A stretch of DNA of 64,000 nucleotides. Origin: a virus. The stretch is from UHGV virus genome UHGV-1366603; one strand, given 5' to 3'. The notes below the pieces were generated by a model that saw only the letters and a list, made by a program, of their open reading frames with translations, was not told the DNA's origin and did not search any database. The position numbers were made by a program, and so were the translations under genes. Shown piece by piece: positions 1 to 64,000 of this stretch; positions within the stretch are counted from its first letter, which is position 1; each line of letters begins with the position of its first letter.

Positions 1-960
1 CGCCAGTTAATGTAACGTCCCGCACCTGTGCCTTCCAGATGCCCTACCGCTAATACCACAGAACCGTTGGATTTTAACGTAAAGCCATCATTCGCAAAAA
101 TGATTTCTGACTCGCCGTTTTTCGAACGGAACTGTGCGCGGTTTCCTGACACCGTACAGTTAAACACACCCCGTACTTCCGAAGAAATCCAGTGAGAGAT
201 ATACGTGTCGATAACCGACTGCGGTAAACGAAACGCTTTGAGTTCTTCCGTTAACGCTTTCAACTTTAACCCATACGCCATAAAGGTGTCGGGTGTTTTC
301 AGGTTAACGGGATGGGCATTAATTTGTGCGCTCGTGGTTTCGTGCGGGTTCGTCGCGGCGATATGTGCTGGGTAGTTGAACGCTTCAATTTCTTTACCCA
401 GCGCAGTCACTAACGCTTTAACTTCGGCTAATTTATCTTTAATTAGCTGGTTAGCATCATCGGTTTTCAGCTCAATATCGTGAATCGCTGACGCTAAATA
501 TTTTTTGTTCAGCAAATCCGCCCAAGACGTTGCCGCAGGCGTAGCTGGATATAACGACGGCCTTCCGTCTAACAACAGCCAGTCTGCACTGACCGGGTTA
601 TTCAAATATTTCACCAGCTCGTCGAGCATGTCAACGAACGGGTCGTAGAACGTACCGCCGAGCATTTGTCCTTCAAAGGTTACGATGCCTTTGATGGATG
701 GGTTGATAAGGTGTACCCCACAATACACGTTGGCTGCTACCGAGTCATCCAGTTCCGTCAGCTGATATTGCAGTTCGTAGTCCACCCCACGGCTCAGTGG
801 GGTGGTTGAACCTGGTTGTCTGACGACTAAATCTTCAAAGAACGGGCGATGGTCTAAAATCACCACCCGATCGTTGTTGTTTTCTGACCCGATGATACGC
901 TCCTCTAAGAAGTGATTCTCGGTTTTCGTCCCCCGAGGATCGTAAGGATACGCTTTCATC
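1..960 (-). CDS. tail-fibre-like protein, N-terminal ~320 codons (gene continues past window start)
   Basis: Minus-strand ATG at ~958-960 preceded by AAGGAGA. N-terminus (MKAYPYDPRG...HRPFFEDLVV...GVDY) parallels the N-terminus of the adjacent 1440-aa protein. Frame in the printed text needs a 1-nt correction near 900, so the call is tentative. Confidence 0.4.
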
Positions 961-972
961 AAAAAATTCTCC

Positions 973-3900
973 TTAATCGCGAATGATTACCGCCTGCACT
1001 TTATTGTTGGTGTCGATAAACGACATTACGCGCTCCTTGTTAAGATAAGGAGGTATCGGTAACGCAGCGTAATCCGCCAGGTTGTTATTAAACTCGGTTG
1101 CCACTAGCGCATTAAGCGTTTCGGGGTCTGAGCTTGTCCCGGCCAATTCCATGACACGTACACGATTTAACGAGGAGTAGTTGCTAATATAATCCAGCAG
1201 CGTACCGTAGAGTTTGTTCCCGGTTATGCTGTCTGCCGTAGAACGGATATTAGCACGCACTTCGTCCTCATAAAGTCCCCCTAAACCGTAGTAAATAGGG
1301 GTGTACGGATCGTTAACGATAGGTGCAATATTGAACCCGGTTAAACGGTCGCTTAGTGGGATTTTCTGCGTAGTGCCGCCTGCTGCTGTACAGCTTACGT
1401 ATTTATCTACCGCAGACAAGTACACCACGATAGTGTAAACGGTACCTGCTAAGGTCAGCGATGCGTTAAACGTTAAGTCGTTATTCGCACCACGCGTGTG
1501 TGTAAAAGTCACATCGGGTTGTAACGTACTCCACGGTGCAGGTGTAACACGTTTGGTGGGCGTGAAGCCTAACACCACAGATTTCCCGTTACCGAAGTTT
1601 AAACCAAACCCGGCGTAACAATACTCGCCGTTGCTATCAGTTAACCGATAACCACGGGTGACAAGTAACGACAACCGCATAAACTCGCCATCGGTGTTTT
1701 TCCAGCAACCCAGGACGGTTTCTAGCACCGTTCCGGTTTTTGCGTTGCTTTCGGTTTCCCAACTGACTCGCATCCCCGCATTGTTAAATACTGGGAACAA
1801 GTTGTGGATAAACCCGTGAACGTTATCACTTACCCCTTTCGCATCAAACACCCACTTCGACGCAAGCTGGTCGTATTTCACACCATCGAGTGCTTTATAT
1901 CCACCGCCAACCACATAACGCCAATCTGCCTCGCCACGCACAACCGCTTGAAGTCCAGAAGCCCAGCAGGGCGCACCTACTGTTAAATTGCTTAACCCCA
2001 GCACTGCACGCGGAGCAGAACGCTGAATATGTGCGTTGTCATTAGCGACGTGGTCTTTCAATTCACGGAAATCGCCTAACCGTGTCACGTTACGTAGTTC
2101 AGTAACGAACACTTCAGAAAGGTCGTTAATACCGATCAGCCCCACGCGCGTCATGGTATCCGTTTCAGCCTGACTGTAGCTGTCGTGAATAATATACTTC
2201 GCTTTGTTATCGACAATGTCAACAAAAATCCCTGCGTAAATTTCCTTATTCAGATTCGGGAAACGTTCAGTGACGTTAACCGACATCAACGGCACGTCGT
2301 ACGTTTCGCCGCCAATGAAATACGTGGAAGCAGGAAGTGTCACCAGGATTTTGTCTTTAACCGTAACGTCAATTAGGTCGTTACCGGACTTACCAAAGCG
2401 AATAATGTCAACGCGAGCACCCGAGTCAACCCCACCGACGGTATTCTCCAAATCTTCAATCTGGGAAGTCTGCGCCATCACCACACTACCATCGAGTGCT
2501 AAGGTGACATCATCCACATCCAGACCGAACTTAATCAGACCCCGTTTCGTGGTGTCTGCGTTTTCAACACCGAACACAGAAGACGGGTGTTGGTGAACCT
2601 TCGGTGAGTATTTGTCTAACTCAGTCTGTTGTGCAACAGAAATCGGTAAGTCAACGTCCGGGGTATTCGCAACGTTACCTAAACCAAAGGTAATTTTGTC
2701 GATAGTAACCGAACTGGTAAGCTGCATGTCGTTGATGTACGACTTGGCAGCAACCAACTTACCAGTAAACTCTGCGTCCAGTTTTTCAATTAGCGCAGGA
2801 GTCGCCGCGAGGTTTTCAGCCGTACCAAACTCGTCAGTCAACTGCCAACACGCTAACGTAGTAACGTCTTCGGCAACCGGAAGGATAAACGTTGCGACAA
2901 ACGGCGATGCTTTAATCCCGCTACCGGTAAGTTCCACCGTAGACGTCGACGCACCGTAGAACAGACCTGTACCGCCTGCGGTATTACCCGGCAAATACGG
3001 ACCGACCGTAGTGGGGTCTAAGAGCTTCTTACCACGCCACAACAATCCACGGTCATCGGGGTATAGCACAAGCTGGTTACCGCCTGCTTGTAACGTAACA
3101 GGGTTATTACCCACGTTAACATCGGTAGAACCTTGACCGATGAACTTAATGGATTTCGGATCAACGACGAACTGGGCACCTAAACGTTTTTCGTCAACTA
3201 CACCAGGTGCTTTCTTAATGGTAACCGTGTTACCTTTGTTTTGCGAACTAATAGAGACGCCGTCAGCAACATTATTGATCAGCGATTTAAAGTGATGCTG
3301 ATTCTCTAATGCTTCTAACGCAGCGTCCATGTTATCGAAGTTAATCCGGGAGCTATACGTTTTACCGTTTAAGCTAATAACGGCGTCAAACACGTTCCCT
3401 GTACGCTTCAGTTGAAAACGCAGCGTAAAATCCCCATCCGGTATTGCTGGATCAGGAGCTTGAGAAATGTACCGAACTGACGGTACCGGATTCCCGTAAC
3501 CGTGCAACGACAGTTCGATAGTAAGAGTACCACTCCGGACTTCACCGAAAATCTCTACGTACTTACCGGAGTTACTACCGGGATTTTCGTAGAAACGTAA
3601 ACCGGCCCTACCGACTGCCTCATTACCAGACGCTGTTTTACGTCCAGTAACAATAAAGTCAATATCTTGCAGGCTGGCGGGTACCGCGTTAAAAGAAGCA
3701 CTAAATCCATTCTTCGTTCCTGTGTAACGAAGTGCGCCGTGATACGTGCGACCTTGACTAACATAGCTTTCGCTAAAATAAGGATTCACGTATTTAGACA
3801 TCGAAACCGGATCAACTTCTGTCGTGAACGAAGTAAAACCGGATAGCGTTCCAATGGTTCCGTCGGCCGTTTTCGTAGTTGACGTGCGCAGTAGTTTCTT

Positions 3901-5295
3901 TTGCGCAGTCAATGTTGCTTGCGTTGGATACTTAGCATTAACATAATCTGTTAACTGCGGCTTCGTTTTTCCGTAAGCTAACGCTGCATCCGTCGCAATA
4001 CCATTCAACTCTAACGCACGAATCGGGCCCCAAGTGTCAGCGTGTGGGTTATCCTTACGAGTGACGTGTTCGTGTGCAGGGGCGTTGCGATAGAGTTGTT
4101 CTACTAACTGATGGTACTTAACGATTAGCTGATAAACGTCATTACTTACGTCGGCTTCTGGCGCACCAGGTAACGCAAGGAATTGAGCGTAATCGTTTTC
4201 AGCCGCCCACCAGTTTAAGTTAACGTTGGTTTTGTATTTCAGCCACTTCGCAACGTCGGTTTTGCTGTAACCTGCTGAGAATTCGTCTGGCGGTGTGTCA
4301 ACGTTAAACGTATAGTCCATGGACTGTTTGTTAGTCGTTACCTCGATAACGTATACACCATTACCCGGCTGACGAACGACACTAAACGTTAACTCGCCTT
4401 TTAATTCATCGTCGGTCAAACCGTTGATTAACGTATAATCGTAATCGGTCGAACCACTGCCTAACGCAACCGTTAGACGTAGGCCGATTTTACGTTGTTT
4501 TAATTGGAGACGAAGGATACTTGCGCCACCGTTCGCGTAACACAACATCCAATCGATTTGTTCGTTCGGATTAATACTCCCCATATTCGGAAAAATAGCC
4601 GGAATGCGGTATTTCATCGACAGGGAATATTCATTTAACGTGGTGGTTTTGTACGTAACAGAGAAACGACGTTTAGCGGTATTGTAAGTATACCCACCTT
4701 TGTTGTCGTACGTTGCGTACTGTTCAGACGTGATAACCGTGCCATTAGCGCGATGCTCGATATCTAACGTGTTACGTGCAATCGGGTCTACCCGATTCAC
4801 CACGTTACCTAACGAATCACCTAAGCCTGCAATGGCCTGCATTAATTCCAGTTCACCTTTCCAGTTTTCCCAGTCAAACTGAATATCAACCGGTGGAAAG
4901 TAAACGTCTCCGATAACGGTATCCCATTGACACGCAGACGGGTATTTATCTTTATTGAGTTCGCGTTCTGCGGTAATCTGTTCTTGGGTCGCTTCACCAC
5001 AACCTACGGCGTGGTAATCTACCGTGAAATTCGATTTGTATTTGTCGTTAACAATCCAAATCATCCCGTGCACGAGATAGGCTGTGCGCAACATACCGGT
5101 CTCGTACGGGTGTGTAATAACGTAATCGTCGCCTAAGGTCAGTATTTTGCCGCCGCTCTTGACCACCAGGGATGTGGTGAAAAAAGGGGCGTGGGCAGGT
5201 ACCAACATTCGGTACTTCGTACCAATGACGGCGACCGCTTCACCGGTTATTTTATTCCCCGGTTCTTTGAAGTGTGGGTCTAGGACGACAGCCAT
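973..5295 (-). CDS. large tail fibre / tailspike-like virion protein (1440 aa)
   Basis: ORF track. N-terminal domain (..AHAPFFTTSLVV..GDDYV..) is shared with the upstream partial gene. Size and Gly/Thr/Asn-rich repetitive body are typical of fibre proteins. No enzymatic motif recognised. Confidence 0.6.
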   Translation of the reverse strand: MAVVLDPHFKEPGNKITGEAVAVIGTKYRMLVPAHAPFFTTSLVVKSGGKILTLGDDYVITHPYETGMLRTAYLVHGMIWIVNDKYKSNFTVDYHAVGCGEATQEQITAERELNKDKYPSACQWDTVIGDVYFPPVDIQFDWENWKGELELMQAIAGLGDSLGNVVNRVDPIARNTLDIEHRANGTVITSEQYATYDNKGGYTYNTAKRRFSVTYKTTTLNEYSLSMKYRIPAIFPNMGSINPNEQIDWMLCYANGGASILRLQLKQRKIGLRLTVALGSGSTDYDYTLINGLTDDELKGELTFSVVRQPGNGVYVIEVTTNKQSMDYTFNVDTPPDEFSAGYSKTDVAKWLKYKTNVNLNWWAAENDYAQFLALPGAPEADVSNDVYQLIVKYHQLVEQLYRNAPAHEHVTRKDNPHADTWGPIRALELNGIATDAALAYGKTKPQLTDYVNAKYPTQATLTAQKKLLRTSTTKTADGTIGTLSGFTSFTTEVDPVSMSKYVNPYFSESYVSQGRTYHGALRYTGTKNGFSASFNAVPASLQDIDFIVTGRKTASGNEAVGRAGLRFYENPGSNSGKYVEIFGEVRSGTLTIELSLHGYGNPVPSVRYISQAPDPAIPDGDFTLRFQLKRTGNVFDAVISLNGKTYSSRINFDNMDAALEALENQHHFKSLINNVADGVSISSQNKGNTVTIKKAPGVVDEKRLGAQFVVDPKSIKFIGQGSTDVNVGNNPVTLQAGGNQLVLYPDDRGLLWRGKKLLDPTTVGPYLPGNTAGGTGLFYGASTSTVELTGSGIKASPFVATFILPVAEDVTTLACWQLTDEFGTAENLAATPALIEKLDAEFTGKLVAAKSYINDMQLTSSVTIDKITFGLGNVANTPDVDLPISVAQQTELDKYSPKVHQHPSSVFGVENADTTKRGLIKFGLDVDDVTLALDGSVVMAQTSQIEDLENTVGGVDSGARVDIIRFGKSGNDLIDVTVKDKILVTLPASTYFIGGETYDVPLMSVNVTERFPNLNKEIYAGIFVDIVDNKAKYIIHDSYSQAETDTMTRVGLIGINDLSEVFVTELRNVTRLGDFRELKDHVANDNAHIQRSAPRAVLGLSNLTVGAPCWASGLQAVVRGEADWRYVVGGGYKALDGVKYDQLASKWVFDAKGVSDNVHGFIHNLFPVFNNAGMRVSWETESNAKTGTVLETVLGCWKNTDGEFMRLSLLVTRGYRLTDSNGEYCYAGFGLNFGNGKSVVLGFTPTKRVTPAPWSTLQPDVTFTHTRGANNDLTFNASLTLAGTVYTIVVYLSAVDKYVSCTAAGGTTQKIPLSDRLTGFNIAPIVNDPYTPIYYGLGGLYEDEVRANIRSTADSITGNKLYGTLLDYISNYSSLNRVRVMELAGTSSDPETLNALVATEFNNNLADYAALPIPPYLNKERVMSFIDTNNKVQAVIIRD

Positions 5296-5362
5296 TATCT
5301 ACTCCTATAGTCCGTGGGCGTCGAGTTCATACTATGACTTGAATCTATTGAGGAAAAGAGCT

Positions 5363-6625
5363 GTGACTACTGCTTATCAAGTGCGGCCTGACAGCGCTTT
5401 TGGCTTCTCTCGTGAGACCCGTACCTGGGGAGCCATCGACGTCACGCAACCCTTAGAAACCTTGTGTTCTGATTACCATATTTTCGAAGTCGGTCTGAGT
5501 GCGCTTGGTAAAGACTATACGTTAATTAGCCAATATCACCTCGCTGACTTACAAAACCGTACCGATACATTACAAGACTGGCTGAATGAAAAAGCCGGTG
5601 TGGTTATCTCTGCGTTGAAAGACGGTTTACCGACGTTAGAGTTTGATTGGGCACACTATCAATCGATTAATGCTGATGTTCCAGTAGAAACCTATCTGTG
5701 TCCTCCTGGTTATCACTACAGTCAAGAATTCAGTATAGACGATGCTGACGACGTTGTGATTGTTTGCGAAGATAAATGGAAAGACAAATACCGTAACGGG
5801 GTGCTGTATAACATCAACGGTCAATGGGTACCACATCAGTCGGATACTGTTGGTGTACGTTTACCGGGTGCAGGTAAGATAGTACGTCGTGCAGGGACAC
5901 CGGATATCGGGTGCATGGTCTTTAGTAAATTGGGGAATGTTAAAACGTACCCCATTGCTAACTTGACCTTAAACAAACTCGACACCACCCGTGACTATTA
6001 TTCCACGTTAATGATTTCTTTACCGGAATCTATTACAGGTAAAACCGTGGGGTTTGTTATCGGGGGACTGATACACTGGTTACCGGTTACTGGGTACTTC
6101 TCCGACAAAGCCATTATGGTGTCGCTACCGAACTTTGACGTTGCGCGTACTGTGTTAGAAACACGTCGCTATTACGATTGGGACAGTATTGGTGTTGGCG
6201 ATTTATCATCGCCGACCAGCGTACAGCGTATCCGCAACCCAGAAACGTTAAAGGCGCTTTTAACCCACGAGTCGTCGTTTATCTTTACGGTGGATAATCC
6301 GTATCTGGAAGAAGAAGTTGTGGGGGTTTCTCACAACGCTATCTGGGGACGTTTATACCTTAAAGATCCTACTGACCCTGACGGGGAAAAGCAGCTGGGG
6401 TATCTGTTAAACCGCTTCGGTAAAACCGTTGCCTATTGGCCGACGTGGGAAGAAGGGGAATGGGTATTTAACACCACGGAGTTCGACAGTCAAAACTACG
6501 TGTTCCGTGAAGCCCGCTGGTATAACCAGAAGAAAATTAACGATGCACAGGCAATCGTAGGGCCTTTCGGTCCCTGGGAAAAAGTCTATTTGGAAATGCA
6601 TCGTTTCCGTGCAAGAAAAAAATAA
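5363..6625 (+). CDS. hypothetical protein (~420 aa)
   Basis: In-frame GTG at 5363 with AGGAAAAG 5 nt upstream. The longer TTG-initiated ORF from 5147 would overlap the upstream gene by ~150 nt. No recognisable domain. Confidence 0.5.
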   Translation: MTTAYQVRPDSAFGFSRETRTWGAIDVTQPLETLCSDYHIFEVGLSALGKDYTLISQYHLADLQNRTDTLQDWLNEKAGVVISALKDGLPTLEFDWAHYQSINADVPVETYLCPPGYHYSQEFSIDDADDVVIVCEDKWKDKYRNGVLYNINGQWVPHQSDTVGVRLPGAGKIVRRAGTPDIGCMVFSKLGNVKTYPIANLTLNKLDTTRDYYSTLMISLPESITGKTVGFVIGGLIHWLPVTGYFSDKAIMVSLPNFDVARTVLETRRYYDWDSIGVGDLSSPTSVQRIRNPETLKALLTHESSFIFTVDNPYLEEEVVGVSHNAIWGRLYLKDPTDPDGEKQLGYLLNRFGKTVAYWPTWEEGEWVFNTTEFDSQNYVFREARWYNQKKINDAQAIVGPFGPWEKVYLEMHRFRARKK

Positions 6626-6630
6626 GTAAC

Positions 6631-6672
6631 CTCCTACCCTCTTAGAGGGTAGGAGTAGCACGTTTTTTTTTT
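6631..6672 (+). terminator. terminator-like hairpin (CTCCTACCCT-CTTAG-AGGGTAGGAG) followed by T10
   Basis: 10-bp stem between convergent genes 5363..6625 and 6676..6885; the T-run starts ~8 nt after the stem. Confidence 0.45.
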
Positions 6673-6675
6673 CAC

Positions 6676-6885
6676 TTAGTCTTTTTTGTAGACGATCGCG
6701 TTACCGTGCAGTTTGTTGTTACCGGAAATACCGATAACTTTAAACGCTTCACCGCCGATCTTTTCAGCTTCGACAGCCAGCTTAGCAGTAACGTCGTCTA
6801 CGGTGTCACCGAAAGCGCTTACGTTACCAATTTTCTTGAACTCTTCAGGAATGTGTTCAGCAGAAGAGAATTCTTTAATAGCCAT
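6676..6885 (-). CDS. small YdgH/BhsA/McbA (DUF1471)-like domain protein, no signal peptide
   Basis: 69 aa. C-terminal pattern ..KLAVEAEKIGGEAFKVIGISGNNKLHGNAIVYKK matches the DUF1471 signature (..SG.N..HG.A..YK). Confidence 0.5.
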   Translation of the reverse strand: MAIKEFSSAEHIPEEFKKIGNVSAFGDTVDDVTAKLAVEAEKIGGEAFKVIGISGNNKLHGNAIVYKKD

Positions 6886-7084
6886 AGCTACTCTCCAGTT
6901 AAAGAAAGGAAGGACTGTATCGTGTTACAACCAAAGCATAAGATAGCTCCTCCCCGAAGGGAGGAGTGAGTGCGCGAAAAAAGTGGCCTGCTTAACTAAA
7001 CGATGAGGTTTAAGAAAAGTGTTGATAAGAAGCTTACCAACGTCAGGTCACAATATATAATACCAACGTAAGAAAAAGGGGAAA

Positions 7085-8050
7085 TTAGCGTGGGCCTGAA
7101 GTTGGGCCATGTACACCGTCGTGGATGTGTACGCTGAAGGTAATACCGGAAATCACCGCATCCTTAACTGTAAAGACACCCACACCTTCACCCGTACCAC
7201 CGTATTTGAAGTTCTTAGCAACTTCCAAATTACCGGTGAACATCGCTTCATTACCCTCTTGCTTAAAGTTCGGCGTTTTATACGTTGTGGAACCGGAGGC
7301 TTCGGTTAGCCACGTTTCTGTTTTAAAGGTAACCGATTTCGACGCTTCGGTATTCCGAACTTCGCATTTCTCATTAATCGTTTTCGTTTCCAGGTTAATC
7401 GAACGTTTTGCGTAAATGAACGCATCTTCTTTGTTGATGTTCACTTTCGAGAGCATCGCGTTCTCAAAACCTAAATCGTCTTCCACCGAGTTAATGTAAT
7501 ACTTATTCCCTTTATGGTCAACGCACTGCCACGACCCGTTAGCGTTATCGAATTGGAATAACCACGCCGCTTTCTCCCCGTTCACCATACTTGTTCTTAG
7601 GGTAACGTGTTTGTCAATCGTTGAGACGTTTAACACATACGCGTTCGACAAGTCATCCGCCATCTGGTTTTCAGGGTCAGCAGACCACGCGTAAACCGCA
7701 TCCTCTAATCGCTTAACGTTAGCGAAATTCAAATCAATCCAAAAATAAATATCGGTTTGCCCTAGACGTAGCAAGATAACATAATCTTCACGCTTAACGT
7801 CTGGGGAATTAATTCGATTGGAATTAAACTTCCACCACTTTGCGGTAATCGTGTTACCGGTTTTAATCGTTAGGTTGTCGGTAGCACCCCCGGCTTCGTG
7901 TACCTTTTCAGCGGTTGAGGAAACTGACTGTACAACGGTAGGGTTCGCAAAGTTGGTTTCAATGGGAATAACACTCACCCGATCCGTACCACGAGGTTTA
8001 TCTTCCGCGACGATACCAATCGAGAAAAAGTCAACGCTGGATTTCTCCAT
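7085..8050 (-). CDS. hypothetical protein (321 aa), possibly virion-associated
   Basis: ORF track; Thr/Asn-rich beta-type composition; lies in the minus-strand structural block. No motif recognised. Confidence 0.55.
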   Translation of the reverse strand: MEKSSVDFFSIGIVAEDKPRGTDRVSVIPIETNFANPTVVQSVSSTAEKVHEAGGATDNLTIKTGNTITAKWWKFNSNRINSPDVKREDYVILLRLGQTDIYFWIDLNFANVKRLEDAVYAWSADPENQMADDLSNAYVLNVSTIDKHVTLRTSMVNGEKAAWLFQFDNANGSWQCVDHKGNKYYINSVEDDLGFENAMLSKVNINKEDAFIYAKRSINLETKTINEKCEVRNTEASKSVTFKTETWLTEASGSTTYKTPNFKQEGNEAMFTGNLEVAKNFKYGGTGEGVGVFTVKDAVISGITFSVHIHDGVHGPTSGPR

Positions 8051-8080
8051 TAGGTCGTTCCTTAGATCGGAAATGTAATC

Positions 8081-8102
8081 AGATATATTTTACTTAGGTG
8101 AG
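8081..8102 (+). promoter_or_regulatory. candidate phage promoter motif AGATATATTTTACTTAGGTGAG, followed by a hairpin at 8104..8130
   Basis: Member of a recurring AT-rich motif family (see findings); sits at the head of the plus-strand block. Confidence 0.3.
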
Positions 8103-8438
8103 TAGGGGCTGAAGTGCGAATTCAGCCCCTATGGGCACGTTTCTTTCGAAACGGAGTTACCATGTGATTAGGAGACAGACCAATGTCTACTGAGAAGAAA
8201 AGCGGATTGGACGAAGTCATCGAATTGTTCAAACGCTACAACCCGGCTATTCCTCGGTAATCATAGTATTACTTAAAATTTACAGATTGTCCCTTTATTC
8301 TGCTACTCGGGATACCGGTAGGGGGTAGGGGGCAATATGTATACGGATATAAATAGCGGAGGTATACGTAGTATACCGACATACTCTTCCCAGAGGAACG
8401 TAGTGACTTCCTTATTCCTTTTTAGGAGAATAAACCTC

Positions 8439-9173
8439 ATGAGAGAATTATTAGACGATATCTTTACCAACACCAGTTTAGAACTTTCTTCTACAGTGGT
8501 TAACGAACTAATAAAACAATCGCAACCTGCTAAGTTAGTCACTGTCAGGGTAGTTAACCCTAAAGATTATCTAGGCTGCGATATCATAAACGGTACGATC
8601 GATGAGTACGCAATTGGTATTTACGCCGACTGGGTCTTCTTTGTTCTTAATACCGAAACCGGTGTCATGTTAACCTACACGATGAGTAGTGATGTCGAAC
8701 ACGAAGTTGTAGCGAAACATATTCGCCACATTGCCAGCACGCCTACCTTTTCCGACGTTACGTTTATTGGGGGAAGCACTATGCTGACGTTATTCTCTTA
8801 CTTCCCACTGTTTAGACATGGGGTAGGGTTAATCAAGCATGTAGAAAACCTTCCCGCTGATGTAGAATTAACGTTGCTCGGTCGGGACATTAGTCTTTAT
8901 CCCTTAAAAGATAACGGTAAGTTATACGGTTTACGTATCTATGTTTCTTGGTTAGAGGGATACCGCGTTATTGAACTGATTGCATCGGATTTAACAAAAC
9001 AAATCCCAGAGGTGGAAACGATTTCTAAAGCCACCCACCTGGTTGAGATTAACCCAGACGATCCGTTTTTACAGTATCACAATGAAATTGCCCTTCGTGG
9101 TATCGCTGCCGTAAAAGGGTGGGGGTGTGCTGAGATTACGAAGGGGTATCTGCTGTTAATTAAAACCGCGTAA
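8439..9173 (+). CDS. hypothetical protein, divergent member of tandem paralog family 1
   Basis: ATG at 8439 preceded by TAGGAGA. C-terminus ..AAVKGWGCAEITKGYLLLIKTA resembles the GW..V...G.QLLF.A tail of the next three genes. Confidence 0.55.
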   Translation: MRELLDDIFTNTSLELSSTVVNELIKQSQPAKLVTVRVVNPKDYLGCDIINGTIDEYAIGIYADWVFFVLNTETGVMLTYTMSSDVEHEVVAKHIRHIASTPTFSDVTFIGGSTMLTLFSYFPLFRHGVGLIKHVENLPADVELTLLGRDISLYPLKDNGKLYGLRIYVSWLEGYRVIELIASDLTKQIPEVETISKATHLVEINPDDPFLQYHNEIALRGIAAVKGWGCAEITKGYLLLIKTA

Positions 9174-9198
9174 GTAAAAACCTAAAGGAGAAAATATC

Positions 9199-9753
9199 AT
9201 GTTTCAAACTGAACTGAAAATTGAAATTATCCAAACCCTTGAAAAAGGCGTAGGCGAACATTTCTTTAGCTGTCCTTATACCGTACTGACCAATACCATT
9301 ATTCAGCCAGGCGCGATGATAGTAGGGGTGAGGGTACAAGCTGTGGAGGAAACCCCGCTGCGTCGCAACATCACTCGTAAAAACCATATCCCATTTAGAA
9401 CGGGTTTTACAGATTACTTTCAGAGCTTACTGAAAGATAGCGTTTGGAAAACGGGCAGCTTCTTCCACGAAGGGAAGACGTCCACGCTGGTTTATAAAGA
9501 AAATACCAAGTATCTGGTTGATTTTCTCTTAGCGCGGCAATACGATTTCTTTCCATCCCCTTCTGGCACCACCCCTGATAATCCAGGTAAGTTATTAAAC
9601 CAAGACGAAGCCGAAGCACTCTTTACAAAACTTCGGAATGAGCAGTGCGATGTTGACGACTGGGAAACATTGATCGCGGTCGCTAAAGCCCACGGTTGGT
9701 ATACTGTACGTAAACTCGGCCAGCAGTTGTTGTTCTTAGCTTATAATGTTTAA
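9199..9753 (+). CDS. hypothetical protein, paralog family 1 (C-terminal GW..V...GxQLLF motif)
   Basis: ORF track; SD AAAGGAG; C-terminus AKAHGWYTVRKLGQQLLFLAYNV. Confidence 0.7.
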   Translation: MFQTELKIEIIQTLEKGVGEHFFSCPYTVLTNTIIQPGAMIVGVRVQAVEETPLRRNITRKNHIPFRTGFTDYFQSLLKDSVWKTGSFFHEGKTSTLVYKENTKYLVDFLLARQYDFFPSPSGTTPDNPGKLLNQDEAEALFTKLRNEQCDVDDWETLIAVAKAHGWYTVRKLGQQLLFLAYNV

Positions 9754-9781
9754 GTAACGAAAACCCTAAAGGAGAGTAAAA

Positions 9782-10933
9782 ATGCGAAATATTATTTCTA
9801 AACCAGGACATGTCAAAATCCTAAAAGAACTGATGGACAGATGCTATAATCAGACTTGGCCTCTGCCAAGCTTAACCATCGAGTCTTCATTACAACGTGA
9901 GTTGTTTGGTTATAACTTGGGCTGCTGTGTACTTACTGAATACAATGAGATTATCGCGCCTGTCGATATCTGTACTTACGATGAAGAAATTGAAGGTTAC
10001 AAGTTCGCGGTTTACACAAATTCTGGACTAAATTACCGTAAACTCGTTGTTAGAGAAAAGAGTAGCAACCGGAAGATTATGTTTAAAGTCTTCCCAAGTG
10101 GTAAAGTCAGTAATTTATGTTTTCAGCTTGAGCAAGTGCCCTTTCACGGTGCGGACATTTTAACTAAACCAGAACTCGCGTTATTAAGCGGGTTAATCGG
10201 CTTTGAAGCAAAAACCATCAAAGTTGAGCAGGAACTTACACAAAACGATTTCGGCTCAAGTTGGTACGAAAGTTTCTTCCGCTACGAAATGTTAAGTGAT
10301 AAAGCTATCAAACTCACTTACCGTTCTACCGACGATCTCGTTTACCACATTTTAATTAGCGGCGAACCCCACCTGATTATTGAAGACAAAGGAGAAAATC
10401 AAATGTCTGCCTTAAAAGACGAATTAGCCCAATTCATTCGTGACGTTGAAGAGAAAAGCAAGAGCGATCATATTTTCTCACAACGCTATCCTGAACTTAT
10501 TGACGAAACCACCGATAGTGTTGTCGATGGTATACGCATTTTCCCAAGTGGTCTTGCAATTTACCGACTGCCTAGCGTTAACCAGCTTAAAGTCATGGAA
10601 ATGCTAAAAGACGTTTTAGCAGAAGCGGGTTGGGAATATCGCTTCGATTGCAATTTCGAAGGGATGGCGTTATTCGTTACAAAGAAAAACTATACCTTGT
10701 CAATCGATCTGCCTAAAAGTCAATACTACAGTTTCTTCCCAAAAGCGTATGACCGCACTGAAAAAGAACCTGCGATGTTACTTGATGCGGCAGAATCCAA
10801 TACGTTAATGATGCATTTGCGGTCAATTGACAAAAAGTTAAATACTAGTCATTTAACGACGATCGGTAAAGATTACGGTTGGAAATCTGTCGAACCGTAC
10901 GGCAGTCAGCTGCTGTTTGTTGCTGACCTTTAA
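9782..10933 (+). CDS. hypothetical protein, paralog family 1
   Basis: ORF track; SD AAAGGAG; C-terminus GKDYGWKSVEPYGSQLLFVADL. Confidence 0.7.
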   Translation: MRNIISKPGHVKILKELMDRCYNQTWPLPSLTIESSLQRELFGYNLGCCVLTEYNEIIAPVDICTYDEEIEGYKFAVYTNSGLNYRKLVVREKSSNRKIMFKVFPSGKVSNLCFQLEQVPFHGADILTKPELALLSGLIGFEAKTIKVEQELTQNDFGSSWYESFFRYEMLSDKAIKLTYRSTDDLVYHILISGEPHLIIEDKGENQMSALKDELAQFIRDVEEKSKSDHIFSQRYPELIDETTDSVVDGIRIFPSGLAIYRLPSVNQLKVMEMLKDVLAEAGWEYRFDCNFEGMALFVTKKNYTLSIDLPKSQYYSFFPKAYDRTEKEPAMLLDAAESNTLMMHLRSIDKKLNTSHLTTIGKDYGWKSVEPYGSQLLFVADL

Positions 10934-11000
10934 TAAGTGAAAATACACTTTCTCTAACTGCCGCGCTTTAGTCGCGGCTTTTGTTAAGAAGGAAATAGAA

Positions 11001-11774
11001 ATGAAAGTCCATTTAGACGATATCTTTAAAACCGAACCGTATATGATCGAAGGTCCGCTAACGTCCCTACTATTCGCCGATAGACTAGATCGTACGTTGC
11101 AATTACAATCGGTCGAATCTGCACCGATTAACGATGTAGAGCGCTACGAGCGTATCAACCATACGCGGGGTGAGTATCGTCGCTATAAGCCAAACTCACT
11201 AACCATCAAACTTTGGAAAGTAAGCACAGGTAAAGTATTAACTTATCGCGCCGTTGGTAGTTATTACATTCAACAGGCCAAAGAGTGGTTAGAAAAAGTT
11301 AAAGAACTGAACTTCGATCTACTGAGCAAAAAACTGCGCGATCATAACGCCAGTTTGCCGATACGTAATTATTTCGCCACGATTGAAAATAGTCGTTGCT
11401 TCGTTTCCAGCAAGTCTATGATCTTACCCGGGGCTGATGTTCAAACAACACTGAAAGATGTGGTTGTGAAGAAAATCTTTCATGAATCTGAACACGTTGG
11501 ATTTCGTATCTATTTAACGCACAAGAGGCCATTTACCGTGATTCATGTTGTTACCGCACCCGAAGGCTCAGCAGTCGTACGTGAACTTCCTGACGCACGT
11601 GACCGCAGCCCTAATGAGCCGCTTTACTTAATGTCAGGAACAAAATCAGAATCTTTGATGTCCCGTTACAGCATGGTTGATGTTGTTGATACTGCTATGA
11701 AGTTAGGTTGGAAAGAAGTACAGCAGCACGGCAAACAATTGCTGTTTATCGCAGATGTAAATCTCAATAACTAA
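11001..11774 (+). CDS. hypothetical protein, paralog family 1
   Basis: ORF track; SD AAGGAAA; C-terminus AMKLGWKEVQQHGKQLLFIADVNLNN. Confidence 0.7.
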   Translation: MKVHLDDIFKTEPYMIEGPLTSLLFADRLDRTLQLQSVESAPINDVERYERINHTRGEYRRYKPNSLTIKLWKVSTGKVLTYRAVGSYYIQQAKEWLEKVKELNFDLLSKKLRDHNASLPIRNYFATIENSRCFVSSKSMILPGADVQTTLKDVVVKKIFHESEHVGFRIYLTHKRPFTVIHVVTAPEGSAVVRELPDARDRSPNEPLYLMSGTKSESLMSRYSMVDVVDTAMKLGWKEVQQHGKQLLFIADVNLNN

Positions 11775-11786
11775 AGAGGTGGTACC

Positions 11787-12365
11787 GTGTACCGATTAAT
11801 AGAAATGAGAAAAGACGTTTGGTTGGAAAACCTCGTCGATGGGGAGCTTGAGGGAATAGAGCTTTCCTTACCAGAGAGAGCGGACACGGTATTGGCCTTT
11901 CTGGTAAAACAGGCAGACCGTGAACCGGTAGGAATCTTCACTGTGGACTATAAAGATCCACGAGGAATTCATTTACGGAACATTTGCAGTGGTTTGGAAA
12001 ACTTACCGGCTAATCCGTTCTTAAACTACGCAAAACGTAAACTCCAAACGGGACAACACCTCTGGGTAACGTTATCGCCTGACGTTAGGATCATACGTGA
12101 CGATTACTCGGCGTTTGTACAGGCAACGAAAGTCAGTCTGTATAACCCGAACGCAGAGCGTACCGATATGCCGTTTATAATTACCTTAGAAGACGATGGA
12201 ACGCAAGAAGGTATTGAGGCAATTACGGAATTAGTAAATTCTTATCCGGTTGCCACTATTGAGTTAGAAAACCCAAACCGATTACCGTTGGGTGACCTGC
12301 TCGAATGGATCGAACTGAATACAGAATTCTTAATCAATTCTCGTCAGTATCGATTCGACGTTTAA
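11787..12365 (+). CDS. hypothetical protein (192 aa)
   Basis: GTG start with AAAGAGGTGG just upstream; no motif recognised. Confidence 0.55.
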   Translation: MYRLIEMRKDVWLENLVDGELEGIELSLPERADTVLAFLVKQADREPVGIFTVDYKDPRGIHLRNICSGLENLPANPFLNYAKRKLQTGQHLWVTLSPDVRIIRDDYSAFVQATKVSLYNPNAERTDMPFIITLEDDGTQEGIEAITELVNSYPVATIELENPNRLPLGDLLEWIELNTEFLINSRQYRFDV

Positions 12366-12369
12366 CAAC

Positions 12370-12400
12370 GGTGGGGTGTAAGCCCCACCTTTTATTTTTT
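12370..12400 (+). terminator. rho-independent terminator (GGTGGGG-loop-CCCCACC + T-run)
   Basis: 7-bp GC stem followed by TTTTATTTTTT directly after the stop of 11787..12365. Confidence 0.6.
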
Positions 12401-12425
12401 GTTCGCTAACATTAAAAATAATCTC

Positions 12426-12447
12426 AGATATATATTACTCAGGTGAG
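12426..12447 (+). promoter_or_regulatory. candidate phage promoter motif AGATATATATTACTCAGGTGAG, followed by a hairpin
   Basis: Contains TATATTAC; lies between the terminator and the first secreted-protein gene; followed by hairpin AGAGTTAA-GAT-TTAACTCT. Confidence 0.35.
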
Positions 12448-12494
12448 AGTTAAGATTAACTCTTTTACTTGTTAACCCCACGAGGAGCAAAACA

Positions 12495-12956
12495 ATGAAA
12501 ATCTTCACTTCCTTTTTAATCGCCCTTTTCGCAATCGGATTCAATACTGCACACGCCGCAATCAATAGCTGGGAACAACTACCGAACCCAGGTCAGACTG
12601 TTTACGAAATTGAAGACACCGCCGGAAACGGACTGTCTATCAACTGTGACACTGAAACTGCGAATCGCAAATTTTACGGTCGTATGGTTTGGTATTACGG
12701 GGAACCTGTAGGTGCAACTAACGCTGAAGACAACACGATGGATATCGTCGTAAATGGCAAAACCTACAACATCCCTACGGTGGATGGCAGTGACAAAGCA
12801 GAGCTCGCTTGGGTGGCTTTCGTTAACGCTATCGGTAACGCCAAAACTTTCAGTGTGAACATCAATGGTAACGAAGCTGCTAACTTTACCGTAGAAGGCG
12901 AACGTCTGTCTGAAACTTTCTTCCAGAACTGTGGACACACCCGTCCTAACAAATAA
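12495..12956 (+). CDS. small secreted protein (signal peptide)
   Basis: N-terminus MKIFTSFLIALFAIGFNTAHA (hydrophobic core, AxA site); SD GAGGAG; two Cys. Confidence 0.65.
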   Translation: MKIFTSFLIALFAIGFNTAHAAINSWEQLPNPGQTVYEIEDTAGNGLSINCDTETANRKFYGRMVWYYGEPVGATNAEDNTMDIVVNGKTYNIPTVDGSDKAELAWVAFVNAIGNAKTFSVNINGNEAANFTVEGERLSETFFQNCGHTRPNK

Positions 12957-12978
12957 GTAATAATCTTTTTTAGAGTGC

Positions 12979-13371
12979 GTGAAAATGAATATCAGAACTA
13001 TACTTTATTCAATCATTATTTTCTGTGCAATCGGTATTACTGGCACTTATGCTTTCGGCGATTCGGACGTCCGCCATTACGAACCGGCTCCTGACTCGCC
13101 CATTATCAACCCGGATGAGTCCCCTACGTTAATGCGCAGTTTCGGTAAACTGCAAGTTTATCGCTTAGTACGTGGTGAAACGTGTACCGGATTACTCATT
13201 GCTGACACCCGTGCACAGGTCTACCAACGTCTGACGGATATCGCCTGCGAACAACCAAAAGTCATGTCGGTCAGTATTCATCCGTTAGAGGTCGGTAACT
13301 ATACTGCTGTGGACTTCTTCCATAATGCAGAACTGATTGGTCGTATCACTTTAAATCGTAGCGCTGAATAA
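12979..13371 (+). CDS. small secreted or membrane-anchored protein
   Basis: N-terminal hydrophobic segment ILYSIIIFCAIGITGTYAFG; start may be GTG 12979 or ATG 12985. Confidence 0.55.
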   Translation: MKMNIRTILYSIIIFCAIGITGTYAFGDSDVRHYEPAPDSPIINPDESPTLMRSFGKLQVYRLVRGETCTGLLIADTRAQVYQRLTDIACEQPKVMSVSIHPLEVGNYTAVDFFHNAELIGRITLNRSAE

Positions 13372-13389
13372 TTTAATGGAGAATTTACA

Positions 13390-13872
13390 ATGAAACGTTT
13401 ACACACCCTGATGCTTTTCGTGGCTATTCTGTTCACAGGCTTTACCTTTAACACAGAAGCGGCTACCGTAAAACAAGCACTTAGCTGTAACCCGGAAGCC
13501 TGGGCTGAACAACCTGGTGCGTGTCCTGACATCAATACGCTCTATACCGACGACGCGACTTATAAAGCCGCAATCGATAAAGCGTTGAAACCTGTCGGAC
13601 TAGACGGGTTATTCGGTAAAGATGGTGTAATGAATGGTCCTGGCGGCGATGTTATTCCCGTGCAAATCAACGGTAAAGTCTGGCTTGAGTCTACCGCTTG
13701 CAAAAGCAATGCTTGTGGTTGGGAATACATCACGACGCTTTATAACCCGCAGACCCATGTCGTGGTAGGTTACTATTACAACGTCGACCCAGGTTACCTG
13801 GTCTGGTTCGGCGATATCGGCGTTAACGAATTCGCCTATCTGGTTAAGAAATACGTAGCTACGGTTAATTAA
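13390..13872 (+). CDS. secreted protein, Ivy-like (candidate periplasmic lysozyme / lytic-transglycosylase inhibitor)
   Basis: Signal peptide MKRLHTLMLFVAILFTGFTFNTEA. Loop ..ESTACKSNACGW.. matches the Ivy-family ..SACKPHDCG.. arrangement (C-x4-C with Lys at position 2), but the loop His is replaced by Asn. Confidence 0.45.
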   Translation: MKRLHTLMLFVAILFTGFTFNTEAATVKQALSCNPEAWAEQPGACPDINTLYTDDATYKAAIDKALKPVGLDGLFGKDGVMNGPGGDVIPVQINGKVWLESTACKSNACGWEYITTLYNPQTHVVVGYYYNVDPGYLVWFGDIGVNEFAYLVKKYVATVN

Positions 13873-13887
13873 TTTAAGGAGTCTGTC

Positions 13888-14298
13888 ATGAAAACGTTTA
13901 TCAAAACTTTACTCGTTGCTGTAACTGTTCTGTTCTCTCTTAACGTAGCAGCAAAAACAATAAAGCTACCGGCGGGTATCAAATACGTCAACAGTACCGA
14001 TGAATTCTACTGCACTGAAATTGACGGCCTGTATTGCCAGACAAAGAATTTGTTTGAATACAAAGGTAACAGATATGTTTTCGTTGTTGAGCAAGGTGGT
14101 GCCTGGTGCTACGACAGCCCTATGTCGGTACTCAACCTGGAAACTTGGAAAGCACAGAAAATTGAATACAAAGACAACCAACTGTGTTCAGGCGAAAACA
14201 AACCGTTCTTCAAAATCAAAAATGGTGTGCCGACTGTAGGTATTATCGACACCTCTGGAGCACCCATCGTTGTAGCTCAGGACAAACTTAAAATCTAA
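13888..14298 (+). CDS. small secreted protein (signal peptide, multiple Cys)
   Basis: N-terminus MKTFIKTLLVAVTVLFSLNVAA; SD AAGGAG. Confidence 0.65.
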   Translation: MKTFIKTLLVAVTVLFSLNVAAKTIKLPAGIKYVNSTDEFYCTEIDGLYCQTKNLFEYKGNRYVFVVEQGGAWCYDSPMSVLNLETWKAQKIEYKDNQLCSGENKPFFKIKNGVPTVGIIDTSGAPIVVAQDKLKI

Positions 14299-14308
14299 GG
14301 AGTAAACC

Positions 14309-14698
14309 ATGCGTCTTATCTGCGCTTTGTTGGCGTTTTTCTCAATCGGAGTTATGGCTTCTACACACATCGACGATTTATTACTTACCCCGGCAACGAA
14401 CACAGACTATCACTACAACCCACCGGGTTTTGAAGTCTGCGAAGGCGATGCAGGCGAATGCCAAGAAGTTGGCGCAGATGGACGCTATATACTCGTAAAA
14501 GCAGACGGCGGGACAACCTGCCCTGCGGGTTATTATTTCGTACTTGACGCTGTAGCAAAAGAGGTACTTCCTGTAACGACCAAAACGTGTGACCCCACAG
14601 TTGTACTAACGCTTGCGAAAAGCAAATCACGTGACCGCCATCTTATCGTCATCGAAGAACGCGGTGAGATGCTAGGCGCTATCGAATTAGATTACTGA
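14309..14698 (+). CDS. small secreted protein (signal peptide, Cys-rich)
   Basis: N-terminus MRLICALLAFFSIGVMAS; SD TAAGGAG. Confidence 0.65.
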   Translation: MRLICALLAFFSIGVMASTHIDDLLLTPATNTDYHYNPPGFEVCEGDAGECQEVGADGRYILVKADGGTTCPAGYYFVLDAVAKEVLPVTTKTCDPTVVLTLAKSKSRDRHLIVIEERGEMLGAIELDY

Positions 14699-14709
14699 TG
14701 TGTAGTCTT

Positions 14710-14746
14710 GACCCCGGTTCGTGCCGATTCGTCCGGGGTCCTTTTT
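14710..14746 (+). terminator. rho-independent terminator (GACCCCGG ... CCGGGGTC + CTTTTT)
   Basis: 8-bp GC stem with a large loop and a short T-run after the secreted-protein cluster. Confidence 0.45.
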
Positions 14747-14777
14747 ACGACCTGTTTTACCTAAAGGAGAATTAAAA

Positions 14778-15254
14778 ATGCGTTTATCTAATGTTTATCA
14801 AGCGGCCCAATTCCATCACGAACTGACGGCTAAGCCTGAATATATTCGCCACAACTTAACGGTGGCTTGGAAACTGCTATTGATTGCTGACGCAGCACGG
14901 CACAACGACCAGGAAACTATTATCAAAACCGTGCGTACTTTACGCCCTATTGACCTGGAAACAATTTGGTCGTTTGACTTAATTCGAATTTATCATCGTC
15001 GTTTTAATGCGGCGGTGGATGCGATACGTCCTTATTTCCACTATTTGCAAGCAACATCAGACTGTGGTCCATCCTTAGAGTGGGTCTTGGTACAAAGCGT
15101 ATGGAGCGATTACATTTATCTCCTATCTTTAGAGACGGGTGAATGCATTATCGCTAACGAGGTATTCTCAACCAACGCTGAAATGTATCGTTCCCACGCT
15201 ACTATCCAGGGTGTCTCACAGCCTATCTTATCACTCACGCACTTAGGGCTGTGA
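14778..15254 (+). CDS. hypothetical protein (~158 aa)
   Basis: ATG at 14778 with AAAGGAG upstream; the ORF-track start at 14721 lies inside the terminator. Confidence 0.55.
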   Translation: MRLSNVYQAAQFHHELTAKPEYIRHNLTVAWKLLLIADAARHNDQETIIKTVRTLRPIDLETIWSFDLIRIYHRRFNAAVDAIRPYFHYLQATSDCGPSLEWVLVQSVWSDYIYLLSLETGECIIANEVFSTNAEMYRSHATIQGVSQPILSLTHLGL

Positions 15255-15262
15255 TTAGCCCG

Positions 15263-15290
15263 GCCCCGCTGTGTACGGGGCTTCTTTTTT
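15263..15290 (+). terminator. rho-independent terminator (GCCCCG-loop-CGGGGC + TTCTTTTTT)
   Basis: Seen directly in the sequence after the stop at 15254. Confidence 0.55.
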
Positions 15291-15308
15291 GCCCAAGGAA
15301 ACTGAAAC

Positions 15309-15917
15309 ATGAACGAAATTACTTTGGTTCGTTTTATTGAAGCGATGCATCTAAACGAAGCTAATCCGCACTCTCCGTTATTCATCGATTTAATGGAGGA
15401 AGAAGTCGAAGGGTTCTTAGCGTACCCGCGTTTGAAAGACTACTTCGAACGTAAAACACCAACCGCTTACGAAAAGCTGATGTACGCGTTAGATAACCGT
15501 ACTACGCTAAACAATACGCCGTTTAAAGCGCTGGAAGCAATAGACCCTACCGGGGGTGCAGGTATCCCACAACGTGTTGTGTTCTACTACATCGACAACG
15601 GACGTATTAAAGCCGACGTTGTAAACTGGATCTCCGAAGGGGAAATCCCAGAAACGCGTACTTTTAACCTCTGTCCGGTAGAAGAAGGTTGGGTTGCAGG
15701 AACGCATTATTCCTATCCGTATCAAAGCATCAAATCACCTTATCTGTATCCGGTGTATTTAGATGACGTTACGCCAGGGAAATGTATTCCCGTTACCAAT
15801 CTGATTTGTTTACTGACGATGGAAGTTGTTGCGTCGGACGCAGGCCAGGCTTGGGTTGAGCAATCGAAGAATATCCAAAACTGGCAGGAGATGGGTTACA
15901 AACTCTATCAGCCGTAA
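15309..15917 (+). CDS. hypothetical protein (202 aa)
   Basis: ORF track; SD AAGGAAA; no motif recognised. Confidence 0.6.
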   Translation: MNEITLVRFIEAMHLNEANPHSPLFIDLMEEEVEGFLAYPRLKDYFERKTPTAYEKLMYALDNRTTLNNTPFKALEAIDPTGGAGIPQRVVFYYIDNGRIKADVVNWISEGEIPETRTFNLCPVEEGWVAGTHYSYPYQSIKSPYLYPVYLDDVTPGKCIPVTNLICLLTMEVVASDAGQAWVEQSKNIQNWQEMGYKLYQP

Positions 15918-15923
15918 TACCAC

Positions 15924-15970
15924 GAGAGAACCTTCGGGTTCTCTCCCTTCTCTTTTATTTTTTTTTCTTT
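15924..15970 (+). terminator. rho-independent terminator (GAGAGAACC-TTCG-GGTTCTCTC + long T-run)
   Basis: 9-bp stem, tetraloop, then TCTTTTATTTTTTTTTCTTTTT. Confidence 0.6.
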
Positions 15971-16002
15971 TTACACCACGCTCCGTGAATATGGAGGTGG
16001 AC

Positions 16003-18507
16003 ATGTTAAAAGTTGAACGTATTGTACTTAAAGGATTTACCGGAATGGGATTACACGAAATCGAAACCTTCGATTTTACTATCCATTCCCCGACCACCAT
16101 TATCCTCGGTGGTAACGGGTGCGGTAAGACCAGCTTACTGTCCGTGTTTCTACCTATCGCACCTTCGAAATCCGAATTCCGTGACGGGGGTTCTTACACC
16201 AACATCTGTTTGGTTAACGACCATCGTTACAAATTTAAGGTTGCACGTAAAGGCAACTCACTGGTTTGCGATATCGAGAACCTGACGACGGGTACCAAAA
16301 TCGTCGAACAAGGTAATGCGAAAGTGTATAACTCTCGTGTAGAAGAAATCACGGGCATTACAAAAGAGATTAAAGAGTTACTGAACGGAGAAGTGCTTTT
16401 AACGGATGCAGGAACGGAGCTGCGTCGTAAGTGGTTCTACCGTTTAAGTACGTCAGACTTAACTTACGCGTTAGGTTTTTATCAACGTTTACGAAAAAAC
16501 CTGACGATGCTAAACGGTGGTATTGAAATCACCAGCCGTAAAATTGCAGAGTTGCGTACCCGCGTAATTGATAACGAGGAAGAACGTCAGCAGTTAGCAA
16601 CACGGTTAAAAGCATTAGAAGTAGATTTACGTGAACTCAACAAACAGATTGAACAACTGCCTGGTCTGAATCGTGACGTTACGGTGGCAACTATTCAATC
16701 GCTATTGCTTAAAATCGAAGCACCGATTAATGCTATCTTGGAACACCGTGGCGGATTACCTACGGAAGAACAGGTAGAGGAAGCACGACGGATTGAAGCC
16801 ACTGCCCGTGAAGCGGTGGTCTCTGCTGAAACAGAACTATCCATGCTAAACAAAGATTTGTCTTTGTTGATGGACGAGTCCACTCGCCAAGATTACCTGA
16901 TGCGGAATCACGAGGGGTTAAAAAACACGGTTGCGAAACTGCGCGAGTTATTAAAGCAGTGGGACACTGAGCATCTTTTCCCTGAACTGTTTGCGGAGAC
17001 CGTTAACATCGACCAGCTTAAAGCAGCGACGGATGCGCGTGTCTGGGGACAACGTTTAGGAACAACGCTGGATGCTATTAAATCAACGGAACGGTTGAAC
17101 GTACTGGAAGAGAAACTGTTGACCTTAGACCAAAACTCATCTGGGTTGCGTGACCGGTTACAACGCGTTGAAAACGTATTGCAGAACCTCAACCACGAAC
17201 GGAATCACTATTTGGAAACTGCCGAGGTTGATTGTCCGCAGTGTCAATTTAAATTCCGTCCGGGTGTCCGTCGATCGCTGCCTGAATTGGAAGAAGCCAT
17301 TCGTGGTCAGATGGAGCAACGTAATACGTTACAGACTCAACTTGATTCCGTATTGCGAGACCGTACGGAATTAGAGTCAGACGTTAATTACATGCGTCAA
17401 GTACGGGAAATTGTTTTAACATACTCGAAAGACCCGGTATTGAGCTTGTTCTTTAAACGACTCCAGGAGCGGAATGTCTTTACGGATAACCGTAGTCAGT
17501 TTGGTAGTTTGTGCGCAGAGTTTGATCGTGAACTTTATTCTGCAATTGAGTACCACGAAACGAAACACCGTTTCGCTAAAGCGGAAAAAGAGTGGGAAAA
17601 TGCAGTTGCAGCGGTAGGTAACGTTGACGGTGCACTACAGCAGAAAATTGCCTTCCAGCAGGAACGTTTGGGTAAGGCAACAGAAACGCTCTCAGAGCGC
17701 CGTAGAGAGCACGCAGTTGCTAATGATACCTTTTGTTATCTAAACGAACTTAAAGCCACTGTAGACAATTTTAATGCGGTTTTTGAGCGTTTAGAGAACG
17801 ATGTTAAGGTAACATTAACCAACACGGTGGTCGAAACGTTATTAAACGCCCGAGAAAACAAGTTGGATGCGTTCACCACAGCACGGGAACGGTACCGTCA
17901 GATGGAAAACGAACTCAACCAACTTACTGCGTTAGAAAAGGAGTTATCAGATTTACAAGCGCAGCAATTCAATAACAAGCTGATGATTCAAGCGTTCTCA
18001 CCTGAGAAAGGGGTATTACGCAAATACTTCTACAACGCTATCGTGAGAATCACGGAATTGATGACGCGGTATATCGAACAAGTCTGGACCTACCCTATGC
18101 GGGTCATGCCGTGCGACTTAACCGACGGTGACTTAGACTACACGTTCCCAGTGCAGTTGAAAACCCATCCTGAGCCGGTACCTGACGTGCGGAAAGGGTC
18201 GAAAGCGCAGCGAGCCATCTTTAATTTGATGTTTCGTTTAACCGCTTACAAAGCCCTGAAACTTCATCAGTATCCGCTACTGTTGGATGAACCGTCAGAA
18301 GGGATGGATGAGGAACACCGAAATAACCTCGTCGGGTTTATTAAAACCCTGGCGAATTCCGGTGAGTTCTCTCAGTTACTGGTGGTATCTCACGAAGCAG
18401 AAATTCATTCAAAACTTAACGAAGCCGCATACTGTGTTATTGAACCTGAAGGCGTAACACTGCCTGCGGTATACAACGAGGGAGTAAAAATTGTCTACGC
18501 AAACTGA
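16003..18507 (+). CDS. Rad50/SbcC/gp46-like ABC ATPase with coiled coil and CPQC zinc hook
   Basis: N-terminal Walker A ILGGNGCGKTSLL; long coiled-coil middle containing ..VDCPQCQF..; C-terminal signature-like GSKAQRAIFNL, Walker B LLLDEPSEGMD and H-loop VVSHE. ATG at 16003 preceded by GGAGGTGG. Confidence 0.7.
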   Translation: MLKVERIVLKGFTGMGLHEIETFDFTIHSPTTIILGGNGCGKTSLLSVFLPIAPSKSEFRDGGSYTNICLVNDHRYKFKVARKGNSLVCDIENLTTGTKIVEQGNAKVYNSRVEEITGITKEIKELLNGEVLLTDAGTELRRKWFYRLSTSDLTYALGFYQRLRKNLTMLNGGIEITSRKIAELRTRVIDNEEERQQLATRLKALEVDLRELNKQIEQLPGLNRDVTVATIQSLLLKIEAPINAILEHRGGLPTEEQVEEARRIEATAREAVVSAETELSMLNKDLSLLMDESTRQDYLMRNHEGLKNTVAKLRELLKQWDTEHLFPELFAETVNIDQLKAATDARVWGQRLGTTLDAIKSTERLNVLEEKLLTLDQNSSGLRDRLQRVENVLQNLNHERNHYLETAEVDCPQCQFKFRPGVRRSLPELEEAIRGQMEQRNTLQTQLDSVLRDRTELESDVNYMRQVREIVLTYSKDPVLSLFFKRLQERNVFTDNRSQFGSLCAEFDRELYSAIEYHETKHRFAKAEKEWENAVAAVGNVDGALQQKIAFQQERLGKATETLSERRREHAVANDTFCYLNELKATVDNFNAVFERLENDVKVTLTNTVVETLLNARENKLDAFTTARERYRQMENELNQLTALEKELSDLQAQQFNNKLMIQAFSPEKGVLRKYFYNAIVRITELMTRYIEQVWTYPMRVMPCDLTDGDLDYTFPVQLKTHPEPVPDVRKGSKAQRAIFNLMFRLTAYKALKLHQYPLLLDEPSEGMDEEHRNNLVGFIKTLANSGEFSQLLVVSHEAEIHSKLNEAAYCVIEPEGVTLPAVYNEGVKIVYAN

Positions 18508-18691
18508 TTGGTGGCGTCAGTTACTAAGCGTTTTAGGGTTTAGCGTCATGGTGCTGGTTGCCATTCTGTACGTGCTATTTTGTATAACGGCGATTTTATG
18601 GGTGGTCTTAGCGTACGCGATTAGACTCGCCTGGGGTTCAATTTGGCACCAACGCGAATGTGAGTGGCGGTGTGTTGGAGGGAAGTCATGA
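18491..18691 (+). CDS. small membrane protein (66 aa)
   Basis: TTG start with GAGGGAG upstream, overlapping the end of the ATPase gene; one long hydrophobic segment. Confidence 0.4.
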   Translation: MSTQTDWWRQLLSVLGFSVMVLVAILYVLFCITAILWVVLAYAIRLAWGSIWHQRECEWRCVGGKS

Positions 18692-18798
18692 TTGAGGGTA
18701 TTCTGTTAACACTTGGGTCGTTGTGGATTATTGGGAAATCCCTCAACTGGCTGATTAATAAGTACGGATGGGCTTTCAAAGGCTCTACGCACAGTTAA
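18688..18798 (+). CDS. small membrane peptide (36 aa)
   Basis: ATG overlaps the upstream stop (ATGA); SD GGAGGGAAG; sequence MIEGILLTLGSLWIIGKSLNWLINKYGWAFKGSTHS. Below the ORF-track size cutoff. Confidence 0.35.
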   Translation: MIEGILLTLGSLWIIGKSLNWLINKYGWAFKGSTHS

Positions 18799-18848
18799 GT
18801 TAGAACCCCCTCCTGGGTAACTGGGAGGGCGTTTTACGAGGGAAAACC

Positions 18849-18977
18849 ATGACTGTTGTCAATACTACCAATGCTGCAATTGGCGCTTTATACAACGCGG
18901 AACTAACATGGGGTGCGGGTTTTATCACCGTACTGCTTCTCGCCGCAGCCGCTTTTATCATTGGACGTTGGTTTTAA
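18849..18977 (+). CDS. small membrane peptide (42 aa)
   Basis: ATG with GAGGGAAAACC upstream; sequence MTVVNTTNAAIGALYNAELTWGAGFITVLLLAAAAFIIGRWF. Below the ORF-track size cutoff. Confidence 0.35.
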   Translation: MTVVNTTNAAIGALYNAELTWGAGFITVLLLAAAAFIIGRWF

Positions 18978-19010
18978 TTTCATCTTTTTTGCGTCTGTAA
19001 GGTCTGATAA

Positions 19011-19454
19011 ATGGAAATTTATTTGTTGAACGCACTTTCTAAAATCGGTGAAGAACAAGCGAAAGATTTACTCGCACTTCATTACCGTTACTTAGATCAT
19101 CAAGCAACGATGCTGAAAATCAAAACCGCTGTACCGAAATTAAACGTGCGTCAACTGATCGAAGGCAACTGTGTTGTTCTGATTTATATCGACGATGTTG
19201 CGGTGGGTTATTGCAGTTACCGCAATCGCAACGGGGTACTCAAAATTCGTTCGTTATACGTGCTGCCTGATTACCGTCAACGCGGGGTAATGAAAGAAAT
19301 CTTCAAAGCGATAGCCGCTGATGAAGCATTCGGTGAAATTGCCATTGGGATGTACACGAAGTGCAAAGAAGCGAAAGAGTATTTCATTCGTCGTGGCTAC
19401 AAAGCAACCTATTCTCACGATAAAGAATGGGTGGATTTCAGCAAAACTTTCTAA
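19011..19454 (+). CDS. GNAT-family N-acetyltransferase (putative)
   Basis: 147 aa; ..GYCSYRNRNGVLKIRSLYVLPDYRQRGVMKEIF.. resembles GNAT motif A (acetyl-CoA binding). Confidence 0.5.
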   Translation: MEIYLLNALSKIGEEQAKDLLALHYRYLDHQATMLKIKTAVPKLNVRQLIEGNCVVLIYIDDVAVGYCSYRNRNGVLKIRSLYVLPDYRQRGVMKEIFKAIAADEAFGEIAIGMYTKCKEAKEYFIRRGYKATYSHDKEWVDFSKTF

Positions 19455-19520
19455 AACAATAAAGGCTCTCTTGACGTTCCTCACTATGAGTGTGAGATTT
19501 TTACGTCAGGAGAGCTACTT

Positions 19521-19757
19521 ATGTTAAACAGTTTCGGTGTAGGTGGAATGGATACAAGCATTTGCTGGAAAGAATACGAACGCGCAAAAGCATTTCTCCA
19601 GCATCCCAACGTGGGTAAGATCGGTCAGGTGTGTTTTGGTAAACCTGAACTGACGGCCTGTATTCAAGGTGCGTTAGGAACGCTGCCACCTGAATCACCT
19701 TTCGAGCCTAAGGAGAATCCAGATGTTACCAGGAACCCAAACCCCGTATCTATTTAG
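19521..19757 (+). CDS. hypothetical protein (78 aa)
   Basis: ORF track; no motif recognised. Confidence 0.45.
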   Translation: MLNSFGVGGMDTSICWKEYERAKAFLQHPNVGKIGQVCFGKPELTACIQGALGTLPPESPFEPKENPDVTRNPNPVSI

Positions 19758-20097
19758 TGAACCACTGGATAACAGCGACATCTTACAAATCTGTTATCAG
19801 TGTCACGAAATCGGTGGTAGCGAACTTACGCGGATTAATAAACTACTGTGGCTGATTCCAGAAATCGAATTACCGTTCGTTAAACCGAGTTTGTGGCGTC
19901 GTGGTGCGTGTCGTGAAGCGTATATGCTGTCAAAATTTAACATTAATCTGGAGAAAGTCTGGGAGAAAATGAATGATGCTCAAACCCGAGAACAGATTAC
20001 GCACACGCTGGAATTGCATCTTGCCATGAAACGCCTCGGTCTTGAGCATGAAGGGCTAGAGTCCGTTATCAGTCAATGGGTGAAAAGGAATCGTTAA
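19723..20097 (+). CDS. hypothetical protein (124 aa)
   Basis: ATG with AAGGAGA upstream. Confidence 0.55.
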   Translation: MLPGTQTPYLFSEPLDNSDILQICYQCHEIGGSELTRINKLLWLIPEIELPFVKPSLWRRGACREAYMLSKFNINLEKVWEKMNDAQTREQITHTLELHLAMKRLGLEHEGLESVISQWVKRNR

Positions 20098-20170
20098 TGT
20101 CTAAAACGTATATAGCGATTTTGGTTGAGTTAGCGATTGGCGGAACGCGGTTTATCCCTGTGCATCAATT

Positions 20171-20695
20171 ATGCTTACCTCACTCGGTAAGACCGTTATG
20201 CTAACGATACTTCCAGAATCGGTTATTGACAACGACCTGTTTAACGCCCCTGAGCGCTTCAAGGTCGTTACGATAAATTGCGTAGGGGCAATGGGTCGGG
20301 GTATCGCTTTAGCGTGCAGAGAACGCTATCCTGGGCTTTATCAGGACTACCGGGAACGTTGCTTCGCTAACGAAATACGAATAGGGAATGTGTACGTTTA
20401 TCCCGAGGAAAACTGCATTCTCTTACCAACCAAAACACATTGGAAACTAAAATCCCAGGTTTCTTATGTTATCGCGGGTATCACCGCGTTGGCAGATGCC
20501 GCAGAAAACTTAGAGGGTGGGGTGGCTTTACCGCCGTTAGGGATGGCTAACGGTTGGTTGACAAAAGCTGAACGTCAACAAATCTTTTTGTTTATCGAAA
20601 AGAAACTCGTACCGAGGAGACAACATTACCGTTTCTATTTACCCGATACGCTTTATCAAGAAGCAAAACCTTTAATTCCAAACCTTTTTAAATAG
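20171..20695 (+). CDS. macrodomain protein, TARG1/DarG-like (putative ADP-ribose hydrolase)
   Basis: ..VVTINCVGAMGRGIALACRERYPGLY.. resembles TARG1 ..[24 protein letters not shown]..; downstream ..ILLPTKTHWK.. and ..VALPPLGMANGWL.. parallel TARG1 ..LITKKRASHK.. and ..LSMPRIGCGLDRL.. Start may be ATG 20171 or 20201. Confidence 0.5.
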   Translation: MLTSLGKTVMLTILPESVIDNDLFNAPERFKVVTINCVGAMGRGIALACRERYPGLYQDYRERCFANEIRIGNVYVYPEENCILLPTKTHWKLKSQVSYVIAGITALADAAENLEGGVALPPLGMANGWLTKAERQQIFLFIEKKLVPRRQHYRFYLPDTLYQEAKPLIPNLFK

Positions 20696-20795
20696 ATATT
20701 ATCATTAGGGCACACAACAAAGGAGTTCCAGCTGTCCGCGCCGTGATTTCGTTCTACGGAACACGGAAATGTATAAATCCAACTGGAGAACTAGT

Positions 20796-21482
20796 ATGTT
20801 TCGTATTTTCTTTCTTTTACTGGTAACACTTTTCGCGTTTAACGCATACGCATCCAAATCCGCACCCAGTGCCAAACACCATCGTGAATTCGAAATGATT
20901 CAAGACCGTTTCGAACGTGTAAAACCGTTGATTGTGGAAATCTCCCGAAAGCAGGGCGTCGATCCTAAGTTGATGACCACGCTAATCTATCGGGAATCGC
21001 GGTTTAATCCGAAGGCGTATAATCGAACGTCTAAAGCGCACAGTCTGGTTCAGATGCTACCGAGCACAAAGCGTAATTTGCTAAAACTCTACGGTGCCGA
21101 AATCGGACTTAGTCGTAACGCGGATTTGTATAATCCTCGTAATGCGGTGCTATTGGCTTCCGTCTACGTTAAACATTTAGAAAAGGGGTTGACTAAACGA
21201 CTCAAACGCAAGCCCACTATTGCAGAAATTGCATTGGCTTATCACTGGGGTGAAAGTGGTGCACACGCCAGGATTAAAAGCAAGTCTCGGGCAGCACAAC
21301 GAGAAATGGCGAGCTTTATGAAAGATGCAACGTTCTACAGTGCGAAAATCGACAAGCCTGTAGCATCTCGTCAGCTTGCGTTTGCGAAGAAACCAGAACG
21401 CCAGATTCAGTTAGCGGAAGTTAACCGAATTTGGGATACGATAAACACCAGTTTTCCATTTAAACAAGGAGTCACCCTTTGA
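20796..21482 (+). CDS. secreted soluble lytic transglycosylase (SLT domain), endolysin candidate
   Basis: Signal-peptide-like N-terminus MFRIFFLLLVTLFAFNAYA; SLT motifs ..LIYRESRFNPKA.. (catalytic Glu-Ser) and ..AHSLVQMLPST..; ATG at 20796 has GGAGAA upstream (ORF-track start at 20769). Confidence 0.65.
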   Translation: MFRIFFLLLVTLFAFNAYASKSAPSAKHHREFEMIQDRFERVKPLIVEISRKQGVDPKLMTTLIYRESRFNPKAYNRTSKAHSLVQMLPSTKRNLLKLYGAEIGLSRNADLYNPRNAVLLASVYVKHLEKGLTKRLKRKPTIAEIALAYHWGESGAHARIKSKSRAAQREMASFMKDATFYSAKIDKPVASRQLAFAKKPERQIQLAEVNRIWDTINTSFPFKQGVTL

Positions 21483-21988
21483 GCATCGTTGTAACCGATT
21501 GGTATAAAGGTATCACTAAGGCTACCCAAATTACTGCCCAGGACGTGTACAGTATCGTTCGTAGCAGTAACGAAGACCAGATAAAGTCCGACGAAGACTT
21601 TGCAACGCGTCATGAGTTTTACGATGCCCTTAAAACGGCTTTCGGTGATGACGAAGAAGAAGGTTTAGAGTTTGACTGGAACGTCAACCTTGCCTTGTTG
21701 TGGATTTGCGGATTACGTCCGAGTGTGAAAGACACGGAGCAAGGGAAAGTTCTGTTGTGGCGCTACACCGGTAAATACAATCCGAACCAGGTCTTTAAAG
21801 AAGCGTATATGGAAGCCACTGTAGAGTTACAGAATCTGCTGTTGGGTGAGAACACCTACTGTCAACGCAGCTTCCTGACGATTCTGGAGAAACTGGCGAC
21901 TACACACAAAATCTGGCGTCAAGCAGATGCCCCTGAACACATCTTCGTTCTGGAATATGCTGTGATTCCAAACCAACCGTTCTTTTAA
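21479..21988 (+). CDS. hypothetical protein (169 aa)
   Basis: TTG start overlapping the upstream stop, with AAGGAG upstream. Confidence 0.5.
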   Translation: MSIVVTDWYKGITKATQITAQDVYSIVRSSNEDQIKSDEDFATRHEFYDALKTAFGDDEEEGLEFDWNVNLALLWICGLRPSVKDTEQGKVLLWRYTGKYNPNQVFKEAYMEATVELQNLLLGENTYCQRSFLTILEKLATTHKIWRQADAPEHIFVLEYAVIPNQPFF

Positions 21989-21994
21989 TACTTG

Positions 21995-22030
21995 CCCCTA
22001 ATCCGATTGGATTAGGGGTACTTTTATTTA
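21995..22030 (+). terminator. rho-independent terminator (CCCCTAATCC-GATT-GGATTAGGGG + T-run)
   Basis: 10-bp perfect stem followed by TACTTTTATTTATT. Confidence 0.6.
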
Positions 22031-22051
22031 TTCCCCTAAAGGAGCAAAGGT

Positions 22052-22531
22052 ATGTTGAAGTTTATCTGGCGTTACCCAACCCGCTTTTGGTTCGTGGTAT
22101 TAGAGGTAATCACCGTTTTACTGTTAGTGACGTTCGTAAACGCCTCTACGAAACAAATGGTGATTTTCTGTGTATTCGTGGCTATACCGCTGTGGGTGTT
22201 TGCAAAGATTATTAAGTTTTACATGATAAGCTGGGCGAACTACACCTGTCCATTTAAACCCAGAGAAATCATGAACTGGTTGATGTATATCGAAGACCGT
22301 TTACCCGCTCAGTCTAAAACGTTAGGTTGGCAATCGATGTTGGATATTGCGCTAGAAACAAACGCAAAATTCCCTGGGTCAAAGAATCCTTATTTGCTGC
22401 TGGCTGTTATTGTTGCCCAGCAGAAACGTGCAGGCGAACGTTGGTTACCGAAAGAAGCGAAAGAGTATATTCGTAAACATCCGAAGGCTTTCTATTCCGT
22501 AGGTCAATGGCGTAACCTCCCACTCTTTTAA
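22052..22531 (+). CDS. membrane protein (two N-terminal TM segments), function unknown
   Basis: SD AAAGGAG; hydrophobic stretches FWFVVLEVITVLLLVTFV and MVIFCVFVAIPLWVFAKII. Confidence 0.6.
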   Translation: MLKFIWRYPTRFWFVVLEVITVLLLVTFVNASTKQMVIFCVFVAIPLWVFAKIIKFYMISWANYTCPFKPREIMNWLMYIEDRLPAQSKTLGWQSMLDIALETNAKFPGSKNPYLLLAVIVAQQKRAGERWLPKEAKEYIRKHPKAFYSVGQWRNLPLF

Positions 22532-22583
22532 CTTTTTACAAAACCCTTAGTTGATTTGAACAAACCTAAAGAGGACTATTAAA

Positions 22584-23516
22584 ATGACTTTTCCATCTGA
22601 AGTAATTTACGAACTGGCTAACACACTGCGCCGTCGTTATAACTACCATATGCTGCAAACCAGCGTAGGTGCAACCGCTACCTTTCTGCGCAACCATTTC
22701 CTAGGCAGTAATCAATCTTCAATTACGCAGGAAATGGTTTTCTCTATCGATCGAACCACCAAAATTCTTCCGATTGACAGTGCAATTGCGGTTCAAAATG
22801 GTGATATGTTCAACTTCTCCATGGGAATGCGCCATACAACCGTTACTGTTGACCCAAACGTAGGGATCGAACATTCTTTCATGCGCAACCCGTATCCTCT
22901 CCCGGATAGCTGGTTCGTTGTTGTAGAACAAGGGGTGAATCAGTACGAAGTTGTTGCGGCACGCGACGAGTCTTTCTTTGACTTGGGGCAGATTTCGCGC
23001 CGCCTGGAAATTGCTCTCGAACTTCGCCAAGGCAATATCGGATTAAATGGGGGCGTCGTCTACTTCATCCTGAGCAACTGGGCGCATGTGAGCTACGTCC
23101 TGAGAAAAGCTGACGCAACGTTCCACGCAACAGAAGTAAATTACCTCTCCGCTGAGAATGAAGATCAAGACGAAGAAGAAACCGTCCCTGGTACAGAAGT
23201 CGCCGTTTGCGAAGACTACGATGATCTGAAATCTGTGCTTGTTAAGCGCGATGTTTTCGAATCGTTAAACCTGGATTTCCCTGGTGACGAAAATGAAATA
23301 TCCGTAGCTGACCTGGTAGAAGCATTGTGTCAGAAAGACCAAGCTAATGAAATCAGTGACGAAGAAGCGGAACTCTTCCAAGTTCAACAACTCGTCAGCA
23401 AGGTTATCGGCGGCCAGGAAATCGTTGACACCCTTATGGCTTTACCAGCGAAGAAACGCACTCAAAAGTACATTCGTGAACTGGTTCTTAAAAATCTGGG
23501 TCAAACCAAAAAGTAA
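22584..23516 (+). CDS. hypothetical protein, paralog pair 2 member, acidic C-terminal region
   Basis: N-terminus MTFPSEVIYELANTLRRR and ..LNGGVVYFILSNW...EV shared with 23577..24125. Confidence 0.6.
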   Translation: MTFPSEVIYELANTLRRRYNYHMLQTSVGATATFLRNHFLGSNQSSITQEMVFSIDRTTKILPIDSAIAVQNGDMFNFSMGMRHTTVTVDPNVGIEHSFMRNPYPLPDSWFVVVEQGVNQYEVVAARDESFFDLGQISRRLEIALELRQGNIGLNGGVVYFILSNWAHVSYVLRKADATFHATEVNYLSAENEDQDEEETVPGTEVAVCEDYDDLKSVLVKRDVFESLNLDFPGDENEISVADLVEALCQKDQANEISDEEAELFQVQQLVSKVIGGQEIVDTLMALPAKKRTQKYIRELVLKNLGQTKK

Positions 23517-23523
23517 TATAAGT

Positions 23524-23557
23524 CCCCTACTCCTCCGGGAGTAGGGTTATTCTTTTT
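23524..23557 (+). terminator. rho-independent terminator (CCCTACTCC-TCCG-GGAGTAGGG + T-run)
   Basis: Member of the CCCTAC-type hairpin family. Confidence 0.6.
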
Positions 23558-23576
23558 TCCATCTTAGGAGTATTAA

Positions 23577-24125
23577 ATGTTTCCATCGTCTGAATATTTA
23601 ACCCACCTGGCTTACGGTATTCGTCGTGGTTCTGTTTTCCGTACACGTTTAAAGGATATAAATTTCCTGGCTAATTTCTTATTTGATCGTTTGGGAGATG
23701 GCAATAGCGTTTACAAAAAGATCACCACAACACAACTTTATTCCCTTATAGCAGCATCGGAAATTGTACCTACAGATATTTGGCGATTCAAACGGTATTG
23801 CGAGGGAATTACGATCAGTTTTCTTGATCATTCTCCGATTACCGTTGAAATCGTCGATCGCGTTGATATTAATAGTGAAGTATCAGGTTGGAAGATTCTG
23901 TTCGATTGTGGCAATCGTTATGCGGTACTTGGTTCCTCTGATGAGCGTGACTTCCCATTCGACAAACCCTACTACTACCTCAACGAGGATGAATTCCCGG
24001 ATAAAGAATCCAATATCTTTTTAAACGGGAATACCGTTTACTTCATTTTTCGTACCTGGAACGATGTTGCTGCTATGATTGCTCAAGGCGTCATCGATTA
24101 CCGTAAACTAGAAGTCGACATTTAA
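23577..24125 (+). CDS. hypothetical protein, paralog pair 2 member
   Basis: N-terminus MFPSSEYLTHLAYGIRR and ..LNGNTVYFIFRTW...EV. Confidence 0.6.
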   Translation: MFPSSEYLTHLAYGIRRGSVFRTRLKDINFLANFLFDRLGDGNSVYKKITTTQLYSLIAASEIVPTDIWRFKRYCEGITISFLDHSPITVEIVDRVDINSEVSGWKILFDCGNRYAVLGSSDERDFPFDKPYYYLNEDEFPDKESNIFLNGNTVYFIFRTWNDVAAMIAQGVIDYRKLEVDI

Positions 24126-24136
24126 AATAAAAGCTA

Positions 24137-24172
24137 CCCTACTCCCGAAAAGGAGTAGGGTAATTTCTTTTA
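24137..24172. terminator. bidirectional terminator between convergent genes (CCCTACTCC-CGAAAA-GGAGTAGGG, T/A runs on both sides)
   Basis: Same stem sequence as the hairpin at 23524; flanked by A-rich 5' and T-rich 3' sequence. Confidence 0.6.
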
Positions 24173-24793
24173 GTTAACTAACCCGTTAGCTTTAAGAATC
24201 TCTAACATCTGGTTGTTTAACTCTTTTAATTTTTTGTTTTCGTTTGTCAACGAAGTAACCTGTTCTGACAACGGAATAGCCTCCCGAATTTTCCTTTTCC
24301 GAGCTGCTTCCATTTGCAGGTGTTGCTCCTCCGTCACTTTCCCTTCATACTCCATGGTCGTGATTTCGACTTTCGGGTCGATACCCAACGTTCGGGTAAG
24401 AATATCCGAAACGTCTTTAGTCATCACCGACACATCTACGTAATCCGGTACAAACGATAAGTCCACTACCATCACATTACGCTGATACGCAATCCCCGAT
24501 AAACCAGGACACGATTCTACGTAAGTATCGGGGATATAAACGACTTGGCCATCGCGTGATTTAAACGTAAGTATTGACGCGTTAACGGTGGCATCAGCAA
24601 GATATTCTTCTCGCTCCAACCCGACAGGCTTGTAATACTCGTTGTAAACATCAATATTCTGACGTACTAAATCTGGGAAGGTACGTGATGCCTCCACCGT
24701 GAAGATAACCGTTTCGGCTAACGTAAACGGTGTTTTTACCTTAAATAAACCCGTTGTGTTAACGGGAACCAAAAGAGGTAAACGCGTAGCCAT
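24170..24793 (-). CDS. hypothetical protein (207 aa)
   Basis: ORF track; no motif recognised. Confidence 0.55.
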   Translation of the reverse strand: MATRLPLLVPVNTTGLFKVKTPFTLAETVIFTVEASRTFPDLVRQNIDVYNEYYKPVGLEREEYLADATVNASILTFKSRDGQVVYIPDTYVESCPGLSGIAYQRNVMVVDLSFVPDYVDVSVMTKDVSDILTRTLGIDPKVEITTMEYEGKVTEEQHLQMEAARKRKIREAIPLSEQVTSLTNENKKLKELNNQMLEILKANGLVN

Positions 24794-24796
24794 TCA

Positions 24797-26170
24797 TTAC
24801 TCCTCGTCGATTTCAGTGTACCATTTCGCTTTACGAGACAGTATGCGATATTCGACGTTATCGTATTCGAACACCCAGAAGTAGTTATCGGGATCAGCTT
24901 CATCAACGAGTTTCACGACATCCAGACTGGTCTGGTACGGATGGTATTCTTCCGCTGCGATTAACGCCTGGAAGAACAACGCTAACCACTCGGTGGTGGA
25001 TTTCGACATTCGTGCAATGTCTGGGTTTGTTGTTGCAATCAGTGCATAGTCTGGTAACGTTTCGTGTAAGGTATTCTTACGGGTGTCATTCTCAGGACCA
25101 CTGATAACCACCATGTTCAGTGATTTATACACAGTAGGTAAATCGGTAACATCCGTCGTCGGTTTGCTTACCGTTTTACTATTTCTTTCTGCAACAGACT
25201 GATCAGACCATTCCCCAAACTTTGTAATGGCTTTGACCCAGAAATCATATGGAAGGATGGGGGAATAGAGAGCCGCCACGTCTTCCTCATTCGGTATACC
25301 ACGGATTTTCCACCCCGGAACCATTGTGAATTTCGTGGTGGTAAAGATCTCAGGGAATACCTTCACTCCAATCGGAACCGTAAAGCTGGAGTTTGCAAGA
25401 ATATGTTCACGCAACGCTTGCTTTATTTTCGTTGGGTTTTTTCCTGCGCGTCCGTAAATGATAACCGACATTGGAACAACCAGTGTTGACTCGTAGTTTT
25501 CTTGGTCATGCCAGGTGTAGTAGTTAGTCTGGATGGCAGTATACGGGAACCCTGCCATTAACTCGTTGATTTTCTTATGGTGTTCGGTAAGGTTAAACCC
25601 TTCCATCGCTTTTTCAACGACTGACTTCGTGGCCAAAAACGTGTCGATTGGCTCAATCGGCATTTGCACTTCGATTTCATAACCCGTGTAGTCCTGGTCG
25701 AAGTCTTCATCCGAGAACCAAACTATGATTTGGTTATCTACATCAGTGTCATCTTGTACTTGATCTGCTGTTGCTTCATATTTCCAGCTCACCCAACGTG
25801 GGAACCAGTTACTGTTCGTCTGGATCATCGCACCGGATTGAACACCGGAAATGGTTGATTGGAATTGGCCTAATAATAGGCGCTGGAATTCAAGTTCGTC
25901 ATTTCTCAGATTCCCCAAGATGGCTTGCTGGTAAATCCATTGAGAAACGGTTAGAATATGATCAGAAAACTCGGCTGGAACAACAACCGTCTGTTTTTCT
26001 CGTTTAGACGTAAATGTCACCAACTGCACTTGCAGATTGGATTTAGTAAACGTCTGTTTACTCTTCGCGTACGAGAGGGTCAGATCAGACAGCTCACCTA
26101 CCGGAGCGGTGACGCCGTCCTGATTGTCAAACAGAGCCGGTATCTGAATAAAACCTTGTAAGTCTAACAT
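24797..26170 (-). CDS. hypothetical protein (~457 aa; start uncertain, 26170 or 26230)
   Basis: ORF track gives 24797..26230; an internal ATG at 26170 avoids overlap with the divergent gene at 26196. Confidence 0.5.
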   Translation of the reverse strand: MLDLQGFIQIPALFDNQDGVTAPVGELSDLTLSYAKSKQTFTKSNLQVQLVTFTSKREKQTVVVPAEFSDHILTVSQWIYQQAILGNLRNDELEFQRLLLGQFQSTISGVQSGAMIQTNSNWFPRWVSWKYEATADQVQDDTDVDNQIIVWFSDEDFDQDYTGYEIEVQMPIEPIDTFLATKSVVEKAMEGFNLTEHHKKINELMAGFPYTAIQTNYYTWHDQENYESTLVVPMSVIIYGRAGKNPTKIKQALREHILANSSFTVPIGVKVFPEIFTTTKFTMVPGWKIRGIPNEEDVAALYSPILPYDFWVKAITKFGEWSDQSVAERNSKTVSKPTTDVTDLPTVYKSLNMVVISGPENDTRKNTLHETLPDYALIATTNPDIARMSKSTTEWLALFFQALIAAEEYHPYQTSLDVVKLVDEADPDNYFWVFEYDNVEYRILSRKAKWYTEIDEE

Positions 26171-26195
26171 AATTAAAAATACTCCGAGGTGAGCA

Positions 26196-26699
26196 ATGGG
26201 TTCATTTCTTAAAGTGCTTCCGTTCTTCATTCAGATGTTGATGGAAGCATTTAAACCAGGAGAAGGAGAAAACGTATCAAGAGCAAACAAGATAATGACT
26301 TTAATCATCACGGTCTTGTTATCCTATTCGACTTTCGTCTCCTATGCGTACGTAGTGCAGTTTCACAAGCTCGTTACAGTACAATCTCATGATCAATACA
26401 TGTCGCAATCTTACCAAGAGATGAAGCAAGATCGTGACAAACTGAAAGATGATAATGGTAGATTATACGACAAGCTCTTTATTTGCCTCGGCCAGAAACC
26501 GCCATATGAAAGCGGGTACAGCACGGTAAAAGAAGACAACTCTACCAAAGATTTAACACCTAAGAAACCAGAAACTCCTGTTAGCCCAGCTTCAACACCA
26601 GAACAACGCAAAGAAGCTTCGGCGCGACCTGTTGGTAGTCAAAACGCTAACAGTTTCCGTCAGGAGATCATAAAGACGTTATCCTCACCTAAGGAGTAA
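26196..26699 (+). CDS. hypothetical membrane-anchored protein with disordered Ser/Pro/Lys-rich C-terminus
   Basis: SD GAGGTGA; N-terminal hydrophobic segments. Confidence 0.55.
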   Translation: MGSFLKVLPFFIQMLMEAFKPGEGENVSRANKIMTLIITVLLSYSTFVSYAYVVQFHKLVTVQSHDQYMSQSYQEMKQDRDKLKDDNGRLYDKLFICLGQKPPYESGYSTVKEDNSTKDLTPKKPETPVSPASTPEQRKEASARPVGSQNANSFRQEIIKTLSSPKE

Positions 26700-26702
26700 C
26701 TG

Positions 26703-27158
26703 ATGAAATTGCTGTTATTCATCATGATTTTGTGCGTGGGTTTGGTGAGTAATAGCTATGGAGAACCCGGTAAACGGCCATCCTATACTGCGTTACAACC
26801 TCCGCCAGCGCCGCCTATCATGCTAAATTGGAAGATTGATAAAGACGCGATGCGGGAATATGTTGCGGATGTGAATACATACGCTTATTACGTTTATCTC
26901 TACACACGAAACTTAAATCAACAAGCAGTCAAGCGCGGGTGGAATCCACCGATGTTAGCGCCTATCTGCGAACGGTTTGAAATTCCTAAATTACATTCCG
27001 TTCCAGAGAAGATGTTATTAGACGACAAAGCGTTAACGCCACAAGAAATCAGTCGCGATTTATCACGTAAACTGAATTCGTTGTTGTGGAATTATCGCTC
27101 TGACCGGCAAGCTTTATTAGACGCCTACGATCAGTATCTGACAACGTGTTTGAACTGA
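26703..27158 (+). CDS. small secreted protein (signal peptide)
   Basis: N-terminus MKLLLFIMILCVGLVSNSYG; SD TAAGGAG. Confidence 0.6.
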   Translation: MKLLLFIMILCVGLVSNSYGEPGKRPSYTALQPPPAPPIMLNWKIDKDAMREYVADVNTYAYYVYLYTRNLNQQAVKRGWNPPMLAPICERFEIPKLHSVPEKMLLDDKALTPQEISRDLSRKLNSLLWNYRSDRQALLDAYDQYLTTCLN

Positions 27159-27163
27159 CAACG

Positions 27164-27205
27164 CCTCCTGTATCCTTCGGGGTACAGGAGGTATTTTCTT
27201 TTTAA
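27164..27205 (+). terminator. rho-independent terminator (CCTCCTGTA...TACAGGAGG + TATTTTCTTTTT)
   Basis: Seen directly in the sequence after the stop at 27158. Confidence 0.55.
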
Positions 27206-27245
27206 CGTTTAACCCCCTTCTAATGTATAGAGAAAGGAGCTTAAC

Positions 27246-27980
27246 ATGACATACCCGAAAACGATTCAACCTACCTTACCGACGCTGGTAATCGGTGCTG
27301 ACGCAGAAACCAAATCACTGCGTCCTGATGCGTATCTGTTAACCACAGGCTTAGTTGCCTTTGACGTACCGACTTTAAAAATGGTAGGGTCGTCGTATAT
27401 GCGTATTGATCCTAACGACCCTAAAGCAAAAGCTGTGTTCCACGAAGACCCGCAAACCGTGGGGTGGTGGGAAGGTAAAGGAGAACCTGAATACGCACCG
27501 TCTCGCGAAGCCTATACGGAAGCATGGGGCGGTACTACACCTATGCCGGAAGCGCTGTGGGCGATGCGTAAGTGGTTAGACGAAATCACCGGTAAACACA
27601 ATTTTGTTATCACCATGCGTGGCCCGGATTTCGATTCTCCGATTTTCATGAACGCGTTCGCACAATGTGACGTCCCTCCAGGTAAGTTCCGTAAATTCAG
27701 CGCGTTAGACAGCGACCGCACCGCAGAACGTTTAGCGTTGGCGTTTGGTTTTGAACCTGACTTGACCGTTGAGCAAGTTTACTGGACGCGTGGCAAACCT
27801 GCATTTGAACACCATGCTTTGTGGGACGCTGCGAAAGAAGCGTACACCACCGCACGTATTTATCACCTTGCACTGATTACCCGCGAGTATGGGTACGAAC
27901 GTGCTAAAGCCTGTCACGAAGAACTGAAAACCGGTGAATATATTCCACCACAGATTCGTGATCAGTTAACCAGGGATTAA
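27246..27980 (+). CDS. DEDDh (DnaQ-like) 3'-5' exonuclease (putative)
   Basis: Exo I-like IGADAETKS, Exo II-like GPDFDSPIFM, Exo III-like HHALWDAAKEAYTTARIYH. Confidence 0.55.
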   Translation: MTYPKTIQPTLPTLVIGADAETKSLRPDAYLLTTGLVAFDVPTLKMVGSSYMRIDPNDPKAKAVFHEDPQTVGWWEGKGEPEYAPSREAYTEAWGGTTPMPEALWAMRKWLDEITGKHNFVITMRGPDFDSPIFMNAFAQCDVPPGKFRKFSALDSDRTAERLALAFGFEPDLTVEQVYWTRGKPAFEHHALWDAAKEAYTTARIYHLALITREYGYERAKACHEELKTGEYIPPQIRDQLTRD

Positions 27981-27982
27981 GA

Positions 27983-29494
27983 ATGAAGAACGTTGATGTT
28001 GCTGTACTTTATACCGACGGTAGCCATTTAACCTCACCGATGGGAACAGGCGGTGGGATTCACGGTTACCTGTTTAATAAGGAAGAAATTGTTGACGGTG
28101 GCGTTTATCGCCACCCTACCATTCCCGAAGGGATTACAACCTCCGGCTATCGCCAGATTAACAAAGAGGAAAAACTTCCTGCGTTACCAGACTCTGTTGA
28201 GTTCGTGGACTGTGTTATTCCGGTACCGAAACACCACCACTCTGACGTTGCAGAGATTGTTGCTTTTTTAACCGTTTTCGAAAAAGCACCGTTCGTTGCA
28301 AAGAACTACATTATCTATATCGATGCGTCTTACGTTGTGAATACGTTTAACGATTGGATTGACGGTTGGGCTAAGCGGGACTGGCGACGGGCTGATGGAA
28401 CCCCTATCGCGAACCTTGAGCTGGTTCAACGGATGTGGGAAATTAAGAAACGTCTGAAGCGTGAAGGAAAAGGGATTCGTGTTCTTAAAATCAAAGGACA
28501 CTCTGGTCACTACGGTAACGAACGGGCTGACGGGCTGGCACGAAAAGGATCGTCCATCTCTGCACACGGAGAAGGCTTAGATTATCAGGCGTACTGGTCA
28601 GCAGACGAAATCCCGGAAGAACAGCAGGAAGAAATCGTCAGTGAAGGCGTTAACGTTGCCGCGTTTCCTGATATTTGCGTAACTAAGTTCTGTTACCCGA
28701 TGGTAAATGAGCAGCACCCTACAGTTAAAGTAAACGGTGAAAATCTCTATTACATGTTCGGGGGTAACCACGCAAAACAGAAGGACGATATTGTCTTCGT
28801 CGGAAAATACATTCCTGATGCGCAGTTTTGTGTGATGTTTACACGTGAGCCGTGGACAAACGTTTACGATTTGGTTAACACCCACGCTGCTAAAGCCTGG
28901 GAAGGTGTGCCGCGTTTGCGTCAGTTTGACCCTATCGCAGTTGTTTTTAACCTGTTCGTAAAACGTAAGAAGTTTGCGGAAGCAGCGGCTAACGGTATTC
29001 CGGTTGACAAAATGCACTTTAGCGAAGACAAAAACCTGTGGATGTACGAAGACTTGTCCATCAGTCGTATTCTGCGTCCTGCGTTATTGTCTTACCGTTG
29101 CATTTCCATTCGTGATGAACTGGCAGTGTGGCTGCGTGACTGTTTGGAAGGCAAATCAAACGTTGTCTTAAATGACATTACCGATTTGCTTTATGACGAA
29201 AAAGGTAAACCCACCAAAGACTTTTACCGAAACGTGGATAAAGGGTTTGACGTCTCCATTAAAATCCCTAACGGGAAGGTTGCCGTTAAAACTATTTTGA
29301 CGCGTGCTATCGACTTACCGACGCGTACGGAAATCAACCGTATCAAAGAACCGAATGGACGATTCTACGTCGCTGTACGTCGTCCAGAACGTCAGTACGT
29401 TGAATACGCGTTAGTGTATATCGGTGAGAAGTATCACGGTCTGTGGTGTGGTTATTATTCAAACAAACGAATATTGACCGATAAGGAACTTTGA
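27983..29494 (+). CDS. RNase HI-like domain protein with ~300-aa C-terminal extension
   Basis: VAVLYTDGS (Asp), ..VAEIVAFL.. (Glu), ..IYIDASYVVNTFNDWIDGWAKRDW.. (Asp), ..KIKGHSGHYGNERADGLARKG.. (His/Asp) parallel E. coli RNase HI catalytic motifs. Confidence 0.75.
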   Translation: MKNVDVAVLYTDGSHLTSPMGTGGGIHGYLFNKEEIVDGGVYRHPTIPEGITTSGYRQINKEEKLPALPDSVEFVDCVIPVPKHHHSDVAEIVAFLTVFEKAPFVAKNYIIYIDASYVVNTFNDWIDGWAKRDWRRADGTPIANLELVQRMWEIKKRLKREGKGIRVLKIKGHSGHYGNERADGLARKGSSISAHGEGLDYQAYWSADEIPEEQQEEIVSEGVNVAAFPDICVTKFCYPMVNEQHPTVKVNGENLYYMFGGNHAKQKDDIVFVGKYIPDAQFCVMFTREPWTNVYDLVNTHAAKAWEGVPRLRQFDPIAVVFNLFVKRKKFAEAAANGIPVDKMHFSEDKNLWMYEDLSISRILRPALLSYRCISIRDELAVWLRDCLEGKSNVVLNDITDLLYDEKGKPTKDFYRNVDKGFDVSIKIPNGKVAVKTILTRAIDLPTRTEINRIKEPNGRFYVAVRRPERQYVEYALVYIGEKYHGLWCGYYSNKRILTDKEL

Positions 29495-30162
29495 TGCTGA
29501 TTGTTTTTAGTCATGCGTTATCGATGGCACCGAGTTATATTCAGATACGCTTTTCAGCAATTGCGCGTCAGCAGTGGGGCTTTAAAGCCCCCTATTCTGA
29601 CGACCACTATACTCTTGGTGAAGTAGCACTTGAACTTGCCTTACGCTCATTGTGGGAAATCATCGCATTGTATAATGCAGGTTGTGATATACCGAAAGAT
29701 TGTTTCCCGCAACGGTTGATTGCGCAAGGTACTACGAACACTTACGGTAATCCGGCATTGGTAGAAGAGTGCTTAGGCTACGCTAACCAGTCTGGGGAAC
29801 TGCAACACAACTTTAATCTGGTGATTAACAAAGTCTGGAGTGAGCTGGAAAGCTATCCTGAAAAGATTATCTGGTTTGATCGTAACCAATTCGTTAAGGA
29901 GGTGGCCAGTAAACGACCTGTTCGTTTAGTTACCTTAAAACCCGCCGACCTTGATTTGAAACAAACGTATCCCTTCCCGGAAGAAATTCGGCTTTCTCCA
30001 GAAACTGTAGGTCACACTATTTTCAAACAAGGTGACGCCTGGATATTGCCTCACGATCTAGACCGTTTCCTGCTCAACTCCGATCAGATTCACTCCGGCT
30101 ATGATTCTCTCGTGAAAGCGTTTCACATCGATCCCTATTTCGCTAAAAACTTTCTTAGATAG
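29494..30162 (+). CDS. hypothetical protein
   Basis: ATG overlapping the upstream stop (TGATG); ORF track 29491..30162. Confidence 0.55.
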   Translation: MLIVFSHALSMAPSYIQIRFSAIARQQWGFKAPYSDDHYTLGEVALELALRSLWEIIALYNAGCDIPKDCFPQRLIAQGTTNTYGNPALVEECLGYANQSGELQHNFNLVINKVWSELESYPEKIIWFDRNQFVKEVASKRPVRLVTLKPADLDLKQTYPFPEEIRLSPETVGHTIFKQGDAWILPHDLDRFLLNSDQIHSGYDSLVKAFHIDPYFAKNFLR

Positions 30163-30176
30163 ATATTATTCAGGTG
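30158..30176 (+). promoter_or_regulatory. candidate phage promoter motif AGATAGATATTATTCAGGTG
   Basis: Matches the recurring AGATAT-ATT-AC/TC-AGGTG motif, upstream of gene 30200. Confidence 0.3.
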
Positions 30177-30199
30177 TAGAACCCTCGGAGTTAATCACC

Positions 30200-30937
30200 A
30201 TGTTGAAAGTTTATGTCCCTCAATTACAACGTATTAATCCCTCGTTGTTCGAGGGACTCTTTTATAAAATTTGGCCACAATACTTCAATGAACGCCTGAA
30301 AGACCCAAAATGGTCAACTGTCCAAGGAGAATTCTTTTACACCGCACAAACAGCCTGTACAAATGTCTTTACTCACCTCATCTCTGAGGTTATTGACGCT
30401 ATCAACACCAACCGAAACTTTGACCTTCGTGACATCATAATAGATCTCTCAGCAATCTTCGATAACTACGATTGTGATGACGCCGTATTCGAACATTTCT
30501 CCTCTGAAGATGTCTGGGAGGCCGTTTATCAATGGCTAGAATACTACGTAAATTTTCTACTTTCCCCGAACATGTTAGAAAATTACAATAAAGCACTCTT
30601 TCCCATTTATAACGACTTAATGAACGTCAAACGAACAAAGAATCTCGTTGGTTTCTGGTATTCGACTTATGACGCTGAATGTAAGTTGTGGGAAAAAGAA
30701 ATGATTGCTTACGGTATCGAGCGCGATGATTTTGATGAATTACATCGTGGTTATTGGCCGTTCAATCATTACGAAAATGGGTGTCATGGCGATCCGTATT
30801 TGTGGTCTTTTTATTTCTGTAATCAGACTGGTGTTATCTATCTTGAAGACACCGGTGTGCGAATCCCTAACGGTGCGGATGTGACATACTGCCAGTTACG
30901 TAAAGACCGGGCTGACGTCATTTATCAGGATTATTAA
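30200..30937 (+). CDS. hypothetical protein (245 aa)
   Basis: ORF track; no motif recognised. Confidence 0.6.
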   Translation: MLKVYVPQLQRINPSLFEGLFYKIWPQYFNERLKDPKWSTVQGEFFYTAQTACTNVFTHLISEVIDAINTNRNFDLRDIIIDLSAIFDNYDCDDAVFEHFSSEDVWEAVYQWLEYYVNFLLSPNMLENYNKALFPIYNDLMNVKRTKNLVGFWYSTYDAECKLWEKEMIAYGIERDDFDELHRGYWPFNHYENGCHGDPYLWSFYFCNQTGVIYLEDTGVRIPNGADVTYCQLRKDRADVIYQDY

Positions 30938-30938
30938 C

Positions 30939-31487
30939 ATGAAATTACTTATTGATTTCTCTCTGAGCTCGTCACGAGACAGGCTAAATAAAATACTTAC
31001 TGAAATGCGAAATAAAGTGACGTTAGAACTGCACGACGCGATAGCGGTGTACGAGAGAAAGCTAACAAAAGAGAACAACGGGGAAACCGTGGTGATCTTA
31101 GACGCTAAGGCGATGGTGGATTTTCTGGTAGACGTATTAGAAAGGCGGATTCACGCAGTGATAGAACGACCTTATCTGGTTCGTGTAACTGACCCAGACA
31201 CTACGGTAGAATCAATACTGGAAAAGGCGTTCGTCGACGCAGCACACTATTTACAAAACCATTCCCCAGACGATTTCGAAACGATTTACGTTGGCGTTAT
31301 ACAGCAACAGAATGCTGAAACCAACATCGTGGATACCGTCTGCTGGAGCGATATCCTTACTAATGAAACCATGTCTCGTATTCGAGATATCTTTATTGAA
31401 AATCTGGCATTAGTGAAAAGGGTGTGTAGTTCCGAGATTATTTATTTATCATCAAAACTTCAACCCGCTAAGACAAGCACCGTTTAA
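30939..31487 (+). CDS. hypothetical protein (182 aa)
   Basis: ORF track; start 2 nt after the upstream stop. Confidence 0.6.
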   Translation: MKLLIDFSLSSSRDRLNKILTEMRNKVTLELHDAIAVYERKLTKENNGETVVILDAKAMVDFLVDVLERRIHAVIERPYLVRVTDPDTTVESILEKAFVDAAHYLQNHSPDDFETIYVGVIQQQNAETNIVDTVCWSDILTNETMSRIRDIFIENLALVKRVCSSEIIYLSSKLQPAKTSTV

Positions 31488-31504
31488 CTTAAGGAGATTA
31501 AAAC

Positions 31505-31993
31505 ATGAATTTAAATCAAATTATCGCTTTGAAAAACTCAGACATCATTCATGAATTCCTCAACCATACCGACCGTGTACATGCCACGATCAGAAATAAA
31601 CTCGCACCAATGGTCGTCGATACTCCCTGGATGGCTGGCGTTGCCAGCGACTACATCGAAAATAGTTACAGAGCCCGACTTATAACGAATCTGGATGATT
31701 TCTTTGTTGGTTTCTTTGGCGGAATCACAAAATCATTTATCGATAGACGGTTATACGGAATCCGTATTGAAACATTACAATCGCTAATTAACGAATACCA
31801 TAACGGTTTTATCCCAGCAATTGTACCGCCTTATGCAGAAGGTGAGTGGCGTCGTTTCTATAGTCAAATTTGGGGCAATGAAGCACACTCACACGGTATT
31901 GTGGAAATCATTAGCTACGATCAAGGTATGCTCGCACTACACCTGTGGGAATGGCTAAAAGCTAACTATCCAAATTACGTCAAGATCGACTAA
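31505..31993 (+). CDS. hypothetical protein (162 aa)
   Basis: ORF track; SD TAAGGAG. Confidence 0.6.
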   Translation: MNLNQIIALKNSDIIHEFLNHTDRVHATIRNKLAPMVVDTPWMAGVASDYIENSYRARLITNLDDFFVGFFGGITKSFIDRRLYGIRIETLQSLINEYHNGFIPAIVPPYAEGEWRRFYSQIWGNEAHSHGIVEIISYDQGMLALHLWEWLKANYPNYVKID

Positions 31994-31998
31994 TATAC

Positions 31999-32030
31999 AC
32001 CCTAGCCTCGGCTAGGGTTACTTTATTTTA
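31999..32030 (+). terminator. rho-independent terminator (CCCTAGCC-loop-GGCTAGGG + T-run)
   Basis: Hairpin followed by TTACTTTATTTT. Confidence 0.5.
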
Positions 32031-32051
32031 ACCATTTTAGGAGTATATACC

Positions 32052-32984
32052 ATGTATTTGTACAAAAGTAAAAAAGTAAAAGGTATTAAAGACTGTCTTA
32101 GACAAATGGGGAGTCAGCATCTAGAAAATGTCATGGAAGAAAACCAAACAAAAGAAAATCCTGTCTCGAAATGGATAAAAAAGAATCGTAACCATTTAAC
32201 CAATTCCTTTATACCCTACGACACTGAGTTAGGTCTCAAAGATCCACGTTCCCTTCACGCACAAACGTTGGCAATCGGGTGGCTATATGGCGGGGTTTCC
32301 TTAATATCCAACCAAGCACTTAGAGAACTTGTTTTCGAGACTGAGATGCCCAGTAAATTCCCTGAAGAATGGTTGGACTTTATACCCGCATGGACTGTGG
32401 CAATCGACGTAGGTAAAGAGGATGAGACTTTCTTTCTCGGCTATCGAAAAAATGGGAAGAAAAGGTTTATTATAATCGCTACAAATACTGATTACGGGTT
32501 AACAGAAGGAGTTACCACAATTGCCACTTGTTCGTTAGAGCTTCGTAGTGTAGGAAACGGGCTTGTTGAAATTGATTATACAACTGGCGTACAGACCGAA
32601 GAAGAGAAGATGTTATGGTTATCTCTGGCCAAAGCCGCCACTTCGATGATATTTCTGTGCACGCTAATCCCGCCTAATTACAGGGAGTCTTTTAATGATA
32701 TTAAGTTCAGGGAAATCAAAAAGAACGGTAGTATTAGTTACGACGTTAAACCGCGAGAACGTGATGTTAAGGTTGATATCACACCAGGACAAGTAAAATA
32801 TCTAAAAGGATTTAACACCGACTTGAAAGCCATGCAGGGTATCAAACACGCCAAAGCTGCACATATTCGTCGTGCACACTGGCGTAGATATTGGGTCGGT
32901 CCAAGAGATGGGGAAAGGAAGAGAAAACTTTGCTGGATTCCACCGACGTTTGTCCGAGGCTACGTACCCCACACGCAAGACTAG
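32052..32984 (+). CDS. hypothetical protein, paralog pair 3 (Arg-rich C-terminal HIRRAHWRR..W.WI.PTF motif)
   Basis: C-terminus KAAHIRRAHWRRYWVGPRDGERKRKLCWIPPTFVRGY; SD TTAGGAG. Confidence 0.6.
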   Translation: MYLYKSKKVKGIKDCLRQMGSQHLENVMEENQTKENPVSKWIKKNRNHLTNSFIPYDTELGLKDPRSLHAQTLAIGWLYGGVSLISNQALRELVFETEMPSKFPEEWLDFIPAWTVAIDVGKEDETFFLGYRKNGKKRFIIIATNTDYGLTEGVTTIATCSLELRSVGNGLVEIDYTTGVQTEEEKMLWLSLAKAATSMIFLCTLIPPNYRESFNDIKFREIKKNGSISYDVKPRERDVKVDITPGQVKYLKGFNTDLKAMQGIKHAKAAHIRRAHWRRYWVGPRDGERKRKLCWIPPTFVRGYVPHTQD

Positions 32985-32995
32985 GAGAATTATAA

Positions 32996-33879
32996 TGTTA
33001 AGACGCAGAATTTATGGAGACACGCTTCGTCGTATTAGTGAAGCTATAGAGACTGCACACAAAGACTTGTTTGGTCTGAAAGAAGATCGGTTTCTAACGT
33101 TTGTCAGGGAACACAAGAGACAACTCCCCGTAACCTTTCTGCCCGTTAACGACCCAACGTACCGTGAGTTCGGCACCACCAAACAGGTGCCGTATTCTAT
33201 TCGCCAGTCGTTAGGTTTGGGTTGGCAATACGCAGGTATTGAAATTATCTCTGATAAAGAGCTGATGGGATTACTTGCAGACACAGAACGTTTAACGGAT
33301 ATTCCGTACGCGTGGATTGAAGCCATCCCTTCATTCACCTTTTCCGTGACTGTCAAGATTAACGAACTTCCTGCTACGCTCTTTATCGGTCGTCGTAAAT
33401 TCGAAGGTGAAGAAGTATTGTTCGTTTTACGATGGGTGGAGATAAATCAGCGGCACTGTTGGTCAACCAAGATTTATCGGTTCAACAGAAAGGCAGACGA
33501 CTTTGTTAGTTTAGAACCTTACTTTGCTAACGAGTCAAAGGACGAGGAACTTCTGGATGAGGTACATATCGGTTTATATCTTTCCTCGCGGGTGAAGAAA
33601 TCGGAACGCGAGCGACGGGAATACCGTGGTAGAACGACACGTTACGTACCTGATACAGAAATCCTCCCACGCAGAGAACCTGTCGTTGTTGACGTAAGTC
33701 CAGTACAACGCGAAGACTTAGAGAAGCAACGCAGAGAAGGCAGGAGAATCTGTTTAACGCCGCATCGCGCAGCGCACATACGCAGAGCACATTGGAAACG
33801 GGTCTGGTGTGGACCAATGACAGGGACACGCTGGCAGGAATGGCGTTGGATTGCACCCACCTTTATATCCGGTTTTTAG
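32996..33879 (+). CDS. hypothetical protein, paralog pair 3
   Basis: ATG at 32996 preceded by AGGAGA; C-terminus RAAHIRRAHWKRVWCGPMTGTRWQEWRWIAPTFISGF. Confidence 0.6.
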
Positions 33880-33896
33880 CGTGAAAATAAAGATTA

Positions 33897-33942
33897 CCCC
33901 TAGACCTTGTGGTCTAGGGGTAGCTTTTACTTATTATTTTTT
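33897..33942. terminator. bidirectional terminator (CCCCTAGACC-TTGT-GGTCTAGGGG, T-runs both sides)
   Basis: 10-bp stem between convergent genes 32996..33879 and 33934..34689. Confidence 0.6.
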
Positions 33943-34689
33943 GTTTGCCTTCAGCGCTTTCAGGCGTTCAGCCGTCACGTTCAGGCATTCAATCAATTCG
34001 TTCACTTGTTTCATGAACAAACCAAACAGTTCAACCCAATCGGATGCAAAGTCTAACATCGCTGTCAGTTCTTTTGCCACATTAGGATGGATGTTTTGTT
34101 CAGACAGAATCGTTGCAGAAGCTTTAATGGACTCGATGGATTTATCGATGTTCGTACGAAGTTTCTTCGTGATTTCAACGTTCAGTGCTTTTGCACGGTT
34201 AAACGCAATATCGATTTCCGTAGCACTGTGGTACGTTTTCTCAATCGGACGCTGGTCAATAACGTTGTTGGTGTAAGACTTAGCCAACTGGTTAACCAGG
34301 TCTTTCGGATTCACGTTACGTAACGGAATGTTAACGTTTTTATAACGGAAACCGATAGGTAATGACAGTACGCCCACATCATGTGTAAGGGCGGAAAGTT
34401 GCAACTCAACAGGTAAAAGGACACCGTCGTAGATCTTCTGTAATGAACTCCACACCGATTCTAAGCGGTTAATGTGATCCATTACGTAGGTATTGAAGCC
34501 TGGCGGTACAATAACCAACATGCCTGCAAAGTGTAAGAATTTTTCCTGTTGCATCCACTTGGAAACGTCTGACATGTCGTCGTAAGTGGTTAATGCAATC
34601 TCTTGTTGAGGGCCACTGAACCCTTTGGGTAAGATTGCAGACGCTTTAGCGGCAAAGCTAGTTAACGCTGCAAGTGGATTTACGTTCAT
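33934..34689 (-). CDS. hypothetical protein (251 aa)
   Basis: ORF track; no motif recognised. Confidence 0.6.
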   Translation of the reverse strand: MNVNPLAALTSFAAKASAILPKGFSGPQQEIALTTYDDMSDVSKWMQQEKFLHFAGMLVIVPPGFNTYVMDHINRLESVWSSLQKIYDGVLLPVELQLSALTHDVGVLSLPIGFRYKNVNIPLRNVNPKDLVNQLAKSYTNNVIDQRPIEKTYHSATEIDIAFNRAKALNVEITKKLRTNIDKSIESIKASATILSEQNIHPNVAKELTAMLDFASDWVELFGLFMKQVNELIECLNVTAERLKALKANKK

Positions 34690-34786
34690 TTAAAACCTCG
34701 GATTATAAGTCAGGGTTACATAGTAAAGTCTTTTTACAGTTCATCCTGAACTTATGACCGAGATTATCTCACAAAGGTAAAGCTCG

Positions 34787-35086
34787 ATGAAAATCAAATT
34801 ACTGACTCGAAACACCACGCCTCGTCTGGAACCGGAAATCTATCTTACCCCGGTGAAAAAAGACAAAGAAGGTAAGCCTATTCAAGTAGGTAAGATTCTT
34901 AGCGTGACTTCTTTACCTAACGGTAAGCGCGTGATGGAATTAGAAATCGACGAGCGCAACAAACGTCGTTTCGAGTCTATTGAGAACCCCTATCCTGAAA
35001 AATCGGAAGAAGTCACCGAGTGGGCAGAGACCTACTTTGAATTCTGGCACAAACGCCGTCTTCTTCTTCCGACCAAGAATCGTTAA
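34787..35086 (+). CDS. hypothetical protein (99 aa)
   Basis: ORF track. Confidence 0.5.
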   Translation: MKIKLLTRNTTPRLEPEIYLTPVKKDKEGKPIQVGKILSVTSLPNGKRVMELEIDERNKRRFESIENPYPEKSEEVTEWAETYFEFWHKRRLLLPTKNR

Positions 35087-35101
35087 TTATTGGAGCGCTA
35101 A

Positions 35102-36598
35102 ATGGCAGGCCCAACTAAGCAAGTTATCGGTGAAGTAATTCGTCCTCGTTTTAACGTTTATACCATCATGGACCACGCCTTAGGCAACTACGAAAGAGGC
35201 GAAGATGGTTTATACTACCTTAACGGTGGTTTTGCCCACATCATGGGTTTCGCGGGTCGTGGTAACACCTTCAAATCTACACTGTTGGATTTCTGTATCT
35301 TCCAAATCCTGCAACGCTATAAAGCAGAGTGGGGTTCGAAATACGATACCGAAGTGTCTGCTGCCCTCGATCGCTTAGAGACTGGTTATATTTCTGCCAT
35401 GCACGCCAACGGTATTGACGATGGAACTTCGGTACTGGAACTTATTCACGAAGGTCGTTATAACCTCGTTGGTTCTGACGTGATGCCAGGGGAACAGTAT
35501 TACAGTGACTATATTCGTGACGAAGTGGAAAAACGCTTCAAGCAGTATATGTCTGGTAAAACCCGTGTAACCCCGTTCCTTGACCCAGTTCGTCGTAAGC
35601 AAAAAGAAATCCTTGACCCGTGGCTGTATTCTATCGACTCCCTGTCTGAGTGGCACTCGTCTTCTCTGGAAGACAAGCACGCTAAAACGGATATCGGTGA
35701 TTCCGATCAGAACATTCTCAACGCCCACGACGCCTTACAGAAATCGAACATGATGAGCCGTTGGCCGTCTGCGTTTGCCCGTGGTGGTTTCTACATGGGC
35801 TTTGTTGCACAGATGGCGGACGACTCCGGTAAGGCGATGGCTGGCGGTCGTCAAGGGCAGAAAGCAAACGCGAAACTGCTGGACGATGCGAACGACGATC
35901 TCAAATTCGCAGGGATTCCTCGTCGTCAGTTAAGCTTCCTGACTAACTCGTTTATTGTTGCGACAAAATCAGGCGAGCTGAAAAAAGACCAGAGTTATAA
36001 TGCCCAGACCGGTGTTAACGAAGAACTTTACCCAACTGCACGTTCAAAAGCCATGAACGCGTCGGTTAACGACCTGAAAGTTATCACCTTTACGCAATAC
36101 CGTGCTAAAGGCGGTCACACGGGTGTGAAGTTCCAGATGATCTTCTCACAAGAGATGGGTCTACTGTACCACCTGAGCCTGTGGCATTACCTGAGTGACA
36201 CCCTGAAAAAATCCGAATTTGGGTTTACGTCCAGCGGTAGCGGTGGTTCCATTAAAGAACTCCAGATTCTTCCTGGTGTTAAATTCCAGCGTACGACGAT
36301 TCGTGACATGATTGACGATAACCCGAAACTGCGTCGGGCATTAGAAATCACGGCTGCGATTGCGTACATGCAAAACAACTACCATCGTTTAGAGGTTAAA
36401 TACCACCTCACGATGGAAGAAATCTACAAACTCATTGATGAAAAATGGGATTGGAATGAGATTCTGGAAAACACCGTAGAATACTGGATGTTTAAAGACC
36501 AGGAAACGAAAGGTGGTAAACGCACGTTAACTGCCCGTACGATTCTGGGTATGGCCGTGGACGGCCTGGAACCGAAGTTCCTCACCAAAAAGAAATAA
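35102..36598 (+). CDS. RecA/UvsX-like P-loop ATPase (putative recombinase)
   Basis: ..GGFAHIMGFAGRGNTFKSTLLD.. resembles the T4 UvsX P-loop ..GLTIFAGPSKHFKSNMSL..; candidate Walker B ..PWLYSIDSLSEW.. Confidence 0.45.
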   Translation: MAGPTKQVIGEVIRPRFNVYTIMDHALGNYERGEDGLYYLNGGFAHIMGFAGRGNTFKSTLLDFCIFQILQRYKAEWGSKYDTEVSAALDRLETGYISAMHANGIDDGTSVLELIHEGRYNLVGSDVMPGEQYYSDYIRDEVEKRFKQYMSGKTRVTPFLDPVRRKQKEILDPWLYSIDSLSEWHSSSLEDKHAKTDIGDSDQNILNAHDALQKSNMMSRWPSAFARGGFYMGFVAQMADDSGKAMAGGRQGQKANAKLLDDANDDLKFAGIPRRQLSFLTNSFIVATKSGELKKDQSYNAQTGVNEELYPTARSKAMNASVNDLKVITFTQYRAKGGHTGVKFQMIFSQEMGLLYHLSLWHYLSDTLKKSEFGFTSSGSGGSIKELQILPGVKFQRTTIRDMIDDNPKLRRALEITAAIAYMQNNYHRLEVKYHLTMEEIYKLIDEKWDWNEILENTVEYWMFKDQETKGGKRTLTARTILGMAVDGLEPKFLTKKK

Positions 36599-36643
36599 AA
36601 GCGTTAGGGTAGGGGATTACCCTACCCTAGCTAAGGAGTCGTT

Positions 36644-36943
36644 ATGCGTTATCAAACGGAGATTGTGGAACGCTTAAGCGAAGGTTTAGCCAGCGTCAGT
36701 CTGGAAACAGCAGCGGCATTTCGTGAGACTTTCGCTACTTTCTTTCCCGATCGTGAATCTTTTTGTTTAAAGGTCGGTGAATATTATTCCAAGTTACTCG
36801 AACACTACGGTTATCCGCCGGTGAAATTCGACGTACCTGAAAACACCGACGACATCAGTTATTGGATTGAAACCCTCGAAGCAGGGACACTTTCCAACTT
36901 GCGTAAGGCGGTAGAAAATGAAACTCGATCCAGCGCGGCGTAA
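36644..36943 (+). CDS. hypothetical protein (99 aa)
   Basis: SD TAAGGAG; preceded by hairpin GGGTAGGG-GATTA-CCCTACCC with no T-run. Confidence 0.5.
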   Translation: MRYQTEIVERLSEGLASVSLETAAAFRETFATFFPDRESFCLKVGEYYSKLLEHYGYPPVKFDVPENTDDISYWIETLEAGTLSNLRKAVENETRSSAA

Positions 36944-37586
36944 AAAAGCGGAAGCTTACGCCTTACAAATCTTAAGCCTGGTTGACCCCTCTGGGATTAA
37001 CGCGGAAGCAGCAAAGAAAGCCTTTGCTCGAATGACGGACGAACAGTTTAATCGTCTTCGTGAAGGGCTACCGATTTACAACCCGGTCGGTAGTAAAGTT
37101 AAAATCGACCACATGCGAAACGTTAAGCTTTGTCGTGTTTTAGGTTTGAACCTGGAACAACGGTTGTGGTTAACTGAGCCGAAAACGGGTGTTTTCCATC
37201 GTACTCGCTATCCCCATCTGGTGCTACGTTTACCTGCGCGTCGTCAAACACAGATGCAAGAAAAGAAAATGGCGGTAGCGAAGAACGACAAAGTTCGTGA
37301 TAAACTCTCCGGTCAGGTTGTGGGTCCTTCTAAGGCATCTGGCGTCTCTTTCCCAGAAGCGTACATCATGTACTCGGATGGTCACGACTGGACACTGAAA
37401 GAGTTTCTGTGGGCGCGTGGGGGTAACGAAGCGTTACAACGTGCGTTCTATCAATCGTTACGTCAAACCGGTAAGGGACGTATTGACCTACCGGGGGCAG
37501 AACGTACCAGTTCGAAAGCAACACGTACCTGGTCTGCGTATCTGAAAGCGATGCACATTGGTAACAACATAGGCCATCCGTCATGA
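36918..37586 (+). CDS. hypothetical protein (222 aa)
   Basis: ORF track; overlaps the upstream gene by 26 nt. Confidence 0.5.
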   Translation: MKLDPARRKKAEAYALQILSLVDPSGINAEAAKKAFARMTDEQFNRLREGLPIYNPVGSKVKIDHMRNVKLCRVLGLNLEQRLWLTEPKTGVFHRTRYPHLVLRLPARRQTQMQEKKMAVAKNDKVRDKLSGQVVGPSKASGVSFPEAYIMYSDGHDWTLKEFLWARGGNEALQRAFYQSLRQTGKGRIDLPGAERTSSKATRTWSAYLKAMHIGNNIGHPS

Positions 37587-38305
37587 GATTTTCTCGACGT
37601 TTTTTGATTGATATCGATGCGTTGTTTGACACCCGAATCGGTTGGGTCAAAGCCATCAAACCTGAAAGATTGGAAATTATGGATTACGACGTTTATCGTC
37701 GTCGTTTTACGGAGGAATGGGCGACTGTCTTGGGGTTTGAGAATTGGGAAGAGGAGTATCAGAAACGCGATAAACGCGCGTTGATGAATGCGGAACCCAC
37801 CGAACTGTTGTTGACGATGAAGAACGAGTTCGAATGTATGTTACTCGAAATCGAGATGCATTCGCCTATCGAAAAACCGACGCTGACGATCAACACCTGG
37901 CCGTATACTGATCTTACTGACCAAGAAATGCAAACGTTCTTGCAGATGTTCCGTATCTATTACGATATGGTGCAGGTTGAGTTAGTGTCGTGGCCGCATT
38001 CGGAGCTCACACCAGGTCGTTTAGCGACGGCTTGGGATTGTTGGATAATGTACGATTGGTTCGCTTGGATTGAACTCAATGCGAAACATCTGAAAAAACC
38101 TATCCCTAGCTTTACCATTACGCACCCTGCCCTGCTAACACCGGAGCTTACAAAAGAGACGGTAGAGCAGCTTAAACGCGATGGTGTAAATCCGTTCAAG
38201 GAACACATCCGGTTTATGGCAGAGTGGGTCGGTGTCGACCCACGTGATTCTGCGTTATTTAGTCTTGCTCGTCCGAAGAAGGACGCGCAAACGCCGCAGT
38301 CATAA
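37583..38305 (+). CDS. hypothetical protein (240 aa)
   Basis: ORF track; start overlaps the upstream stop. Confidence 0.55.
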   Translation: MRFSRRFLIDIDALFDTRIGWVKAIKPERLEIMDYDVYRRRFTEEWATVLGFENWEEEYQKRDKRALMNAEPTELLLTMKNEFECMLLEIEMHSPIEKPTLTINTWPYTDLTDQEMQTFLQMFRIYYDMVQVELVSWPHSELTPGRLATAWDCWIMYDWFAWIELNAKHLKKPIPSFTITHPALLTPELTKETVEQLKRDGVNPFKEHIRFMAEWVGVDPRDSALFSLARPKKDAQTPQS

Positions 38306-38723
38306 TGGACTTCACGTCAATTTGTTCGCCAACCGGAGCCAACTCCCCTTCCGAGATTTCTACGTTAGGAATGTCTGGAAGGGTGGGTTGGTAACTATTA
38401 TTTTCATCAGGTTCTTCGTCGTGACGTTTTATTTTCACGTTACCGCGTTGCATCAGAATTGTATTCAGTGCGTTAGCCAAGTCTTGGTTCGCTTCACTGT
38501 TTTTCTGAGCAGCAGCAACACGACGTTTAGAAATGATTTGCTTATCTAGGTCGTTTAATAACGTCCCGATACGATCCACGGTCTTTAAATCTTTGTGGGC
38601 ATTAGGATCGTCTAAGATTAGATTGACAATTCTGACACGGGCTTGTTGCGTTTGGCGGAGAAGCGATTCTTCGTCGTCTACTTCACCATCTAACGCCTGG
38701 TATTTCACTTCTTCTTCAGCCAT
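38259..38723 (-). CDS. hypothetical acidic protein (154 aa)
   Basis: ORF track; 3' end overlaps convergent gene 37583..38305. Confidence 0.45.
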   Translation of the reverse strand: MAEEEVKYQALDGEVDDEESLLRQTQQARVRIVNLILDDPNAHKDLKTVDRIGTLLNDLDKQIISKRRVAAAQKNSEANQDLANALNTILMQRGNVKIKRHDEEPDENNSYQPTLPDIPNVEISEGELAPVGEQIDVKSIMTAAFARPSSDEQD

Positions 38724-38757
38724 TTAAAACCACCTCATTTTCAAAAAGAAGTCAGAC

Positions 38758-38775
38758 AGATATTATTTACGTGAG
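38758..38775 (+). promoter_or_regulatory. candidate phage promoter motif AGATATTATTTACGTGAG
   Basis: Member of the recurring motif family, ~20 nt upstream of gene 38796. Confidence 0.3.
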
Positions 38776-38795
38776 ACATTCTTTCGGAGTGAATT

Positions 38796-39344
38796 ATGTT
38801 TACAGGATTAATAGCACGTTTTAAGAAACGTCTACAGCAAAAGCGTTTACAGGCTCTCAGAGAGTCTCTAAGGCAGGAGTTTCATAAGAACATCCATAAC
38901 CCCTACGTAAGAACGTTTAGCGGCTTACGGTTGCTTACGTTGCCTATAAACGTAGATACCGAACCCTACCACCCCAGCTTACGTGGTAATCTCGAGTTAC
39001 GTATCGCTAATCTCGATATTCTTTACCAACGTCTTGCTTTTTATATCAACGAATACCAACGCACGATTAACGGCACCTCTATCGAGTGGTTATCATTGCC
39101 AGAGTCGTTAAGTAAACAAAAAGACTCGTCAGAAAACCGCTGGTTAGACACTTATTTTGGGACGTCCAATCCGGCGGTTGCCTATTATAAGCTAACGCAG
39201 TTACTCGAGCTTATCGATCCTTACGAAGATATTTTCTTAAAGCCCAAGACCGATGAAGATCGGGCATTGGTGAATCACTGTGCACATTTGTTTCGTGAAA
39301 TGGAGGTACTCATCGAACACTACCTTTTAAACCGACCTGTTTAA
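38796..39344 (+). CDS. hypothetical protein (182 aa)
   Basis: ORF track. Confidence 0.6.
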   Translation: MFTGLIARFKKRLQQKRLQALRESLRQEFHKNIHNPYVRTFSGLRLLTLPINVDTEPYHPSLRGNLELRIANLDILYQRLAFYINEYQRTINGTSIEWLSLPESLSKQKDSSENRWLDTYFGTSNPAVAYYKLTQLLELIDPYEDIFLKPKTDEDRALVNHCAHLFREMEVLIEHYLLNRPV

Positions 39345-39377
39345 TAACCAGTTAACCCCTTGTAACAAGGTGAAGTG

Positions 39378-40190
39378 ATGGATAACGAAGCAAAAGCAAA
39401 ACTGCAACGAGACGAAGACGAACGTGCGGGTAAACCGTTGCAAAAACTTTACTGGGAATATAAAACTCAGATTGGGTGGGAACCTAAAGATTATAAGCTT
39501 GCGGTTGCAAGACACATCCTATCCCCTGATTTCCGCACACGTTCGAAGGCCGTTCTCGAAGATCGAGTACAACGCATCTCAACGAAACTTACCTCGGGTA
39601 ACAACCGTGACTTACCGGTTGACCTTACGTGGCGAGGGTTCACGGAAGGGTTAGTGATTACCGGGGTAGAATCGTTGAGAATCTGTATAACGACTTACCG
39701 TGGACGTTTCCAGACAAAAACCATTTCTGAAGTCACCACACGAGTGCGTGACGATCTTATCCGCTACGATTTCGAGGACTGTAACGAGAAACCGACGGCC
39801 AGTGCCAGTACGGAACTGAATCGTTTCTTCCGAGATTGTGCGGGAACCGCAAAGACGATGGAGCACCCCCTTTCGAGACTCCTGTGGACAATTTTTGCGA
39901 ATATCAAAATGACTTCGGATTGGTGGCATCGACTTTCAACGAACTATGTTAATAATCCAGAGAACTGTCTTCCTATCTCTTCTAAACGCAATGACATGCG
40001 GCACAATATGCAGCACAACATGCGACTGAAAAAGAAGCTGTCTTGGAAATGGTTTATGAGGATACTCAAGGCGATTGATGTGAAGAAATTCGACATTCTG
40101 TTGACGTTAAAACGCAAAAACGACAACAAGATTTACGAAGTCGTTCACACGGTTGACCTCGAGGCTTATCAATTTCGGAGTACAGAATGA
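39378..40190 (+). CDS. hypothetical protein (~270 aa)
   Basis: ATG at 39378 with AAGGTGAAG upstream. Confidence 0.6.
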   Translation: MDNEAKAKLQRDEDERAGKPLQKLYWEYKTQIGWEPKDYKLAVARHILSPDFRTRSKAVLEDRVQRISTKLTSGNNRDLPVDLTWRGFTEGLVITGVESLRICITTYRGRFQTKTISEVTTRVRDDLIRYDFEDCNEKPTASASTELNRFFRDCAGTAKTMEHPLSRLLWTIFANIKMTSDWWHRLSTNYVNNPENCLPISSKRNDMRHNMQHNMRLKKKLSWKWFMRILKAIDVKKFDILLTLKRKNDNKIYEVVHTVDLEAYQFRSTE

Positions 40191-41461
40191 AACTCGATCA
40201 GATAACCAGCCAGATTAACAAAGGTCAATCGGCTATCGACAACTCGGTTAATACCGCGAAGAATGCGGTTAACCGAGTACAGTCTACGGTGGAGAACGCC
40301 GAACGTGGCATTCAGAATACCGTCGATAAAGTCAGTCAGCTTTCCGATCGTGCTGGTGAAACCTTTAACAAACTCATCAGCGGTGGGAGCGAACTGACCT
40401 CAAAAATCGGTAACCTTTTCGGTGGTAGCGACATTGCAAGCGTAGGGGGTACCAAAACAGCGGGTAGCTCCACTTCCGGTGTTTCCCCAGGACAAAAAGT
40501 TCCTGGGTTTGCTTCTAACACTAAAGAGACACTGCCTGTTCTCGATCCGCAGAAGCGTGATGTTTCAGAACCTTTCAAAAAGGTTAATGAGGAAGGACTT
40601 AAAGCACTAGGGTATCTGTCACCGGGTGACTCAGGAAGTTTACTGGGTAAAGGTTGGAACAGTCTTTCGTCGCTTAGTGATTCTCTTCTGTCAGGAATCG
40701 GTACTGACTTCTCCTCCGTGAAGAAACGTCTCGAAGGAACGCTGAATATCGCAGGTCAACTGGCTAAGCTTCCTTCGGAAATCAGTCATGAAGTCAACAA
40801 CTTTATGTCTGAAGTCAACAGTATGCGTTACCAGATAACCTCGGTTATTGATGACGTACAACACACGTTTGACAGCTATAAAGACCTTGACGATTTCTTA
40901 GCCATCGACAACTTGATTAACAGTTTCAAAGGCAGCGACAGTTTTTCAGCGTTAGACATTAACACATCGTCTGCATTGATCTACGGTCTGTCTACGAAAC
41001 TTAACAGTTACGGACTGCCTGCAAAAATCGACCCGATGATTCAGGCTATTACTGACGATCAAGCAAAAGAGGCGCTTTACGGGGAGTTGATGATTCAAGC
41101 TGCTGCGACCGGTAACTTGGACTCAACGGAATATTACCTGGACAAACTTCAGGAAGGTCAGGGCAAACAGATTGCGGAAACCGTGATTCAAAACATCATG
41201 GCTAACTTGCGTGTAGAACCCGGTACGAGTTTTAGTACGTACGGGACACGAATGTTGGCGTTGTTTAAAGCACTGGATGCCAAATGGGATAAAACGAAAA
41301 ACGTTACTCCCGAAACTACCGAATTGAAACTCTATACTTACGCAGGCGCTAACGCGATACAAGCGCTGATGACCACCGAAAAACGTAACTACGTTTTAGC
41401 GGCAGGTAGTGTAAGTTATCAGTCTACCGATGAAATCGTGGAAGACTACTTTGCAATCTAA
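40187..41461 (+). CDS. hypothetical protein with N-terminal coiled-coil and Gly/Ser-rich segment (424 aa)
   Basis: ORF track; start overlaps the upstream stop. Confidence 0.6.
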   Translation: MKLDQITSQINKGQSAIDNSVNTAKNAVNRVQSTVENAERGIQNTVDKVSQLSDRAGETFNKLISGGSELTSKIGNLFGGSDIASVGGTKTAGSSTSGVSPGQKVPGFASNTKETLPVLDPQKRDVSEPFKKVNEEGLKALGYLSPGDSGSLLGKGWNSLSSLSDSLLSGIGTDFSSVKKRLEGTLNIAGQLAKLPSEISHEVNNFMSEVNSMRYQITSVIDDVQHTFDSYKDLDDFLAIDNLINSFKGSDSFSALDINTSSALIYGLSTKLNSYGLPAKIDPMIQAITDDQAKEALYGELMIQAAATGNLDSTEYYLDKLQEGQGKQIAETVIQNIMANLRVEPGTSFSTYGTRMLALFKALDAKWDKTKNVTPETTELKLYTYAGANAIQALMTTEKRNYVLAAGSVSYQSTDEIVEDYFAI

Positions 41462-41471
41462 GAGGCCGGAT

Positions 41472-42293
41472 ATGTCCGAACCACAATTACTGCGCTCCGT
41501 ATTAATGAAAATCAAAAGTCAACGTGAAGACATTCAATCATTGGCTTTAACGCTCGGTTATGCGCCGGGTGACTTACGTTCTAAATCCTACGTGAACGCG
41601 TCAAGCATTGTACTCACGCCTGATGAGCGCCTTGCTTATGTCCTATACCTGAGACGGTTAGGCTATGTTTGTGCTTTACCTGAACAACTCCCGTTTACCG
41701 ATGGGGTGAACCACATCAACTTTTACTCCAACGGTCGTACTACCGTGGGTAAGATGATCAGTAACTTCTACGCGAAACCTGACGGGTCAAAATTCGACAC
41801 GATTCACGGTCAGTTCCTGACGTTGGAAGGTTACTATCACTACTTGCGTATCGTTGACTACATGTTACACATGGGTTATTCGATTAAAACGATGGGGCGT
41901 CTGGAAACTGAATTTCCTGATATTCTTCGTTTACGTACGTTAACGGGTACGGAATGTATTCAGTTAGGTCGTCGATTAAAAGCGGCAATTTACGGGAAAA
42001 CGGATTACCGTCCGGGCGAGTTTAGTAGCTACGCGACTGGCGCATTTAAGAATGCACTGCTGCGTAAGTTACACCTGTTACAATACGACGGGTCTTGTTT
42101 AGGTAATACCCTGTCTTACTGCCATTCAATGAATCTTCCGTTCTTGCATTATTACGTTATGAACGGTCGGGTGATTACACCACCGCATTCTGAATGGCTT
42201 CCTAATCTGGTGATTTCTATTGTAGAAAACATCGACTATAACGACTCGACGTTCGATATTACGGACGTCAGTGAACGTATGGGATTAATCTAA
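41472..42293 (+). CDS. hypothetical protein (~273 aa)
   Basis: ATG at 41472 with AGAGG upstream; ORF-track start at 41430. Confidence 0.55.
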   Translation: MSEPQLLRSVLMKIKSQREDIQSLALTLGYAPGDLRSKSYVNASSIVLTPDERLAYVLYLRRLGYVCALPEQLPFTDGVNHINFYSNGRTTVGKMISNFYAKPDGSKFDTIHGQFLTLEGYYHYLRIVDYMLHMGYSIKTMGRLETEFPDILRLRTLTGTECIQLGRRLKAAIYGKTDYRPGEFSSYATGAFKNALLRKLHLLQYDGSCLGNTLSYCHSMNLPFLHYYVMNGRVITPPHSEWLPNLVISIVENIDYNDSTFDITDVSERMGLI

Positions 42294-42952
42294 TGGGATT
42301 GTTCGATACCCTAGCGCGGCTGGATAAAGCGCAGGAAGAAGAAATCATTCGTGTTGCAGGTGAATCCATTAAACACGAAGTCGAAAAGGAATACTGCGTT
42401 TGGGTAAAACCGACGCAAGCGGGATGGGATTGGCTCCACGCACAAGAAGCCAAGATGTTCATGGACATTCTCATGCCGATAGAAGGTGGGCGTCGTCGTA
42501 TCCGTATTAAAGAAGACGGTACGGCACAGCTAACGCTTAAGCGTAAATTCCAGGACGGAAAGGTTGAAGAGAATTCGGATATCGGGATTAGTTCCGCACT
42601 CTCTTTTTACAAAGATGGCTATTTGGCACACCTGGTGAAGCGTGTTCACTTAGAGCCAGGTGAATTAGCCGATAAAGGTGCTAAGCATTGGGATATTGAT
42701 ATTTTCAGTATCACCACCGGACACCCTGCTATTGAAGTTTCGGCTGACTTTAACGATCTCCTCACCGAGATGCGTAGTAGTACCAGCGTCGGAGACTGGG
42801 TGAAAGTTGAACTGGAAGTCGAGCGTTACGAGATTGCGGATGTGTTGTCCGTGATTCCGTTTGAGTTTGACGGCCATATTCCGGCTACGCCAAAAGATCC
42901 TGAAGACCAAGAATACCTTCGCGATTACTGGGATTCAGTTACCCGTATGTAA
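42293..42952 (+). CDS. hypothetical protein (219 aa)
   Basis: ATG overlapping the upstream stop. Confidence 0.6.
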   Translation: MGLFDTLARLDKAQEEEIIRVAGESIKHEVEKEYCVWVKPTQAGWDWLHAQEAKMFMDILMPIEGGRRRIRIKEDGTAQLTLKRKFQDGKVEENSDIGISSALSFYKDGYLAHLVKRVHLEPGELADKGAKHWDIDIFSITTGHPAIEVSADFNDLLTEMRSSTSVGDWVKVELEVERYEIADVLSVIPFEFDGHIPATPKDPEDQEYLRDYWDSVTRM

Positions 42953-42958
42953 CACCTA

Positions 42959-42997
42959 CCCTACTCCTGTCTGGGAGTAGGGTATTTTCATTTTTTA
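42959..42997 (+). terminator. rho-independent terminator (CCCTACTCC-loop-GGAGTAGGG + T-run)
   Basis: Third copy of the identical CCCTACTCC/GGAGTAGGG stem, followed by TATTTTCATTTTTT. Confidence 0.6.
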
Positions 42998-43016
42998 CCC
43001 TAAAGGAGAATTTACC

Positions 43017-43385
43017 ATGCAAGCTCAGTTTTTTAATACTCCCAACGGATTCGGTTTTAGATTCCCTGAATTTGTTTTACCAAAACAAGTTATTGAAGTA
43101 CCACTCACACGTGGTGTGCTATTAAAGCTACGCACCGTACTGGCCAACTTCTCAGGAAAGACTGTGGATATTCGTGTATGGTCAGGTTCGGGAAGTCCTG
43201 GTGGTGTTTTGTTTGTCGATTACAATTGGATTAAAAGGACAGGTTTTCCGCTTGTACGAAAAGTTGAAGCTGTACACGGATTATCCTTCCACACTCTGCT
43301 GGGTGATTTAACGTTCCCTGAAAGTGGCGAATATTCTACTCCTGCTGAAGACGAATACCAAATTCATCTCGTTTTGTTGAAGTAA
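43017..43385 (+). CDS. hypothetical protein (122 aa)
   Basis: SD AAAGGAG. Confidence 0.55.
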   Translation: MQAQFFNTPNGFGFRFPEFVLPKQVIEVPLTRGVLLKLRTVLANFSGKTVDIRVWSGSGSPGGVLFVDYNWIKRTGFPLVRKVEAVHGLSFHTLLGDLTFPESGEYSTPAEDEYQIHLVLLK

Positions 43386-43448
43386 TTTTTACAATTAGGT
43401 GTAGATTTATGTCTCCCCTAGAACAAAATCTAAATCGGAGAAACAATT

Positions 43449-43859
43449 ATGCGTGAACATATCCTCGATCTTAGTGTTTCTGTAGAAGAACTTGTCAATC
43501 AACTTGGCGGCACGGGTCATGGTCTTCATTCAAAGACGAACAGTATAAGCCATCTCCTCGACCCAGAGTACGAACGAAAACTCCACATGATCGCAACCGT
43601 TCGTAACAAAGCCATGCACGAGAATATTCTCCCTACCAACATTCAAGCCTTTGAACAAGCCGTAGCAGATACAAAAGTTTATTTGCTTGACCTCTGTTTG
43701 CGCCAAGAAAACCCTAGCCAGTCGGAACCCAAAGAGCCGGGTAAAAGAAAGCTTGGGTGGTCTGAAATGAATAAGAAGCAAAGAATCTATTACGGTATCG
43801 GTATTGCTATCGGCTGTGTCGCTATTGGTATTTTCGGTATAACAGGACCTAAAAGATGA
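43449..43859 (+). CDS. hypothetical protein with C-terminal TM anchor (136 aa)
   Basis: C-terminal hydrophobic segment IYYGIGIAIGCVAIGIFGI. Confidence 0.55.
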   Translation: MREHILDLSVSVEELVNQLGGTGHGLHSKTNSISHLLDPEYERKLHMIATVRNKAMHENILPTNIQAFEQAVADTKVYLLDLCLRQENPSQSEPKEPGKRKLGWSEMNKKQRIYYGIGIAIGCVAIGIFGITGPKR

Positions 43860-44401
43860 AACTCGTAAACATGACGGACGAGGTTTCTAAGTTTATTGTT
43901 TTCTTAGAAAACCAAAATGTAAAGCCGGGTGAGAACATTGACGAATGGATGCTTAGACTACACAGCACGATAGGTAAAGTGTGTGGGTCAATCACCTCAA
44001 TCGACAGTTTAGGTCTGGCCAGAAACATTGGGGTAGCCTTTTGGGATATTGCTGCTTTTGTCTACGTTACTAATAAAGGAAACTTACACCCGTTCTTAAG
44101 CTCTCTGGTAAGGATGAATGGGGTTCGTAAATGGAGCAACGACCCTATCGTGATACAGGGAAGTAAATTAGTTAACGCGGCAGTACGAACTATTGCTCTT
44201 GGGCAATGCCGTACGGGAAAATACACGGACAAATGTGAGATAGAACTCACGACGTTAACTTATCGCCTGGCGTCTGTTGCCAGAACCAACGGCTTAGTCG
44301 TAGACCGCGTTATCAAAAACGGTCGCGAGACGTGGGTTAAGGAACAAAACAAAGGCGATTTTCTCTCTTATCTTGAATTACACAAAATGATTAAAGGATA
44401 A
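43856..44401 (+). CDS. hypothetical protein (181 aa)
   Basis: ORF track; start overlaps the upstream stop. Confidence 0.55.
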   Translation: MKLVNMTDEVSKFIVFLENQNVKPGENIDEWMLRLHSTIGKVCGSITSIDSLGLARNIGVAFWDIAAFVYVTNKGNLHPFLSSLVRMNGVRKWSNDPIVIQGSKLVNAAVRTIALGQCRTGKYTDKCEIELTTLTYRLASVARTNGLVVDRVIKNGRETWVKEQNKGDFLSYLELHKMIKG

Positions 44402-44409
44402 TCAGTACG

Positions 44410-44718
44410 ATGGAAAACTATTCGGGTTGGGCAATTTCGCAGTGCATTGGCTATTCTTTACGTTCTTTAGTGCGTACACTTTATAACAAAAACTCAGGTG
44501 AAGCTATTACACCACAGTTACTGGGCAAATTGGAAGTCGAAGTTAACCACAAATTAAAGCAGTTACTCGACAACCACGTAAGAACAATGCGTTGGGAGTT
44601 TTTGTTGCGTGGTAAGAAGCCGTCAATTACTGTTGTGGCAGAAGGCAGTGAAATTGTTCTCCAATCCAACGCAGACCTGTTTGAAATTTTAACTGAACTC
44701 GAAAAGGACAAAATCTGA
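44410..44718 (+). CDS. hypothetical protein (102 aa)
   Basis: ORF track. Confidence 0.5.
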
Positions 44719-45752
44719 TGAAACAGTATTTAGCGTTAATGCAAGACATTCTGGATAACGGCGTTGTCAAGAAAGACCGTACAGGCGTAGGGACACTTTC
44801 TGTATTTGGCCGTCAACTACGTTTTGACCTGAAAGAAGGTTTCCCATTAGTTACTACGAAAAAGGTTCACCTGAAAAGTATCATTCATGAACTGCTGTGG
44901 TTCTTAAACGGTGACACTAACGTGAAGTACCTGCAAGAGAATGGGGTAAGAATTTGGAACGAATGGAGTGATGAAGAGGGGAACTTAGGGCCAGTATATG
45001 GTAAACAATGGCGCGAATGGCGCGACTGTAAAGTTGTGGAATGTCACGATGTAGGACGTACACAACAACTAATGCAGCTCGGTTACAAGTATATTGGGAA
45101 CATAAAGGAAGACGGTACGACGTATTTGGTCTATGAAAAAGCACATGACCAGATCAGTAAAGTTATCCAACAACTTCGTGAAGACCCAGATTCTCGCCGC
45201 ATTATTGTTAGTGCCTGGAACGTAGCCGACCTGGACGACATGGCACTTAACCCATGCCACAACTATTTCCAATTCTACACTACAGAAATGACACTGCTTG
45301 AACGACTGGATTGGTACGAAGTAAACGAGCCGGAAAAATTTGCGAGCGCACCGCTTATTAATCACGAAGATATTGATGATGAAGAGCGGCTTCAAGAAAC
45401 TTTAGATCGTGAGGGCATTCCACGCCGTAAGCTTTCATGTTTTTACATGATGCGGAGCAACGATTACCTACTCGGCGCGCCATTTAACATCGCTTCCTAC
45501 GCTCTGTTAACCTATATGGTTGCACAGCAGTTGAACATGGTTCCAGACGAACTCGTTTACAGCGGCGTAGATGTTCATCTGTACTCTAACCATCTGGAGC
45601 AAGCAAAACTTCAGCTTACACGCGAACCATACCCGTTACCTAAACTGGTTATCAAACGTAAACCTGATTCTATCTTCGATTACAAATACGAAGACTTCGA
45701 ATTAGTCGGCTATCAAGCACATCCACATATTGCGGCCCCCGTCGCAGTATAA
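44718..45752 (+). CDS. thyA: thymidylate synthase (ThyA-family) with two insertions
   Basis: N-terminal ~100 aa close to enterobacterial ThyA ([45 protein letters not shown]); catalytic NPCH and [10 protein letters not shown] present; C-terminus ..[28 protein letters not shown]..; extra segments at ~45020-45125 and ~45300-45440. Confidence 0.85.
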
Positions 45753-45782
45753 ATTACCACCTAATTAAAAAGGTATGATAAA

Positions 45783-46229
45783 ATGTCTAAAACTCATGTT
45801 AACTATAACATCGTAGTAGAAGAATTATCAAAAGGTTTAACCGATCTGGATTCTAAAGATAATCCGTTTACCGATCGCTATGGTCCCAATGCTTTGTCTG
45901 AATTTCGTACTATCCGCTACGGTACAGGTAGGCAGATGGGGCTTACAGACTTTGGTGTCGAGTTAGCTAAGAACCATAAAGGGAAAGTATTATTCGTTAA
46001 CCCAAAAGGGTTCTTAGAGGACGATGTGCTATTCCGTTTAGGTCTCGAAGACTTACCGGAGAATATCACACAAATCAGCGGTTACCAAATGGGTACAGAA
46101 AAAGAAAAATACAGCCTTGTCATTGTAGACGACGCTGGGGTTTTCTTTAGCATGTTCCGTTACATGAAGTTCTTCCGCTTACTTGCAAACTCAGTAACTA
46201 AAGACGTTGTAATCCATTTAATAGGTTAA
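45783..46229 (+). CDS. hypothetical protein (148 aa)
   Basis: ORF track. Confidence 0.55.
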   Translation: MSKTHVNYNIVVEELSKGLTDLDSKDNPFTDRYGPNALSEFRTIRYGTGRQMGLTDFGVELAKNHKGKVLFVNPKGFLEDDVLFRLGLEDLPENITQISGYQMGTEKEKYSLVIVDDAGVFFSMFRYMKFFRLLANSVTKDVVIHLIG

Positions 46230-46249
46230 TTAATGACGAGGGAATTCTT

Positions 46250-46400
46250 TATGTCGAATGATGTCATTAAAGTTACTATAAAGTATATCAATCTGAATAA
46301 GAGAATCCGTTGCAAAGTAAATCGTAAAGCTATCGCTAGTCGCTGGCGTAAAGGACCACACAAGGGTCGTAAACGCTTTCTGGCTTTTTGGGATGTCTGA
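46250..46400 (+). CDS. small basic protein (49 aa)
   Basis: MSNDVIKVTIKYINLNKRIRCKVNRKAIASRWRKGPHKGRKRFLAFWDV; below the ORF-track cutoff. Confidence 0.3.
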
Positions 46401-46624
46401 TGAAAAAACCACGTTTTCACAGCCTGAGATACTTTACAGGTACTCTATATTTTATTGGCTACAACCGTGTACGTAAGGGTCCTGGTAAATCGAAGATGCG
46501 CATCGTGCGATATAAAGAGACGCCGCCAGGTCTAGCACCGATGGCGAAACTTCTGTCGCCGTTCGCTAACCTTAATATCAAAACTGTTAACCCCTTTGTA
46601 AGAAATCTGGAAACTAAAAAATGA
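46400..46624 (+). CDS. small basic protein (~74 aa)
   Basis: ATG overlapping the upstream stop (TGATG); ..RVRKGPGKSKMRIVRYK.. resembles the RWRKGPHKGRKRF segment of the preceding ORF. Confidence 0.4.
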   Translation: MKKPRFHSLRYFTGTLYFIGYNRVRKGPGKSKMRIVRYKETPPGLAPMAKLLSPFANLNIKTVNPFVRNLETKK

Positions 46625-46764
46625 CTGAAGAAGTTAAAGTAGAAGCCGTTAAAGAAACTGACGAATTTGCAATCCCTGGCTTAGACCCGGAAGCGACCGT
46701 AGAGAAAGGTGCTGACCCAACTACGGAAGACGATAACTGCTCAGGCGGGGCTTGCAAAATTTAA
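46621..46764 (+). CDS. small acidic peptide with C-terminal CSGGACKI (47 aa)
   Basis: ATG overlapping the upstream stop; below the ORF-track cutoff. Confidence 0.3.
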   Translation: MTEEVKVEAVKETDEFAIPGLDPEATVEKGADPTTEDDNCSGGACKI

Positions 46765-46772
46765 CAGTTCAC

Positions 46773-46813
46773 GGGGTGCTTATGTAGCACCCCTAATCCT
46801 TATTCTTTTTTTG
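46773..46813 (+). terminator. rho-independent terminator (GGGGTGC-TATGTA-GCACCCC + long T-run)
   Basis: Seen directly in the sequence. Confidence 0.6.
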
Positions 46814-46834
46814 TTAATCTAATGGAGTTTTAGA

Positions 46835-47665
46835 ATGGGCGAACGTTTTAACATCAACGCTATTTACAACATCGTAGTTAATCCTGGTCAGCACCTGGAA
46901 GAAGTTAACGCGCAACTGCGTGCTCTGAATGAGAAGGCAATACAGTTCGACGCCATTTACACAATCGGTGTAAACCCTGGTACCAATCGTATTCGCGTGG
47001 AAGGTAAACGACACACCGGCACTCAAGAACTGGACATCGAAACGATTGAAGCACCGATTAAACTTACTGATGCTGTTTATAACGGTACAGTAATGCACAC
47101 CGTATCGGTTCCGGTCTATTCTATTGCGAACTGTGCAGAACATGTTAAAGGTTGGTCTAAAGAACGCGGCATCCTCGATAACGGTAAACTGGAAACTCAA
47201 ATCACGAAATTCTTTGAAGAGTTTGGTGAAATTGCAACGGGTATCAGTAAAAACAAACCTGATTTGATCATGGACGGGATCGGCGATGCGTTAGTGGTTT
47301 TAGTGAACATCCTGGAGCTGGGTAAAGACAAACTGTCTGGAGAAATGACAACCGCTGAAATCATCGAGCACGGTTTACAGTTGCAGGTAGATGATGTCGC
47401 TGACGTTGAAGAACATTTTGATGACAACGGGTATCCACATCATTTGTATCTCCACGCTACCGAAATCTTCGCTACCGCATTTATTCGCTCCGATGCTGGG
47501 TTCGATCAGCTTAACTGGGCTTTGTACCGCCTTGCAAAACTGGCTCTCTACTATCGTCTTGACATTCGTCATTGTTTCTCTTTAGCCTGGCACGAAATCA
47601 AAGACCGTAAAGGTTACCTGAACGCCGACGGCATCTTTGTAAAAGAAGCAGACTTGGCGAAATAA
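46835..47665 (+). CDS. MazG-like nucleoside triphosphate pyrophosphohydrolase domain protein with N-terminal extension
   Basis: ..KFFEEFGEIATG..(x10)..LIMDGIGDALVVLVNILELG.. matches the MazG EExxE ... E/DxxGD helix pair. Confidence 0.6.
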   Translation: MGERFNINAIYNIVVNPGQHLEEVNAQLRALNEKAIQFDAIYTIGVNPGTNRIRVEGKRHTGTQELDIETIEAPIKLTDAVYNGTVMHTVSVPVYSIANCAEHVKGWSKERGILDNGKLETQITKFFEEFGEIATGISKNKPDLIMDGIGDALVVLVNILELGKDKLSGEMTTAEIIEHGLQLQVDDVADVEEHFDDNGYPHHLYLHATEIFATAFIRSDAGFDQLNWALYRLAKLALYYRLDIRHCFSLAWHEIKDRKGYLNADGIFVKEADLAK

Positions 47666-47673
47666 ATAAAAGT

Positions 47674-47720
47674 ACCTACCTCCGAAAGGAGGTAGGTTAA
47701 CTTTCTTTTTTTCTTTTTTT
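47674..47720. terminator. bidirectional terminator (CCTACCTCC-GAAA-GGAGGTAGG, T-runs both sides)
   Basis: Between convergent genes 46835..47665 and 47719..48282. Confidence 0.6.
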
Positions 47721-48282
47721 AAGCGCCAGGAACAATCCCAGAAGAGATATACGTCAAACCGTCAAGTTCGGTAACTTTAATCAGTTTCGAAATATCCTTA
47801 CCGTCAGACGGCAGTTCAGTTAAGTACACTTCCAACTGACCTGTCCAAGCTAAAGATCTCCCGTTCATGATAATGATGGTTTTATCTTTGCTGTCTGGCG
47901 CAGCTGTTGGGTTCTCAACTTCGTCGTCCGTAATCTGTAAGTTATATTTCGTACGGAATAGTTCCAATACTTCAGAAACAGTAGCAGCGTTCACACCTGC
48001 GACAGAGACAACGAAATCACCTAACAGATGTTCCAAATCCAACCGACGATAAATAACGTCAATTTTACCAAACGTTTTCTGTTCAATAATTCCCTGGACG
48101 CTGAGTTGAGTATTTAATCGCGTAAATTGAGTTTCTGGTGTTTCTACTGCGGGGATATGTGCCGGTGTGCCGAAATTCAATTTATCGATTGTAATACCTT
48201 TCTCTACCAAACCTGGATTCTTTTTTACTAATAACTCATAAACCAGTTGTTTTCCTGATTTACCTAATAGCGTATTAGCCAT
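47719..48282 (-). CDS. hypothetical protein (187 aa), possibly virion-associated
   Basis: ORF track; first gene of the minus-strand block. Confidence 0.55.
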   Translation of the reverse strand: MANTLLGKSGKQLVYELLVKKNPGLVEKGITIDKLNFGTPAHIPAVETPETQFTRLNTQLSVQGIIEQKTFGKIDVIYRRLDLEHLLGDFVVSVAGVNAATVSEVLELFRTKYNLQITDDEVENPTAAPDSKDKTIIIMNGRSLAWTGQLEVYLTELPSDGKDISKLIKVTELDGLTYISSGIVPGA

Positions 48283-48298
48283 TATTTCCTCTCAAACA

Positions 48299-50500
48299 TT
48301 AACGTGCTTGCGGCAGGAAGATGTTCGCGATCTGGCGTGCTGGGATAACATCCAGTGCCGAGTTAATAAAACTACCCTGCGACCATGCAGATGCCCAGTT
48401 TTGTGCCCAGATGCTCGCATTAATCTTGGCACGCGCAATACCGTTAGTACGTTCGTACAACGTAGCACCACCTAAACACGCCATAAATTCACTGAATTTG
48501 TTATCATCATCCCACACACCTGTGTCAGTAACAATGGGCATGTACATAACGCGAGTCAAATCACGAATAGTAACAGAGATGTCGCAAGACAGTGGGACGG
48601 AATCACCTGGCCGCCAACCTAAACCACCCACACCGAACTGTAACGACATCGACGTTACCATTGCATTACGGAACGAGAAACGTCCTTGAGAGTAACACTC
48701 TAAGTAGAACGGGTGGGTAAAGGATTGTTTACCGGTTGCGAGCGGACACACTGCTGCAATCCAAAACGAAAGCGGAACTAACAAATCCTGGAAAATATCC
48801 AGGTCGTTACCCGACCAACAACGTAAAGGAATGGTTAAAGTAATGTCGTCTCCTGATGCGTCAGAACTATCCCAGACTTCTGGGAAGTCTATCACCGAGG
48901 AGTTGTACAACGACATTATCCCTGTCAAATGTAGGGTGTCTGCAACGCCTCGCATCGCTGACTTAATACCGGAAACTAAAGCATCGACCGCACTAAAACC
49001 GGTTTGTCCACCCGACAGGTTAACCTCCAACGAACGCGCTTTTGCTGTTGCGGAGTTTACCATCCCGGAAATCTCAGGTTCTTTCGTGGAGTTAGAGAAC
49101 GAACGCGAAACGGTGTCTTTACCGTCAATACGCCAAGTAACCCATTGTGAACCGTTCTTAATCTCTGACAGGACGTTATCGCCAACATCCGCAACCATGT
49201 CGGTAAACTCTTTAAAGAACGTTCCTACTTTGGATTCATCTTTACCTTTGTTCATCCAATCTTGGACTTGAACGATGTCTCCTTCGGTAAGGTCTTCTGG
49301 GTTCTTTTCATCTAACGTAGAGTTCAACTGCTTAGCTGCTGCCGCACGTTTCTCCATGGTCTGACGGGTTTTTTCCTGCTCAGATTGGATTTCTGCGGCT
49401 TGCTGTTGTAGTTCATTAGCGGTACCACCCACCACCAGGCTATTACTCATCTGTCCGATGAGCTGGTCTTCCTGACTGTCAATATCCTGTATCGGAGAAG
49501 CGTAACCACCCTTTTCACTTCTGGCAACTTTTTCCAAGTCGTATAGCGAGACTTCGAACTGTTCTGCTTTTAGACGTACGTTATCGCTGTAAGTAGCATT
49601 ATAGTAAAACGCACGTAAGCGACTAGCAAACAATTCTTCATCGTCACCGGATTCTACACGAATCGCATCGATAGTTTTAGCCTGATAGTTCGCCAAGGTC
49701 TGGTAACGGTTAATCATTCGGTAAATGTCAAACTCACCGTTCGCTTTCCAGACTTCGGGTAAGGATTTATACCACTCTTCACGATCTTTATGGTAACTAT
49801 TTTCTTTGCTTTCGGTATCGTAGCCCAACGCAAAAGTCCCTAACACCCCTGTAGGTACCAAACGACGGTAAATTAGCTGGGTATTCAGGATGTTTTGCAC
49901 CGCGCGCAAATACAGATGCATTGTGGGCTTAACGTAATAGTATCTTGACGTTTCTTTATTCAGCGCTGCCGAAAGAATCCTCGGTGTAATCAGAATCACC
50001 GCAAACGCTACAGTACCCACCGTCGCCCAAATAGCAGCCGCACCGATGTACGATGCCGCTGTTCGAATAATTCCTGGATAGTCACCTGTACGCGCAAGAT
50101 ACGCCAGGTTAGAATCGTACATGTTCGCAAAGAACGAAGCCATGCCCAGATACTTCGGTTTACCGAAACGGCAATGAACGTAAAATGAGTTCTGGCTGAT
50201 ACTTTCGTAGTAATACGTCCCTAAGCGATAAGACCCTGCGGCTGAGGAGTTATAAAGGGACTCGGTACCGCTCTTAGTCGCGTCGGGTTGTGCAAACGCG
50301 CCTGTTGAGGAAGGGTCTGCAAAAAGTGTAAACTGGGGCGGTGTGTTAATCGCTTTACTGCCACCAACTGTGGTGTCTTCAAACGACATCATACCACCGG
50401 AATAGCGGCGCAAGGCCAGGAAACGTTCATCTCGGCCATCGACTGCGCCATTAAATAGGTTTTTGACCCAGCTTGAGTCGTTAACTGTTCTAGCGTCCAC
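48299..50500 (-). CDS. large hypothetical virion-type protein (733 aa) with internal hydrophobic segment
   Basis: ORF track; hydrophobic stretch ..IGAAAIWATVGTVAFAVILI..; coiled-coil-like central region. Confidence 0.6.
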   Translation of the reverse strand: MDARTVNDSSWVKNLFNGAVDGRDERFLALRRYSGGMMSFEDTTVGGSKAINTPPQFTLFADPSSTGAFAQPDATKSGTESLYNSSAAGSYRLGTYYYESISQNSFYVHCRFGKPKYLGMASFFANMYDSNLAYLARTGDYPGIIRTAASYIGAAAIWATVGTVAFAVILITPRILSAALNKETSRYYYVKPTMHLYLRAVQNILNTQLIYRRLVPTGVLGTFALGYDTESKENSYHKDREEWYKSLPEVWKANGEFDIYRMINRYQTLANYQAKTIDAIRVESGDDEELFASRLRAFYYNATYSDNVRLKAEQFEVSLYDLEKVARSEKGGYASPIQDIDSQEDQLIGQMSNSLVVGGTANELQQQAAEIQSEQEKTRQTMEKRAAAAKQLNSTLDEKNPEDLTEGDIVQVQDWMNKGKDESKVGTFFKEFTDMVADVGDNVLSEIKNGSQWVTWRIDGKDTVSRSFSNSTKEPEISGMVNSATAKARSLEVNLSGGQTGFSAVDALVSGIKSAMRGVADTLHLTGIMSLYNSSVIDFPEVWDSSDASGDDITLTIPLRCWSGNDLDIFQDLLVPLSFWIAAVCPLATGKQSFTHPFYLECYSQGRFSFRNAMVTSMSLQFGVGGLGWRPGDSVPLSCDISVTIRDLTRVMYMPIVTDTGVWDDDNKFSEFMACLGGATLYERTNGIARAKINASIWAQNWASAWSQGSFINSALDVIPARQIANIFLPQAR

Positions 50501-50545
50501 TTTCTACCTCTTTAAGATGGGGGTGGTTTCCCACCCCCGTTTGTA

Positions 50546-53500
50546 TTAACCTGCACGTCTAACGTTAAGCTGTCGTGCTGGCTGTTCAACGGACATTTGT
50601 CGTGATGCTGAACCTGCTGGTGCCATAGGTTGAGCCGATGCGGTGTTTTGTACCGGTTGTGGACGTTGCTTAAGGATCGTGACAATCTCTTTGAGATAAC
50701 CCGCCGATTCTTTCGCAACAGCCAACTGCTGAACACTAATCGGATCGCCACTGCTAAGTGTAGGTCCGTTTTGTGCATCAGAAGTAACCGCAGGTGCCGG
50801 TTTACTCGTCGCTGCTGCGCGCTGCACAGCACCTTCTTTCACCTTCTCGACATCTTCTTCAGGCAACCCTTCATTTCTGGCTCCAGTTGCAACAGTCTCC
50901 CCAATCATAGAGGCGTCACCGCCTGCACTACTACCGCCAGGTGACGGTACTGCTGGACCACCACTGGTTGCAGCTTTGACGTTGTCCGCACCCATTGCAC
51001 CTTTCTCTGCTAACGCTTCATCACGACGCGCAGCATTGGACGCAGGCAAGTTATCCGTCGCTCCAGAAATTGATGGATCGTTAGCTGCCCCTGCTGCTAC
51101 CGCCGGAGAGGAGGCAACCGCAGGCGTTAGCCCTTTCACCATGTCTTTCGTTGAAGCTGGGTTAGCCGCAATTTCGTTTGTCGCCACAGCACCCATACGG
51201 CGGTTCAGTTCATTAATAACTTCACCAACAGTACGAATACGAACAATCTGCTTGCCGCGCATTTCGTAGAAGACCCCCTTATTACCACTAAGGATTTGAG
51301 GAGTAATGCCTTCTGCTTTGTCGGCTGGCATGTTCGGATTCTGCCGCCATGCATTAAGGAACTTCTTACCACCGCCTGGGCCCAAGAAGTGATACAGATA
51401 CGCAACAGCCGGAGGCGGTTCTACACCACCTAAGTCTTTCTGCGCCTGCATGATATTGTCACGAATAAACTGTACCCCGAGGATGGTATTTGCCCACGGG
51501 TCGTACTGGTTTACTTGCGGTATACCGTACCGACGAGAGTACCCTTTCATCATTCCAGACCACGTTTTGTCAATGAACTGGAACAACCCTGCTGCTGACG
51601 CACCTGGGTTCTTGACACCATATTTGAAATCAGATTCGGCTTTCGCCATCGCAATCGCGACCGCAGGCGGAACACCTAAGGTATTTGCGACATCCGCAAT
51701 CATCGCTTTAACGCCTTCTACGTTAGGTGACTTACCATCACCCAGTTTGCTGATTGGATACTTCTCAGCCAAGGTTTTGTAATCACCTTCTTTGACGTCC
51801 CCGAGTTTAATCCCGGATTGGCCCGTAGAGAACTTCGCGTAATTGCTAATACCCATCTCACCCACAACTTGAGACAGATCACCCGGTGTACCGTAAGACG
51901 ACCCACCGTTTGGCAAGTACCCATCCTTAGACGCTGTACCCCAATCAACAACACCTTTGAAACGATCTTTGGTGTCTTCGTCGGTTTGGTACATTCTCGT
52001 CGCACGATCGGCTTTCTGCCACTTCGCACGTTTACCTGCTGCGGGTGTAGACCGCAGGGTATCACGAACAGCCAGGTCAGGTTCTTTGGACAGTTCTTTC
52101 AGGTTGGCAAGTTCAGTAGCAACAGAACCTGCGTCGGTGTTTGCTTCTTCACCCAGTGGGTTGAACGGAATCTCCCACACGGACTGACGAATACCACCCT
52201 TCATGTTGTAAGCGCCACGAATCATCAACGCCAATTCGTACATGAACCCACCGGATACTTTCAGTTCGGTAGGGTCTGCTTGCGGAATGTAACGTTTCAG
52301 ACCAACGACGTAGGTCATATACGCCGGTAAGAAACGGTTGTAGAACCAGTTCTTACAACGCTCCTCTTTAGGACCACCTATCAGGTCAGGCGAGATAACC
52401 GCAATGGCTTCTTTCCAGTTGCCTTTATAGGTACAGTTCTTCACATCAATGTCTTTCAACACGTTCTTCTCTAACAGTGTGAAAAGATTACGCGTTGTTT
52501 GGTTGATAGTAACCGCACCGTAGGTTTTCCACCTGACCGATTCCAGGTCTTCCAAATCACTTTTCTTCGGTAAGGAATGCCAGTCAACTTGGATTTGAAC
52601 CTGTTCAGTTCCGTCTTCCCAACCTTCGACCTTCGCAACTTTCTCGTTACGTTCAGCATCTGCATTCGCCAGTACCTGACTGGTTTCAGCAACGGACGCA
52701 ACTTTGTGGCCTTCGACAGCATCACGCATACCTGAACGTTGTTTCCGTTTGTCGTCAGTACGCATGTTGATTGACCGCCACACACGTTCCTGTGCTTCGA
52801 CAACCTCTTCCCCTGACAAGAACTCTGCCGGAGTAAAGGTAACGAAATCCCACGCTTTAGAGAACCAACCCTGGTTAACTTTACGCGGGTCAGTCAATGA
52901 ACGGAATTCCGCAGAATCTTTACCCATCTTCATTTTGTTGTAGAGGGTAATCATATCCGCTTTCGACACTTTCTTCGGATCACCAACATCTGCCAAAGCG
53001 ATGTCGTTATCCATCGACTTCAGTGCTGAAATCCAGCGGAGGTAAATCGGTGCGAAACGTTGTAGCATAAACGCAGTAAATGCTAACATCTCACCACGTT
53101 CTTCCAAGTTTACACCGAACCCTTCTGCGAGTTTCTTCACGTCTTCGGAAGACAAGCCACGTAATTGTGCTTCACCCCCTTCGGTATACGAGACGTAAGG
53201 TTTCAAAGCGTCTTCTAAATAACGGGCTTTCATACCGTCTTCAGAAGACCACTGGTCGTAGTCACGGAAACCGTATTGTGCCAGACGCATATAGTCGAGG
53301 TACTGTGCTTTCACACGGGTAGCGCATTTATACGCCCAATAACCCAGACCAGCGGCAGTCGCACCGATCGCAATTGCAGGCCAACCCACCGCAGCCACTA
53401 CCGTAGATGCAGCCGAGGCTACCGCAGTCACTGCCGGTACCGCTAAACGTTGTACAGCAAACTTACCAACGTTCCACGCTGCTTTACCGAGGAACCCGGT

Positions 53501-56500
53501 AGGTTTAAAAATACCCCACTTCGCAACTTTGCCCAGTATCGAACCCACCGTACCTAAGATACTCACGATTGGTCCTACTAACGGTAAGTCTTTGAGGAAG
53601 TCCATCACCCCGCCTTTACGTCCTTTCTGCTCAGCGGTTTTCTTGGCTTTCTCTTCTTCCTTAGAACGTCTACGACGACGGAAGAATTGGAAGTAGTCAC
53701 GTTTTTCATCGTTGGCTGCCGGTTTGTTACGTTGTCCGAACTTACTGAACATCGTACGAATCAGGCCATCAGGTGCACCAGCACGTTCCGCAGAGTCACG
53801 CATGGTGTTAAACCAGGACATTTCCTGGAGGTTAACCATCCGGTTTAAACGTTCCAATAATGCTGAACCAACACTCTTCGCTTTCTGCTTACCTTTGTTG
53901 ATAACGCGTCCTGCGGTATCCGTTGCGGTTTCGAAATCCTCCTTCGCTGCGTTAAACACGCGTGTTGGAGAAACCTTACCACGAGCGTACAAGTGTTGAC
54001 GGTAAAACTCCGCAACGTCATCATCACGACCCGCTAAACGCGACTCCGCCCGATAACGTGTGGCAATATCGTAGCGTGGGTCACGGAAGCTATCTACTGT
54101 TTCACCAAAGCGCCCACGGAAACGGTCAAACCACCCTTTACCCGCAGCGCCCCAACGAGACAGTCTATCGCCAACGCCATGACGGAAACGTGAGAATCGG
54201 TCACGTTGTCTGCCTCGCCAATCCCGGAAATTCTGGAAGTAATCTTTAAATCCGTCGCGGAAATCCTTAACACGGTTAAGCATCCCTTTGATAGATTTCG
54301 AGCCAACGTTTTTCTCCAGTTGCTCCGTCCAGGATTCATCTTCAGGCTCACCGTCTAAACGACGGTTAAGGAGTTTATAGATACGAATCAGGATATGGTT
54401 GGTCTTACGGCCATTCGACCAAGAGAACATGCTGAAGCCACCGCCAGAACCACCTTCCTTACGATTCTGCCACCACCGGGTAAGCGGGTTGTCGGTCGCT
54501 AACTCTTTGAATTTCTCAAAGCCACGTTTTGCATTGTTCCACAAACGAGCAGGCATTCCGGTTACGCGAGAAATCATGCTTTGTAAACGTGTTTTCTCAC
54601 TCCCCTCAGGAATCTCATTAAGCCACTCACGCGCTTTCTCGAAGATAGACGCTGCTCTTGGCGAGATTAGACCAATCAGTTTCTTCGGTAAGTTAACAGC
54701 TTTGTTTACTGCTGTACCTGCTTTACCGGAGATATACTGGAACAGGGCCTGGAGTTTACCGCCTTTATAGAAGCGCAGTTTACCCGCAGCCGCTAAGTCT
54801 GCCGCTGCGAGAATCAAGTTCCCGGCTTCGTCAACAATATCACGACCCAGCTTAATGTCGTCTAACGAGCGGAGTTGTACCAGCTTGTTGGTTTTAGGGT
54901 CAGCCTGATAATACTCACCTGCCTCTAAACGGCTTCCTTGTAAAACAACATTGCCTTTCTCGTCGTAGATGTCCCGAACACCAAGAACACCTTTCCCGAA
55001 GGCGACCGCCGAATTCCAGCCTGTGGACAACGTACCAGTAACTAAACCTTTCAGTCGTTCAAAAACACCTGGACCGTCAGATGGCCCACCGGAGAATTTC
55101 CCACGAATAAAACTGCCCAGTGACTGTAAACGCCCTTTCCCTCTCAGGAACATGTTCTTCGCAAAACGACCCGCGCCCGTACCGGTGTCCCAAAGTACGC
55201 CCGCCCAACGACGGAACAGCCCACTTTCACCAAGCACGATGCGTTTACGCTTGCGTTTGTTACCGGTGCTACCTGCATCTTCAGAAGCGTCACCCTCGTC
55301 ACCGTCACGACCACCACCTAAGCTGGCCAGCAGGATACCTTCCTCATCCATGTTCTTAACATGTTTCAGAATTTCCTGCACGGTGTTGGATTCGGACTTA
55401 TTACGAATAGCATCAACGATTCTATCAAACTGTTGCTCTAACCCTGCGGTGGTATCAGGACGTTCGCTTAGCAGTTCAACAAAGTTGGTAGATTTTTCAC
55501 CGTAGAGGACAGCAGCAAGTTGTCGTGCCGACAGTCCACGGCCACCGCGACCGCCTTTACCTTTAACGGTGTCAATTGTCGACTCGTCACCGGTTACGGA
55601 GGCGTCTACCCCTAAACGACGTAAATAGTCACCTAGCGCAGAACCGTTTTTCAGTTTGCGCTGGATTTCTTGTTCACGCGTTAACGAACGACCGGAACGG
55701 GTTTTCCCCATGGCCAGGTCGTTATACAGCGTATACGGATCGTTAATGTCTTTATCTACATCAAACCGATCGTTCTTCGCATCGTACTTAAAGATACCTG
55801 CATCACGTAACGCATTCTCACCGTAGATAATTGAAGCTTCGTCTACCGTGTTTTGACGTGCACGAATTGTTGACTGAATGGCCGAAATCTTACCAGCGAT
55901 TTCGTTGCTAAGTTCGTGATGACCGCCTGTCAGTTCTGAAGACCGTGCTTCTAAGACCGCCTGAATCGCTTCTACCGCGTTTGCATTCATGTAACGATAC
56001 ATGTGCATCGGGTCTTTCAGCAGACTGCCTACGTCGAACGCCTTACCTTCAGACGCACGTGATTCGATATAGTCCGCCAGCGCTTGGCGAGTTTTCGAAT
56101 CCAGAGTTTTGTCTTTGTCGATAAAGTCAACGGTTTCGTTAATGTACTGCTGTAAACGCTTCCGCTGTTCATCGTTCGCAACCGCTTTACGGACACGGTT
56201 GCCGACAACTTTACGGTCAATCATCCCACGCGTGGTTAAATCGTACACCTGGTCGTGGTGTTCGCCGTACCCGCGACGAATAGATTTGTTAATCTCCGTC
56301 AGCAAAGTCGGGATGACTTCCGTGATGCTAAGATACGCTTTACGGTCGAACTTCGCAGCGGCGGATAACGCTTCTGCTGAACGTTCTTCTAAAGCTAATC
56401 CCTCACGACGCAGCGGTGTCACTAACCCCATCTCGTGCATTAAACGGAAGACGGTGGCCAGTGGGCCGTCTATCTCACCAGCAATCGCCGAGTTAGAGAT

Positions 56501-57682
56501 AGAAGATAAGTTACCGAACCCGTAGCGTGCCAACTGAAGCCGTTTCATGACTTCTGGGTTCTTTTCTAACTCACTGCGTGTCCAGTTCTGTAAACGTTCT
56601 ACCTGAGGTTGTAAGAACCGTTTTGCTAACCAACTACCGGCAAACCCTGCGACTTTACCTCGGGAATTCGTACGACGACGTTCTGGCGACAGTGTAGAAC
56701 TGTCTTCCATGCCGAAGTCGTCTTCCTGACTCATTGACAGAACTTGTTCTAATATCCCGCGTCCGTCGCTGAAGATATTCGAAATCTTTTTCTTCGCGTT
56801 CTCACGAATCTGATCAATAAAGTTATCCGCGTAACGCAAGGGGTTCATCCATTCGGCAGCTTTACGTTTTACGTTAGCCCAACGAACTTCAGAGAATTCC
56901 TCTTTTGCGTAGTCCGGCAACGCGGTGTTTTTAACAATCGCTTCAAGTGCCGGGGTGTTACGGCTAAACTCATCCTGTTTAAGTTTAGCAATATCTTGCA
57001 ACGCGAATAACGTACGGTATTGCAGCTCTAGCTGTTTACGCTGAACGTTAAGCATTACCCCGCGACTTAAACTGGTCGTCAGGTTAACGTCTTTCGCAAT
57101 ACCGATAACCGTCTGGAACAGCGCATCGGACTTCATGTCCTTGATGGTGTCACGAAGACGGTCTTCTACCATTCCTTCCTGAACTTCACGTTGTTGTTCA
57201 GGTGTTTGTGGCGTACCTGCAAAAACAGAGTCTAACTCACGATCCATTAACGCTTGTTTAGGATCGTAATTCCCGTAATCGTACTGGTCGCTTTTCGCCC
57301 ACTTGTCGATCTTACGGGTTACACTGTCAGGCAAATACCGTTTTAGGGTTGGGCCTAACTGACGAGCTTGTGCCTTCACCACACGGGAGGTCTTTTCAAT
57401 CTCGTCTTTCGTATGGGCCAGAATGTCTTGACCTGCGGCTTTGACGTTCTTATAACCTTCATAAGCGTCAGTCGCCGGTTTTGGCATTCCTTTTAAAATG
57501 ACCTGATCACGTTTATTTTCGGGCCAGATAGTCGACAACGCCGACTTACGGGCAGCACGAAATGTGTCCATGACCGGGTTACGCGATTGGTCTTGTTGAC
57601 GAGGGGGCTCATCAAAATCGTCCCAGTCGTCCATGTTATCAAGATCGATTTCATCGAAATCGTCTTTACCTTTTTTAGCCAT
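50546..57682 (-). CDS. giant virion-type protein (2378 aa) with C-terminal lytic transglycosylase (SLT) domain
   Basis: SLT motifs ..AMAKAESDFKYGVKNPGASAAGLFQFIDKTW.. and ..AYLYHFLGPGG.. (coding ~51290..51720); acidic N-terminus; Gly/Arg repeats; Ala/Pro-rich C-terminal tail. Confidence 0.8.
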   Translation of the reverse strand: MAKKGKDDFDEIDLDNMDDWDDFDEPPRQQDQSRNPVMDTFRAARKSALSTIWPENKRDQVILKGMPKPATDAYEGYKNVKAAGQDILAHTKDEIEKTSRVVKAQARQLGPTLKRYLPDSVTRKIDKWAKSDQYDYGNYDPKQALMDRELDSVFAGTPQTPEQQREVQEGMVEDRLRDTIKDMKSDALFQTVIGIAKDVNLTTSLSRGVMLNVQRKQLELQYRTLFALQDIAKLKQDEFSRNTPALEAIVKNTALPDYAKEEFSEVRWANVKRKAAEWMNPLRYADNFIDQIRENAKKKISNIFSDGRGILEQVLSMSQEDDFGMEDSSTLSPERRRTNSRGKVAGFAGSWLAKRFLQPQVERLQNWTRSELEKNPEVMKRLQLARYGFGNLSSISNSAIAGEIDGPLATVFRLMHEMGLVTPLRREGLALEERSAEALSAAAKFDRKAYLSITEVIPTLLTEINKSIRRGYGEHHDQVYDLTTRGMIDRKVVGNRVRKAVANDEQRKRLQQYINETVDFIDKDKTLDSKTRQALADYIESRASEGKAFDVGSLLKDPMHMYRYMNANAVEAIQAVLEARSSELTGGHHELSNEIAGKISAIQSTIRARQNTVDEASIIYGENALRDAGIFKYDAKNDRFDVDKDINDPYTLYNDLAMGKTRSGRSLTREQEIQRKLKNGSALGDYLRRLGVDASVTGDESTIDTVKGKGGRGGRGLSARQLAAVLYGEKSTNFVELLSERPDTTAGLEQQFDRIVDAIRNKSESNTVQEILKHVKNMDEEGILLASLGGGRDGDEGDASEDAGSTGNKRKRKRIVLGESGLFRRWAGVLWDTGTGAGRFAKNMFLRGKGRLQSLGSFIRGKFSGGPSDGPGVFERLKGLVTGTLSTGWNSAVAFGKGVLGVRDIYDEKGNVVLQGSRLEAGEYYQADPKTNKLVQLRSLDDIKLGRDIVDEAGNLILAAADLAAAGKLRFYKGGKLQALFQYISGKAGTAVNKAVNLPKKLIGLISPRAASIFEKAREWLNEIPEGSEKTRLQSMISRVTGMPARLWNNAKRGFEKFKELATDNPLTRWWQNRKEGGSGGGFSMFSWSNGRKTNHILIRIYKLLNRRLDGEPEDESWTEQLEKNVGSKSIKGMLNRVKDFRDGFKDYFQNFRDWRGRQRDRFSRFRHGVGDRLSRWGAAGKGWFDRFRGRFGETVDSFRDPRYDIATRYRAESRLAGRDDDVAEFYRQHLYARGKVSPTRVFNAAKEDFETATDTAGRVINKGKQKAKSVGSALLERLNRMVNLQEMSWFNTMRDSAERAGAPDGLIRTMFSKFGQRNKPAANDEKRDYFQFFRRRRRSKEEEKAKKTAEQKGRKGGVMDFLKDLPLVGPIVSILGTVGSILGKVAKWGIFKPTGFLGKAAWNVGKFAVQRLAVPAVTAVASAASTVVAAVGWPAIAIGATAAGLGYWAYKCATRVKAQYLDYMRLAQYGFRDYDQWSSEDGMKARYLEDALKPYVSYTEGGEAQLRGLSSEDVKKLAEGFGVNLEERGEMLAFTAFMLQRFAPIYLRWISALKSMDNDIALADVGDPKKVSKADMITLYNKMKMGKDSAEFRSLTDPRKVNQGWFSKAWDFVTFTPAEFLSGEEVVEAQERVWRSINMRTDDKRKQRSGMRDAVEGHKVASVAETSQVLANADAERNEKVAKVEGWEDGTEQVQIQVDWHSLPKKSDLEDLESVRWKTYGAVTINQTTRNLFTLLEKNVLKDIDVKNCTYKGNWKEAIAVISPDLIGGPKEERCKNWFYNRFLPAYMTYVVGLKRYIPQADPTELKVSGGFMYELALMIRGAYNMKGGIRQSVWEIPFNPLGEEANTDAGSVATELANLKELSKEPDLAVRDTLRSTPAAGKRAKWQKADRATRMYQTDEDTKDRFKGVVDWGTASKDGYLPNGGSSYGTPGDLSQVVGEMGISNYAKFSTGQSGIKLGDVKEGDYKTLAEKYPISKLGDGKSPNVEGVKAMIADVANTLGVPPAVAIAMAKAESDFKYGVKNPGASAAGLFQFIDKTWSGMMKGYSRRYGIPQVNQYDPWANTILGVQFIRDNIMQAQKDLGGVEPPPAVAYLYHFLGPGGGKKFLNAWRQNPNMPADKAEGITPQILSGNKGVFYEMRGKQIVRIRTVGEVINELNRRMGAVATNEIAANPASTKDMVKGLTPAVASSPAVAAGAANDPSISGATDNLPASNAARRDEALAEKGAMGADNVKAATSGGPAVPSPGGSSAGGDASMIGETVATGARNEGLPEEDVEKVKEGAVQRAAATSKPAPAVTSDAQNGPTLSSGDPISVQQLAVAKESAGYLKEIVTILKQRPQPVQNTASAQPMAPAGSASRQMSVEQPARQLNVRRAG

Positions 57683-57711
57683 AACGTTTAATCCGTATCA
57701 GGAGATTTAGC

Positions 57712-59337
57712 GTGAATAAACTTAATTGGGTTGACTTTTATCTGCTCAATGTAAACAAGTCTCTTGTGTCGCGATTACGACCCGTCACGACCACAGATAC
57801 TTTTCAAGGGTTGACAAAAAACTTTCACCCTGAAGGGTTATACTCCACGGAGATATTCGGTCTTACGGGAAGTGAAGCCCGAGACTCAACGTTTTCTTAC
57901 ATTGATATTAAATTAGATATCATTTCGCCGACGGTGTGTTTGGCGTTATTCCAACTAAAACAACTCTACGAAGAAATTTGTTCTGGAAAACGCTACGCAA
58001 CCTGGAGCGAAAAAGAAAAAGATTTTGAACCGGCTTTGCCTGGCGACGCTGGCGCAGATACCGGTTTTAACTTTTTCCTTAGTCACTACAACGACTTAAA
58101 ACCCGGACGTAACGAATCGTTACAACGTGACGAAACGGTGGATTTCTTCGAGAAGTTCCGTCCCGTGAGTCTTAGCCGCTATGTTCTCGTATTACCCGCA
58201 GGTTTACGTGATTTGGTGGTTAGACAAGACGGTAGGGAACAGGAAGAGGAAATCGGCGGGTTATATCGTCGTTTGATTTCTTTGGCCAGGGCGATTCCTG
58301 ACCGTGCCACACGGGTTGAATTAACGAACCCTGTGCGATGGAAACTCCAACAAACCTTTAACGAAATCTGGATGTACTTCTTTAACATCCAGGACGGTAA
58401 AGGGGGTTTCCAACGTCGTAAAGTGACGTCGCGTAAACTGATGAACGGGACACGTAACGTATTGTCCTCATTCTCCACAGGCTCTAAATGCATGGGGCGT
58501 GAGGATGCGATTCGACCAACTGACACCAAAATTGGTTTGTATCAGGGTCTGAAGGCGTTACTGCCCGTTGCGCAATACCAGATACGTGAACGTTACCTCG
58601 GTAACATTCGTGCTGGCGATGGCAACCTTTACGGCGTAAACACCAAAACGCTTAAACGCGAGTTCTTGGAAGTTGGGGGTCGAGTTTACGACACCTTTAC
58701 CACGGACGACGGTATCGAAACATTAATTAACCGAATGGAAGCTCGCGAGCTTCGTCATCAGCCGTTAATGATTAACGATACCCATTACGTCGCGTTAGTC
58801 TACCAAGACAACAAACATTTTAAGGTGTTCTACGATATCGATGAACTGCCTAAAACGTTTGACCGTAAAAACGTCCACGGAATGACCCTGGTAGAACTAC
58901 TCTACTTATCGGGTTACGATCTGTGGAACAACTATTTCGGTTTCGTTACACGTTATCCCGTCACCGGTCGAGGCTCGACGTACTCATCGACCATAAGATT
59001 GGAGACCACCACGTCATCTTTATACTTAAAAGAACTGGAAGATGACTGGGAGACTGAAAAGCCTCGCGGGGCAATCAGTTATCCTGACCGGTCGGTTCCA
59101 ACCTTTGTTGAGTCGATGGCACCGCACCCGTCACGACTGGGTGGCTTAGGGGGTGACTACGACGGTGACACCGGTTCACTTAACGCGCCTATGTCGGAAG
59201 AAGCGCTCGAGGAAAACCGTAACTGGGTACACTCGAAGAACTACTGGTTCGACTCTGACGGGAATTTCAAAATCAACCCCGTCAACAACGTGATTAAACG
59301 TGCGACGCAAGCGTTATTAAAGAATCCAAAAGGCTAA
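57712..59337 (+). CDS. multisubunit RNA polymerase beta-prime-like subunit, N-terminal fragment (split RNAP)
   Basis: GTG start with AGGAG 7 nt upstream. Motifs ..GLYSTEIFG.., ..IDIKLDIISPTV.., ..VLVLPAGLRDLV..GGLYRRLISL.., ..GGDYDGDTGSLNAP.. align with bacterial RpoC landmarks (ARIFGP, HIELASP, VLPVLPPDLRPLV / LYRRVIN, NADFDGD). No Zn-finger cysteines. Confidence 0.65.
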   Translation: MNKLNWVDFYLLNVNKSLVSRLRPVTTTDTFQGLTKNFHPEGLYSTEIFGLTGSEARDSTFSYIDIKLDIISPTVCLALFQLKQLYEEICSGKRYATWSEKEKDFEPALPGDAGADTGFNFFLSHYNDLKPGRNESLQRDETVDFFEKFRPVSLSRYVLVLPAGLRDLVVRQDGREQEEEIGGLYRRLISLARAIPDRATRVELTNPVRWKLQQTFNEIWMYFFNIQDGKGGFQRRKVTSRKLMNGTRNVLSSFSTGSKCMGREDAIRPTDTKIGLYQGLKALLPVAQYQIRERYLGNIRAGDGNLYGVNTKTLKREFLEVGGRVYDTFTTDDGIETLINRMEARELRHQPLMINDTHYVALVYQDNKHFKVFYDIDELPKTFDRKNVHGMTLVELLYLSGYDLWNNYFGFVTRYPVTGRGSTYSSTIRLETTTSSLYLKELEDDWETEKPRGAISYPDRSVPTFVESMAPHPSRLGGLGGDYDGDTGSLNAPMSEEALEENRNWVHSKNYWFDSDGNFKINPVNNVIKRATQALLKNPKG

Positions 59338-59340
59338 TCA

Positions 59341-62300
59341 ATGCTGCTCATTAAACAGTTTAACCAACGCTTCTCTGTGCGTAAAACAGACGAGTTTGGT
59401 AATCCGAGGATTATCCCGCTCGAGAAGCTCCAGATACCACGAGGCTCCATACTGCACGTCGTGGATCTCGATCAGGTGGTCTTAGCGCCACCTGCTACGC
59501 TGGAAATCATCCAGCCGTTGGAAAAACCTGCACAAATTCGCCACCACTTTAAACTTCCCGAAGAAGGGATTAGTGGGCATCCACGTAACAAACCTGTGCA
59601 GGGGCAAGAACGTGCTATCTTTGCGTACCATCGCGCTAACCGTCCAATTCGTCGTCTGACTTCAGATGACCTGGTGCGTAAAGACTTAAAAGTTCTCCTT
59701 ATTGAGAACTACACACCGATGTTATCGCACTACTATTATCCAGACACTCAGTTAGCCTGGTACGATAGACTGCGTAATATCCAGCTGTTAATGACCAACC
59801 AGTTCAAATACGACACGCAAGAATACATGCGTCAGAACTATTTCGTGATTGAGCTGGGATCAACGTTACCGTCTTTCCAGAAGTTCCAAACGACGTATAA
59901 CGATCGCGTTAAAAGCAAGATTGAAAAGTTCCAGGACTTTAACCTGCTGTGGCTGTTGGAACTTTTCGCTTGGGCGTACGGTAAACAGTCCGATTCTCTG
60001 TTTGCGGGAATGGACTTAACGCAACTGTCTCGAATGAACTTCATCTTCACCCATAACGGCGGCTTTACGTCGATGAACATGGGTGTCGTGGAGAAGATGC
60101 GTAAATCGTCCGGTGGTCGTTTAAGTGACGACCAGATGGCCAGGATGTTCTATCGTACGTTAGTGCGTGTAATGACACAAGCACCGTCTAATGCGTACGA
60201 AGCTGAATTCCTGACACCGGAAGGTGATGAACGTATCTTTGTTAAAGACATCGAAGAAGAGACGGTTGACGTCGCTGACGATGGAGACGTTGTTAACGAC
60301 GCTGTGGTTGAATCGGATAACGCATTCGATGAAAAAGAAGACCTCGTTATTGAGGAACCGAAAGAAGACGTTAAGCCGACGACTATCGTTATCGAAAAAA
60401 CGATTGCTCACGATGACATTATCAAACAGGAAGCGCAGAAACTGGCTGAGGCGGGCCGCTTAAGCTCTAAAGCGTATCAGTTCCTGTCTGATTCGACTAA
60501 ACGTTTCGTTCAGTTACCGAACCCGTATAACCCGAAAGAGACTTACGGTGAAGCATTAACCATTCACGAAAAAGACATTGCCGTGAAAGCGGAACCGAAG
60601 AAAGTCCAGCGACTGGTTACGGATGAAGGTTGGGCAGAAAACGTCACCGACCAAATGGTGAAACAATACAACCAGACCATGATGAGTAAAGACGTACTGG
60701 CAGCTGTCGCCAGCTCGCAGCGTCTTGGTTTGGCTATTCACAACCACACGATCGAGAAAGAGATTTCCGTTACGGGAACTATCGAACACCACACCCTGCG
60801 TGTTCAACCGATTGGTGGTGAACCGACGACAGTGCGTTTCTCTATCCCTGGTCTAACCGAAGACGGTACCTGGGTAGCAAACGGTGTTGAATACACCATG
60901 CGTCGTCAGCGTGTAGACGTGCCGATTCGTAAGGTCGCCCCAGACACCGTAGCGTTAACGACCGCTTACGGTAAAAACTTCGTACGTCGCAGTGACAAAG
61001 TCGCAAACGACTACGGTCGCTGGTTAACGAACGCGATTATCACGCGTGCCGTAGACCCGACCAACACGGAGATCACTGACGCACGTCTCGCGAACGTTTT
61101 CGATCCTACTGAGAAACTTCCTCGTCAGTATACGGAGATTGCACGTCGTATCGCCAGCTTTAATGCAGGCGGGTATATGTGGAACTTCGATTATAAAGAA
61201 GCGGTTAACTTCTTTAATGACGAACAGCTTACTGACGCAAACAACGTTGAGATGTTGCCGGTTGCGAAACGTCCGCGTAGTGAAGTTATTGTGGTGATGG
61301 ATACCAAGTCCATGCTCTATACCGTTAAGGGTAAAGAGTGCACACCGCTGGGCACCATCTCTGAAGTGCTTGGTTTCAGTAACCAGAAAGCGCCAAGAGA
61401 GATGACCGAACTTTCACTGATGGGCAAATCGCTCTCACTGGGCTTCATCTTCTCGTTCTATTTAGGTCTGCAAGGGATGCTTAAGCATTTCGGCATTCAG
61501 TACGAAATCGTCCCTGTTGGCCAACGTGTAGATAAGAGCACGTACGATTCTATTATTCGTCTCCAGGACAGTAAGTTCCTGGTAACGTGTGATAACGATC
61601 AGCAACGAATGATTCTACACGGTCTGGATAAGTACCTGAAACACCTGGTAGCTTATACCGAGTCCGAAGTCGACCGCGAAGACATTTACCTGAACTTAAT
61701 ACGTGATGCAGATGGGCTAACTCCACGCTACATCAACGAGCTGAAACAAATGCGGGCCGCGTTTGTTGATGACATGCACGCACGTATCCTCAGGAAAATG
61801 GGTGAACCGGAAACCTTTATCGGGCTGTTGGAACGTTCTAACGAACTGTTACAAACCGACCACTCTTTGCCGGAGATTAACGGTGATGAGATGATGTTCT
61901 TAGGGAACCAACGTATTTCCTACCACATCTACACCGCGTTGGTCAGGGCGATGCGTAACTACAACAACGCACCGAACAGTAACCGTAAGTTCGAACTTAC
62001 TCAGGACATGATTTGGGGTGCCATTAACTCCGACCCGTCTGTTCTGTTAGCGCCGGGTGCTAACCCTATCCAGTCGATTAAAGAGAAAGACGTTATCACC
62101 ATGGGGGGCACGGGTGGCCGTAACCGTAAAACAATGGTTTATCACACGCGTGAGTTCCAACCGAGTGACCTGGGTATTGTATCCGGTAACACGGTGGATA
62201 ACGGTGACGTAGGTATTACTGCTTTCGCCACTAACAACCCACGTTTTGATACCGTTGACGGCACCACCTATAAACGGGATGAAAAGAAACTGAAGCCGAG

Positions 62301-63507
62301 TGACACTCTGTCATTTATTGACGGTCTCGTACCGGATACCCTGATGGATGACGCTAAACGTCAAAACTTCGTTGGGATTCAGTTAGGTTCTGCCACCAGT
62401 TGCAACGGCGCTACCACTACCCCTTATCGTACCGAACAGGAGAAATTTGTCGCTCACCGTACGTCGGTGAAACACGCACGCGTTATTGATAAAGCAGGTA
62501 AAATCACCGGTCTGTCTAAAGACCATATCGAAATTACGTACGAAGATGGAAGTAAAGAAGCCTTTCCTCTAGGGCGCTGGTTCGGCCCCCACGAAGGTAC
62601 CTTCTATCCGCACACCCTGGTGACTCGCTGGAAAGCCGGTGACAAACTCCCGGCCGGGGCAGTCATCACCTATAACGAGCAACACTTTGAACCCGATATC
62701 TACGACCCTACTCAGGTTTCCTGGAAAAACGGGGTGCTGGCTACCGTCGCTCTAATCGAAGCTGAAGAAGTAATCGAAGACTCCAATGCTATTTCTGAAC
62801 GGTTCGCGAAGAAAATGGTTGGGCAGGTTACTAAGCTGAAAGAAGTGGTGATTAACAGCAACCAGATGCTCCTGGAAATCGTTAACGAAGGGGAACACGT
62901 TGACGTCGACACAATCCTATGCACATTTACTGACGACCTTACGGGGGATATGAGTACCTTTAGTAAGGAAGCAGCACAAACGTTGCAAAGTTTAAGTTCG
63001 TACGCGCCTCGTGCTGGGGTTCGTGGTATCGTGGATAAAATCGAAGTCGTGTATCACGGTGAAACCGAAGACATGACGCCTTCACTGGCAGAACTGGTAC
63101 GTAAATACGATCGCATTCGTCGTAAAGCAGCATTGGCTGTTAATCGTGGCGATCCGGTATCAGGGAGTGTTAATGGGGATTACCGTGTAGAGGGTGTACC
63201 GTTAGCCTTTAACTCGCTTTGTGTTCGATTCTTTATTACGCACGAAGTTGAAATGGCCGCAGCGGATAAGATGGTTATTGCTAACCAGCTGAAAACCACT
63301 GTACAAGAAGTGATGTACGGGGAAAACAAAACAGAAGATGGCGACGACATTGACATTTTGTTCGGTCGTGATTCTGTCGACGCACGTATCGTAGGTTCTA
63401 TCCAACGAATCGGTACCGCAAATGCTGTGGGTGAACAAGCAGGGATTCTTATCGGTCGTATTCTCGACGGCGAGTCCGTGCCTGAGTTACCAGCGACACT
63501 TAAATAA
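59341..63507 (+). CDS. multisubunit RNA polymerase beta-like subunit, N-terminal fragment (putative)
   Basis: ..NPIQSIKEKDVITMGGTGGRNRK..FQPSDLGIVSGNTVDNGDVGIT..NNPRFDTVDGTTYKR.. parallels E. coli RpoB ..[60 protein letters not shown]..; the RpoB C-terminal catalytic region is absent. Confidence 0.55.
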   Translation: MLLIKQFNQRFSVRKTDEFGNPRIIPLEKLQIPRGSILHVVDLDQVVLAPPATLEIIQPLEKPAQIRHHFKLPEEGISGHPRNKPVQGQERAIFAYHRANRPIRRLTSDDLVRKDLKVLLIENYTPMLSHYYYPDTQLAWYDRLRNIQLLMTNQFKYDTQEYMRQNYFVIELGSTLPSFQKFQTTYNDRVKSKIEKFQDFNLLWLLELFAWAYGKQSDSLFAGMDLTQLSRMNFIFTHNGGFTSMNMGVVEKMRKSSGGRLSDDQMARMFYRTLVRVMTQAPSNAYEAEFLTPEGDERIFVKDIEEETVDVADDGDVVNDAVVESDNAFDEKEDLVIEEPKEDVKPTTIVIEKTIAHDDIIKQEAQKLAEAGRLSSKAYQFLSDSTKRFVQLPNPYNPKETYGEALTIHEKDIAVKAEPKKVQRLVTDEGWAENVTDQMVKQYNQTMMSKDVLAAVASSQRLGLAIHNHTIEKEISVTGTIEHHTLRVQPIGGEPTTVRFSIPGLTEDGTWVANGVEYTMRRQRVDVPIRKVAPDTVALTTAYGKNFVRRSDKVANDYGRWLTNAIITRAVDPTNTEITDARLANVFDPTEKLPRQYTEIARRIASFNAGGYMWNFDYKEAVNFFNDEQLTDANNVEMLPVAKRPRSEVIVVMDTKSMLYTVKGKECTPLGTISEVLGFSNQKAPREMTELSLMGKSLSLGFIFSFYLGLQGMLKHFGIQYEIVPVGQRVDKSTYDSIIRLQDSKFLVTCDNDQQRMILHGLDKYLKHLVAYTESEVDREDIYLNLIRDADGLTPRYINELKQMRAAFVDDMHARILRKMGEPETFIGLLERSNELLQTDHSLPEINGDEMMFLGNQRISYHIYTALVRAMRNYNNAPNSNRKFELTQDMIWGAINSDPSVLLAPGANPIQSIKEKDVITMGGTGGRNRKTMVYHTREFQPSDLGIVSGNTVDNGDVGITAFATNNPRFDTVDGTTYKRDEKKLKPSDTLSFIDGLVPDTLMDDAKRQNFVGIQLGSATSCNGATTTPYRTEQEKFVAHRTSVKHARVIDKAGKITGLSKDHIEITYEDGSKEAFPLGRWFGPHEGTFYPHTLVTRWKAGDKLPAGAVITYNEQHFEPDIYDPTQVSWKNGVLATVALIEAEEVIEDSNAISERFAKKMVGQVTKLKEVVINSNQMLLEIVNEGEHVDVDTILCTFTDDLTGDMSTFSKEAAQTLQSLSSYAPRAGVRGIVDKIEVVYHGETEDMTPSLAELVRKYDRIRRKAALAVNRGDPVSGSVNGDYRVEGVPLAFNSLCVRFFITHEVEMAAADKMVIANQLKTTVQEVMYGENKTEDGDDIDILFGRDSVDARIVGSIQRIGTANAVGEQAGILIGRILDGESVPELPATLK

Positions 63508-63554
63508 TCTCAAGGGGTGGGTCGCTCCCACCCTGATAAACTCCGGAGTAGAGA

Positions 63555-63848
63555 ATGTCTATTTTAGATAAAATCAAACAGCGACACGGTATTCCGACTG
63601 GGAAAAATATTACCCAGCAAAGCGTGGAGGGCTATAGCCCTATCCAACGTACTAACTACGTGTCTTTGGGCAACACGGTTGAACTGACAACGGAAATCGT
63701 GCACGGCTTGATTCGTGGCAATTCTGGAATGTCTGACCGTATCGGCGATCAGAAACTGCTGAAACGCGATATCGCTGACCTGGTGGGAGCTCGTTTGTAC
63801 ACGAAGCTTCAGGATGCCGTCACCACCAATAATGAGGTTAAACAATGA
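63555..63848 (+). CDS. hypothetical protein (97 aa)
   Basis: ORF track. Confidence 0.5.
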   Translation: MSILDKIKQRHGIPTGKNITQQSVEGYSPIQRTNYVSLGNTVELTTEIVHGLIRGNSGMSDRIGDQKLLKRDIADLVGARLYTKLQDAVTTNNEVKQ

Positions 63849-64000
63849 TCAGTTTATACTCGCTGAACGCAGTTACCAACGCCATGAAGCTGTGCAAACA
63901 GCACAACATTCAACTCGGCACCGACGTTGACTCTCCGGTTGACCTGTTAAACCGTGCGGTAGATCCATCTCGTGTTTTTGACACCACCATTACTGACGAA
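63845..64000 (+). CDS. hypothetical protein, 5' part (runs off window end)
   Basis: ATG overlapping the upstream stop (ATGA); open to the window end. Confidence 0.35.
   Translation, partial: MISLYSLNAVTNAMKLCKQHNIQLGTDVDSPVDLLNRAVDPSRVFDTTITDE

Follow-up and report, generated by a model that had tools for sequence, protein, structure and literature searches.

Recurring CCCTAC/GTAGGG hairpins as probable lineage-specific intrinsic terminators of an SPN3US-like jumbo phage

In the jumbo phage phiKZ, 61 terminators have been mapped by ONT-cappable-seq, and their common motif is a C-rich/G-rich hairpin with TTAT behind it, the consensus being 5'-BCCYCCCCHWWDGGGRRGGBYTTATKYYGT-3' (PMC10914365). 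A similar terminator motif, motif A (n = 59), has been described for phage 201phi2-1, eight of whose terminators were validated in vivo (PMC11512511). Salmonella phage SPN3US is likewise classed among the RNAP-encoding jumbo phages (PMC7598289). The hairpins described herein lie in a 64,000-nt stretch of the virus genome UHGV-1366603 (the window) and resemble those of phiKZ and 201phi2-1 in several respects. All belong to phiKZ-related jumbo genomes with their own multisubunit RNAPs, occur in many copies per genome, form short hairpins in which a short loop joins a 5' arm rich in C and poor in G to a G-rich 3' arm, carry a T-rich tail that often includes TTAT, and include some bidirectional copies at convergent genes. 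They differ from phiKZ in the core, which is CC(C)TAC(T/C)CC with a TA step instead of CCYCCCC, and in stem length (8-13 bp versus about 7 bp). A scan of the window with the phiKZ consensus, allowing up to three mismatches, gave 0 matches. As a point against a terminator reading, the link to phiKZ is one of architecture, without a sequence match.

Other systems are comparable in part. Bacterial Rho-independent terminators also combine a GC-containing hairpin with a U-tract at gene 3' ends, and with an upstream A-tract if bidirectional. Their stems are diverse (in 100 kb of E. coli K-12, 16 hairpins have a T-run and only one of these a G-free arm), whereas identical or near-identical stems recur in the window, whose polymerase is probably phage-encoded. 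The REP/BIME elements of enterobacteria are imperfect palindromes of about 35 nt, often clustered and without T-runs. They too are palindromes that recur between genes, at gene 3' ends, and can stabilise upstream mRNA, but they are bacterial and longer, while the window hairpins are perfect palindromes that stand singly, carry T-tails and keep orthologous positions among phages. The PeSL (promoter-early plus stem-loop) cassettes of T4-type phages, reportedly described by Arbiol et al. in 2010, are repeated intergenic stem-loops of large virulent phages beside variable gene cassettes. In these, longer repeats couple an early promoter to the stem-loop, whereas no promoter-like motif lies beside the CCCTAC hairpins; a PeSL-type cassette was rejected, as the promoter-like motif ATATWTTACTYAGGTGAG of the window (at 8085, 12430 and 38758) never adjoins one. 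Finally, pairs of DNA uptake sequences form terminators in Neisseria and Haemophilus, and there a fixed word in inverted pairs gives many terminators one stem (PMC1852404). Single uptake sequences are also over-represented genome-wide, whereas CTACTCC is nearly absent from the coding DNA of the window (2 copies in 61 kb against 9 intergenic ones), and uptake-type pairs were rejected on this count.

Judged by gene order and sequence, the window is part of a jumbo-phage genome that is syntenic with SPN3US, the conserved genes having about 74% nucleotide identity. SPN3US itself is phiKZ-like and encodes multisubunit RNA polymerases of its own. Its gp025 is 77% identical to a 1,388-aa protein of the window, and across gp025 and gp026, both annotated as RNA polymerase beta subunits, the identity is 77-87%; a Pfam search of the corresponding window proteins found no domain. 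With this synteny and these identities, the window fits a jumbo phage with split multisubunit virion and non-virion RNAPs.

The nine hairpins of the family, and one of a broader class, are as follows (window coordinates; RNA dG in kcal/mol).

6631-6655, both strands: CTCCTACCCTC-TTA-GAGGGTAGGAG, dG -20.1, z -5.3; putative bidirectional terminator with T-runs on both strands, at the convergent junction of a plus-strand gene ending at 6625 and a DUF1471-like minus-strand gene (6676-6885); orthologous site in SPN3US, ACCCTACTCCC.
21993-22020 (core 21995-22018), plus strand: (TG)CCCCTAATCC-GATT-GGATTAGGGG(TA), then CTTTTATTTATT, dG -20.6, z -5.7; putative intra-operon terminator or attenuator between plus-strand genes 21479-21988 and 22052-22531.
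23525-23546, plus strand: CCCTACTCC-TCCG-GGAGTAGGG, then TTATTCTTTTTT, dG -18.3, z -4.4; between plus-strand genes 22584-23516 and 23577-24125.
24135-24162, both strands: TACCCTACTCC-CGAAAA-GGAGTAGGGTA, with AAAATAAAAGC on the upstream and ATTTCTTTT on the downstream side, dG -21.0, z -4.8; putative bidirectional terminator at the convergent junction 24125(+)/24170(-); SPN3US ortholog, CTACCTACTCC.
31999-32018, plus strand: ACCCTAGC-CTCG-GCTAGGGT, then TACTTTATTTT, dG -15.3, z -4.4; between plus-strand genes 31505-31993 and 32052-32984; kept in close relatives, there with the loop TTCG.
33894-33923 (core 33895-33922), both strands, site A: (T)TACCCCTAGACC-TTGT-GGTCTAGGGGTA(G), dG -26.5, z -6.5; putative bidirectional terminator, T-rich on either strand, at the convergent junction 33879(+)/33934(-).
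36603-36631 (core 36605-36629), plus strand, site B: G-first hairpin (GT)TAGGGTAGGG-GATTA-CCCTACCCTA(GC), dG -23.5, z -4.3.
42957-42984, plus strand: TACCCTACTCC-TGTCTG-GGAGTAGGGTA, then TTTTCATTTTTT, dG -20.6, z -4.1; between plus-strand genes 42293-42952 and 43017-43385; orthologs in relatives, TACCCTACTCCT, TTCCCCTAC, CCCTCTCC and ACCACTCC.
47674-47697, both strands: ACCTACCTCC-GAAA-GGAGGTAGGT, with AAATAAAAGT on the upstream and TAACTTTCTTTTTTT on the downstream side, dG -21.4, z -5.4; putative bidirectional terminator at the convergent junction 47665(+)/47719(-).
27163-27192, plus strand: broader-class hairpin without the CCCTA core, GCCTCCTGTATCC-TTCG-GGGTACAGGAGGT, then ATTTTCTTTT, after gene 26703-27158; the ortholog in L086 and L090, CCCTCCTGTACC, is G-poor with one G.

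The last of these is one of six strong terminator-like hairpins in the window without the CCCTA core (10960, 12370, 15262, 15924, 27163 and 46773). All nine family hairpins reported in the initial annotation are present where described and fold stably, with RNA dG of -15.3 to -26.5 kcal/mol and z of -4.1 to -6.5, and none of 200 shuffled controls folded as well. The identity of three stems holds too: 23525, 24135 and 42957 each contain CCCTACTCC/GGAGTAGGG, and a search of the window with zero mismatches gave six matches, which are these three palindromes. Perfect hairpins of at least 8 bp with a G-free 5' arm and a T-run number 7 in the window versus 0.00 in 20 Markov simulations. In the window the motif is enriched between genes, with 9 copies of CTACTCC in 2,995 intergenic nt versus 2 in 61,005 coding nt, and in an unbiased 6-mer test CTACTC/GAGTAG and CCCCTA/TAGGGG were the top intergenic-enriched words behind A/T runs. 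An Rfam search of the hairpins at gathering thresholds returned no match.

Eight of the nine copies are C-first, with a C-rich 5' arm, a loop of 3-6 nt, a G-rich 3' arm and a T-rich tail, which is found in all eight and on both strands in four. In this they match the conserved intrinsic terminators of chimalliviruses (phiKZ type), whose loop has 4-6 nt. The stems of the family are 8-13 bp long and perfectly paired, without internal loops, and the 5' arm lacks any G in six of the eight C-first copies, 31999 and 33895 holding one G each. The features are those of canonical intrinsic terminators, namely stable hairpins immediately past stop codons followed by a U-tract, with an A-tract upstream in bidirectional cases. 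All four non-overlapping convergent gene junctions of the window hold a family hairpin (6631, 24135, 33895 and 47674), each with T-runs on both strands, so that the three bidirectional copies counted previously become four. Position, T-rich tails and convergent-junction occupancy, bidirectional copies included, all fit the terminator-like behaviour first proposed. The four copies within co-directional blocks (21995, 23525, 31999 and 42957) lie about 25-35 nt ahead of the next RBS or start codon, and no promoter-like motif was seen between any of them and that RBS. It should be set against a terminator reading that an efficient stop at these four would leave the downstream genes without a visible promoter.

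We take the hairpins, with good though incomplete confidence, to be the lineage-specific dialect in which a jumbo phage of the SPN3US type, related to phiKZ, writes its intrinsic (factor-independent) terminators. Most likely they are this lineage's version of the terminator motif already described for phiKZ and no new kind of element. The dialect would comprise a perfect stem of 8-13 bp, a C/T/A-rich 5' arm, a purine-rich 3' arm, a loop of 3-6 nt and a (TA)NYTTTTATTT-type tail. The stem would form in the nascent RNA as the polymerase occupies the U-rich tract, leading to release of the transcript. Beside the observed structures, positions, tails, enrichment and cross-phage conservation, we infer that RNA 3' ends form at the hairpins and, by analogy, that the phage's own multisubunit RNAPs may read them. 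Given that their stems are perfect palindromes flanked by A-runs and T-runs, the four convergent copies would act in both directions. Termination inside the operons is probably leaky: with the next RBS only about 25-35 nt away and no promoter-like motif between, the co-directional copies would have to let transcription pass, and they may thereby set relative transcript levels and provide stable 3' ends.

The same hairpin positions are found in L083, L084, L086 and L090, with orthologous sites in more distant relatives. Stem substitutions among relatives are always compensated, while the loops differ lineage by lineage. At site A, a C-first stem of the form (C)TACC(C/T)ACTCC occurs in all relatives, 11 of 11 loops differ, and compensated changes preserve a G-free 5' arm (G fraction 0.03). 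Throughout the SPN3US genome, a T-run follows 22 of 22 hairpins with a G-free 5' arm versus one of seven G-first hairpins. In addition, 14 of its 16 non-overlapping convergent junctions carry a perfect palindrome of at least 8 bp with T-runs, and UUCG is the dominant loop. The exact 18-nt stem pair CCCTACTCC/GGAGTAGGG was found in 81 IMG/VR stretches, mostly on contigs of 220-250 kb (46 of the 80 listed are on contigs of at least 200 kb), and the stretches form 58 distinct flank clusters; two composition-matched control pairs gave 15 and 9 stretches. Among 81 unique hairpins with the exact stem, 59 have a T-rich tail on one or both sides, 33 of them on both, and 92 oriented tails give the consensus T-A-W-Y-T-T-T-T-W-T-T-T. 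The exact stem also occurs in jumbo phages with 20-28% protein identity to SPN3US, and among relatives one 9-mer is found at five or more distinct orthologous sites, which differ from lineage to lineage. The recurrence of one 9-mer at unrelated sites and in distant phages is left unexplained by selection on structure only, an observation against the terminator reading.

The initial annotation took conservation beyond the needs of a terminator as a hint of an added role. The stems are indeed more alike than structure requires, with three identical in the window and 81 exact matches against 9 and 15. A shared terminator stem is, however, already documented in phiKZ and 201phi2-1, and its occurrence is therefore no sign by itself of such a role. 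The stem CCCUACUCC/GGAGUAGGG could nevertheless be a recognition element for a putative phage factor, beside or instead of plain termination, and would then be read by the exit channel of the phage RNAP, by a factor for termination or anti-termination, or by an RNA-binding protein with a part in protecting or routing the 3' ends of mRNAs. The excess over the control pairs, the reach of the stem into phages of low protein identity, the use of one 9-mer at differing orthologous sites lineage by lineage, and the survival of the G-free 5' arm of site A through compensated changes all favour this role. SPN3US, however, has many other G-free stems, such as CCCTCTTACC and CCCACTCC (three copies each), and the constraint therefore looks compositional or architectural and not like one fixed word. 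Moreover, the stem with its arms swapped is also common, with 38 flank clusters, in AT-rich contigs of unrelated phages, and the arms of any hairpin change slowly, because every change needs compensation. We regard such a recognition element as unlikely. There is a similarly small chance that CCCUACUCC/GGAGUAGGG, or more loosely the G-free 5' arm, is a sequence-specific signal for a putative factor conserved in distant nucleus-forming jumbo phages, either their unusual RNA polymerases or an RNA-binding protein for the termination, protection or routing of phage mRNAs; this would explain how the 9-mer persists or arises anew at differing sites despite 20-28% protein identity.

Still less probable is a role at the DNA level, with identical palindromes as hot spots of homologous or template-switch recombination that shuffle gene cassettes, like T4-type PeSL. 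Near-identical relatives carry inverted loops (GATTA versus TAATC at 36605, CGAAAA versus TTTTCG at 24137), which shows DNA-level template switching within the palindromes. Comparison of the window with L084 places one mosaic boundary about 50 nt upstream of hairpin 31999, but the other boundary examined is about 450 nt from hairpin 42957. Six of nine hairpins border genes without an SPN3US homolog (22052-24125, 31505-33879 and 43017-44718), though this is a weak enrichment over 24 of 67 for all junctions, and variable genes are expected at transcription-unit ends under any mechanism. Furthermore, a DNA-level role leaves the T-runs, A-runs and UUCG loops unexplained.

RNase III substrates need mostly paired RNA over about two helical turns, or roughly 20 bp. 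Although the family is repeated, palindromic and intergenic, and its T-less 36605 copy abuts an RBS, it is highly improbable that the hairpins are RNA processing sites or a mobile REP/MITE-like repeat and not terminators: cleavage of the RNase III type, suggested earlier, was rejected because the stems have only 8-13 bp and no internal loops, and a mobile repeat was rejected since copies keep their orthologous positions among relatives, the flanks of different copies are unrelated, and no presence/absence polymorphism, conserved flanks or target-site duplications were found among relatives, nor any match in Rfam at gathering thresholds.

Within the terminator reading, the copy at 36605 stands apart. 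It does lack a T-run on the plus strand and does abut the RBS of gene 36644, as first noted, its 3' end lying 1-3 nt ahead of the Shine-Dalgarno AAGGAG, but it is not a family member by descent. Its arm polarity is reversed relative to the C-first terminators, with the G-rich arm first; it has neither the C-first arm nor the plus-strand T-tail of phiKZ-type terminators and is a separate class; the only T-rich run, on the minus strand, is the Lys-rich end of the upstream gene. The G-first hairpin is kept, with compensatory changes, in 13 of 13 related loci covering the site (a 14th ends inside it), and it has a T-run in SPN3US, L089 and L096. At 36605 the window has its own version of an intercistronic G-first hairpin whose position is conserved; in SPN3US and phiEaH2-like relatives that hairpin is an ordinary T-run terminator, and here it more likely serves as a weak attenuator, 3'-end protector or translation insulator.

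The CCCTAC/GTAGGG hairpins reported in the initial annotation are real and statistically solid. An exhaustive scan of the window for perfect inverted repeats (stem of at least 8 bp, loop of 3–8 nt) recovers every hairpin named there, and the copies at 23525, 24137, and 42959 have a common stem, CCCTACTCC/GGAGTAGGG. Folded as RNA, the nine hairpins range from −15.3 to −26.5 kcal/mol, with z-scores of −4.1 to −6.5. Perfect hairpins that combine a G-free 5′ arm with a T-run occur seven times in the window versus 0.00 in Markov simulations. The absence of intergenic enrichment had been named as grounds for abandoning the motif; enrichment was found. On a hand-curated gene map with an intergenic total of 2,995 nt, an unbiased 6-mer test places CTACTC/GAGTAG and CCCCTA/TAGGGG second in intergenic enrichment only to poly-A/T, above the Shine–Dalgarno word AAGGAG, and CTACTCC has nine intergenic versus two coding copies. 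The motif thus survives.

Eight of the nine copies share a common design, consisting of a 5′ arm of C, T, and A, a loop of 3–6 nt, a complementary purine-rich arm that is often lengthened by a T–A pair (TACCC...GGGTA), and a T-rich tail. The consensus of 92 oriented tails from related contigs is T-A-W-Y-T-T-T-T-W-T-T-T. In these eight C-first copies, named for the leading C-rich arm, the 5′ arm contains no G in six cases and a single G each in 31999 and 33895. Their placement, and that of other strong hairpins in the window, is as follows.

6631, 24135, 33895, 47674; both strands; family copies at convergent junctions, in gaps of 44–54 nt between genes
21995, 23525, 31999, 42957; between + strand genes; co-directional family copies, next start codon 25–35 nt on
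10960, 12370, 15262, 15924, 27163, 46773; six strong terminator-like hairpins without the CCCTA core

A family hairpin occupies every one of the window's four non-overlapping convergent junctions; with an A-run on its upstream side and a T-run on its downstream side, each presents a hairpin plus U-tract on both strands. The bidirectionality proposed in the initial annotation applies to four copies rather than three, and the T-tails of eight copies agree with its terminator reading; 36605 is T-less, as stated there, and G-first (the G-rich arm leads). No promoter-like sequence was seen between the co-directional copies and the next start codon. Given the six coreless hairpins, the family is the commonest of several stem types and not the only one.

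A megablast search of 20000–44000 against annotated phage genomes returned jumbo phages only, namely Salmonella phage SPN3US and its relatives, Erwinia phage phiEaH2 and others, and Proteus phage 7, with ~74% identity in the conserved genes. Gene order in the window matches SPN3US 153,989–218,687 almost one-to-one, and the matches include RNA polymerase genes.

57712–63507; 541-aa and 1,388-aa proteins, 87% and 77% identical to SPN3US gp026 and gp025, annotated as RNA polymerase beta subunits

Pfam gave no match for the RNA polymerase-like, UvsX-like, and neighbouring window proteins; they are identified by their likeness to SPN3US genes that carry annotations. Virion and non-virion multisubunit RNA polymerases are carried by phiKZ-related jumbo phages, SPN3US among them (PMC7598289). 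The nearest sequences are uncultivated IMG/VR contigs of 220–225 kb; IMGVR_UViG_3300045988_078609 shows ~97% nucleotide identity across most of the 21 kb compared. Scans of the window for tRNA and tmRNA genes and for the cyanobacterial HIP1 palindrome found none.

The full SPN3US genome was assembled and subjected to the same perfect-hairpin scan. Among its 83 hairpins, all 22 with a G-free 5′ arm carry a T-run (22 of the 51 T-run hairpins), compared with only one of seven G-first hairpins; mixed-arm hairpins are divided into 28 with and 26 without. The annotation tables contain 16 convergent junctions without gene overlap, and 14 of them bear such a palindrome with T-runs. Identical arms are reused at unlinked SPN3US sites (CCCTCTTACC three times, ACCCTACTCC twice, CCCACTCC three times), and UUCG is the dominant loop. 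In contrast, the same scan of 100 kb of E. coli K-12 found 16 T-run hairpins, only one of them with a G-free arm, which argues that the stem dialect is a trait of the phage and not of terminators generally.

Comparable systems have been mapped in Pseudomonas phages. In phiKZ, ONT-cappable-seq identified 133 termination regions, and one motif, BCCYCCCCHWWDGGGRRGGBYTTATKYYGT, is common to 61 predicted intrinsic terminators; it describes a C-arm/G-arm hairpin with TTAT behind it (PMC10914365). Motif A of 201phi2-1 (n = 59) is very similar to it; in that phage, 15 bidirectional termination sites were described and eight terminators were validated in vivo (PMC11512511). The window hairpins resemble both sets in architecture, copy-number pattern, and genomic role, but their sequence differs from that of phiKZ, whose published consensus has no match in the window at ≤3 mismatches. 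Rfam at gathering thresholds yielded no family for the window. Literature searches found nothing relevant on SPN3US terminators or transcriptomes, no description of an SPN3US-clade version, and only unrelated primers for the exact stem sequences. The hairpins are therefore taken as a probable lineage-specific form of this jumbo-phage terminator type. Position, tails, conservation across genomes, and precedent published for related phages give the terminator reading good support. The added role suggested in the initial annotation may exist but is not needed.

The exact pattern CCCTACTCC-N3-8-GGAGTAGGG occurs in 81 IMG/VR stretches (58 distinct flank clusters), and a single contig may hold as many as seven copies; of the 80 stretches listed, 46 lie on contigs of at least 200 kb. 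The same-composition controls CCCATCTCC and CCCTCATCC were found in 15 and 9 stretches, nearly all of them outside jumbo contigs. Homologs of SPN3US or window proteins are encoded in 60 of the 81 stretches; since ~24 of these 60 match at merely 20–37% identity, the exact stem extends to distant jumbo phages. An extended 13-bp stem, CTACCCCTACTCC...GGAGTAGGGGTAG, was also observed in L007, L008, L010, L012, L030, L032, L039, L049, L051, L055, and L073, contigs of more distant jumbo phages (20–28% protein identity to SPN3US, several of 229–236 kb), usually without an adjoining T-run.

Orthologous sites were compared in fifteen loci retrieved via the UvsX-like gene. The convergent junction orthologous to 33895 bears a C-first stem of the (C)TACC(C/T)ACTCC type in every lineage, with a 5′-arm G fraction of 0.03; substitutions at several positions are compensated in every case, and 11 of 11 loops differ. 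In the most distant relatives (68–70% UvsX identity) this site is occupied by CCCTACTCC, which is found at three other sites in the window and at a fifth in SPN3US. This pattern shows that pairing is under selection, and also that either the word or its composition is selected or the copies have been homogenised repeatedly. The arm-swapped hairpin, GGAGTAGGG-loop-CCCTACTCC, had been expected to be rare but occurs in 69 IMG/VR stretches (L105–L173; 38 flank clusters), with AT-rich loops of 6–7 nt, and is common in unrelated, AT-rich phage contigs whose sizes vary widely. About 20 of these matches represent one orthologous site (...TGTGTTGGCA GGAGTAGGG ATTTAAT CCCTACTCC TTCCTG TTTTTC...), and one match sits on a 211,215-bp contig. 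The polarity preference is thus lineage-specific rather than universal.

The hairpin at 36605 does adjoin the ribosome-binding site of gene 36644, as the initial annotation stated, ending 1–3 nt before AAGGAG. A G-first hairpin directly follows the UvsX-like gene in all 13 of the related loci that span the site, with differing stems (TAGGGTAGGG; TCGGGTAGGG; GGGCGGG; GTGGCGGG; CGGGGCGG; CGGGGTGG; GTGGGGTGG; AAGGCGGG) whose variation includes compensated CG→UA and GC→AU changes. A T-run comes next in SPN3US and the related loci L089 and L096, where the hairpin would be an ordinary terminator, and is absent from five lineages, that of the window included. The hairpin is therefore structurally conserved and can do without its T-run, which points to a putative role in protecting the 3′ end, in pausing or weak attenuation, or in insulating the ribosome-binding site that follows. 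A minus-strand terminator is not the main reading, because the T-rich run on that strand, 4–9 nt from the stem in relatives, consists of the Lys-rich C-terminal codons and stop of the upstream gene. Two further hairpins are akin to 36605.

50519–50538; G-first T-less hairpin, GGGGGTGG/CCACCCCC, between co-directional genes
63514–63534; G-first T-less hairpin, GGGGTGGG/CCCACCC, between co-directional genes

As for 36605, a ribosome-binding site comes next, ~10–20 nt on, and the SPN3US ortholog of 50519–50538 is TAGGGGGTG/CACCCCCTA (record 205184–205205). Together with 36605, they may form a second class of intercistronic hairpin. RNase III-type cleavage, proposed earlier for T-less copies, is unlikely for all three because the stems are only 8–13 bp.

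Structure alone leaves two features unaccounted for, the near or full exclusion of G from the 5′ arm and the recurrence of the 9-mer across sites and distant phages. A factor that would read the stem sequence is a possible explanation. Concerted evolution through template switching was also considered; it would maintain perfect arm complementarity as well, and the palindromes do undergo such events, as inverted loops in near-identical genomes show. Exact inversions with unchanged stems are found at 36615–36619, 24146–24151, and 23534–23537 relative to L083, L045, and L029 (GATTA/TAATC, CGAAAA/TTTTCG, and TCCG/CGGA), and indicate frequent DNA-level template switching or spacer inversion inside short palindromes. 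Participation of the hairpins in cassette exchange, as recombination hot spots, would agree with the six of nine that border genes without an SPN3US homolog, and with a mosaic boundary ~50 nt from 31999, but the other boundary is ~450 nt away from 42957. The gene blocks 22052–24125, 31505–33879, and 43017–44718 adjoin family hairpins and have no tblastn match in SPN3US; the 97%-identical relative L083 falls to ~50% identity over 43,500–44,400, which marks this segment as a replaced cassette.

For an SPN3US-like jumbo phage lineage, the hairpins offer a ready, predicted map of where transcription units end, and they extend terminators with one preferred stem, seen in phiKZ and 201phi2-1, to enterobacterial jumbo phages. 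The 5′-arm polarity and exact 9-mer recurrence provide a handle on termination by the little-studied jumbo-phage RNA polymerases, and the hairpins could serve synthetic biology as compact candidate bidirectional terminators. If the sequences are merely a preferred thermodynamic solution, they are useful annotation and nothing beyond; the weight of the finding would grow only if the stem is read sequence-specifically.

A promoter-like AT-rich motif, ATATWTTACTYAGGTGAG, has three copies in the window versus 0.11 expected.

8085–8102, 12430–12447, 38758–38775; + strand; intergenic copies of ATATWTTACTYAGGTGAG, ahead of + gene blocks

It may be an early promoter of the phage lineage, in which case the G-first hairpin at 8103–8131, directly 3′ of the first copy, would be a 5′ leader stem–loop and not a terminator.

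Other structures include an intergenic nested hairpin of 14+5 bp at 19464–19516 (within 19455–19520; ΔG −29) and a long hairpin in the divergent region 34690–34786 (ΔG −28). The 319-nt gap at 18692–19010 holds an apparent unannotated ORF of ~43 codons for a hydrophobic peptide, with an imperfect C-first hairpin ahead. SPN3US, whose terminators are perfect palindromes, has gp239 (record 21020–22168, L100) annotated as an SbcD-like subunit of a palindrome-specific endonuclease. The 69-aa gene at 6676–6885 (− strand) has a match in SPN3US gp094, which carries a DUF1471 domain annotation; this family of small proteins is of bacterial type. The gene is flanked by the terminator at 6631 and by a 199-nt untranslated region that holds a C-first hairpin at 6947–6966, CTCCTCCC/GGGAGGAG.

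Follow-up and report, generated by a model that had tools for sequence, protein, structure and literature searches.

DUF1471 is a large protein family specific to the Enterobacterales. It has been reported solely from Enterobacteriaceae/Enterobacterales, where it forms about twelve paralogous subfamilies, typically with periplasmic signal sequences, and most members have an N-terminal signal sequence that takes them to the periplasm (PMC4092069, PMC11705850). The bacterial proteins include BhsA/YcfR, YbiJ, McbA/YbiM, YahO, YhcN, SrfN and YdgH. A resemblance in fold between DUF1471 and RcsF, the outer-membrane lipoprotein that acts as sensor for the Rcs envelope-stress system, is already known (PMC4092069).

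The family is also represented in phages, where the gene is already catalogued and annotated as SPN3US gp172 and as PHROG 8068. We found no paper in which SPN3US is linked to DUF1471, or BhsA to jumbo phages. The gene that we discuss here is in a window of 64,000 nucleotides of viral DNA (UHGV virus genome UHGV-1366603), the window being the whole stretch that was analysed, and its product adds a member to what is an ordinary, already catalogued gene family and no new kind of system. The interest of the family is that a signal-less copy, long kept among baseplate genes, offers an independent route to what DUF1471 binds.

The closest described proteins are SPN3US gp172 (SPN3US_0172 / YP_009153466) and its orthologues in phiEaH2, Stratton, Asesino, SPAsTU, Wellington and CR5, which have the same slot in the genome, the same length and the same conserved bidirectional terminator as the window gene, and like the window protein have no signal peptide. 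The window protein is of the phiEaH2/SPAsTU allelic type, with 71-78% identity to those proteins, and is only 42% identical to SPN3US gp172.

The window is DNA of a jumbo phage that has Salmonella phage SPN3US and Erwinia phage phiEaH2 among its relatives. We take it, and the other SPN3US/phiEaH2 relatives, to be phiKZ-like and nucleus-forming. In the two regions tested the deposited phages have at most ~75% nucleotide identity to it. Asesino, a close relative, is nucleus-forming (PMC11724907). A metagenomic contig has the same gene order as the window and encodes a DUF1471 protein that is 91% identical.

The gene is at 6676..6885 on the minus strand, with an ATG start, and encodes a protein of 69 aa (7.4 kDa, pI 5.6, 0 Cys) that is the orthologue of SPN3US gp172 and aligns end to end with PHROG 8068 (E=1.1e-31; protein residues 1-69, profile positions 1-70 of 70). 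A Shine-Dalgarno sequence GGAGAG, read from the sequence at 6891..6896 (-), lies 5 nt before the ATG, giving a 7-nt spacing from the GGAG core. ORFs were called from the first start codon after an in-frame stop, and since there is an in-frame stop upstream of this ATG a longer N-terminus is excluded, and with it a longer ORF or a hidden signal peptide. The 64,000-nt window has no second DUF1471 copy. Two antisense ORFs, 6706..6969 and 6713..6946 (+), are artefacts, as the substitutions between phages fit the minus-strand frame. Against close orthologues the dN/dS of the gene is 0.01-0.18, a range that points to purifying selection among close relatives and argues that the protein is functional.

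One could suppose the ORF to be spurious or decaying, and without function, given its small size and the confinement of the insertion to one phage lineage. This is hardly credible: a length of 67-73 aa is held across 60 phage genomes, the dN/dS values are as given above, the ribosome-binding site is good, the fold is predicted with confidence and the SPN3US protein has been seen by mass spectrometry. Selection together with detection of the protein refutes it.

The C-terminal end of the protein is ...ISGNNKLHGNAIVYKKD, and the first-pass annotation had assigned it a DUF1471 (BhsA/YdgH-like) domain. An HMM search bears this out, with a significant match to Pfam PF07338 at 40.3 bits (E=3.4e-10) against a gathering cut-off of 27, spanning residues 17-67 of the protein and profile positions 2-55 of 55. 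All 17 of the phage relatives tested also match PF07338, the best with an E of 3.8e-19. In an AlphaFold2 model of the 69-aa protein (mean pLDDT 88.3) residues 4-6, 16-26, 47-56 and 58-68 form strands and residues 29-43 a helix, and the top hits of the model in a Foldseek search were the DUF1471 structures 2m2j, 2jna, 4evu, 2ma8 and 2noc, with TM scores of 0.72-0.77. The protein is thus predicted to be one complete DUF1471 domain with a compact alpha+beta fold. Bacterial DUF1471 proteins have the same fold, their mature form equals the phage protein in size, and the core residues G..T..D..L..A...G..F.....G.N..HG.A..YK are common to both. The setting differs, the phage copy being in the tail-gene block of a virulent phage and not in a stress regulon. 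A candidate AXE cleavage motif for the prohead protease (AVE, residues 37-39) was rejected, because it falls within the helix and SPN3US gp172, recovered at 81% coverage, does not have it.

The best superposition of the phage model is in fact with RcsF (TM 0.83-0.84 to 2y1b, 2l8y and 9biy_B). However there is no detectable sequence similarity between the two, the phage protein has no lipoprotein signal, and RcsF function needs disulfides (PMC4092069) whereas the phage protein has no cysteines. With both the lipoprotein signal and the disulfide-forming cysteines lacking, only the fold is alike.

The statement in the first-pass annotation that the protein has no signal peptide also stands, on the evidence of hydropathy, of the upstream stop codon and of alignment to mature YahO. 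The N-terminus, MAIKEFSSAEHIPEEF, is acidic and hydrophilic with a net charge of -3. The maximum 10-residue Kyte-Doolittle hydropathy within the first 35 residues is 0.4 for the window protein and 0.15-1.4 for all phage homologues. Of the 33 full-length bacterial homologues 32 reach 1.9-3.1; their n-region is positively charged, and they have a hydrophobic core and an AXA-type cleavage site. The one exception (P0018) has a 23-residue N-terminal extension that shifts its signal peptide beyond the scanning window. The bacterial homologues were retrieved by exhaustive HMMER search, a word-indexed protein search having given close phage relatives only. The scan of charge and hydropathy found no signal peptide in any of 17 phage homologues. 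In the alignment to YahO, residue 1 of the phage protein falls on residue 22, the first mature residue of YahO, and the phage protein is therefore the mature domain plus a leading methionine. In the absence of a signal peptide the periplasm and outer membrane are out of reach by the Sec route, so that while the bacterial DUF1471 proteins are exported, the phage protein would be made and kept in the cytoplasm.

With regard to public annotation, the RefSeq name of SPN3US ORF172 is "DUF1471 domain-containing protein", while several Erwinia and Salmonella phage records have "multiple stress resistance protein BhsA". The second name would imply a true BhsA-type stress-resistance protein that guards the envelope of the infected cell as host BhsA does, and it has in its favour that the best NCBIfam match is indeed to the BhsA/YcfR equivalog model NF047859, in line with the wording of the GenBank product names. 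However the score of 47.4 bits is far under the curated cut-off of 90, the 69-aa protein misses every NCBIfam equivalog cut-off, and even the best phage homologue reaches only E=1.9e-16 with NF047859. In addition all 17 phage homologues lack a signal peptide, which closes the Sec route to them, and signal-less YdgH does not complement (PMC11705850). A genuine BhsA-like stress function is very improbable indeed and can be treated as effectively excluded. The name BhsA is too specific for a protein with this score and no export signal, and we suggest that "multiple stress resistance protein BhsA" be corrected in the phage records.

The gene was found by tblastn in 60 phage records, for all of which the organism or host is Erwinia, Salmonella, Escherichia, Cronobacter or Proteus. 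The restriction of DUF1471 to Enterobacterales is thus seen here indirectly, through the hosts of the 60 carrier records. One gene arrangement is common to ten loci drawn from the four genera Seoulvirus, Erskinevirus, Wellingtonvirus and Derbicusvirus: a gp173-type gene, a spacer of 200-410 nt, the DUF1471 gene with its product of 67-73 aa, a bidirectional terminator, and then a converging gp171-type gene and a gp170-type gene.

In the window the gene upstream is at 7085..8050 (-) and encodes a homologue of SPN3US gp173 (PHROG 3216, E=4.9e-112), a baseplate assembly or puncture protein; SPN3US gp173 is in the tail protein class (PMC10052503 Table S2). The gene downstream is at about 5363..6625 (+), with a likely GTG start at 5363 on the basis of start-codon context, and encodes a tail/baseplate protein of PHROG 3337 that has 77-81% identity to the SPN3US and phiEaH2 proteins; SPN3US gp171, of which it is the homologue, is essential and tail-associated (PMC5105663). 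Beyond it at 973..5295 (-) is the tail-fibre/baseplate gene of paralog family C, identified by PHROG 7557 and synteny as the homologue of SPN3US gp170, which is also in the tail protein class (PMC10052503 Table S2). The gene had been described in the first-pass annotation as lying between virion-type genes on the minus strand; this holds for the upstream baseplate gene, but the downstream gp171 homologue runs on the plus strand, towards the DUF1471 gene.

The hairpins that had been noted on both sides of the gene are present, at 6631-6655 downstream and 6947-6966 upstream. The first, between the converging DUF1471 and gp171-like genes (6631..6655), is a bidirectional intrinsic terminator with a stem of 11-12 bp (-21.6 kcal/mol, z=-4.8), with an A-run on one side at 6663-6672 and a T-rich run, TTATTTTTTT, on the other at ~6615-6624, so that both converging transcripts could end at it. 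Compensatory changes maintain the stem in 9 phages. A match of this hairpin to the Rfam PyrG leader was sub-threshold (32 bits vs 65) and is taken as chance. The second hairpin, CTCCTCCC-TTCG-GGGAGGAG at 6947..6966 (-), is between the baseplate and DUF1471 genes and is terminator-like, with a G+C-rich stem of 8 bp and a UUCG loop; the 61-nt fold has z=-1.1 and is alone not significant. Hairpins of different sequence are found at this position in 6 of the 10 orthologous loci, and there is none in SPN3US.

Between this hairpin and the ATG there is a TATG motif at 6937..6940 (-), ten bases from the hairpin and 52 nt from the ATG. The phiKZ late promoters have a core of 5'-TATG-3' in which the G is +1 (PMC4666361), and the motif, although short, is a candidate late promoter core of this type, for the non-virion RNA polymerase. 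TATG(C) is present at the aligned site in 7 of the 10 loci, from Seoulvirus, Erskinevirus and Wellingtonvirus, and the 3 Derbicusvirus loci have TTTG or ACTG there with TATGC a few bases downstream. The phiKZ middle-promoter-like pattern AAnnTTAC-N-TATG is not enriched in the window (2 observed vs 2.3 expected) and a sigma-70 promoter scan gave no excess over shuffled sequence, and we claim no promoter class past the conserved TATG. The motif GCCACTTTTTT at 6977..6987 (-) is invariant in the four Seoulvirus/Erskinevirus-type loci first aligned, but as a repeated regulatory motif it was rejected, since it occurs once in the window, which is no more than chance.

As to origin, the first-pass annotation had proposed a captured host domain, and this is well supported: the family is restricted to Enterobacterales, the carriers infect Enterobacterales, outgroup phages do not have the gene, and the phage proteins form one clade. 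Homologues of gp171 are found in 148 phage records across the phiKZ-like group, and at the gp171/gp173-type junction of the nearest outgroups, Vibrio phage pVa-21 and Escherichia phage Goslar, there is no DUF1471-like ORF, the two genes being adjacent. In a comparison with host homologues by neighbour-joining (only 51 domain columns, no bootstrap) the signal-less phage proteins form one clade apart from the signal-bearing bacterial proteins. The closest relatives of the window protein are the BhsA/YbiJ/McbA group. The G+C content of the gene is 0.433, against 0.457 for the window, and is thus ameliorated. From the restriction to Enterobacterales, the gene-less outgroups, the single clade and the window-like G+C content we infer one old capture, in which the ancestor of Seoulvirus, Erskinevirus, Wellingtonvirus and Derbicusvirus would have taken up a host DUF1471 gene, with clean loss of the signal peptide.

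The evolution of the gene is not in step with that of its neighbours. Between SPAsTU and SNUABM29 the identities are 82% for the gp173 homologue and 89% for the gp171 homologue, and only 41% for DUF1471, while between SPAsTU and Stratton they are 70%, 80% and 90% respectively. There are two allelic types, the window/phiEaH2/SPAsTU type and the SPN3US type, which on these identities have been exchanged, or have diverged, independently of the structural genes. Such mosaic behaviour is typical of an accessory or host-interaction cassette and not of a core structural gene. The gene is an accessory one, specific to the lineage of SPN3US/phiEaH2-like jumbo phages that infect Enterobacterales and form a nucleus.

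In this it resembles the morons, such as bor and lom of lambda, which are likewise extra genes between conserved structural genes in a late or tail region. The two may share an own terminator and promoter, both putative here, and they have in common an origin in a host envelope family and absence from related phages, in this case from the same junction in pVa-21 and Goslar. With regard to an autonomous transcription unit there are the hairpins on both sides and the candidate TATG, to be set against the lack of an upstream hairpin in SPN3US and of any enrichment of the phiKZ-type motif. In the classical morons, however, the export signal is retained and the gene acts from a prophage, whereas the DUF1471 gene belongs to a virulent jumbo phage and its export signal is gone.

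The data on the virion come from SPN3US. Ali et al. (2017) detected gp172 in one virion preparation purified on a CsCl step gradient, with 4 unique peptides, 6 spectra and 81% coverage, and reported it as the smallest virion protein and of low abundance (PMC5694885). The four peptides are, on our reading of its sequence, every tryptic peptide that gp172 can yield. At 0.86 its spectra per kDa exceed those of the accepted low-copy tail proteins gp173 (8 spectra, 34.6 kDa) and gp25 (6 spectra, 14.6 kDa), in a comparison for which the "Single Sample" column was taken as the 2017 data, its count of 1592 for MCP being the 2017 value. The protein was missing from particles of the 47(am1) mutant, for which the authors suggest that the low-mass region of the gel was perhaps not sampled (PMC5694885), and it is absent from the 2016 table of spectral counts for four SPN3US particle preparations. 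Nor is it among the 102 phage proteins of a 2023 dual-gradient study with three wild-type and three tailless-head replicates, which used a more sensitive instrument and in which the smallest protein listed is of 10.5 kDa (PMC10052503). The gp172 of the 2017 preparation could be a co-purifying soluble protein; alternatively small proteins may have been lost from gels in the other studies.

Detection by mass spectrometry shows expression at the protein level, but leaves stable membership of the virion equivocal, and the literature on SPN3US gp172 should be read in that light. The evidence transfers only partly to the window protein, because gp172 is 42% identical to it and of a different allelic type. 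No virion proteomics is reported in the Asesino paper, and a literature search on proteomics of pSal-SNUABM-04 found nothing useful. The suggestion in the first-pass annotation that the protein is a virion decoration is thus plausible but not established, with the one 2017 preparation for it and the 2016, 47(am1) and 2023 data against. On its other suggestion, a cytoplasmic mimic, the evidence speaks neither for nor against.

We favour, tentatively and at somewhat below an even chance, a role as a tail or baseplate accessory that is made late, folded in the cytoplasm, and loosely or sparsely attached. The gene would probably be transcribed with the late genes from the TATG-type promoter, and the protein, having lost its signal peptide, would fold in the cytoplasm where tails are assembled and join the periphery of the tail or baseplate loosely or in low copy. 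In the next host the particle would then return an envelope-type domain to the periplasm or outer membrane, where the bacterial relatives act, and there it might for example bind an envelope component in adsorption or penetration. Recruitment to a particle assembled in the cytoplasm calls for just such a loss of the signal peptide, and loose attachment would explain detection in some virion preparations only, after one gradient but not two. In support we have the slot amid tail genes kept in four genera and a metagenomic relative, the 2017 detection at a level per kDa above that of accepted tail proteins, the identity and fold of the domain, its signal-less mature form, its evolution, and the conserved TATG. 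Against it are the inconsistent detection in virions and the moron-like features, namely the upstream terminator and evolution out of step with the flanking genes. The main rival is a non-virion accessory, a soluble cytoplasmic protein that is made in the course of infection and has a new intracellular partner, or acts after lysis on the surface of neighbouring cells, and co-purifies with particles on occasion. Insertion at a convergent junction that is without the gene in outgroup phages, terminators on both sides with an own putative promoter, the discordant SPAsTU/SNUABM29 and SPAsTU/Stratton comparisons, a duplicate in Wellington with a long disordered acidic tail, and absence of gp172 from most SPN3US virion data sets all agree with such a role, which we regard as a serious possibility if still a doubtful one. 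It is less easily reconciled with recovery of 4 of the 4 feasible peptides from CsCl-purified virions, at more per kDa than accepted tail proteins, or with strict conservation of the position in the tail/baseplate block over four genera. Furthermore the envelope is where the known relatives act, and without export YdgH does not function (PMC11705850), so that a cytoplasmic role would need a wholly new partner.

The same sporadic, low-level detection in virions would also be expected of a tail or baseplate assembly factor, one that would bind gp173-, gp171- or gp168-170-type proteins in the cytoplasm while tails are built and of which little would stay on the finished particle; the protein is small, acidic and of a single domain, as would suit that role, and baseplate and tail-fibre genes adjoin it in every genome. 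However DUF1471 has no known chaperone action, the outgroup phages build homologous baseplates without the gene, and its evolution is uncoupled from that of the flanking structural genes, and we consider an assembly factor unlikely. There is also a more specific form of particle-borne role, in which the signal-less domain with its RcsF-like fold would travel as cargo, loosely attached to the baseplate, and enter the next host's envelope from outside. There it would imitate the host's own DUF1471 or RcsF-type proteins or be a decoy of them, and might for example dampen a capsule or envelope-stress response by which the host would otherwise impede infection. We think this distinctly improbable. 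To return to the loosely attached accessory that we favour, a protein riding on the particle would exemplify the re-delivery of a host envelope domain from outside, while if the protein stays cytoplasmic the DUF1471 fold must have a partner there.

Some further differences between the loci can be recorded. The loci of other phages have ~33 nt of upstream sequence, with an AAnnTTAC element, that the window does not have. In Wellington an extra small ORF is annotated in the spacer between the gp173-type and DUF1471 genes, and a second signal-less DUF1471 gene, the product of which has a disordered acidic tail of ~120 residues, lies directly downstream of the first.

The small DUF1471 gene (6676-6885, minus strand; 69 aa), orthologous to SPN3US gp172, was compared together with its two neighbours, the gp173-type baseplate gene (7085-8050, minus strand) and the converging gp171-type tail gene (5363-6625, plus strand), by setting window 5363-8050 against the orthologous loci L001, L002, L003, L009 and L010 of related jumbo phages. 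The DUF1471 gene falls into two allelic types with a mutual identity of about 42%, and their distribution is discordant with that of the flanking genes. SPAsTU and SNUABM29 share 82% and 89% identity in the flanks but only 41% in the DUF1471 gene, while for SPAsTU and Stratton the flanks are at 70% and 80% and the DUF1471 gene at 90%. This discordance between allele and flanks suggests either cassette exchange by recombination or an episode of fast evolution in the SPN3US lineage.

A second DUF1471 protein is present in Erwinia phage Wellington (locus L007, 3287-3847, plus strand). This is gp189, of 186 aa, encoded immediately 3' of the phage's own 73-aa DUF1471 gene and likewise without a signal peptide. 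PF07338 matches residues 22-66 with 29.7 bits, Foldseek gives a TM of 0.85, and the remaining C-terminal tail of about 120 residues is acidic and of low complexity, and presumably disordered. The two genes appear to be a tandem duplication within this locus.

The spacer upstream of the DUF1471 gene also has conserved elements. The 11-mer GCCACTTTTTT (window 6977-6987, minus strand) does not vary between the window, SPN3US, Stratton and SPAsTU, and is near-invariant in the remaining Seoulvirus, Erskinevirus and Wellingtonvirus loci and degenerate in the three Derbicusvirus loci; there are no further copies elsewhere in the window. In L001 (at about 3960-3990), and at the same place in L002, L003, L007, L009 and L010, there is an AAnnTTAC element about 24 nt upstream of a conserved TATG, and this arrangement matches the geometry described for the middle promoters of phiKZ. 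In the window, in contrast, the stretch of about 33 nt with this element has been lost (at 6941-6946), so that the upstream hairpin (6947-6966) abuts the TATG (6937-6940, minus strand). Regulation of the locus may therefore differ between the window phage and its relatives that carry AAnnTTAC.

With regard to the phage itself, the 2025 phage collection has no record that exceeds about 75-76% nucleotide identity to the window in the two regions compared, 6000-8100 and 40000-64000. The nearest at this level are phiEaH2, Stratton and Asesino, and the match at the window's 3' end (about 55.6-63.9 kb) is to a region in which these phages have their RNA polymerase beta-subunit genes together with one annotated as tail fibre protein. 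The source of the window appears to be a species of the Erskinevirus/Seoulvirus group that is so far undescribed.

KX397373, MH426724, KX397369 and MH221129 (loci L002, L003 and L007) label this phage gene "multiple stress resistance protein BhsA". This is an over-annotation: the proteins score far short of the NCBIfam BhsA cut-off and lack a signal peptide. P0003, a signal-less homologue with 75% identity, is an NCBI TPA protein filed under Salmonella enterica; its source is a 23-kb contig, which is probably jumbo-phage DNA within a Salmonella data set, and not a chromosomal gene.

Two points of annotation concern the downstream side. An Rfam PyrG leader match at 6619-6697 (minus strand; 32 bits, below the gathering score of 65; E=0.041) overlies the A-run and terminator hairpin (6631-6655) and is most likely due to chance. 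The mechanical ORF at 5147-6625 (plus strand) is too long for the gp171-type gene and overlaps the 5' end of the gene at 973-5295 (minus strand); its PHROG match starts only at residue 77. A GTG at 5363, with GAGGAAAAG ahead of it, gives 420 aa, the length of SPN3US gp171.

Follow-up and report, generated by a model that had tools for sequence, protein, structure and literature searches.

A short AT-rich motif recurs upstream of plus-strand gene blocks in a 64,000-nucleotide stretch of the virus genome UHGV-1366603 (this whole stretch is called the window below), and the question is what kind of signal it represents. A preliminary description had listed seven copies, near positions 8081, 12426, 19488, 20694, 30158, 38758 and 43384, and had likened them to the early promoters of phiKZ-type phages. 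The listed sequences are indeed found at these positions, and five of the seven copies withstood the analysis reported here.

The source of the window is an uncultivated phage related to Salmonella phage SPN3US and Erwinia phage phiEaH2, both phiKZ-like jumbo phages that package split RNA polymerases in the virion. Split RNA polymerase subunits are also encoded in the window, which is syntenic with both phages. The virion polymerase beta'-N gene (57712..59337, plus strand, homologue of SPN3US gp240) matches phrog_2986 at 1.6e-235, with 86.6% amino-acid identity to SPN3US. The beta-N gene (59341..63507, plus strand, gp241 homologue) matches phrog_3148 along its entire length and lies in synteny with SPN3US 213989-218194. 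The beta-C gene (36918..37586, plus strand) is 85% identical over 221 amino acids to SPN3US ACQ60_gp048, the original gp218. SPN3US gp240, gp241 and gp218 were identified as virion polymerase subunits by mass spectrometry (PMC5105663), and with the three homologues a split multisubunit virion RNA polymerase is present in this genome.

Five plus-strand sites form a motif family

The window was searched with two PWMs built on other genomes, a 29-nt PWM trained on 19 SPN3US sites only, none of them from the window, and a 40-nt PWM trained on 24 SPN3US and phiEaH2 sites only. These external matrices select exactly five sites, all on the plus strand, at 8081-8102, 12426-12447, 20694-20710, 30158-30176 and 38758-38775, sharply separated from everything else by a gap of at least about 14 bits to the next best. 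With the 29-nt PWM the five sites score 18.5-31.5 bits and the next best on either strand 4.7; the maximum in 200 Markov-1 random sequences averaged 5.9 and stayed at or below 16.0. With the 40-nt PWM they score 24.0-44.7 bits, the next best 3.8, and the maximum in 100 random sequences was -0.4 +/- 4.3 (highest 13.6). Two of the sites are better placed in the register 30157-30179 and 38754-38776.

The two other copies of the preliminary description were rejected. The one at 43384-43404 scores below 0, has 2 extra nucleotides compared with the family and lacks an SPN3US counterpart, and the one at 19488-19505 is the 3' arm and T-run of a terminator-like hairpin, CTCACTATGAGTGTGAG-ATTTTTAC.

Strand and position are equally marked. 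The pattern A[GT]ATATTA[CT] occurs four times on the plus strand of the 64-kb window and never on the minus strand, and an unbiased search of the intergenic DNA with 12-mer seeds returned AAATAGATATTA as the top motif other than ribosome-binding sites. All five sites are intergenic and directed at a downstream plus-strand gene at the head of an operon, whose start codon is 23-83 nt away. Their predicted transcription starts all fall within the non-coding 6.7% of the window, as defined on a gene map (not an annotation) curated by hand from ORFs and picked start codons.

The five sites, designated P1 to P5 (all on the plus strand, bit scores from the 40-nt PWM unless stated), were then placed among the genes; their assignment to classes A and B is explained below. 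P1, a class A variant, spans 8064..8103 (-36..+4), with the core CAGATATATTTTAC at 8080-8093 and a predicted start at G 8100; it scores 26.4 bits (24.9 with the 29-nt PWM) and lies in a divergent spacer adjoining a minus-strand baseplate gene (7085-8050). Its positional counterparts are phiEaH2 L006:4331, SPN3US 161938 and the IMG/VR locus L091. P2, of class A, spans 12409..12448 (core CAGATATATATTAC at 12425-12438, predicted start G 12445, 44.7 bits); it lies just 3' of the terminator at 12370-12389, 50 nt upstream of the ATG at 12495, and forms a conserved block with SPN3US 165691 and phiEaH2 L006:7446 between diverged flanks.

The three remaining sites belong to class B. P3 (20673..20712, core AAATAGATATTAT at 20690-20702, predicted start G 20709, 28.3 bits) shares bases with the stop codon of the preceding gene and lies 60 nt before a transglycosylase-like gene (20769-21482), with orthologues at SPN3US 174958 and phiEaH2 L006:18725. 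P4 (30140..30179, core TAGATAGATATTAT at 30156-30169, 24.0 bits) is predicted to start at G 30176, with the ATG of the downstream gene 24 nt further on (30200), and has orthologues at SPN3US 184048 and phiEaH2 L006:27605. P5 (38737..38776, core CAGACAGATATTAT at 38753-38766, 39.0 bits) lies in a divergent spacer adjoining a minus-strand gene (38259-38723), and its predicted start, G 38773, is 23 nt away from the ATG at 38796; the block CAGACAGATATTAT..GAGACA is invariant in its orthologues, SPN3US 191606 and phiEaH2 L006:36300. Apart from the transglycosylase-like family match after P3, genes downstream of the five sites have no known function.

All five sites thus have positional counterparts in both SPN3US and phiEaH2. 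Four spacers were aligned (12426, 20694, 30158 and 38758), and in each the motif is a conserved block and the remaining spacer has diverged; in the 20694 spacer the downstream leader is conserved as well. In SPN3US itself, sites above 12 bits number 23 on the plus strand and 1 on the minus strand, a count that is partly circular, since 19 of the sites trained the PWM; those outside the training set (100834, 109912, 161938 and 238200) are weaker. The lone minus-strand match is the reverse reading of a near-palindromic plus-strand site. Among the exact-pattern SPN3US sites, 17 of 19 are intergenic and upstream of plus-strand genes; the site at 25230 is within a coding region. We conclude that the five sites are a real motif family, conserved across genomes and specific in strand and position.

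Architecture of the element

Alignment of 29 sites from three genomes showed the motif as first delimited to be too short, as it extends upstream to about -34. The element spans about -34 to +3 and reads aTT..AAA, a T-rich stretch, CAGATA(G/T)ATATTA(C/T), six bases, and G at +1. In AGATA(G/T)ATATTA(C/T), at -19 to -7, each position is 84-97% conserved, with the exception of the two class-defining positions, -14 and -7 (64% each). A highly conserved AT-rich element of this kind, some 10-13 nt centred near -10, is a mark of the virion-polymerase early promoters of phiKZ-like phages. The G that follows after a six-nt spacer is found in 97% of the 29 sites and in 7 of 7 phiKZ sites, counted as sequence positions only.

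We considered whether the AGGTGAG half of the motif might be a Shine-Dalgarno sequence, and rejected it, as had the preliminary description on grounds of distance. It lies 23-83 nt from the start codon, and each gene has its own, nearer GGAG-type site. Moreover, AGGTGAG spans the predicted start, and only its GAG would be transcribed, so that it could not act in ribosome binding.

Could the host polymerase read these sites? The hexamer at -12 to -7 would then be a sigma-70 -10 element, with the AT-rich DNA upstream acting like an UP element. It matches the consensus TATAAT at 5 of 6 positions as TATTAT (class B) and at 4 of 6 as TATTAC, its distance to the conserved G fits a sigma-70 start, and the site at 38758 is a weak, 9-of-12 sigma-70 match. 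Given the resemblance of the hexamer to the -10 consensus, some use by host RNA polymerase is possible. However, the 29-site logo contains no TTGACA-like -35 and no TG extension, and conservation runs well past the hexamer, being strongest at -20 to -13 and at -29/-28, positions that sigma-70 does not read. A sigma-70 scan detected only one of the five sites, and sigma-70-like sites are depleted in the window relative to shuffles (21 against 32.3 +/- 4.9, and 18 against 30.2 +/- 4.4). Finally, transcription from the homologous promoters of phiKZ and AR9 is independent of the host enzyme. That the five sites are host sigma-70 promoters is thus very unlikely.

In class B the core, AGATA-T-TATCT, forms an imperfect palindrome, which is compatible with an operator bound by a phage-encoded dimeric regulator that would not itself start transcription. 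In keeping with such an operator, two sites also score when read on the reverse strand (15.6 and 16.4 bits). Yet the class A core (AGATATATATTAC) is not palindromic, the class B sites of the window itself are weakly palindromic, and conservation is asymmetric, with the CAG and the AAA block upstream and the G at +1 downstream. The SPN3US matches are on the gene-sense strand in 23 of 24 cases. An operator without promoter activity is, on this evidence, extremely improbable.

Two classes of sites, one of them followed by a hairpin

The sites fall into two discrete classes, as the base at -14 goes with the base at -7 (Fisher p = 1e-5, with the counts made by eye on the alignment). Sites with T at -14 and C at -7 carry YTAGGT ahead of the start and make up class A (…ATATATTAC-YTAGGT-GAG); those with G at -14 and T at -7 make up class B, where a stem-loop is usually absent. 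Class identity is retained at orthologous positions in the three genomes.

Two copies of the motif had been noted to be followed by a hairpin, and both hairpins fold. At P1 the 5'-terminal stem-loop occupies 8102..8132 on the plus strand, 8102-8113 pairing with 8121-8132 in a 12-bp stem with a 7-nt loop, and the 45-nt leader 8100-8144 has a folding energy of -20.8 kcal/mol (z = -3.6). Pairing of this stem is kept in the L091 orthologue through one compensatory change, GGGGC/GCCCC to GGGAC/GTCCC. At P2 it occupies 12445..12464, also on the plus strand, 12445-12452 pairing with 12457-12464 in an 8-bp stem that begins at +1. The orthologues of SPN3US and phiEaH2 each have a hairpin at this position, that of phiEaH2 with a different stem sequence. 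An identification of the two hairpins as intrinsic terminators was rejected: neither appears in the terminator scan list, the one at 8102-8132 is followed by TGGGCACG, without T-run, and the one at 12445-12464 has only 2 G-C pairs.

These two hairpins are explained by a more general property, namely that class A transcripts are predicted to start with a stem-loop whose stem sequence varies. A hairpin near +1 was found at 10 of 10 class A sites in the three genomes, and the median minimum free energy of +1 to +30 is -7.4 for class A against -3.1 for class B (Mann-Whitney p = 2e-4). Among related IMG/VR jumbo contigs a hairpin was present at 30 of 38 distinct class A sites, to be read against the 24 of 68 sites that also pass in an imperfect control set, some of which may be fragments of related phages; a 20-locus subset of the class A sites contains 15 different stem sequences. 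The tie between class A and a stem-loop of variable sequence and kept structure extends over more than a dozen related genomes.

The class A stem-loops begin at +1 to +6 of the predicted RNA, and few or no unpaired 5' bases would therefore be left. The stem-loop probably guards against decay that depends on a free 5' end. A literature search found no description of a coupling between promoter class and 5' hairpin for jumbo-phage early promoters. Tentatively, the two classes might be functionally distinct early sub-programmes, with the promoter and hairpin cassette setting first-transcript stability, a possibility that we hold to be rather doubtful. If true, such a cassette would set the stability of the first RNAs made after injection, or might instead act in their handling, for example in promoter escape by the virion polymerase or in export from the early infection vesicle.

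Probable assignment to the virion RNA polymerase

The early promoters of phiKZ are read by its virion RNA polymerase (Ceyssens et al. 2014; dRNA-seq in PMC8244752), and number 28-32 copies. The 50 kb at the start of the phiKZ genome contain 7 plus-strand copies of TATATTAC and none on the minus strand. All 7 copies are located between genes according to the annotation table, all 7 are followed by N6-G, and one precedes PHIKZ054, for which an early promoter has been mapped. These sites align in register with those of the window from -34 to +1, upstream ATTCAAA included. The early consensus of AR9, AAATATATATTAT-(6N)-G+1 (PMC5312081), is likewise in register, so that the window sites resemble experimentally mapped members of the family on two sides; in phiKZ and phiR1-37 the start was mapped 6 nt 3' of the consensus (PMC5312081). 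According to a review, every RNAP-encoding jumbo phage carries such an AT-rich motif, at about -10, in front of its early operons (PMC7598289).

Another phage enzyme might nevertheless be concerned, the sites being middle promoters of the second, non-virion RNA polymerase, as some phiKZ genes carry both early and middle promoters. The promoters known for non-virion enzymes are of a different kind, though: TATG at the start site for phiKZ late, a weak AT-rich/TAC motif near -22 to -24 for phiKZ middle, and AACA-(6N)-TA/G for AR9 late, whereas the window motif fits the early consensus in register. In addition, SPN3US copies precede the genes of the non-virion polymerase itself, lying 41 nt upstream of its beta' genes gp34/gp35 and also upstream of gp22/gp23; expression of these genes has to come before the enzyme that they encode exists. 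This placement agrees indirectly with early promoters, whose transcripts would appear at once after infection, resist rifampicin and need no new protein synthesis. Middle promoters are a very unlikely reading of the sites.

The five sites are therefore very probably early promoters of the virion RNA polymerase of a phiKZ-like jumbo phage of the SPN3US/phiEaH2 clade, and the likeness to phiKZ-type early promoters that was first suggested is supported. Homology with phiKZ, AR9 and phiR1-37 is what points to the identity of the polymerase, the exact start nucleotide and the early timing. In the proposed scheme, the virion-packaged multisubunit enzyme, of which three subunit genes are in the window, would enter with the DNA and recognise a three-part element of about 37 bp: aTT(c)nAAA farthest upstream (-34 to -27), T-rich DNA around -23 to -21, and the extended -10-like CAGATA(G/T)ATATTA(C/T) at -20 to -7. 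RNA would begin at the near-invariant G, seven bases past this last block (8100, 12445, 20709, 30176 and 38773), and short blocks of mostly uncharacterised plus-strand genes would be transcribed up to the next intrinsic terminator. Terminator scans detected one at 12370..12399 on the plus strand, which probably ends the P1 transcription unit, and analogous ones after the other units at 15262-15290, 21993-22030, 31999-32028 and 42957-42994, which suggests a promoter-terminator pairing for each unit.

Comparison with known systems

Bacterial mRNAs such as that of ompA carry stabilising 5'-terminal stem-loops in their leader; class A shares the near-terminal 5' pairing, and for class A the stabilising role is proposed by analogy. 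In phage N4, as presumed for the window phage, a virion-delivered RNA polymerase reads a small set of early promoters; the N4 enzyme is single-subunit and its promoter takes the form of a DNA hairpin preceding the start, whereas the hairpin in the window is downstream of the predicted start and confined to class A. The early promoters of the N4 virion polymerase are cited in PMC5694885.

The AR9 core agrees with both window classes at 11 of 13 positions and the same 6-nt spacer leads to the G, the comparison covering core and spacer. AR9 differs from the window phage in its uracil-containing DNA, its Gram-positive host and its lack of a phage nucleus.

The closest parallel is with phiKZ. In both, an ATTCAAA-like block (-34 to -28) is followed by a T-rich run, then by (T)ATATTAC (-14 to -7) and, after six bases, by the G of the mapped or predicted start; both have strand-specific intergenic sites upstream of plus-strand genes, and both have the same kind of split virion polymerase. 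They differ at -20 to -15, where the window has CAGATA and phiKZ AAACAG or AAGAT(A/C/T), and the window clade has two discrete classes (T/G at -14, C/T at -7), class A with a 5' stem-loop. Cultured relatives of the window phage grow on enterobacterial hosts, phiKZ on Pseudomonas; starts are mapped in phiKZ, whereas in the SPN3US/phiEaH2 clade they are predicted here from sequence. The motif most likely belongs to a known kind of signal.

Five plus-strand sites form one motif family

The preliminary description had quoted strings for seven motif sites in the window, and all were present where it placed them. Aligning the sites without gaps on ATATTA, in place of the gapped consensus first proposed, revealed far more common sequence among five of them, all on the plus strand and hereafter treated as predicted promoters P1 to P5: AATCAGATATATTTTACTTAGGTGAG at 8081 (P1), TCTCAGATATATATTACTCAGGTGAG at 12426 (P2), TTTAAATAGATATTATCATTAGGGCAC at 20694 (P3), TCTTAGATAGATATTATTCAGGTGTAG at 30158 (P4) and AGTCAGACAGATATTATTTACGTGAG at 38758 (P5). 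Because circularity was to be avoided, position weight matrices (PWMs) were built from other genomes. The pattern A[GT]ATATTA[CT] was found 19 times on the plus strand of phage SPN3US, 17 of these exact matches lying between genes, and once on the minus strand. A 29-nt PWM trained on the 19 SPN3US sites gave five matches in the window, all on the plus strand, with 18.5-31.5 bits and a next best score of 4.7 (null maximum over 200 sequences: mean 5.9, highest 16.0). With a 40-nt PWM trained on 24 SPN3US and phiEaH2 sites, the five plus-strand matches scored 24.0-44.7 bits and the next best 3.8 (null maximum over 100 sequences: -0.4 +/- 4.3, highest 13.6).

The other two sites, both weak, were not retained: 43384 scored below 0 with the PWM and has no counterpart in SPN3US, and 19488 comprises the 3' arm of a terminator-like hairpin together with its T-run. 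The TTTTTAC string common to these two was considered as a second promoter family and rejected, because TTTTAC occurs frequently in coding DNA, whichever the strand, and several of the copies between genes are tails of terminators.

In an unbiased 12-mer seed search of the intergenic DNA of the window, only the ribosome-binding site, in either orientation, ranked above the motif. A 12-mer neighbourhood search that covered the entire window, by contrast, was uninformative. Simple k-mer enrichment between genes missed the motif and picked up mainly T-runs of terminators and the ribosome-binding site CCTAAAGGAG. The latter is an extended ribosome-binding sequence with five copies (9181-9190, 9765-9774, 14760-14769, 22035-22044 and 42999-43008), all intergenic, on the plus strand and just upstream of start codons; no other intergenic 12-mer recurs as often when up to 2 mismatches are allowed (8 spacers).

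Relatives of the phage and conservation of the sites

Among PHROG families, the largest ORFs of the window matched those of jumbo-phage virion proteins and of split 'RNA polymerase beta' subunits. At 57712-59337, the encoded 541-aa protein shares 86.6% identity with SPN3US and 85-86% with the Erwinia phages Asesino and phiEaH2. At the DNA level, no phage record in the collection was matched by megablast with 12 kb of the window, and distant blastn against phages returned patches of similarity only; relatives were recognised by protein search together with distant blastn. Gene order in the window is collinear with 160-213 kb of SPN3US and 82-137 kb of phiEaH2. The closest public sequence, metagenomic contig IMGVR_UViG_3300045988_095954, is near but not identical to the window; the contig IMGVR_UViG_3300045988_078609, of roughly 225 kb, also ranks with the nearest. 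Scans of the window for Rfam families and tRNA genes gave no hits. Locus tags in the SPN3US RefSeq record equal 266 minus the original gp number, and because of this conversion 57712-59337, 59341-63507 and 36918-37586 are assigned as homologues of gp240, gp241 and gp218. Mass spectrometry of SPN3US heads identified five subunits of the virion-packaged multisubunit RNA polymerase (vRNAP), and these proteins are three of them (PMC5105663).

All five sites have positional counterparts in both relatives. From P1 to P5 these lie, in phiEaH2, at 4331, 7446, 18725, 27605 and 36300 of sequence L006 (plus strand, 16-36 bits) and, in SPN3US, at 161938, 165691, 174958, 184048 and 191606, the first of these being detected by the extended PWM only. 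In three-way spacer alignments, available for 4 of the 5 sites, the motif stands out as a conserved block amid diverged DNA; in the spacer of site 20694, the downstream leader is conserved as well as the motif. Genome-wide, 23 plus-strand sites exceed 12 bits in SPN3US, only the 4 weaker ones being independent finds because the PWM was trained on the other 19; the single minus-strand hit is a near-palindromic plus-strand site read in reverse.

One SPN3US site is located 41 nt upstream of gp34/gp35, the beta' genes of the non-virion RNA polymerase (the phage's second polymerase), and another upstream of gp22/gp23. Expression of these genes must precede the existence of the non-virion enzyme. 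That the motif sites are promoters of this second polymerase is thus very unlikely, since they precede its own genes, and its known promoters look different.

Other arrangements were noticed in SPN3US. Predicted early promoters occur in tandem at 15633 and 15726 (93 nt apart) and at 72505 and 72703 (198 nt apart), one of the pairs closely following the major head protein gene. A high-scoring site at 25245 falls within a coding region, ~260 nt upstream of the next gene.

Anatomy of the sites and predicted transcription units

A logo was drawn from 29 sites (5 from the window, 19 from SPN3US and 5 from phiEaH2), numbered from the G seven bases after ATATTAY. Conservation spans about -34 to +3. 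It comprises A-34, T-33, T-32, A-29 (97%) and A-28 (88%) upstream; T-23, T-21, C-20, AGATA from -19 to -15 and G or T at -14 in the middle; then ATATTA from -13 to -8 and C or T at -7, followed by Y and T. A G is found at +1 in 97% of the sites, with A at +2. Host sigma-70 promoters could be suspected from the TATTAT hexamer, which resembles TATAAT, but no TTGACA-like -35 element is present in the 29-site logo and conservation is strongest at positions that sigma-70 does not read, making this explanation highly improbable. Moreover, sigma-70-type matches in 6000-45999 of the window are rarer than in dinucleotide shuffles (21 vs 32.3 +/- 4.9, and 18 vs 30.2 +/- 4.4), which is consistent with a genome not reliant on host RNA polymerase.

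The predicted starts, 8100, 12445, 20709, 30176 and 38773, precede the next start codon by 83, 50, 60, 24 and 23 nt; after 8100 this codon is that of a 25-codon ORF (8183-8260), the first long gene beginning at 8337. The distance to start codons and the predicted start agree with the preliminary description in excluding a ribosome-binding site and, together with the PWM statistics, also exclude chance. Terminator scans placed a strong intrinsic terminator 1.3-4.3 kb after each site, at 12370, 15262, 21993, 31999 and 42957. Pairing each promoter with its terminator, as we infer it, suggests five short transcription units. The five predicted early starts and probable terminators amount to a working map of transcription over ~40 kb of an uncultivated jumbo phage, and mark genes of unknown function that are likely to be host-takeover genes.

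Two classes of predicted promoters and their 5' stem-loops

The sites fall into two discrete classes. Class A (P1 and P2 in the window) carries T at -14, C at -7 and YTAGGT ahead of the start; in class B (P3, P4 and P5), positions -14 and -7 are G and T. The identities at -14 and -7 are linked (9/10 vs 1/19, Fisher p = 1e-5, counts tallied by eye from the aligned sites), and class is kept at aligned orthologous positions in the three genomes, 12426 being A/A/A and the three class B sites B/B/B. The imperfect palindromy of the class B core might suggest an operator for a dimeric regulator, but class A is not palindromic and both conservation and strand use are asymmetric, so that we give this last explanation hardly any weight.

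Two hairpins had been noted in the preliminary description; both were confirmed and belong to the two class A sites of the window. In the three genomes, 10/10 class A sites have a stem-loop whose first base lies between +1 and +6 of the predicted RNA, and the median folding energy from +1 to +30 is -7.4 kcal/mol for class A vs -3.1 for class B (Mann-Whitney p = 2e-4). Among the IMG/VR matches listed, many contigs of the clade, 205-246 kb long, carry the class A pattern, and 30 of the 38 distinct class A sites have a hairpin of at least 6 bp at the predicted RNA start; the control with other IMG/VR contigs was probably contaminated by fragments of related phages. Stem sequences vary (15 different ones in a 20-locus subset of these IMG/VR sites), and in one relative the orthologue of site 8081 retains its stem via a compensatory change. 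The window's class A hairpins are not terminators, because one lacks a following T-run and the other has few G-C pairs. They also differ from the hairpin promoters of phage N4 in lying downstream of the predicted start. In bacterial mRNA decay, a stem-loop can protect the 5' end of a transcript. The most economical reading of the class A hairpin would be such a 5'-terminal, protective stem-loop.

Leaders, terminators and genes near the predicted promoters

The P1 leader, 237 nt from P1 to the first long gene (8100-8336), folds strongly overall (-80.7 kcal/mol). The 25-codon ORF within it (MSTEKKSGLDEVIELFKRYNPAIPR) has a good AGGAG site, and a G-rich direct repeat, GGTAGGGGGTAGGGGG (8317-8332), stands directly upstream of ATG 8337; similar G-runs, GGGGGTAAGGGGG and GGGGGACCGGGGG, are found in the corresponding spacer beside the baseplate gene of SPN3US and phiEaH2. 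No PHROG match was obtained for most proteins of the first predicted early unit (8337-12365). The products of 9782-10933 and 11001-11774 have a C-terminal domain in common with each other, SPN3US gp091 and phiEaH2 gp097, which points to a fast-evolving family of paralogues here.

The P3 leader (20709-20768), preceding a transglycosylase-like gene, is unusually conserved in the three phages (GTCCGCGCCGT...ACGGAAA.GTATAAATCC; SPN3US sequence L001:24979-25057, phiEaH2 L006:18748-18835). It contains a hairpin at 20741-20766, CCGT...ACGG, whose inner stem covaries (TTTCGT/ACGGAA, TTCCC/GGGAA, TTCT/AGAA); a regulatory role for this leader structure is possible. The short ORF seen in the SPN3US counterpart is not conserved.

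A second element, (A)ATCGAC(T/C)AT, recurs in many SPN3US early leaders, where it follows the 5' hairpin and precedes the ribosome-binding site (56313-56363, 65432-65485, 94258-94310, 114005-114059, 223296-223349 and 23829-23886). The window lacks the exact 10-mer AATCGACTAT; its only two copies of the looser ATCGAC(C/T)AT both fall within coding regions.

Strong, partly bidirectional terminators at 24135-24162, 42957-42984 and 23525-23546 have a near-identical stem, TACCCTACTCC....GGAGTAGGGTA, to which those at 6631-6655, 33894-33923 and 36605-36629 are related. They appear to be copies from a single hairpin family rather than independent terminators.

Comparison with early promoters of other jumbo phages

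Jumbo phages that encode an RNA polymerase all carry, upstream of their early operons, a conserved AT-rich motif of ~10 nt whose centre lies near -10, and wherever transcripts were profiled this motif is the early promoter read by the virion RNA polymerase (PMC7598289). The early consensus of AR9 is AAATATATATTAT-(6N)-G+1, and in phiKZ and phiR1-37 the start site lies 6 nt downstream of the consensus (PMC5312081). Both window classes are identical to the AR9 core at 11/13 positions, with an equal spacer. The phiKZ motif named in the preliminary description, TATATTAC, was tested directly on the first 50 kb of the phiKZ sequence: 7 copies were found on the plus strand and 0 on the minus strand, all 7 between genes by comparison with the annotation and all 7 followed by N6-G. 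One lies upstream of PHIKZ054, to which an early promoter was assigned by dRNA-seq (PMC8244752). When aligned on the predicted start, the phiKZ and window sites have in common an upstream ATTCAAA block, a T-rich stretch, a -10-like block and G+1. This in-register alignment and the AR9 core match support, on every sequence feature considered, the interpretation originally proposed, namely that the window sites are predicted early promoters of the phiKZ-type family.

To our knowledge, no sigma-like factor for the virion RNA polymerase has been described. The common architecture of the predicted promoters and the two classes could guide experiments on how vRNAP finds its promoters. The promoter type itself, reported as bioinformatically detectable in all related phages, is already established in phiKZ, AR9 and phiR1-37, and the window adds instances in an uncultivated relative of SPN3US and phiEaH2. 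It also brings two refinements, the split into two classes with class A bearing a hairpin, and a predicted architecture from -34 to +1 common to phiKZ and the SPN3US/phiEaH2 clade.

Follow-up and report, generated by a model that had tools for sequence, protein, structure and literature searches.

A tandem gene array with a shared C-terminal domain in an uncultured jumbo phage related to SPN3US

Location and genetic organization

What might four adjacent phage genes of different sizes have in common if their products end in the same motif? The question is raised by a locus in the 64-kb stretch of DNA analysed here (the window), which originates from an uncultured jumbo phage of approximately 225 kb that is related to SPN3US and phiEaH2 and carries split multisubunit RNAP genes. 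A sequence-only reading of the window had described four plus-strand genes of 244, 184, 383 and 257 aa, and both the lengths and the strand were confirmed. These genes, designated A to D, and the gene that follows them are arranged as follows.

8439..9173, + strand: gene A, 244 aa, a full-length paralog of D in which the C-terminal domain is degenerate
9199..9753, + strand: gene B, 184 aa, its entire length being homologous to the C-terminal half of C
9782..10933, + strand: gene C, 383 aa, with a unique N-terminal part of ~210 aa, then a B-like region, then the C-terminal domain
11001..11774, + strand: gene D, 257 aa, the nearest of A-D to the family consensus
11787..12365, + strand: gene E, 192 aa, matching phrog_20879 ('unknown function') at 2.8e-32 and lying outside the A-D family

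Gene E is co-directional with D and is separated from it by 12 nt. Genes A-D adjoin a baseplate assembly gene (phrog_3216) and virion structural genes, all of which are encoded on the opposite strand. A-E form a separate unit that is divergent from the structural genes and has its own promoter-like motif and terminator-like hairpins. A-D are genuine coding genes that belong to a single narrow phage family. A nucleotide search with positions 8300-11900 against 50,697 phage records gave zero matches.

Relationships among the four genes

In BLASTP comparisons, B was matched to C at 5e-11 (182 aa) and to D at 2e-6, C to D at 8.5e-10 (142 aa), and A to D at 0.006 (108 aa). When profiles of the orthologs were aligned using hhalign, the E-values were 1.3e-12 over 168 columns for B-C, 3.2e-10 for C-D, 1.4e-5 for B-D and 9.5e-6 for A-D, the last alignment running the full length of both proteins (residues 1-241 against 1-250). 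Gene E, included as a control in both types of comparison, showed no similarity to A-D. An HMM of the family recognized D (1.7e-22), B (3.3e-19), C (6.9e-19) and A (1.5e-10) and nothing else within the 64 kb. A regular expression for the tail motif, applied to the six-frame translation of the window, gave exactly four matches, which correspond to A-D, and no match in 200 triplet shuffles.

The earlier claims of tandem paralogy and of a shared C-terminal motif are upheld by alignment and by the HMM, and the genes are under purifying selection. The common motif is also present as described, although the four tails had been listed as B, C, D, A and not in gene order. The opposite possibility, that the tail similarity is due to chance or composition or that the ORFs are not genes, can be regarded as refuted, given paralog E-values down to 1e-12, the absence of the motif from the shuffled sequences, the conservation of all four ORFs at dN/dS <1 in contigs 45-94% identical, and a confident AlphaFold2 (AF2) model of D.

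The array had initially been viewed as four diversified copies of one gene whose N-terminal parts differ in length and sequence. Since residues 214-381 of C match all of B, and A and D are paralogs over their full length, the alignments instead resolve the four genes into two pairs, A/D and B/C, which are joined to each other by the C-terminal domain only. The statement that the N-terminal parts differ in sequence holds only in part. A search with the first 210 aa of C recovered no homologs outside the clade.

Structure of the C-terminal domain

Structure prediction of D indicated that the shared element, first described as a short tail, is a folded alpha/beta domain of ~70 residues, of which the tail forms the last two beta-strands. 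In the AF2 model of D the domain has the topology beta-alpha-alpha-beta-beta, and alignments place its four copies in the window as follows.

8985-9170, + strand: C-terminal domain of A
9532-9750, + strand: C-terminal domain of B
10718-10930, + strand: C-terminal domain of C
11568..11771, + strand: C-terminal domain of D (residues 190-257)

The alignment-based AF2 model of full-length D had a pLDDT of 85.4 and a pTM of 0.67, while prediction from the single sequence reached a pLDDT of only 33.8. The predicted secondary structure elements are E208-211, H213-222, H225-234, E237-243 and E246-251, with pLDDT values of 78-91 for this block. The consensus of the domain is [IL]PD..DR[ST].N.P.YLMS...GW..V...G.QLLFIA. 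Its polar-loop motif is complete in D (LPDARDRSPNEP, with the hairpin GKQ), mostly kept in C (FPKAYDRTEKEP, hairpin GSQ) and partly kept in B (FPSPSGTTPDNP, hairpin GQQ). In A, the DR[ST].N.P and G.Q motifs are both lost (IPEVETISKAT and KGY). The LL[FL] motif is found 2-7 residues from the protein end in all four proteins, which agrees with the 0-12 residues by which the family is defined.

The sequence-only reading could not assign the motif to a known family, and database searches agree with it. Pfam searches with the four proteins, 50 family members and 10 long members gave no usable match. Searching PADLOC-DB with A-D gave none either, a match of DpdF to C at 0.021 being at chance level, and sequence-profile searches against PDB chains returned chance-level matches only (Rab GTPases, 0.03, in the N-terminal part; T4 endonuclease II, E=1, in the domain). 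Fold searches with the AF2 model of D produced no informative match, and no convincing one to winged-helix domains.

The predicted beta-alpha-alpha-beta-beta order is that of the Xis/MerR/AlpA-type winged helix, which the domain also resembles in that helix 2 ends in a G-aromatic residue and leads into a beta-hairpin. It is conceivable that the domain is a nucleic-acid binder of this type, in which case A-D would be early regulators of transcription or DNA whose N-termini serve as variable sensors or effectors. Weak Pfam matches of single members among the 50 tested (TBPIP 0.006, Mnd1 0.08, wHTH-HSP90 0.22) lean in the same direction. However, none of A-D matches a winged-helix/HTH Pfam family at E<=1, and HTH_17, MerR or similar families gave no family-wide match even at that threshold. 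Across the family, the inter-helix insert ranges in length from about 2 to >40 residues, which a helix-turn-helix does not tolerate. The domain is also neutral to acidic (family mean net charge -0.3, median pI 6.3; -1 to -3 for the four copies in the window), where a basic surface would be expected. We therefore consider a winged helix unlikely. The near-neutral charge and the variable inter-helix insert favour protein binding over DNA binding. The description of the domain as a binding module is an argument by exclusion that follows from the uninformative fold searches, and the invariant polar loop may have an enzymatic or nucleic-acid-binding role.

Distribution of the domain

An exhaustive HMMER search of 1.84e9 representatives yielded 66 matches at E<=1e-3, 2 of which were spurious, leaving 64 that are credible. 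From these 1.84e9 proteins the profile recovered the cluster representative of D (P0014) and near-identical representatives of B and C (P0051 and P0053). The domain is almost always located at the extreme C-terminus, on dissimilar N-termini, or stands alone in proteins of 72-106 aa. Most family members are from SPN3US-like and phiKZ-like jumbo phages. One stand-alone member is found in a small-phage-like context, with an N6/N4 methyltransferase and Bro-N adjoining and a Cro/CI-type HTH, and another, on a contig of 112 kb, has glutaredoxin and dNK genes nearby. The existence of stand-alone members in other phage contexts suggests that the domain works alone.

The C-termini of phrog_26772, phrog_33648, phrog_24489, phrog_18480 and phrog_27793, all of 'unknown function', match the last 60-70 residues of D and C (3.8e-11, 1.6e-7, 7e-6 and 6.8e-4 for D; 8.9e-5 for C). 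The phrog_26772 matches, at 3.8e-11 for D and 8.9e-5 for C, involve only the last 60-80 profile positions and are domain-level, not full-length; B was matched at 0.16 and A not at all. Unlike the family defined here, the PHROGs are several full-length clusters among which the shared domain is unrecognised. The analysis delineates a domain that is absent from Pfam and unites several PHROG clusters, the family spanning phrog_26772, phrog_33648, phrog_24489 and phrog_18480.

A conserved C-terminal domain on variable N-terminal parts is reminiscent of the T9SS CTD, a C-terminal sorting domain carried by varied cargoes. The domain could similarly be a sorting signal that takes its N-terminal cargoes to phage nucleus import, to shell docking, or to capsid loading as ejection proteins. 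The concentration of members in SPN3US-like and phiKZ-like jumbo phages, the S80 prohead protease on one of the contigs, and the baseplate and virion genes that adjoin the locus would all suit such a role. The 72-106 aa members, on the other hand, carry no cargo, which argues against a pure sorting tag, and one of them lies amid the Cro/CI-type HTH, methyltransferase and Bro-N genes mentioned above. Furthermore, the array has an early-type motif in front of it and is transcribed divergently from the structural genes, and in the records of relatives the label of virion protein is given to neighbours of the family gene but not to that gene itself. Sorting is accordingly a rather improbable function, and binding of a protein partner remains the preferred one.

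Promoter-like motif, leader and hairpins

The following signals were identified around and within the A-E unit.

8081..8102, + strand: AT-rich promoter-like motif AGATATATTTTACTTAGGTGAG, putatively early and of the virion-RNAP type
8103..8131, + strand: GC-rich hairpin TAGGGGCTGAA...TTCAGCCCCTA, directly 3' of the promoter-like motif, read from the sequence
8317..8377, + strand: conserved leader, with G-tracts at 8317-8333 and a covarying hairpin GGTATAC-GTA-GTATACC at 8361-8377
10958..10978, + strand: hairpin CTGCCGCG-CTTTAGT-CGCGGC followed by a T-run, terminator-like, between C and D
12370..12389, + strand: intrinsic-terminator-like hairpin, which closes the A-E unit
12426..12447, + strand: second copy of the promoter-like motif, which opens the next block (small secreted proteins)

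The promoter-like motif was recognised by reading the intergenic regions, as a k-mer search for repeated words alone gave nothing. In degenerate form it has 2 exact matches in the 64-kb window (8081 and 12426), against 0.01 expected. It is retained in the contigs of the clade, and in SPN3US, Stratton and Phobos, which belong to three other genera, it also immediately precedes the family gene. AT-rich motifs of such type precede early operons in RNAP-encoding jumbo phages (PMC7598289), and on the basis of that description the motif at 8081-8102 is a putative early promoter.

The array was previously placed directly behind this motif. The motif is indeed upstream, but gene A starts ~340 nt downstream of it, and the GC-rich hairpin, a 25-codon ORF and the conserved leader are located in between. 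Judging from its sequence and position, the hairpin at 8103..8131 could be a 5' end stem-loop or a terminator for the divergent baseplate gene. The stem of the leader hairpin shows compensatory changes in an alignment of SPN3US, Stratton, phiEaH2 and the clade contigs, and an Rfam search of positions 7900-12600, including the conserved leader, gave no match.

Positional orthologs in cultured phages

The domain is also present in SPN3US gp175 (AEP84008.1 / YP_009153469.1, 412 aa), Stratton gp194, phiEaH2 AFQ96642, Phobos gp176 and Machina gp185-187, which were detected at 1e-5 to 1e-7 by tblastn and at 1e-23 to 1e-27 by HMM. SPN3US gp175 and its positional orthologs are all annotated as 'hypothetical protein'. 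In SPN3US, Phobos, phiEaH2, Stratton and Machina, as in the window, the family gene follows a divergent baseplate gene. The hairpin at 10958..10978, upstream of D, is homologous to a hairpin upstream of SPN3US gp175 and Stratton gp194, having an identical loop and compensatory stem changes. This shared hairpin identifies D, the ancestral copy of the array, as orthologous by position to SPN3US gp175. The loci differ in copy number, with one copy in SPN3US, Stratton, phiEaH2 and Phobos over the 9-14 kb retrieved, three tandem copies in Machina and four here, and in the N-terminal parts of the family genes, which are unrelated in sequence between genera. Three tandem members are also found on L015, another contig.

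These comparisons bear on the proposal that A-D are baseplate or tail accessory proteins whose domain serves as an assembly interface, as their location next to phrog_3216 and the virion structural genes might imply. Such a role is very unlikely, since the array is a separate unit on the opposite strand, with its own promoter-like motif and terminators, and since one to four copies with N-termini unrelated between genera would be unusual for stoichiometric structural parts. In addition, gp175 is absent from the core, essential and virion gene tables found for SPN3US. Literature searches for SPN3US gp175 returned only the same-numbered phiKZ and PhiPA3 proteins and nothing experimental, and the literature searched yielded neither expression data for SPN3US gp174-177 nor transcriptomes or time courses of SPN3US-like phages.

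Selection and sequence divergence

The dN/dS values were 0.23-0.69 for A, 0.15-0.24 for B, 0.17-0.37 for C and 0.11-0.15 for D, the lowest of the four, which indicates that all four genes are under purifying selection. Comparison with the clade contig L013 showed that the flanks of the array are 97-99% identical, while identity falls to 79% in A, 74% in B, 61% in C and 82% in D. Against L011 and L012, the pattern of identity is mosaic. Set against its flanks, the array is by these comparisons a hot spot of divergence within the clade. The high synonymous divergence (dS) of the array points to allele exchange by recombination and is not in itself a sign of positive selection. Divergence of this kind fits genes at the phage-host interface.

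Proposed function of the array

The explanation that we favour, with a probability of roughly 40%, is that A-D encode non-structural accessory proteins, expressed early, with a C-terminal domain that binds a shared partner and N-terminal parts of variable activity. By analogy with the early operons of RNAP-encoding jumbo phages, A-D would be transcribed early from the 8081-8102 motif, in one or two units (A-B-C and D-E), and their products would be non-structural. The C-terminal domain would act as an autonomous protein-binding module for one conserved partner, of either host or phage, which it would contact through the invariant polar loop (PD..DR[ST].N.P) and the GW / G.Q hairpin. At the phage-host interface, variable activities or specificities, for example in host takeover or counter-defence, would then come from the interchangeable N-terminal modules.

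A-D lie behind an early-type promoter motif and make up an island that diverges fast, which makes them candidate host-interaction proteins. A host-takeover or anti-defence pattern had been suggested at the outset, and the paralogy, the early-type promoter-like motif and the divergence hot spot are in keeping with it. Effector activity and a role of the shared element in targeting or assembly are conjectural, and the short tail and the four-copy scheme that formed part of that suggestion have been replaced by the folded domain and the two pairs. Early operons of lytic phages can hold accessory and anti-defence loci with non-essential, variable content, as at the start of the early regions of T7 and T3. 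The array may be likened to these loci in that it comes first behind an early-type promoter, has variable content, and appears to turn over rapidly between close relatives, but there is no sequence or structural relationship between them, and an anti-defence role for the array is hypothetical.

If the proposed explanation holds, the locus would be a compact and recognisable hot spot at which SPN3US-like jumbo phages, the majority of whose genes are unannotated, exchange modules for host interaction on a shared C-terminal handle. It would also provide a way in to the partner of that handle and to new activities in takeover or counter-defence. For the present the significance is modest, the concrete results being the delineated domain, the assignment of D as the gp175 ortholog, and the hot spot behind a conserved motif.

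Gene E was also considered as an obligate partner of the family and was rejected. Searches of the Phobos and Machina loci returned no homolog of it, and its homologs in SPN3US (gp177) and Stratton (gp196) are located apart from the family gene.

The four-gene array

Inspection of the sequence had pointed to four consecutive genes ending in a common short motif, GW..V...G.QLLF.A (the tail). The four ORFs, here A to D, have the sizes and tails ascribed to them, and their coordinates were confirmed:

8439-9173, + strand, gene A, 244 aa
9199-9753, + strand, gene B, 184 aa
9782-10933, + strand, gene C, 383 aa
11001-11774, + strand, gene D, 257 aa

A regular expression for the tail matched the six frames of the window at the A-D sites only, and matched nothing in 200 shuffles. 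The proposed C-terminal similarity proved significant in BLASTP alignments and reaches well past the tail (B-C, 5e-11 over 182 aa; C-D, 8.5e-10 over 142 aa; B-D, 2e-6; A-D, 0.006 over 108 aa). Profiles built from orthologs in four diverged contigs were compared using hhalign. A and D aligned over their full length (E 9.5e-6), and the whole of B aligned to residues 214-381 of C (1.3e-12); the C-D (3.2e-10) and B-D (1.4e-5) alignments were confined to the C-terminal domain, A-B and A-C gave no significant score, and the next co-directional gene, E (11787-12365), was unrelated to A-D. The array is thus made up of two pairs, A/D and B/C, joined by one common domain.

An AlphaFold2 model of full-length D, built from a 50-row alignment, was confident (pLDDT 85.4, pTM 0.67). 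In it the tail forms the final two strands (residues 237-243 and 246-251) of a beta-alpha-alpha-beta-beta domain. The shared C-terminal element is real, but rather than the short tail of the sequence-only reading it is predicted to be a folded domain, of which the tail is a part and not a free peptide.

The C-terminal domain family

Alignments with the SPN3US, Phobos and phiEaH2 homologs place the domain in the C-terminal ~65-75 residues. Its consensus begins [IL]PD..DR[ST].N[DE]P.YLMS(A/S), followed by a helix, a loop of 2 to >40 residues, a second helix with GW at its end, and the hairpin ..V...G.QLLFIA. D is the copy closest to this consensus, and A retains neither the polar loop nor the G.Q motif. 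The motif had initially resisted assignment to any family, and this was borne out, with no match to Pfam, PADLOC or PDB sequences; library matches were confined to five PHROG clusters of unknown function, at their C-terminal ends, and it is under such clusters that PHROGs already includes the family. GenBank labels its members as hypothetical proteins, and no literature on any of them was found. A winged-helix DNA-binding domain is suggested by the topology, which fits, but the inter-helix insert is variable, the charge is non-basic, and there is no profile match to support it.

When 1.84 billion cluster representatives were searched exhaustively with the profile, 66 proteins scored E<=1e-3; two of these are clearly spurious repeat proteins. 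The domain usually lies at the extreme C-terminus of proteins of 180-550 aa with unrelated N-termini, is N-terminal in a few, and also occurs alone in proteins of 72-106 aa. One stand-alone member has a Cro/CI-type HTH gene, an N6/N4 methyltransferase and a Bro-N gene as neighbours on a 22-kb contig, and another is on a phage contig of 112 kb, with glutaredoxin and dNK nearby; the contig of a 223-aa member also encodes a phiKZ-type S80 prohead protease. A pure sorting tag would likewise sit at the end of unrelated proteins, but this explanation is weakened by the stand-alone members, which have no cargo and occur also outside jumbo-phage contexts.

The phage and the locus in its relatives

The window derives from a jumbo phage whose relatives include Salmonella phage SPN3US and Erwinia phages phiEaH2 and Stratton. 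Within it lie a gene for a 2377-aa tail fibre/transglycosylase, SbcC-, UvsX- and RNase H-like genes, and the following:

57712-63507, split multisubunit RNAP beta-subunit genes

The best DNA identity of the RNAP beta gene to cultured phages was 76%. A nucleotide search of 50,697 GenBank phage records gave no match to the A-D region, and the clade (the whole window and seven related contigs) is absent from these records at the DNA level. Metagenomes, and many isolate assemblies of Salmonella, Shigella and E. coli, contain near-identical contigs of ~225 kb, which suggests that the phage is carried along in bacterial cultures, either in a carrier state or as contamination; one D ortholog is present on 72 contigs.

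A family gene is found at the corresponding position in SPN3US, Phobos, phiEaH2, Stratton and Machina, as the first sizeable + strand gene past a divergently transcribed baseplate assembly gene. Using the family HMM on six-frame translations of the fetched loci, one member was counted in each of SPN3US, Phobos, phiEaH2 and Stratton, three in tandem in Machina (L018 2685-4741, gp185-187) and in a contig of another genus (L015 288-2343), and four in the window and its clade. Since three tandem members stand at the same locus in other genera, the expansion happened more than once.

10958-10978, hairpin with loop CTTTAGT and a T-run, upstream of D

A hairpin homologous to this one precedes both SPN3US gp175 and Stratton gp194, with compensatory changes in the stem. 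D is therefore the positional ortholog of SPN3US gp175, and A-C are additions within this clade.

Divergence and recombination

Purifying selection acts on each of the four genes; D evolves most slowly (dN/dS 0.11-0.15), and constraint is weakest on A (0.23-0.69). The array stands out as a divergence hot spot: relative to clade contig L013, protein identity is 79% for A, 74% for B, 61% for C and 82% for D, against 97-99% for the flanking virion, baseplate and SMC genes. Identity of A and B to their counterparts is 43-45% in clade contig L011 and 70-80% in L012, with D equidistant from both (75%); this mosaic, together with high dS in the array, indicates that alleles are exchanged by recombination.

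Transcription signals and non-coding elements

An AT-rich, promoter-like motif, AGATATATWTTACTYAGGTGAG, was found in intergenic regions, in full at two sites against 0.01 expected by chance:

8081-8102, + strand, full motif
12426-12447, + strand, full motif
30165-30176, + strand, weaker copy
38762-38773, + strand, weaker copy

The clade contigs retain the motif, and in SPN3US, Stratton and Phobos the family gene is immediately preceded by a variant of it. Phage-specific AT-rich motifs of ~10 nt mark early promoters of the virion RNAP in jumbo phages (reviewed in PMC7598289). AGATATATWTTACTYAGGTGAG is probably the early promoter consensus of this phage group and, because such motifs mark early promoters, A-D would be expressed early. 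Terminator-like hairpins lie 3' of C and E.

A putative 25-codon ORF (MSTEKKSGLDEVIELFKRYNPAIPR; 8183-8260, + strand) lies between the promoter-like motif and a conserved non-coding leader of gene A (8317-8377), which contains two G5 tracts (GGTAGGGGGTAGGGGGC) and the hairpin GGTATAC-GTA-GTATACC and had no match in Rfam. Its counterparts in SPN3US (L001 ~5420-5500) and Stratton (L014 ~3500-3570) precede gp174 and gp193, respectively, and show compensatory stem changes (GGTATCC/GGATACC and GGTGAC/GTCACC).

Proposed role of the array

The array is an expanded example of an uncharacterised jumbo-phage family of accessory genes. New here are four findings: the common domain, the two-pair make-up, the orthology of D with SPN3US gp175, and the hot-spot behaviour. 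A-D are probably non-structural, early accessory proteins, because the domain is small, autonomous and neutral in charge, with an invariant polar loop and interchangeable N-termini; because the genes form a recombination hot spot in first position behind an early-type motif; and because the family gene is not annotated as virion-associated in relatives. A structural role, for genes lying next to a baseplate assembly gene, is unlikely given their separate, divergent transcription unit and varying copy number. As accessory proteins, A-D may bind a common partner through the C-terminal domain, and their N-terminal modules may diversify at the phage-host interface, a tentative reading to which we assign a probability of roughly 0.4.

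Neighbouring genes and repeats

Five small + strand ORFs follow in a row at 12495-14698 (153, 130, 160, 136 and 129 aa), all with signal-peptide-like N-termini; their orthologs in related contigs match PF27224 (YfjT), an enterobacterial family. The - strand carries a YdgH/BhsA-like (DUF1471) gene at 6676-6885. All these products look like host-derived secreted or periplasmic proteins on a jumbo phage.

A palindromic terminator-like sequence, TACCCTACTCC...GGAGTAGGGTA, is identical at two distant intergenic sites (24135-24162 and 42957-42984). The commonest repeated words in the window are 9-mers with the palindrome CGTTAACG, with 8-9 occurrences each as raw counts.
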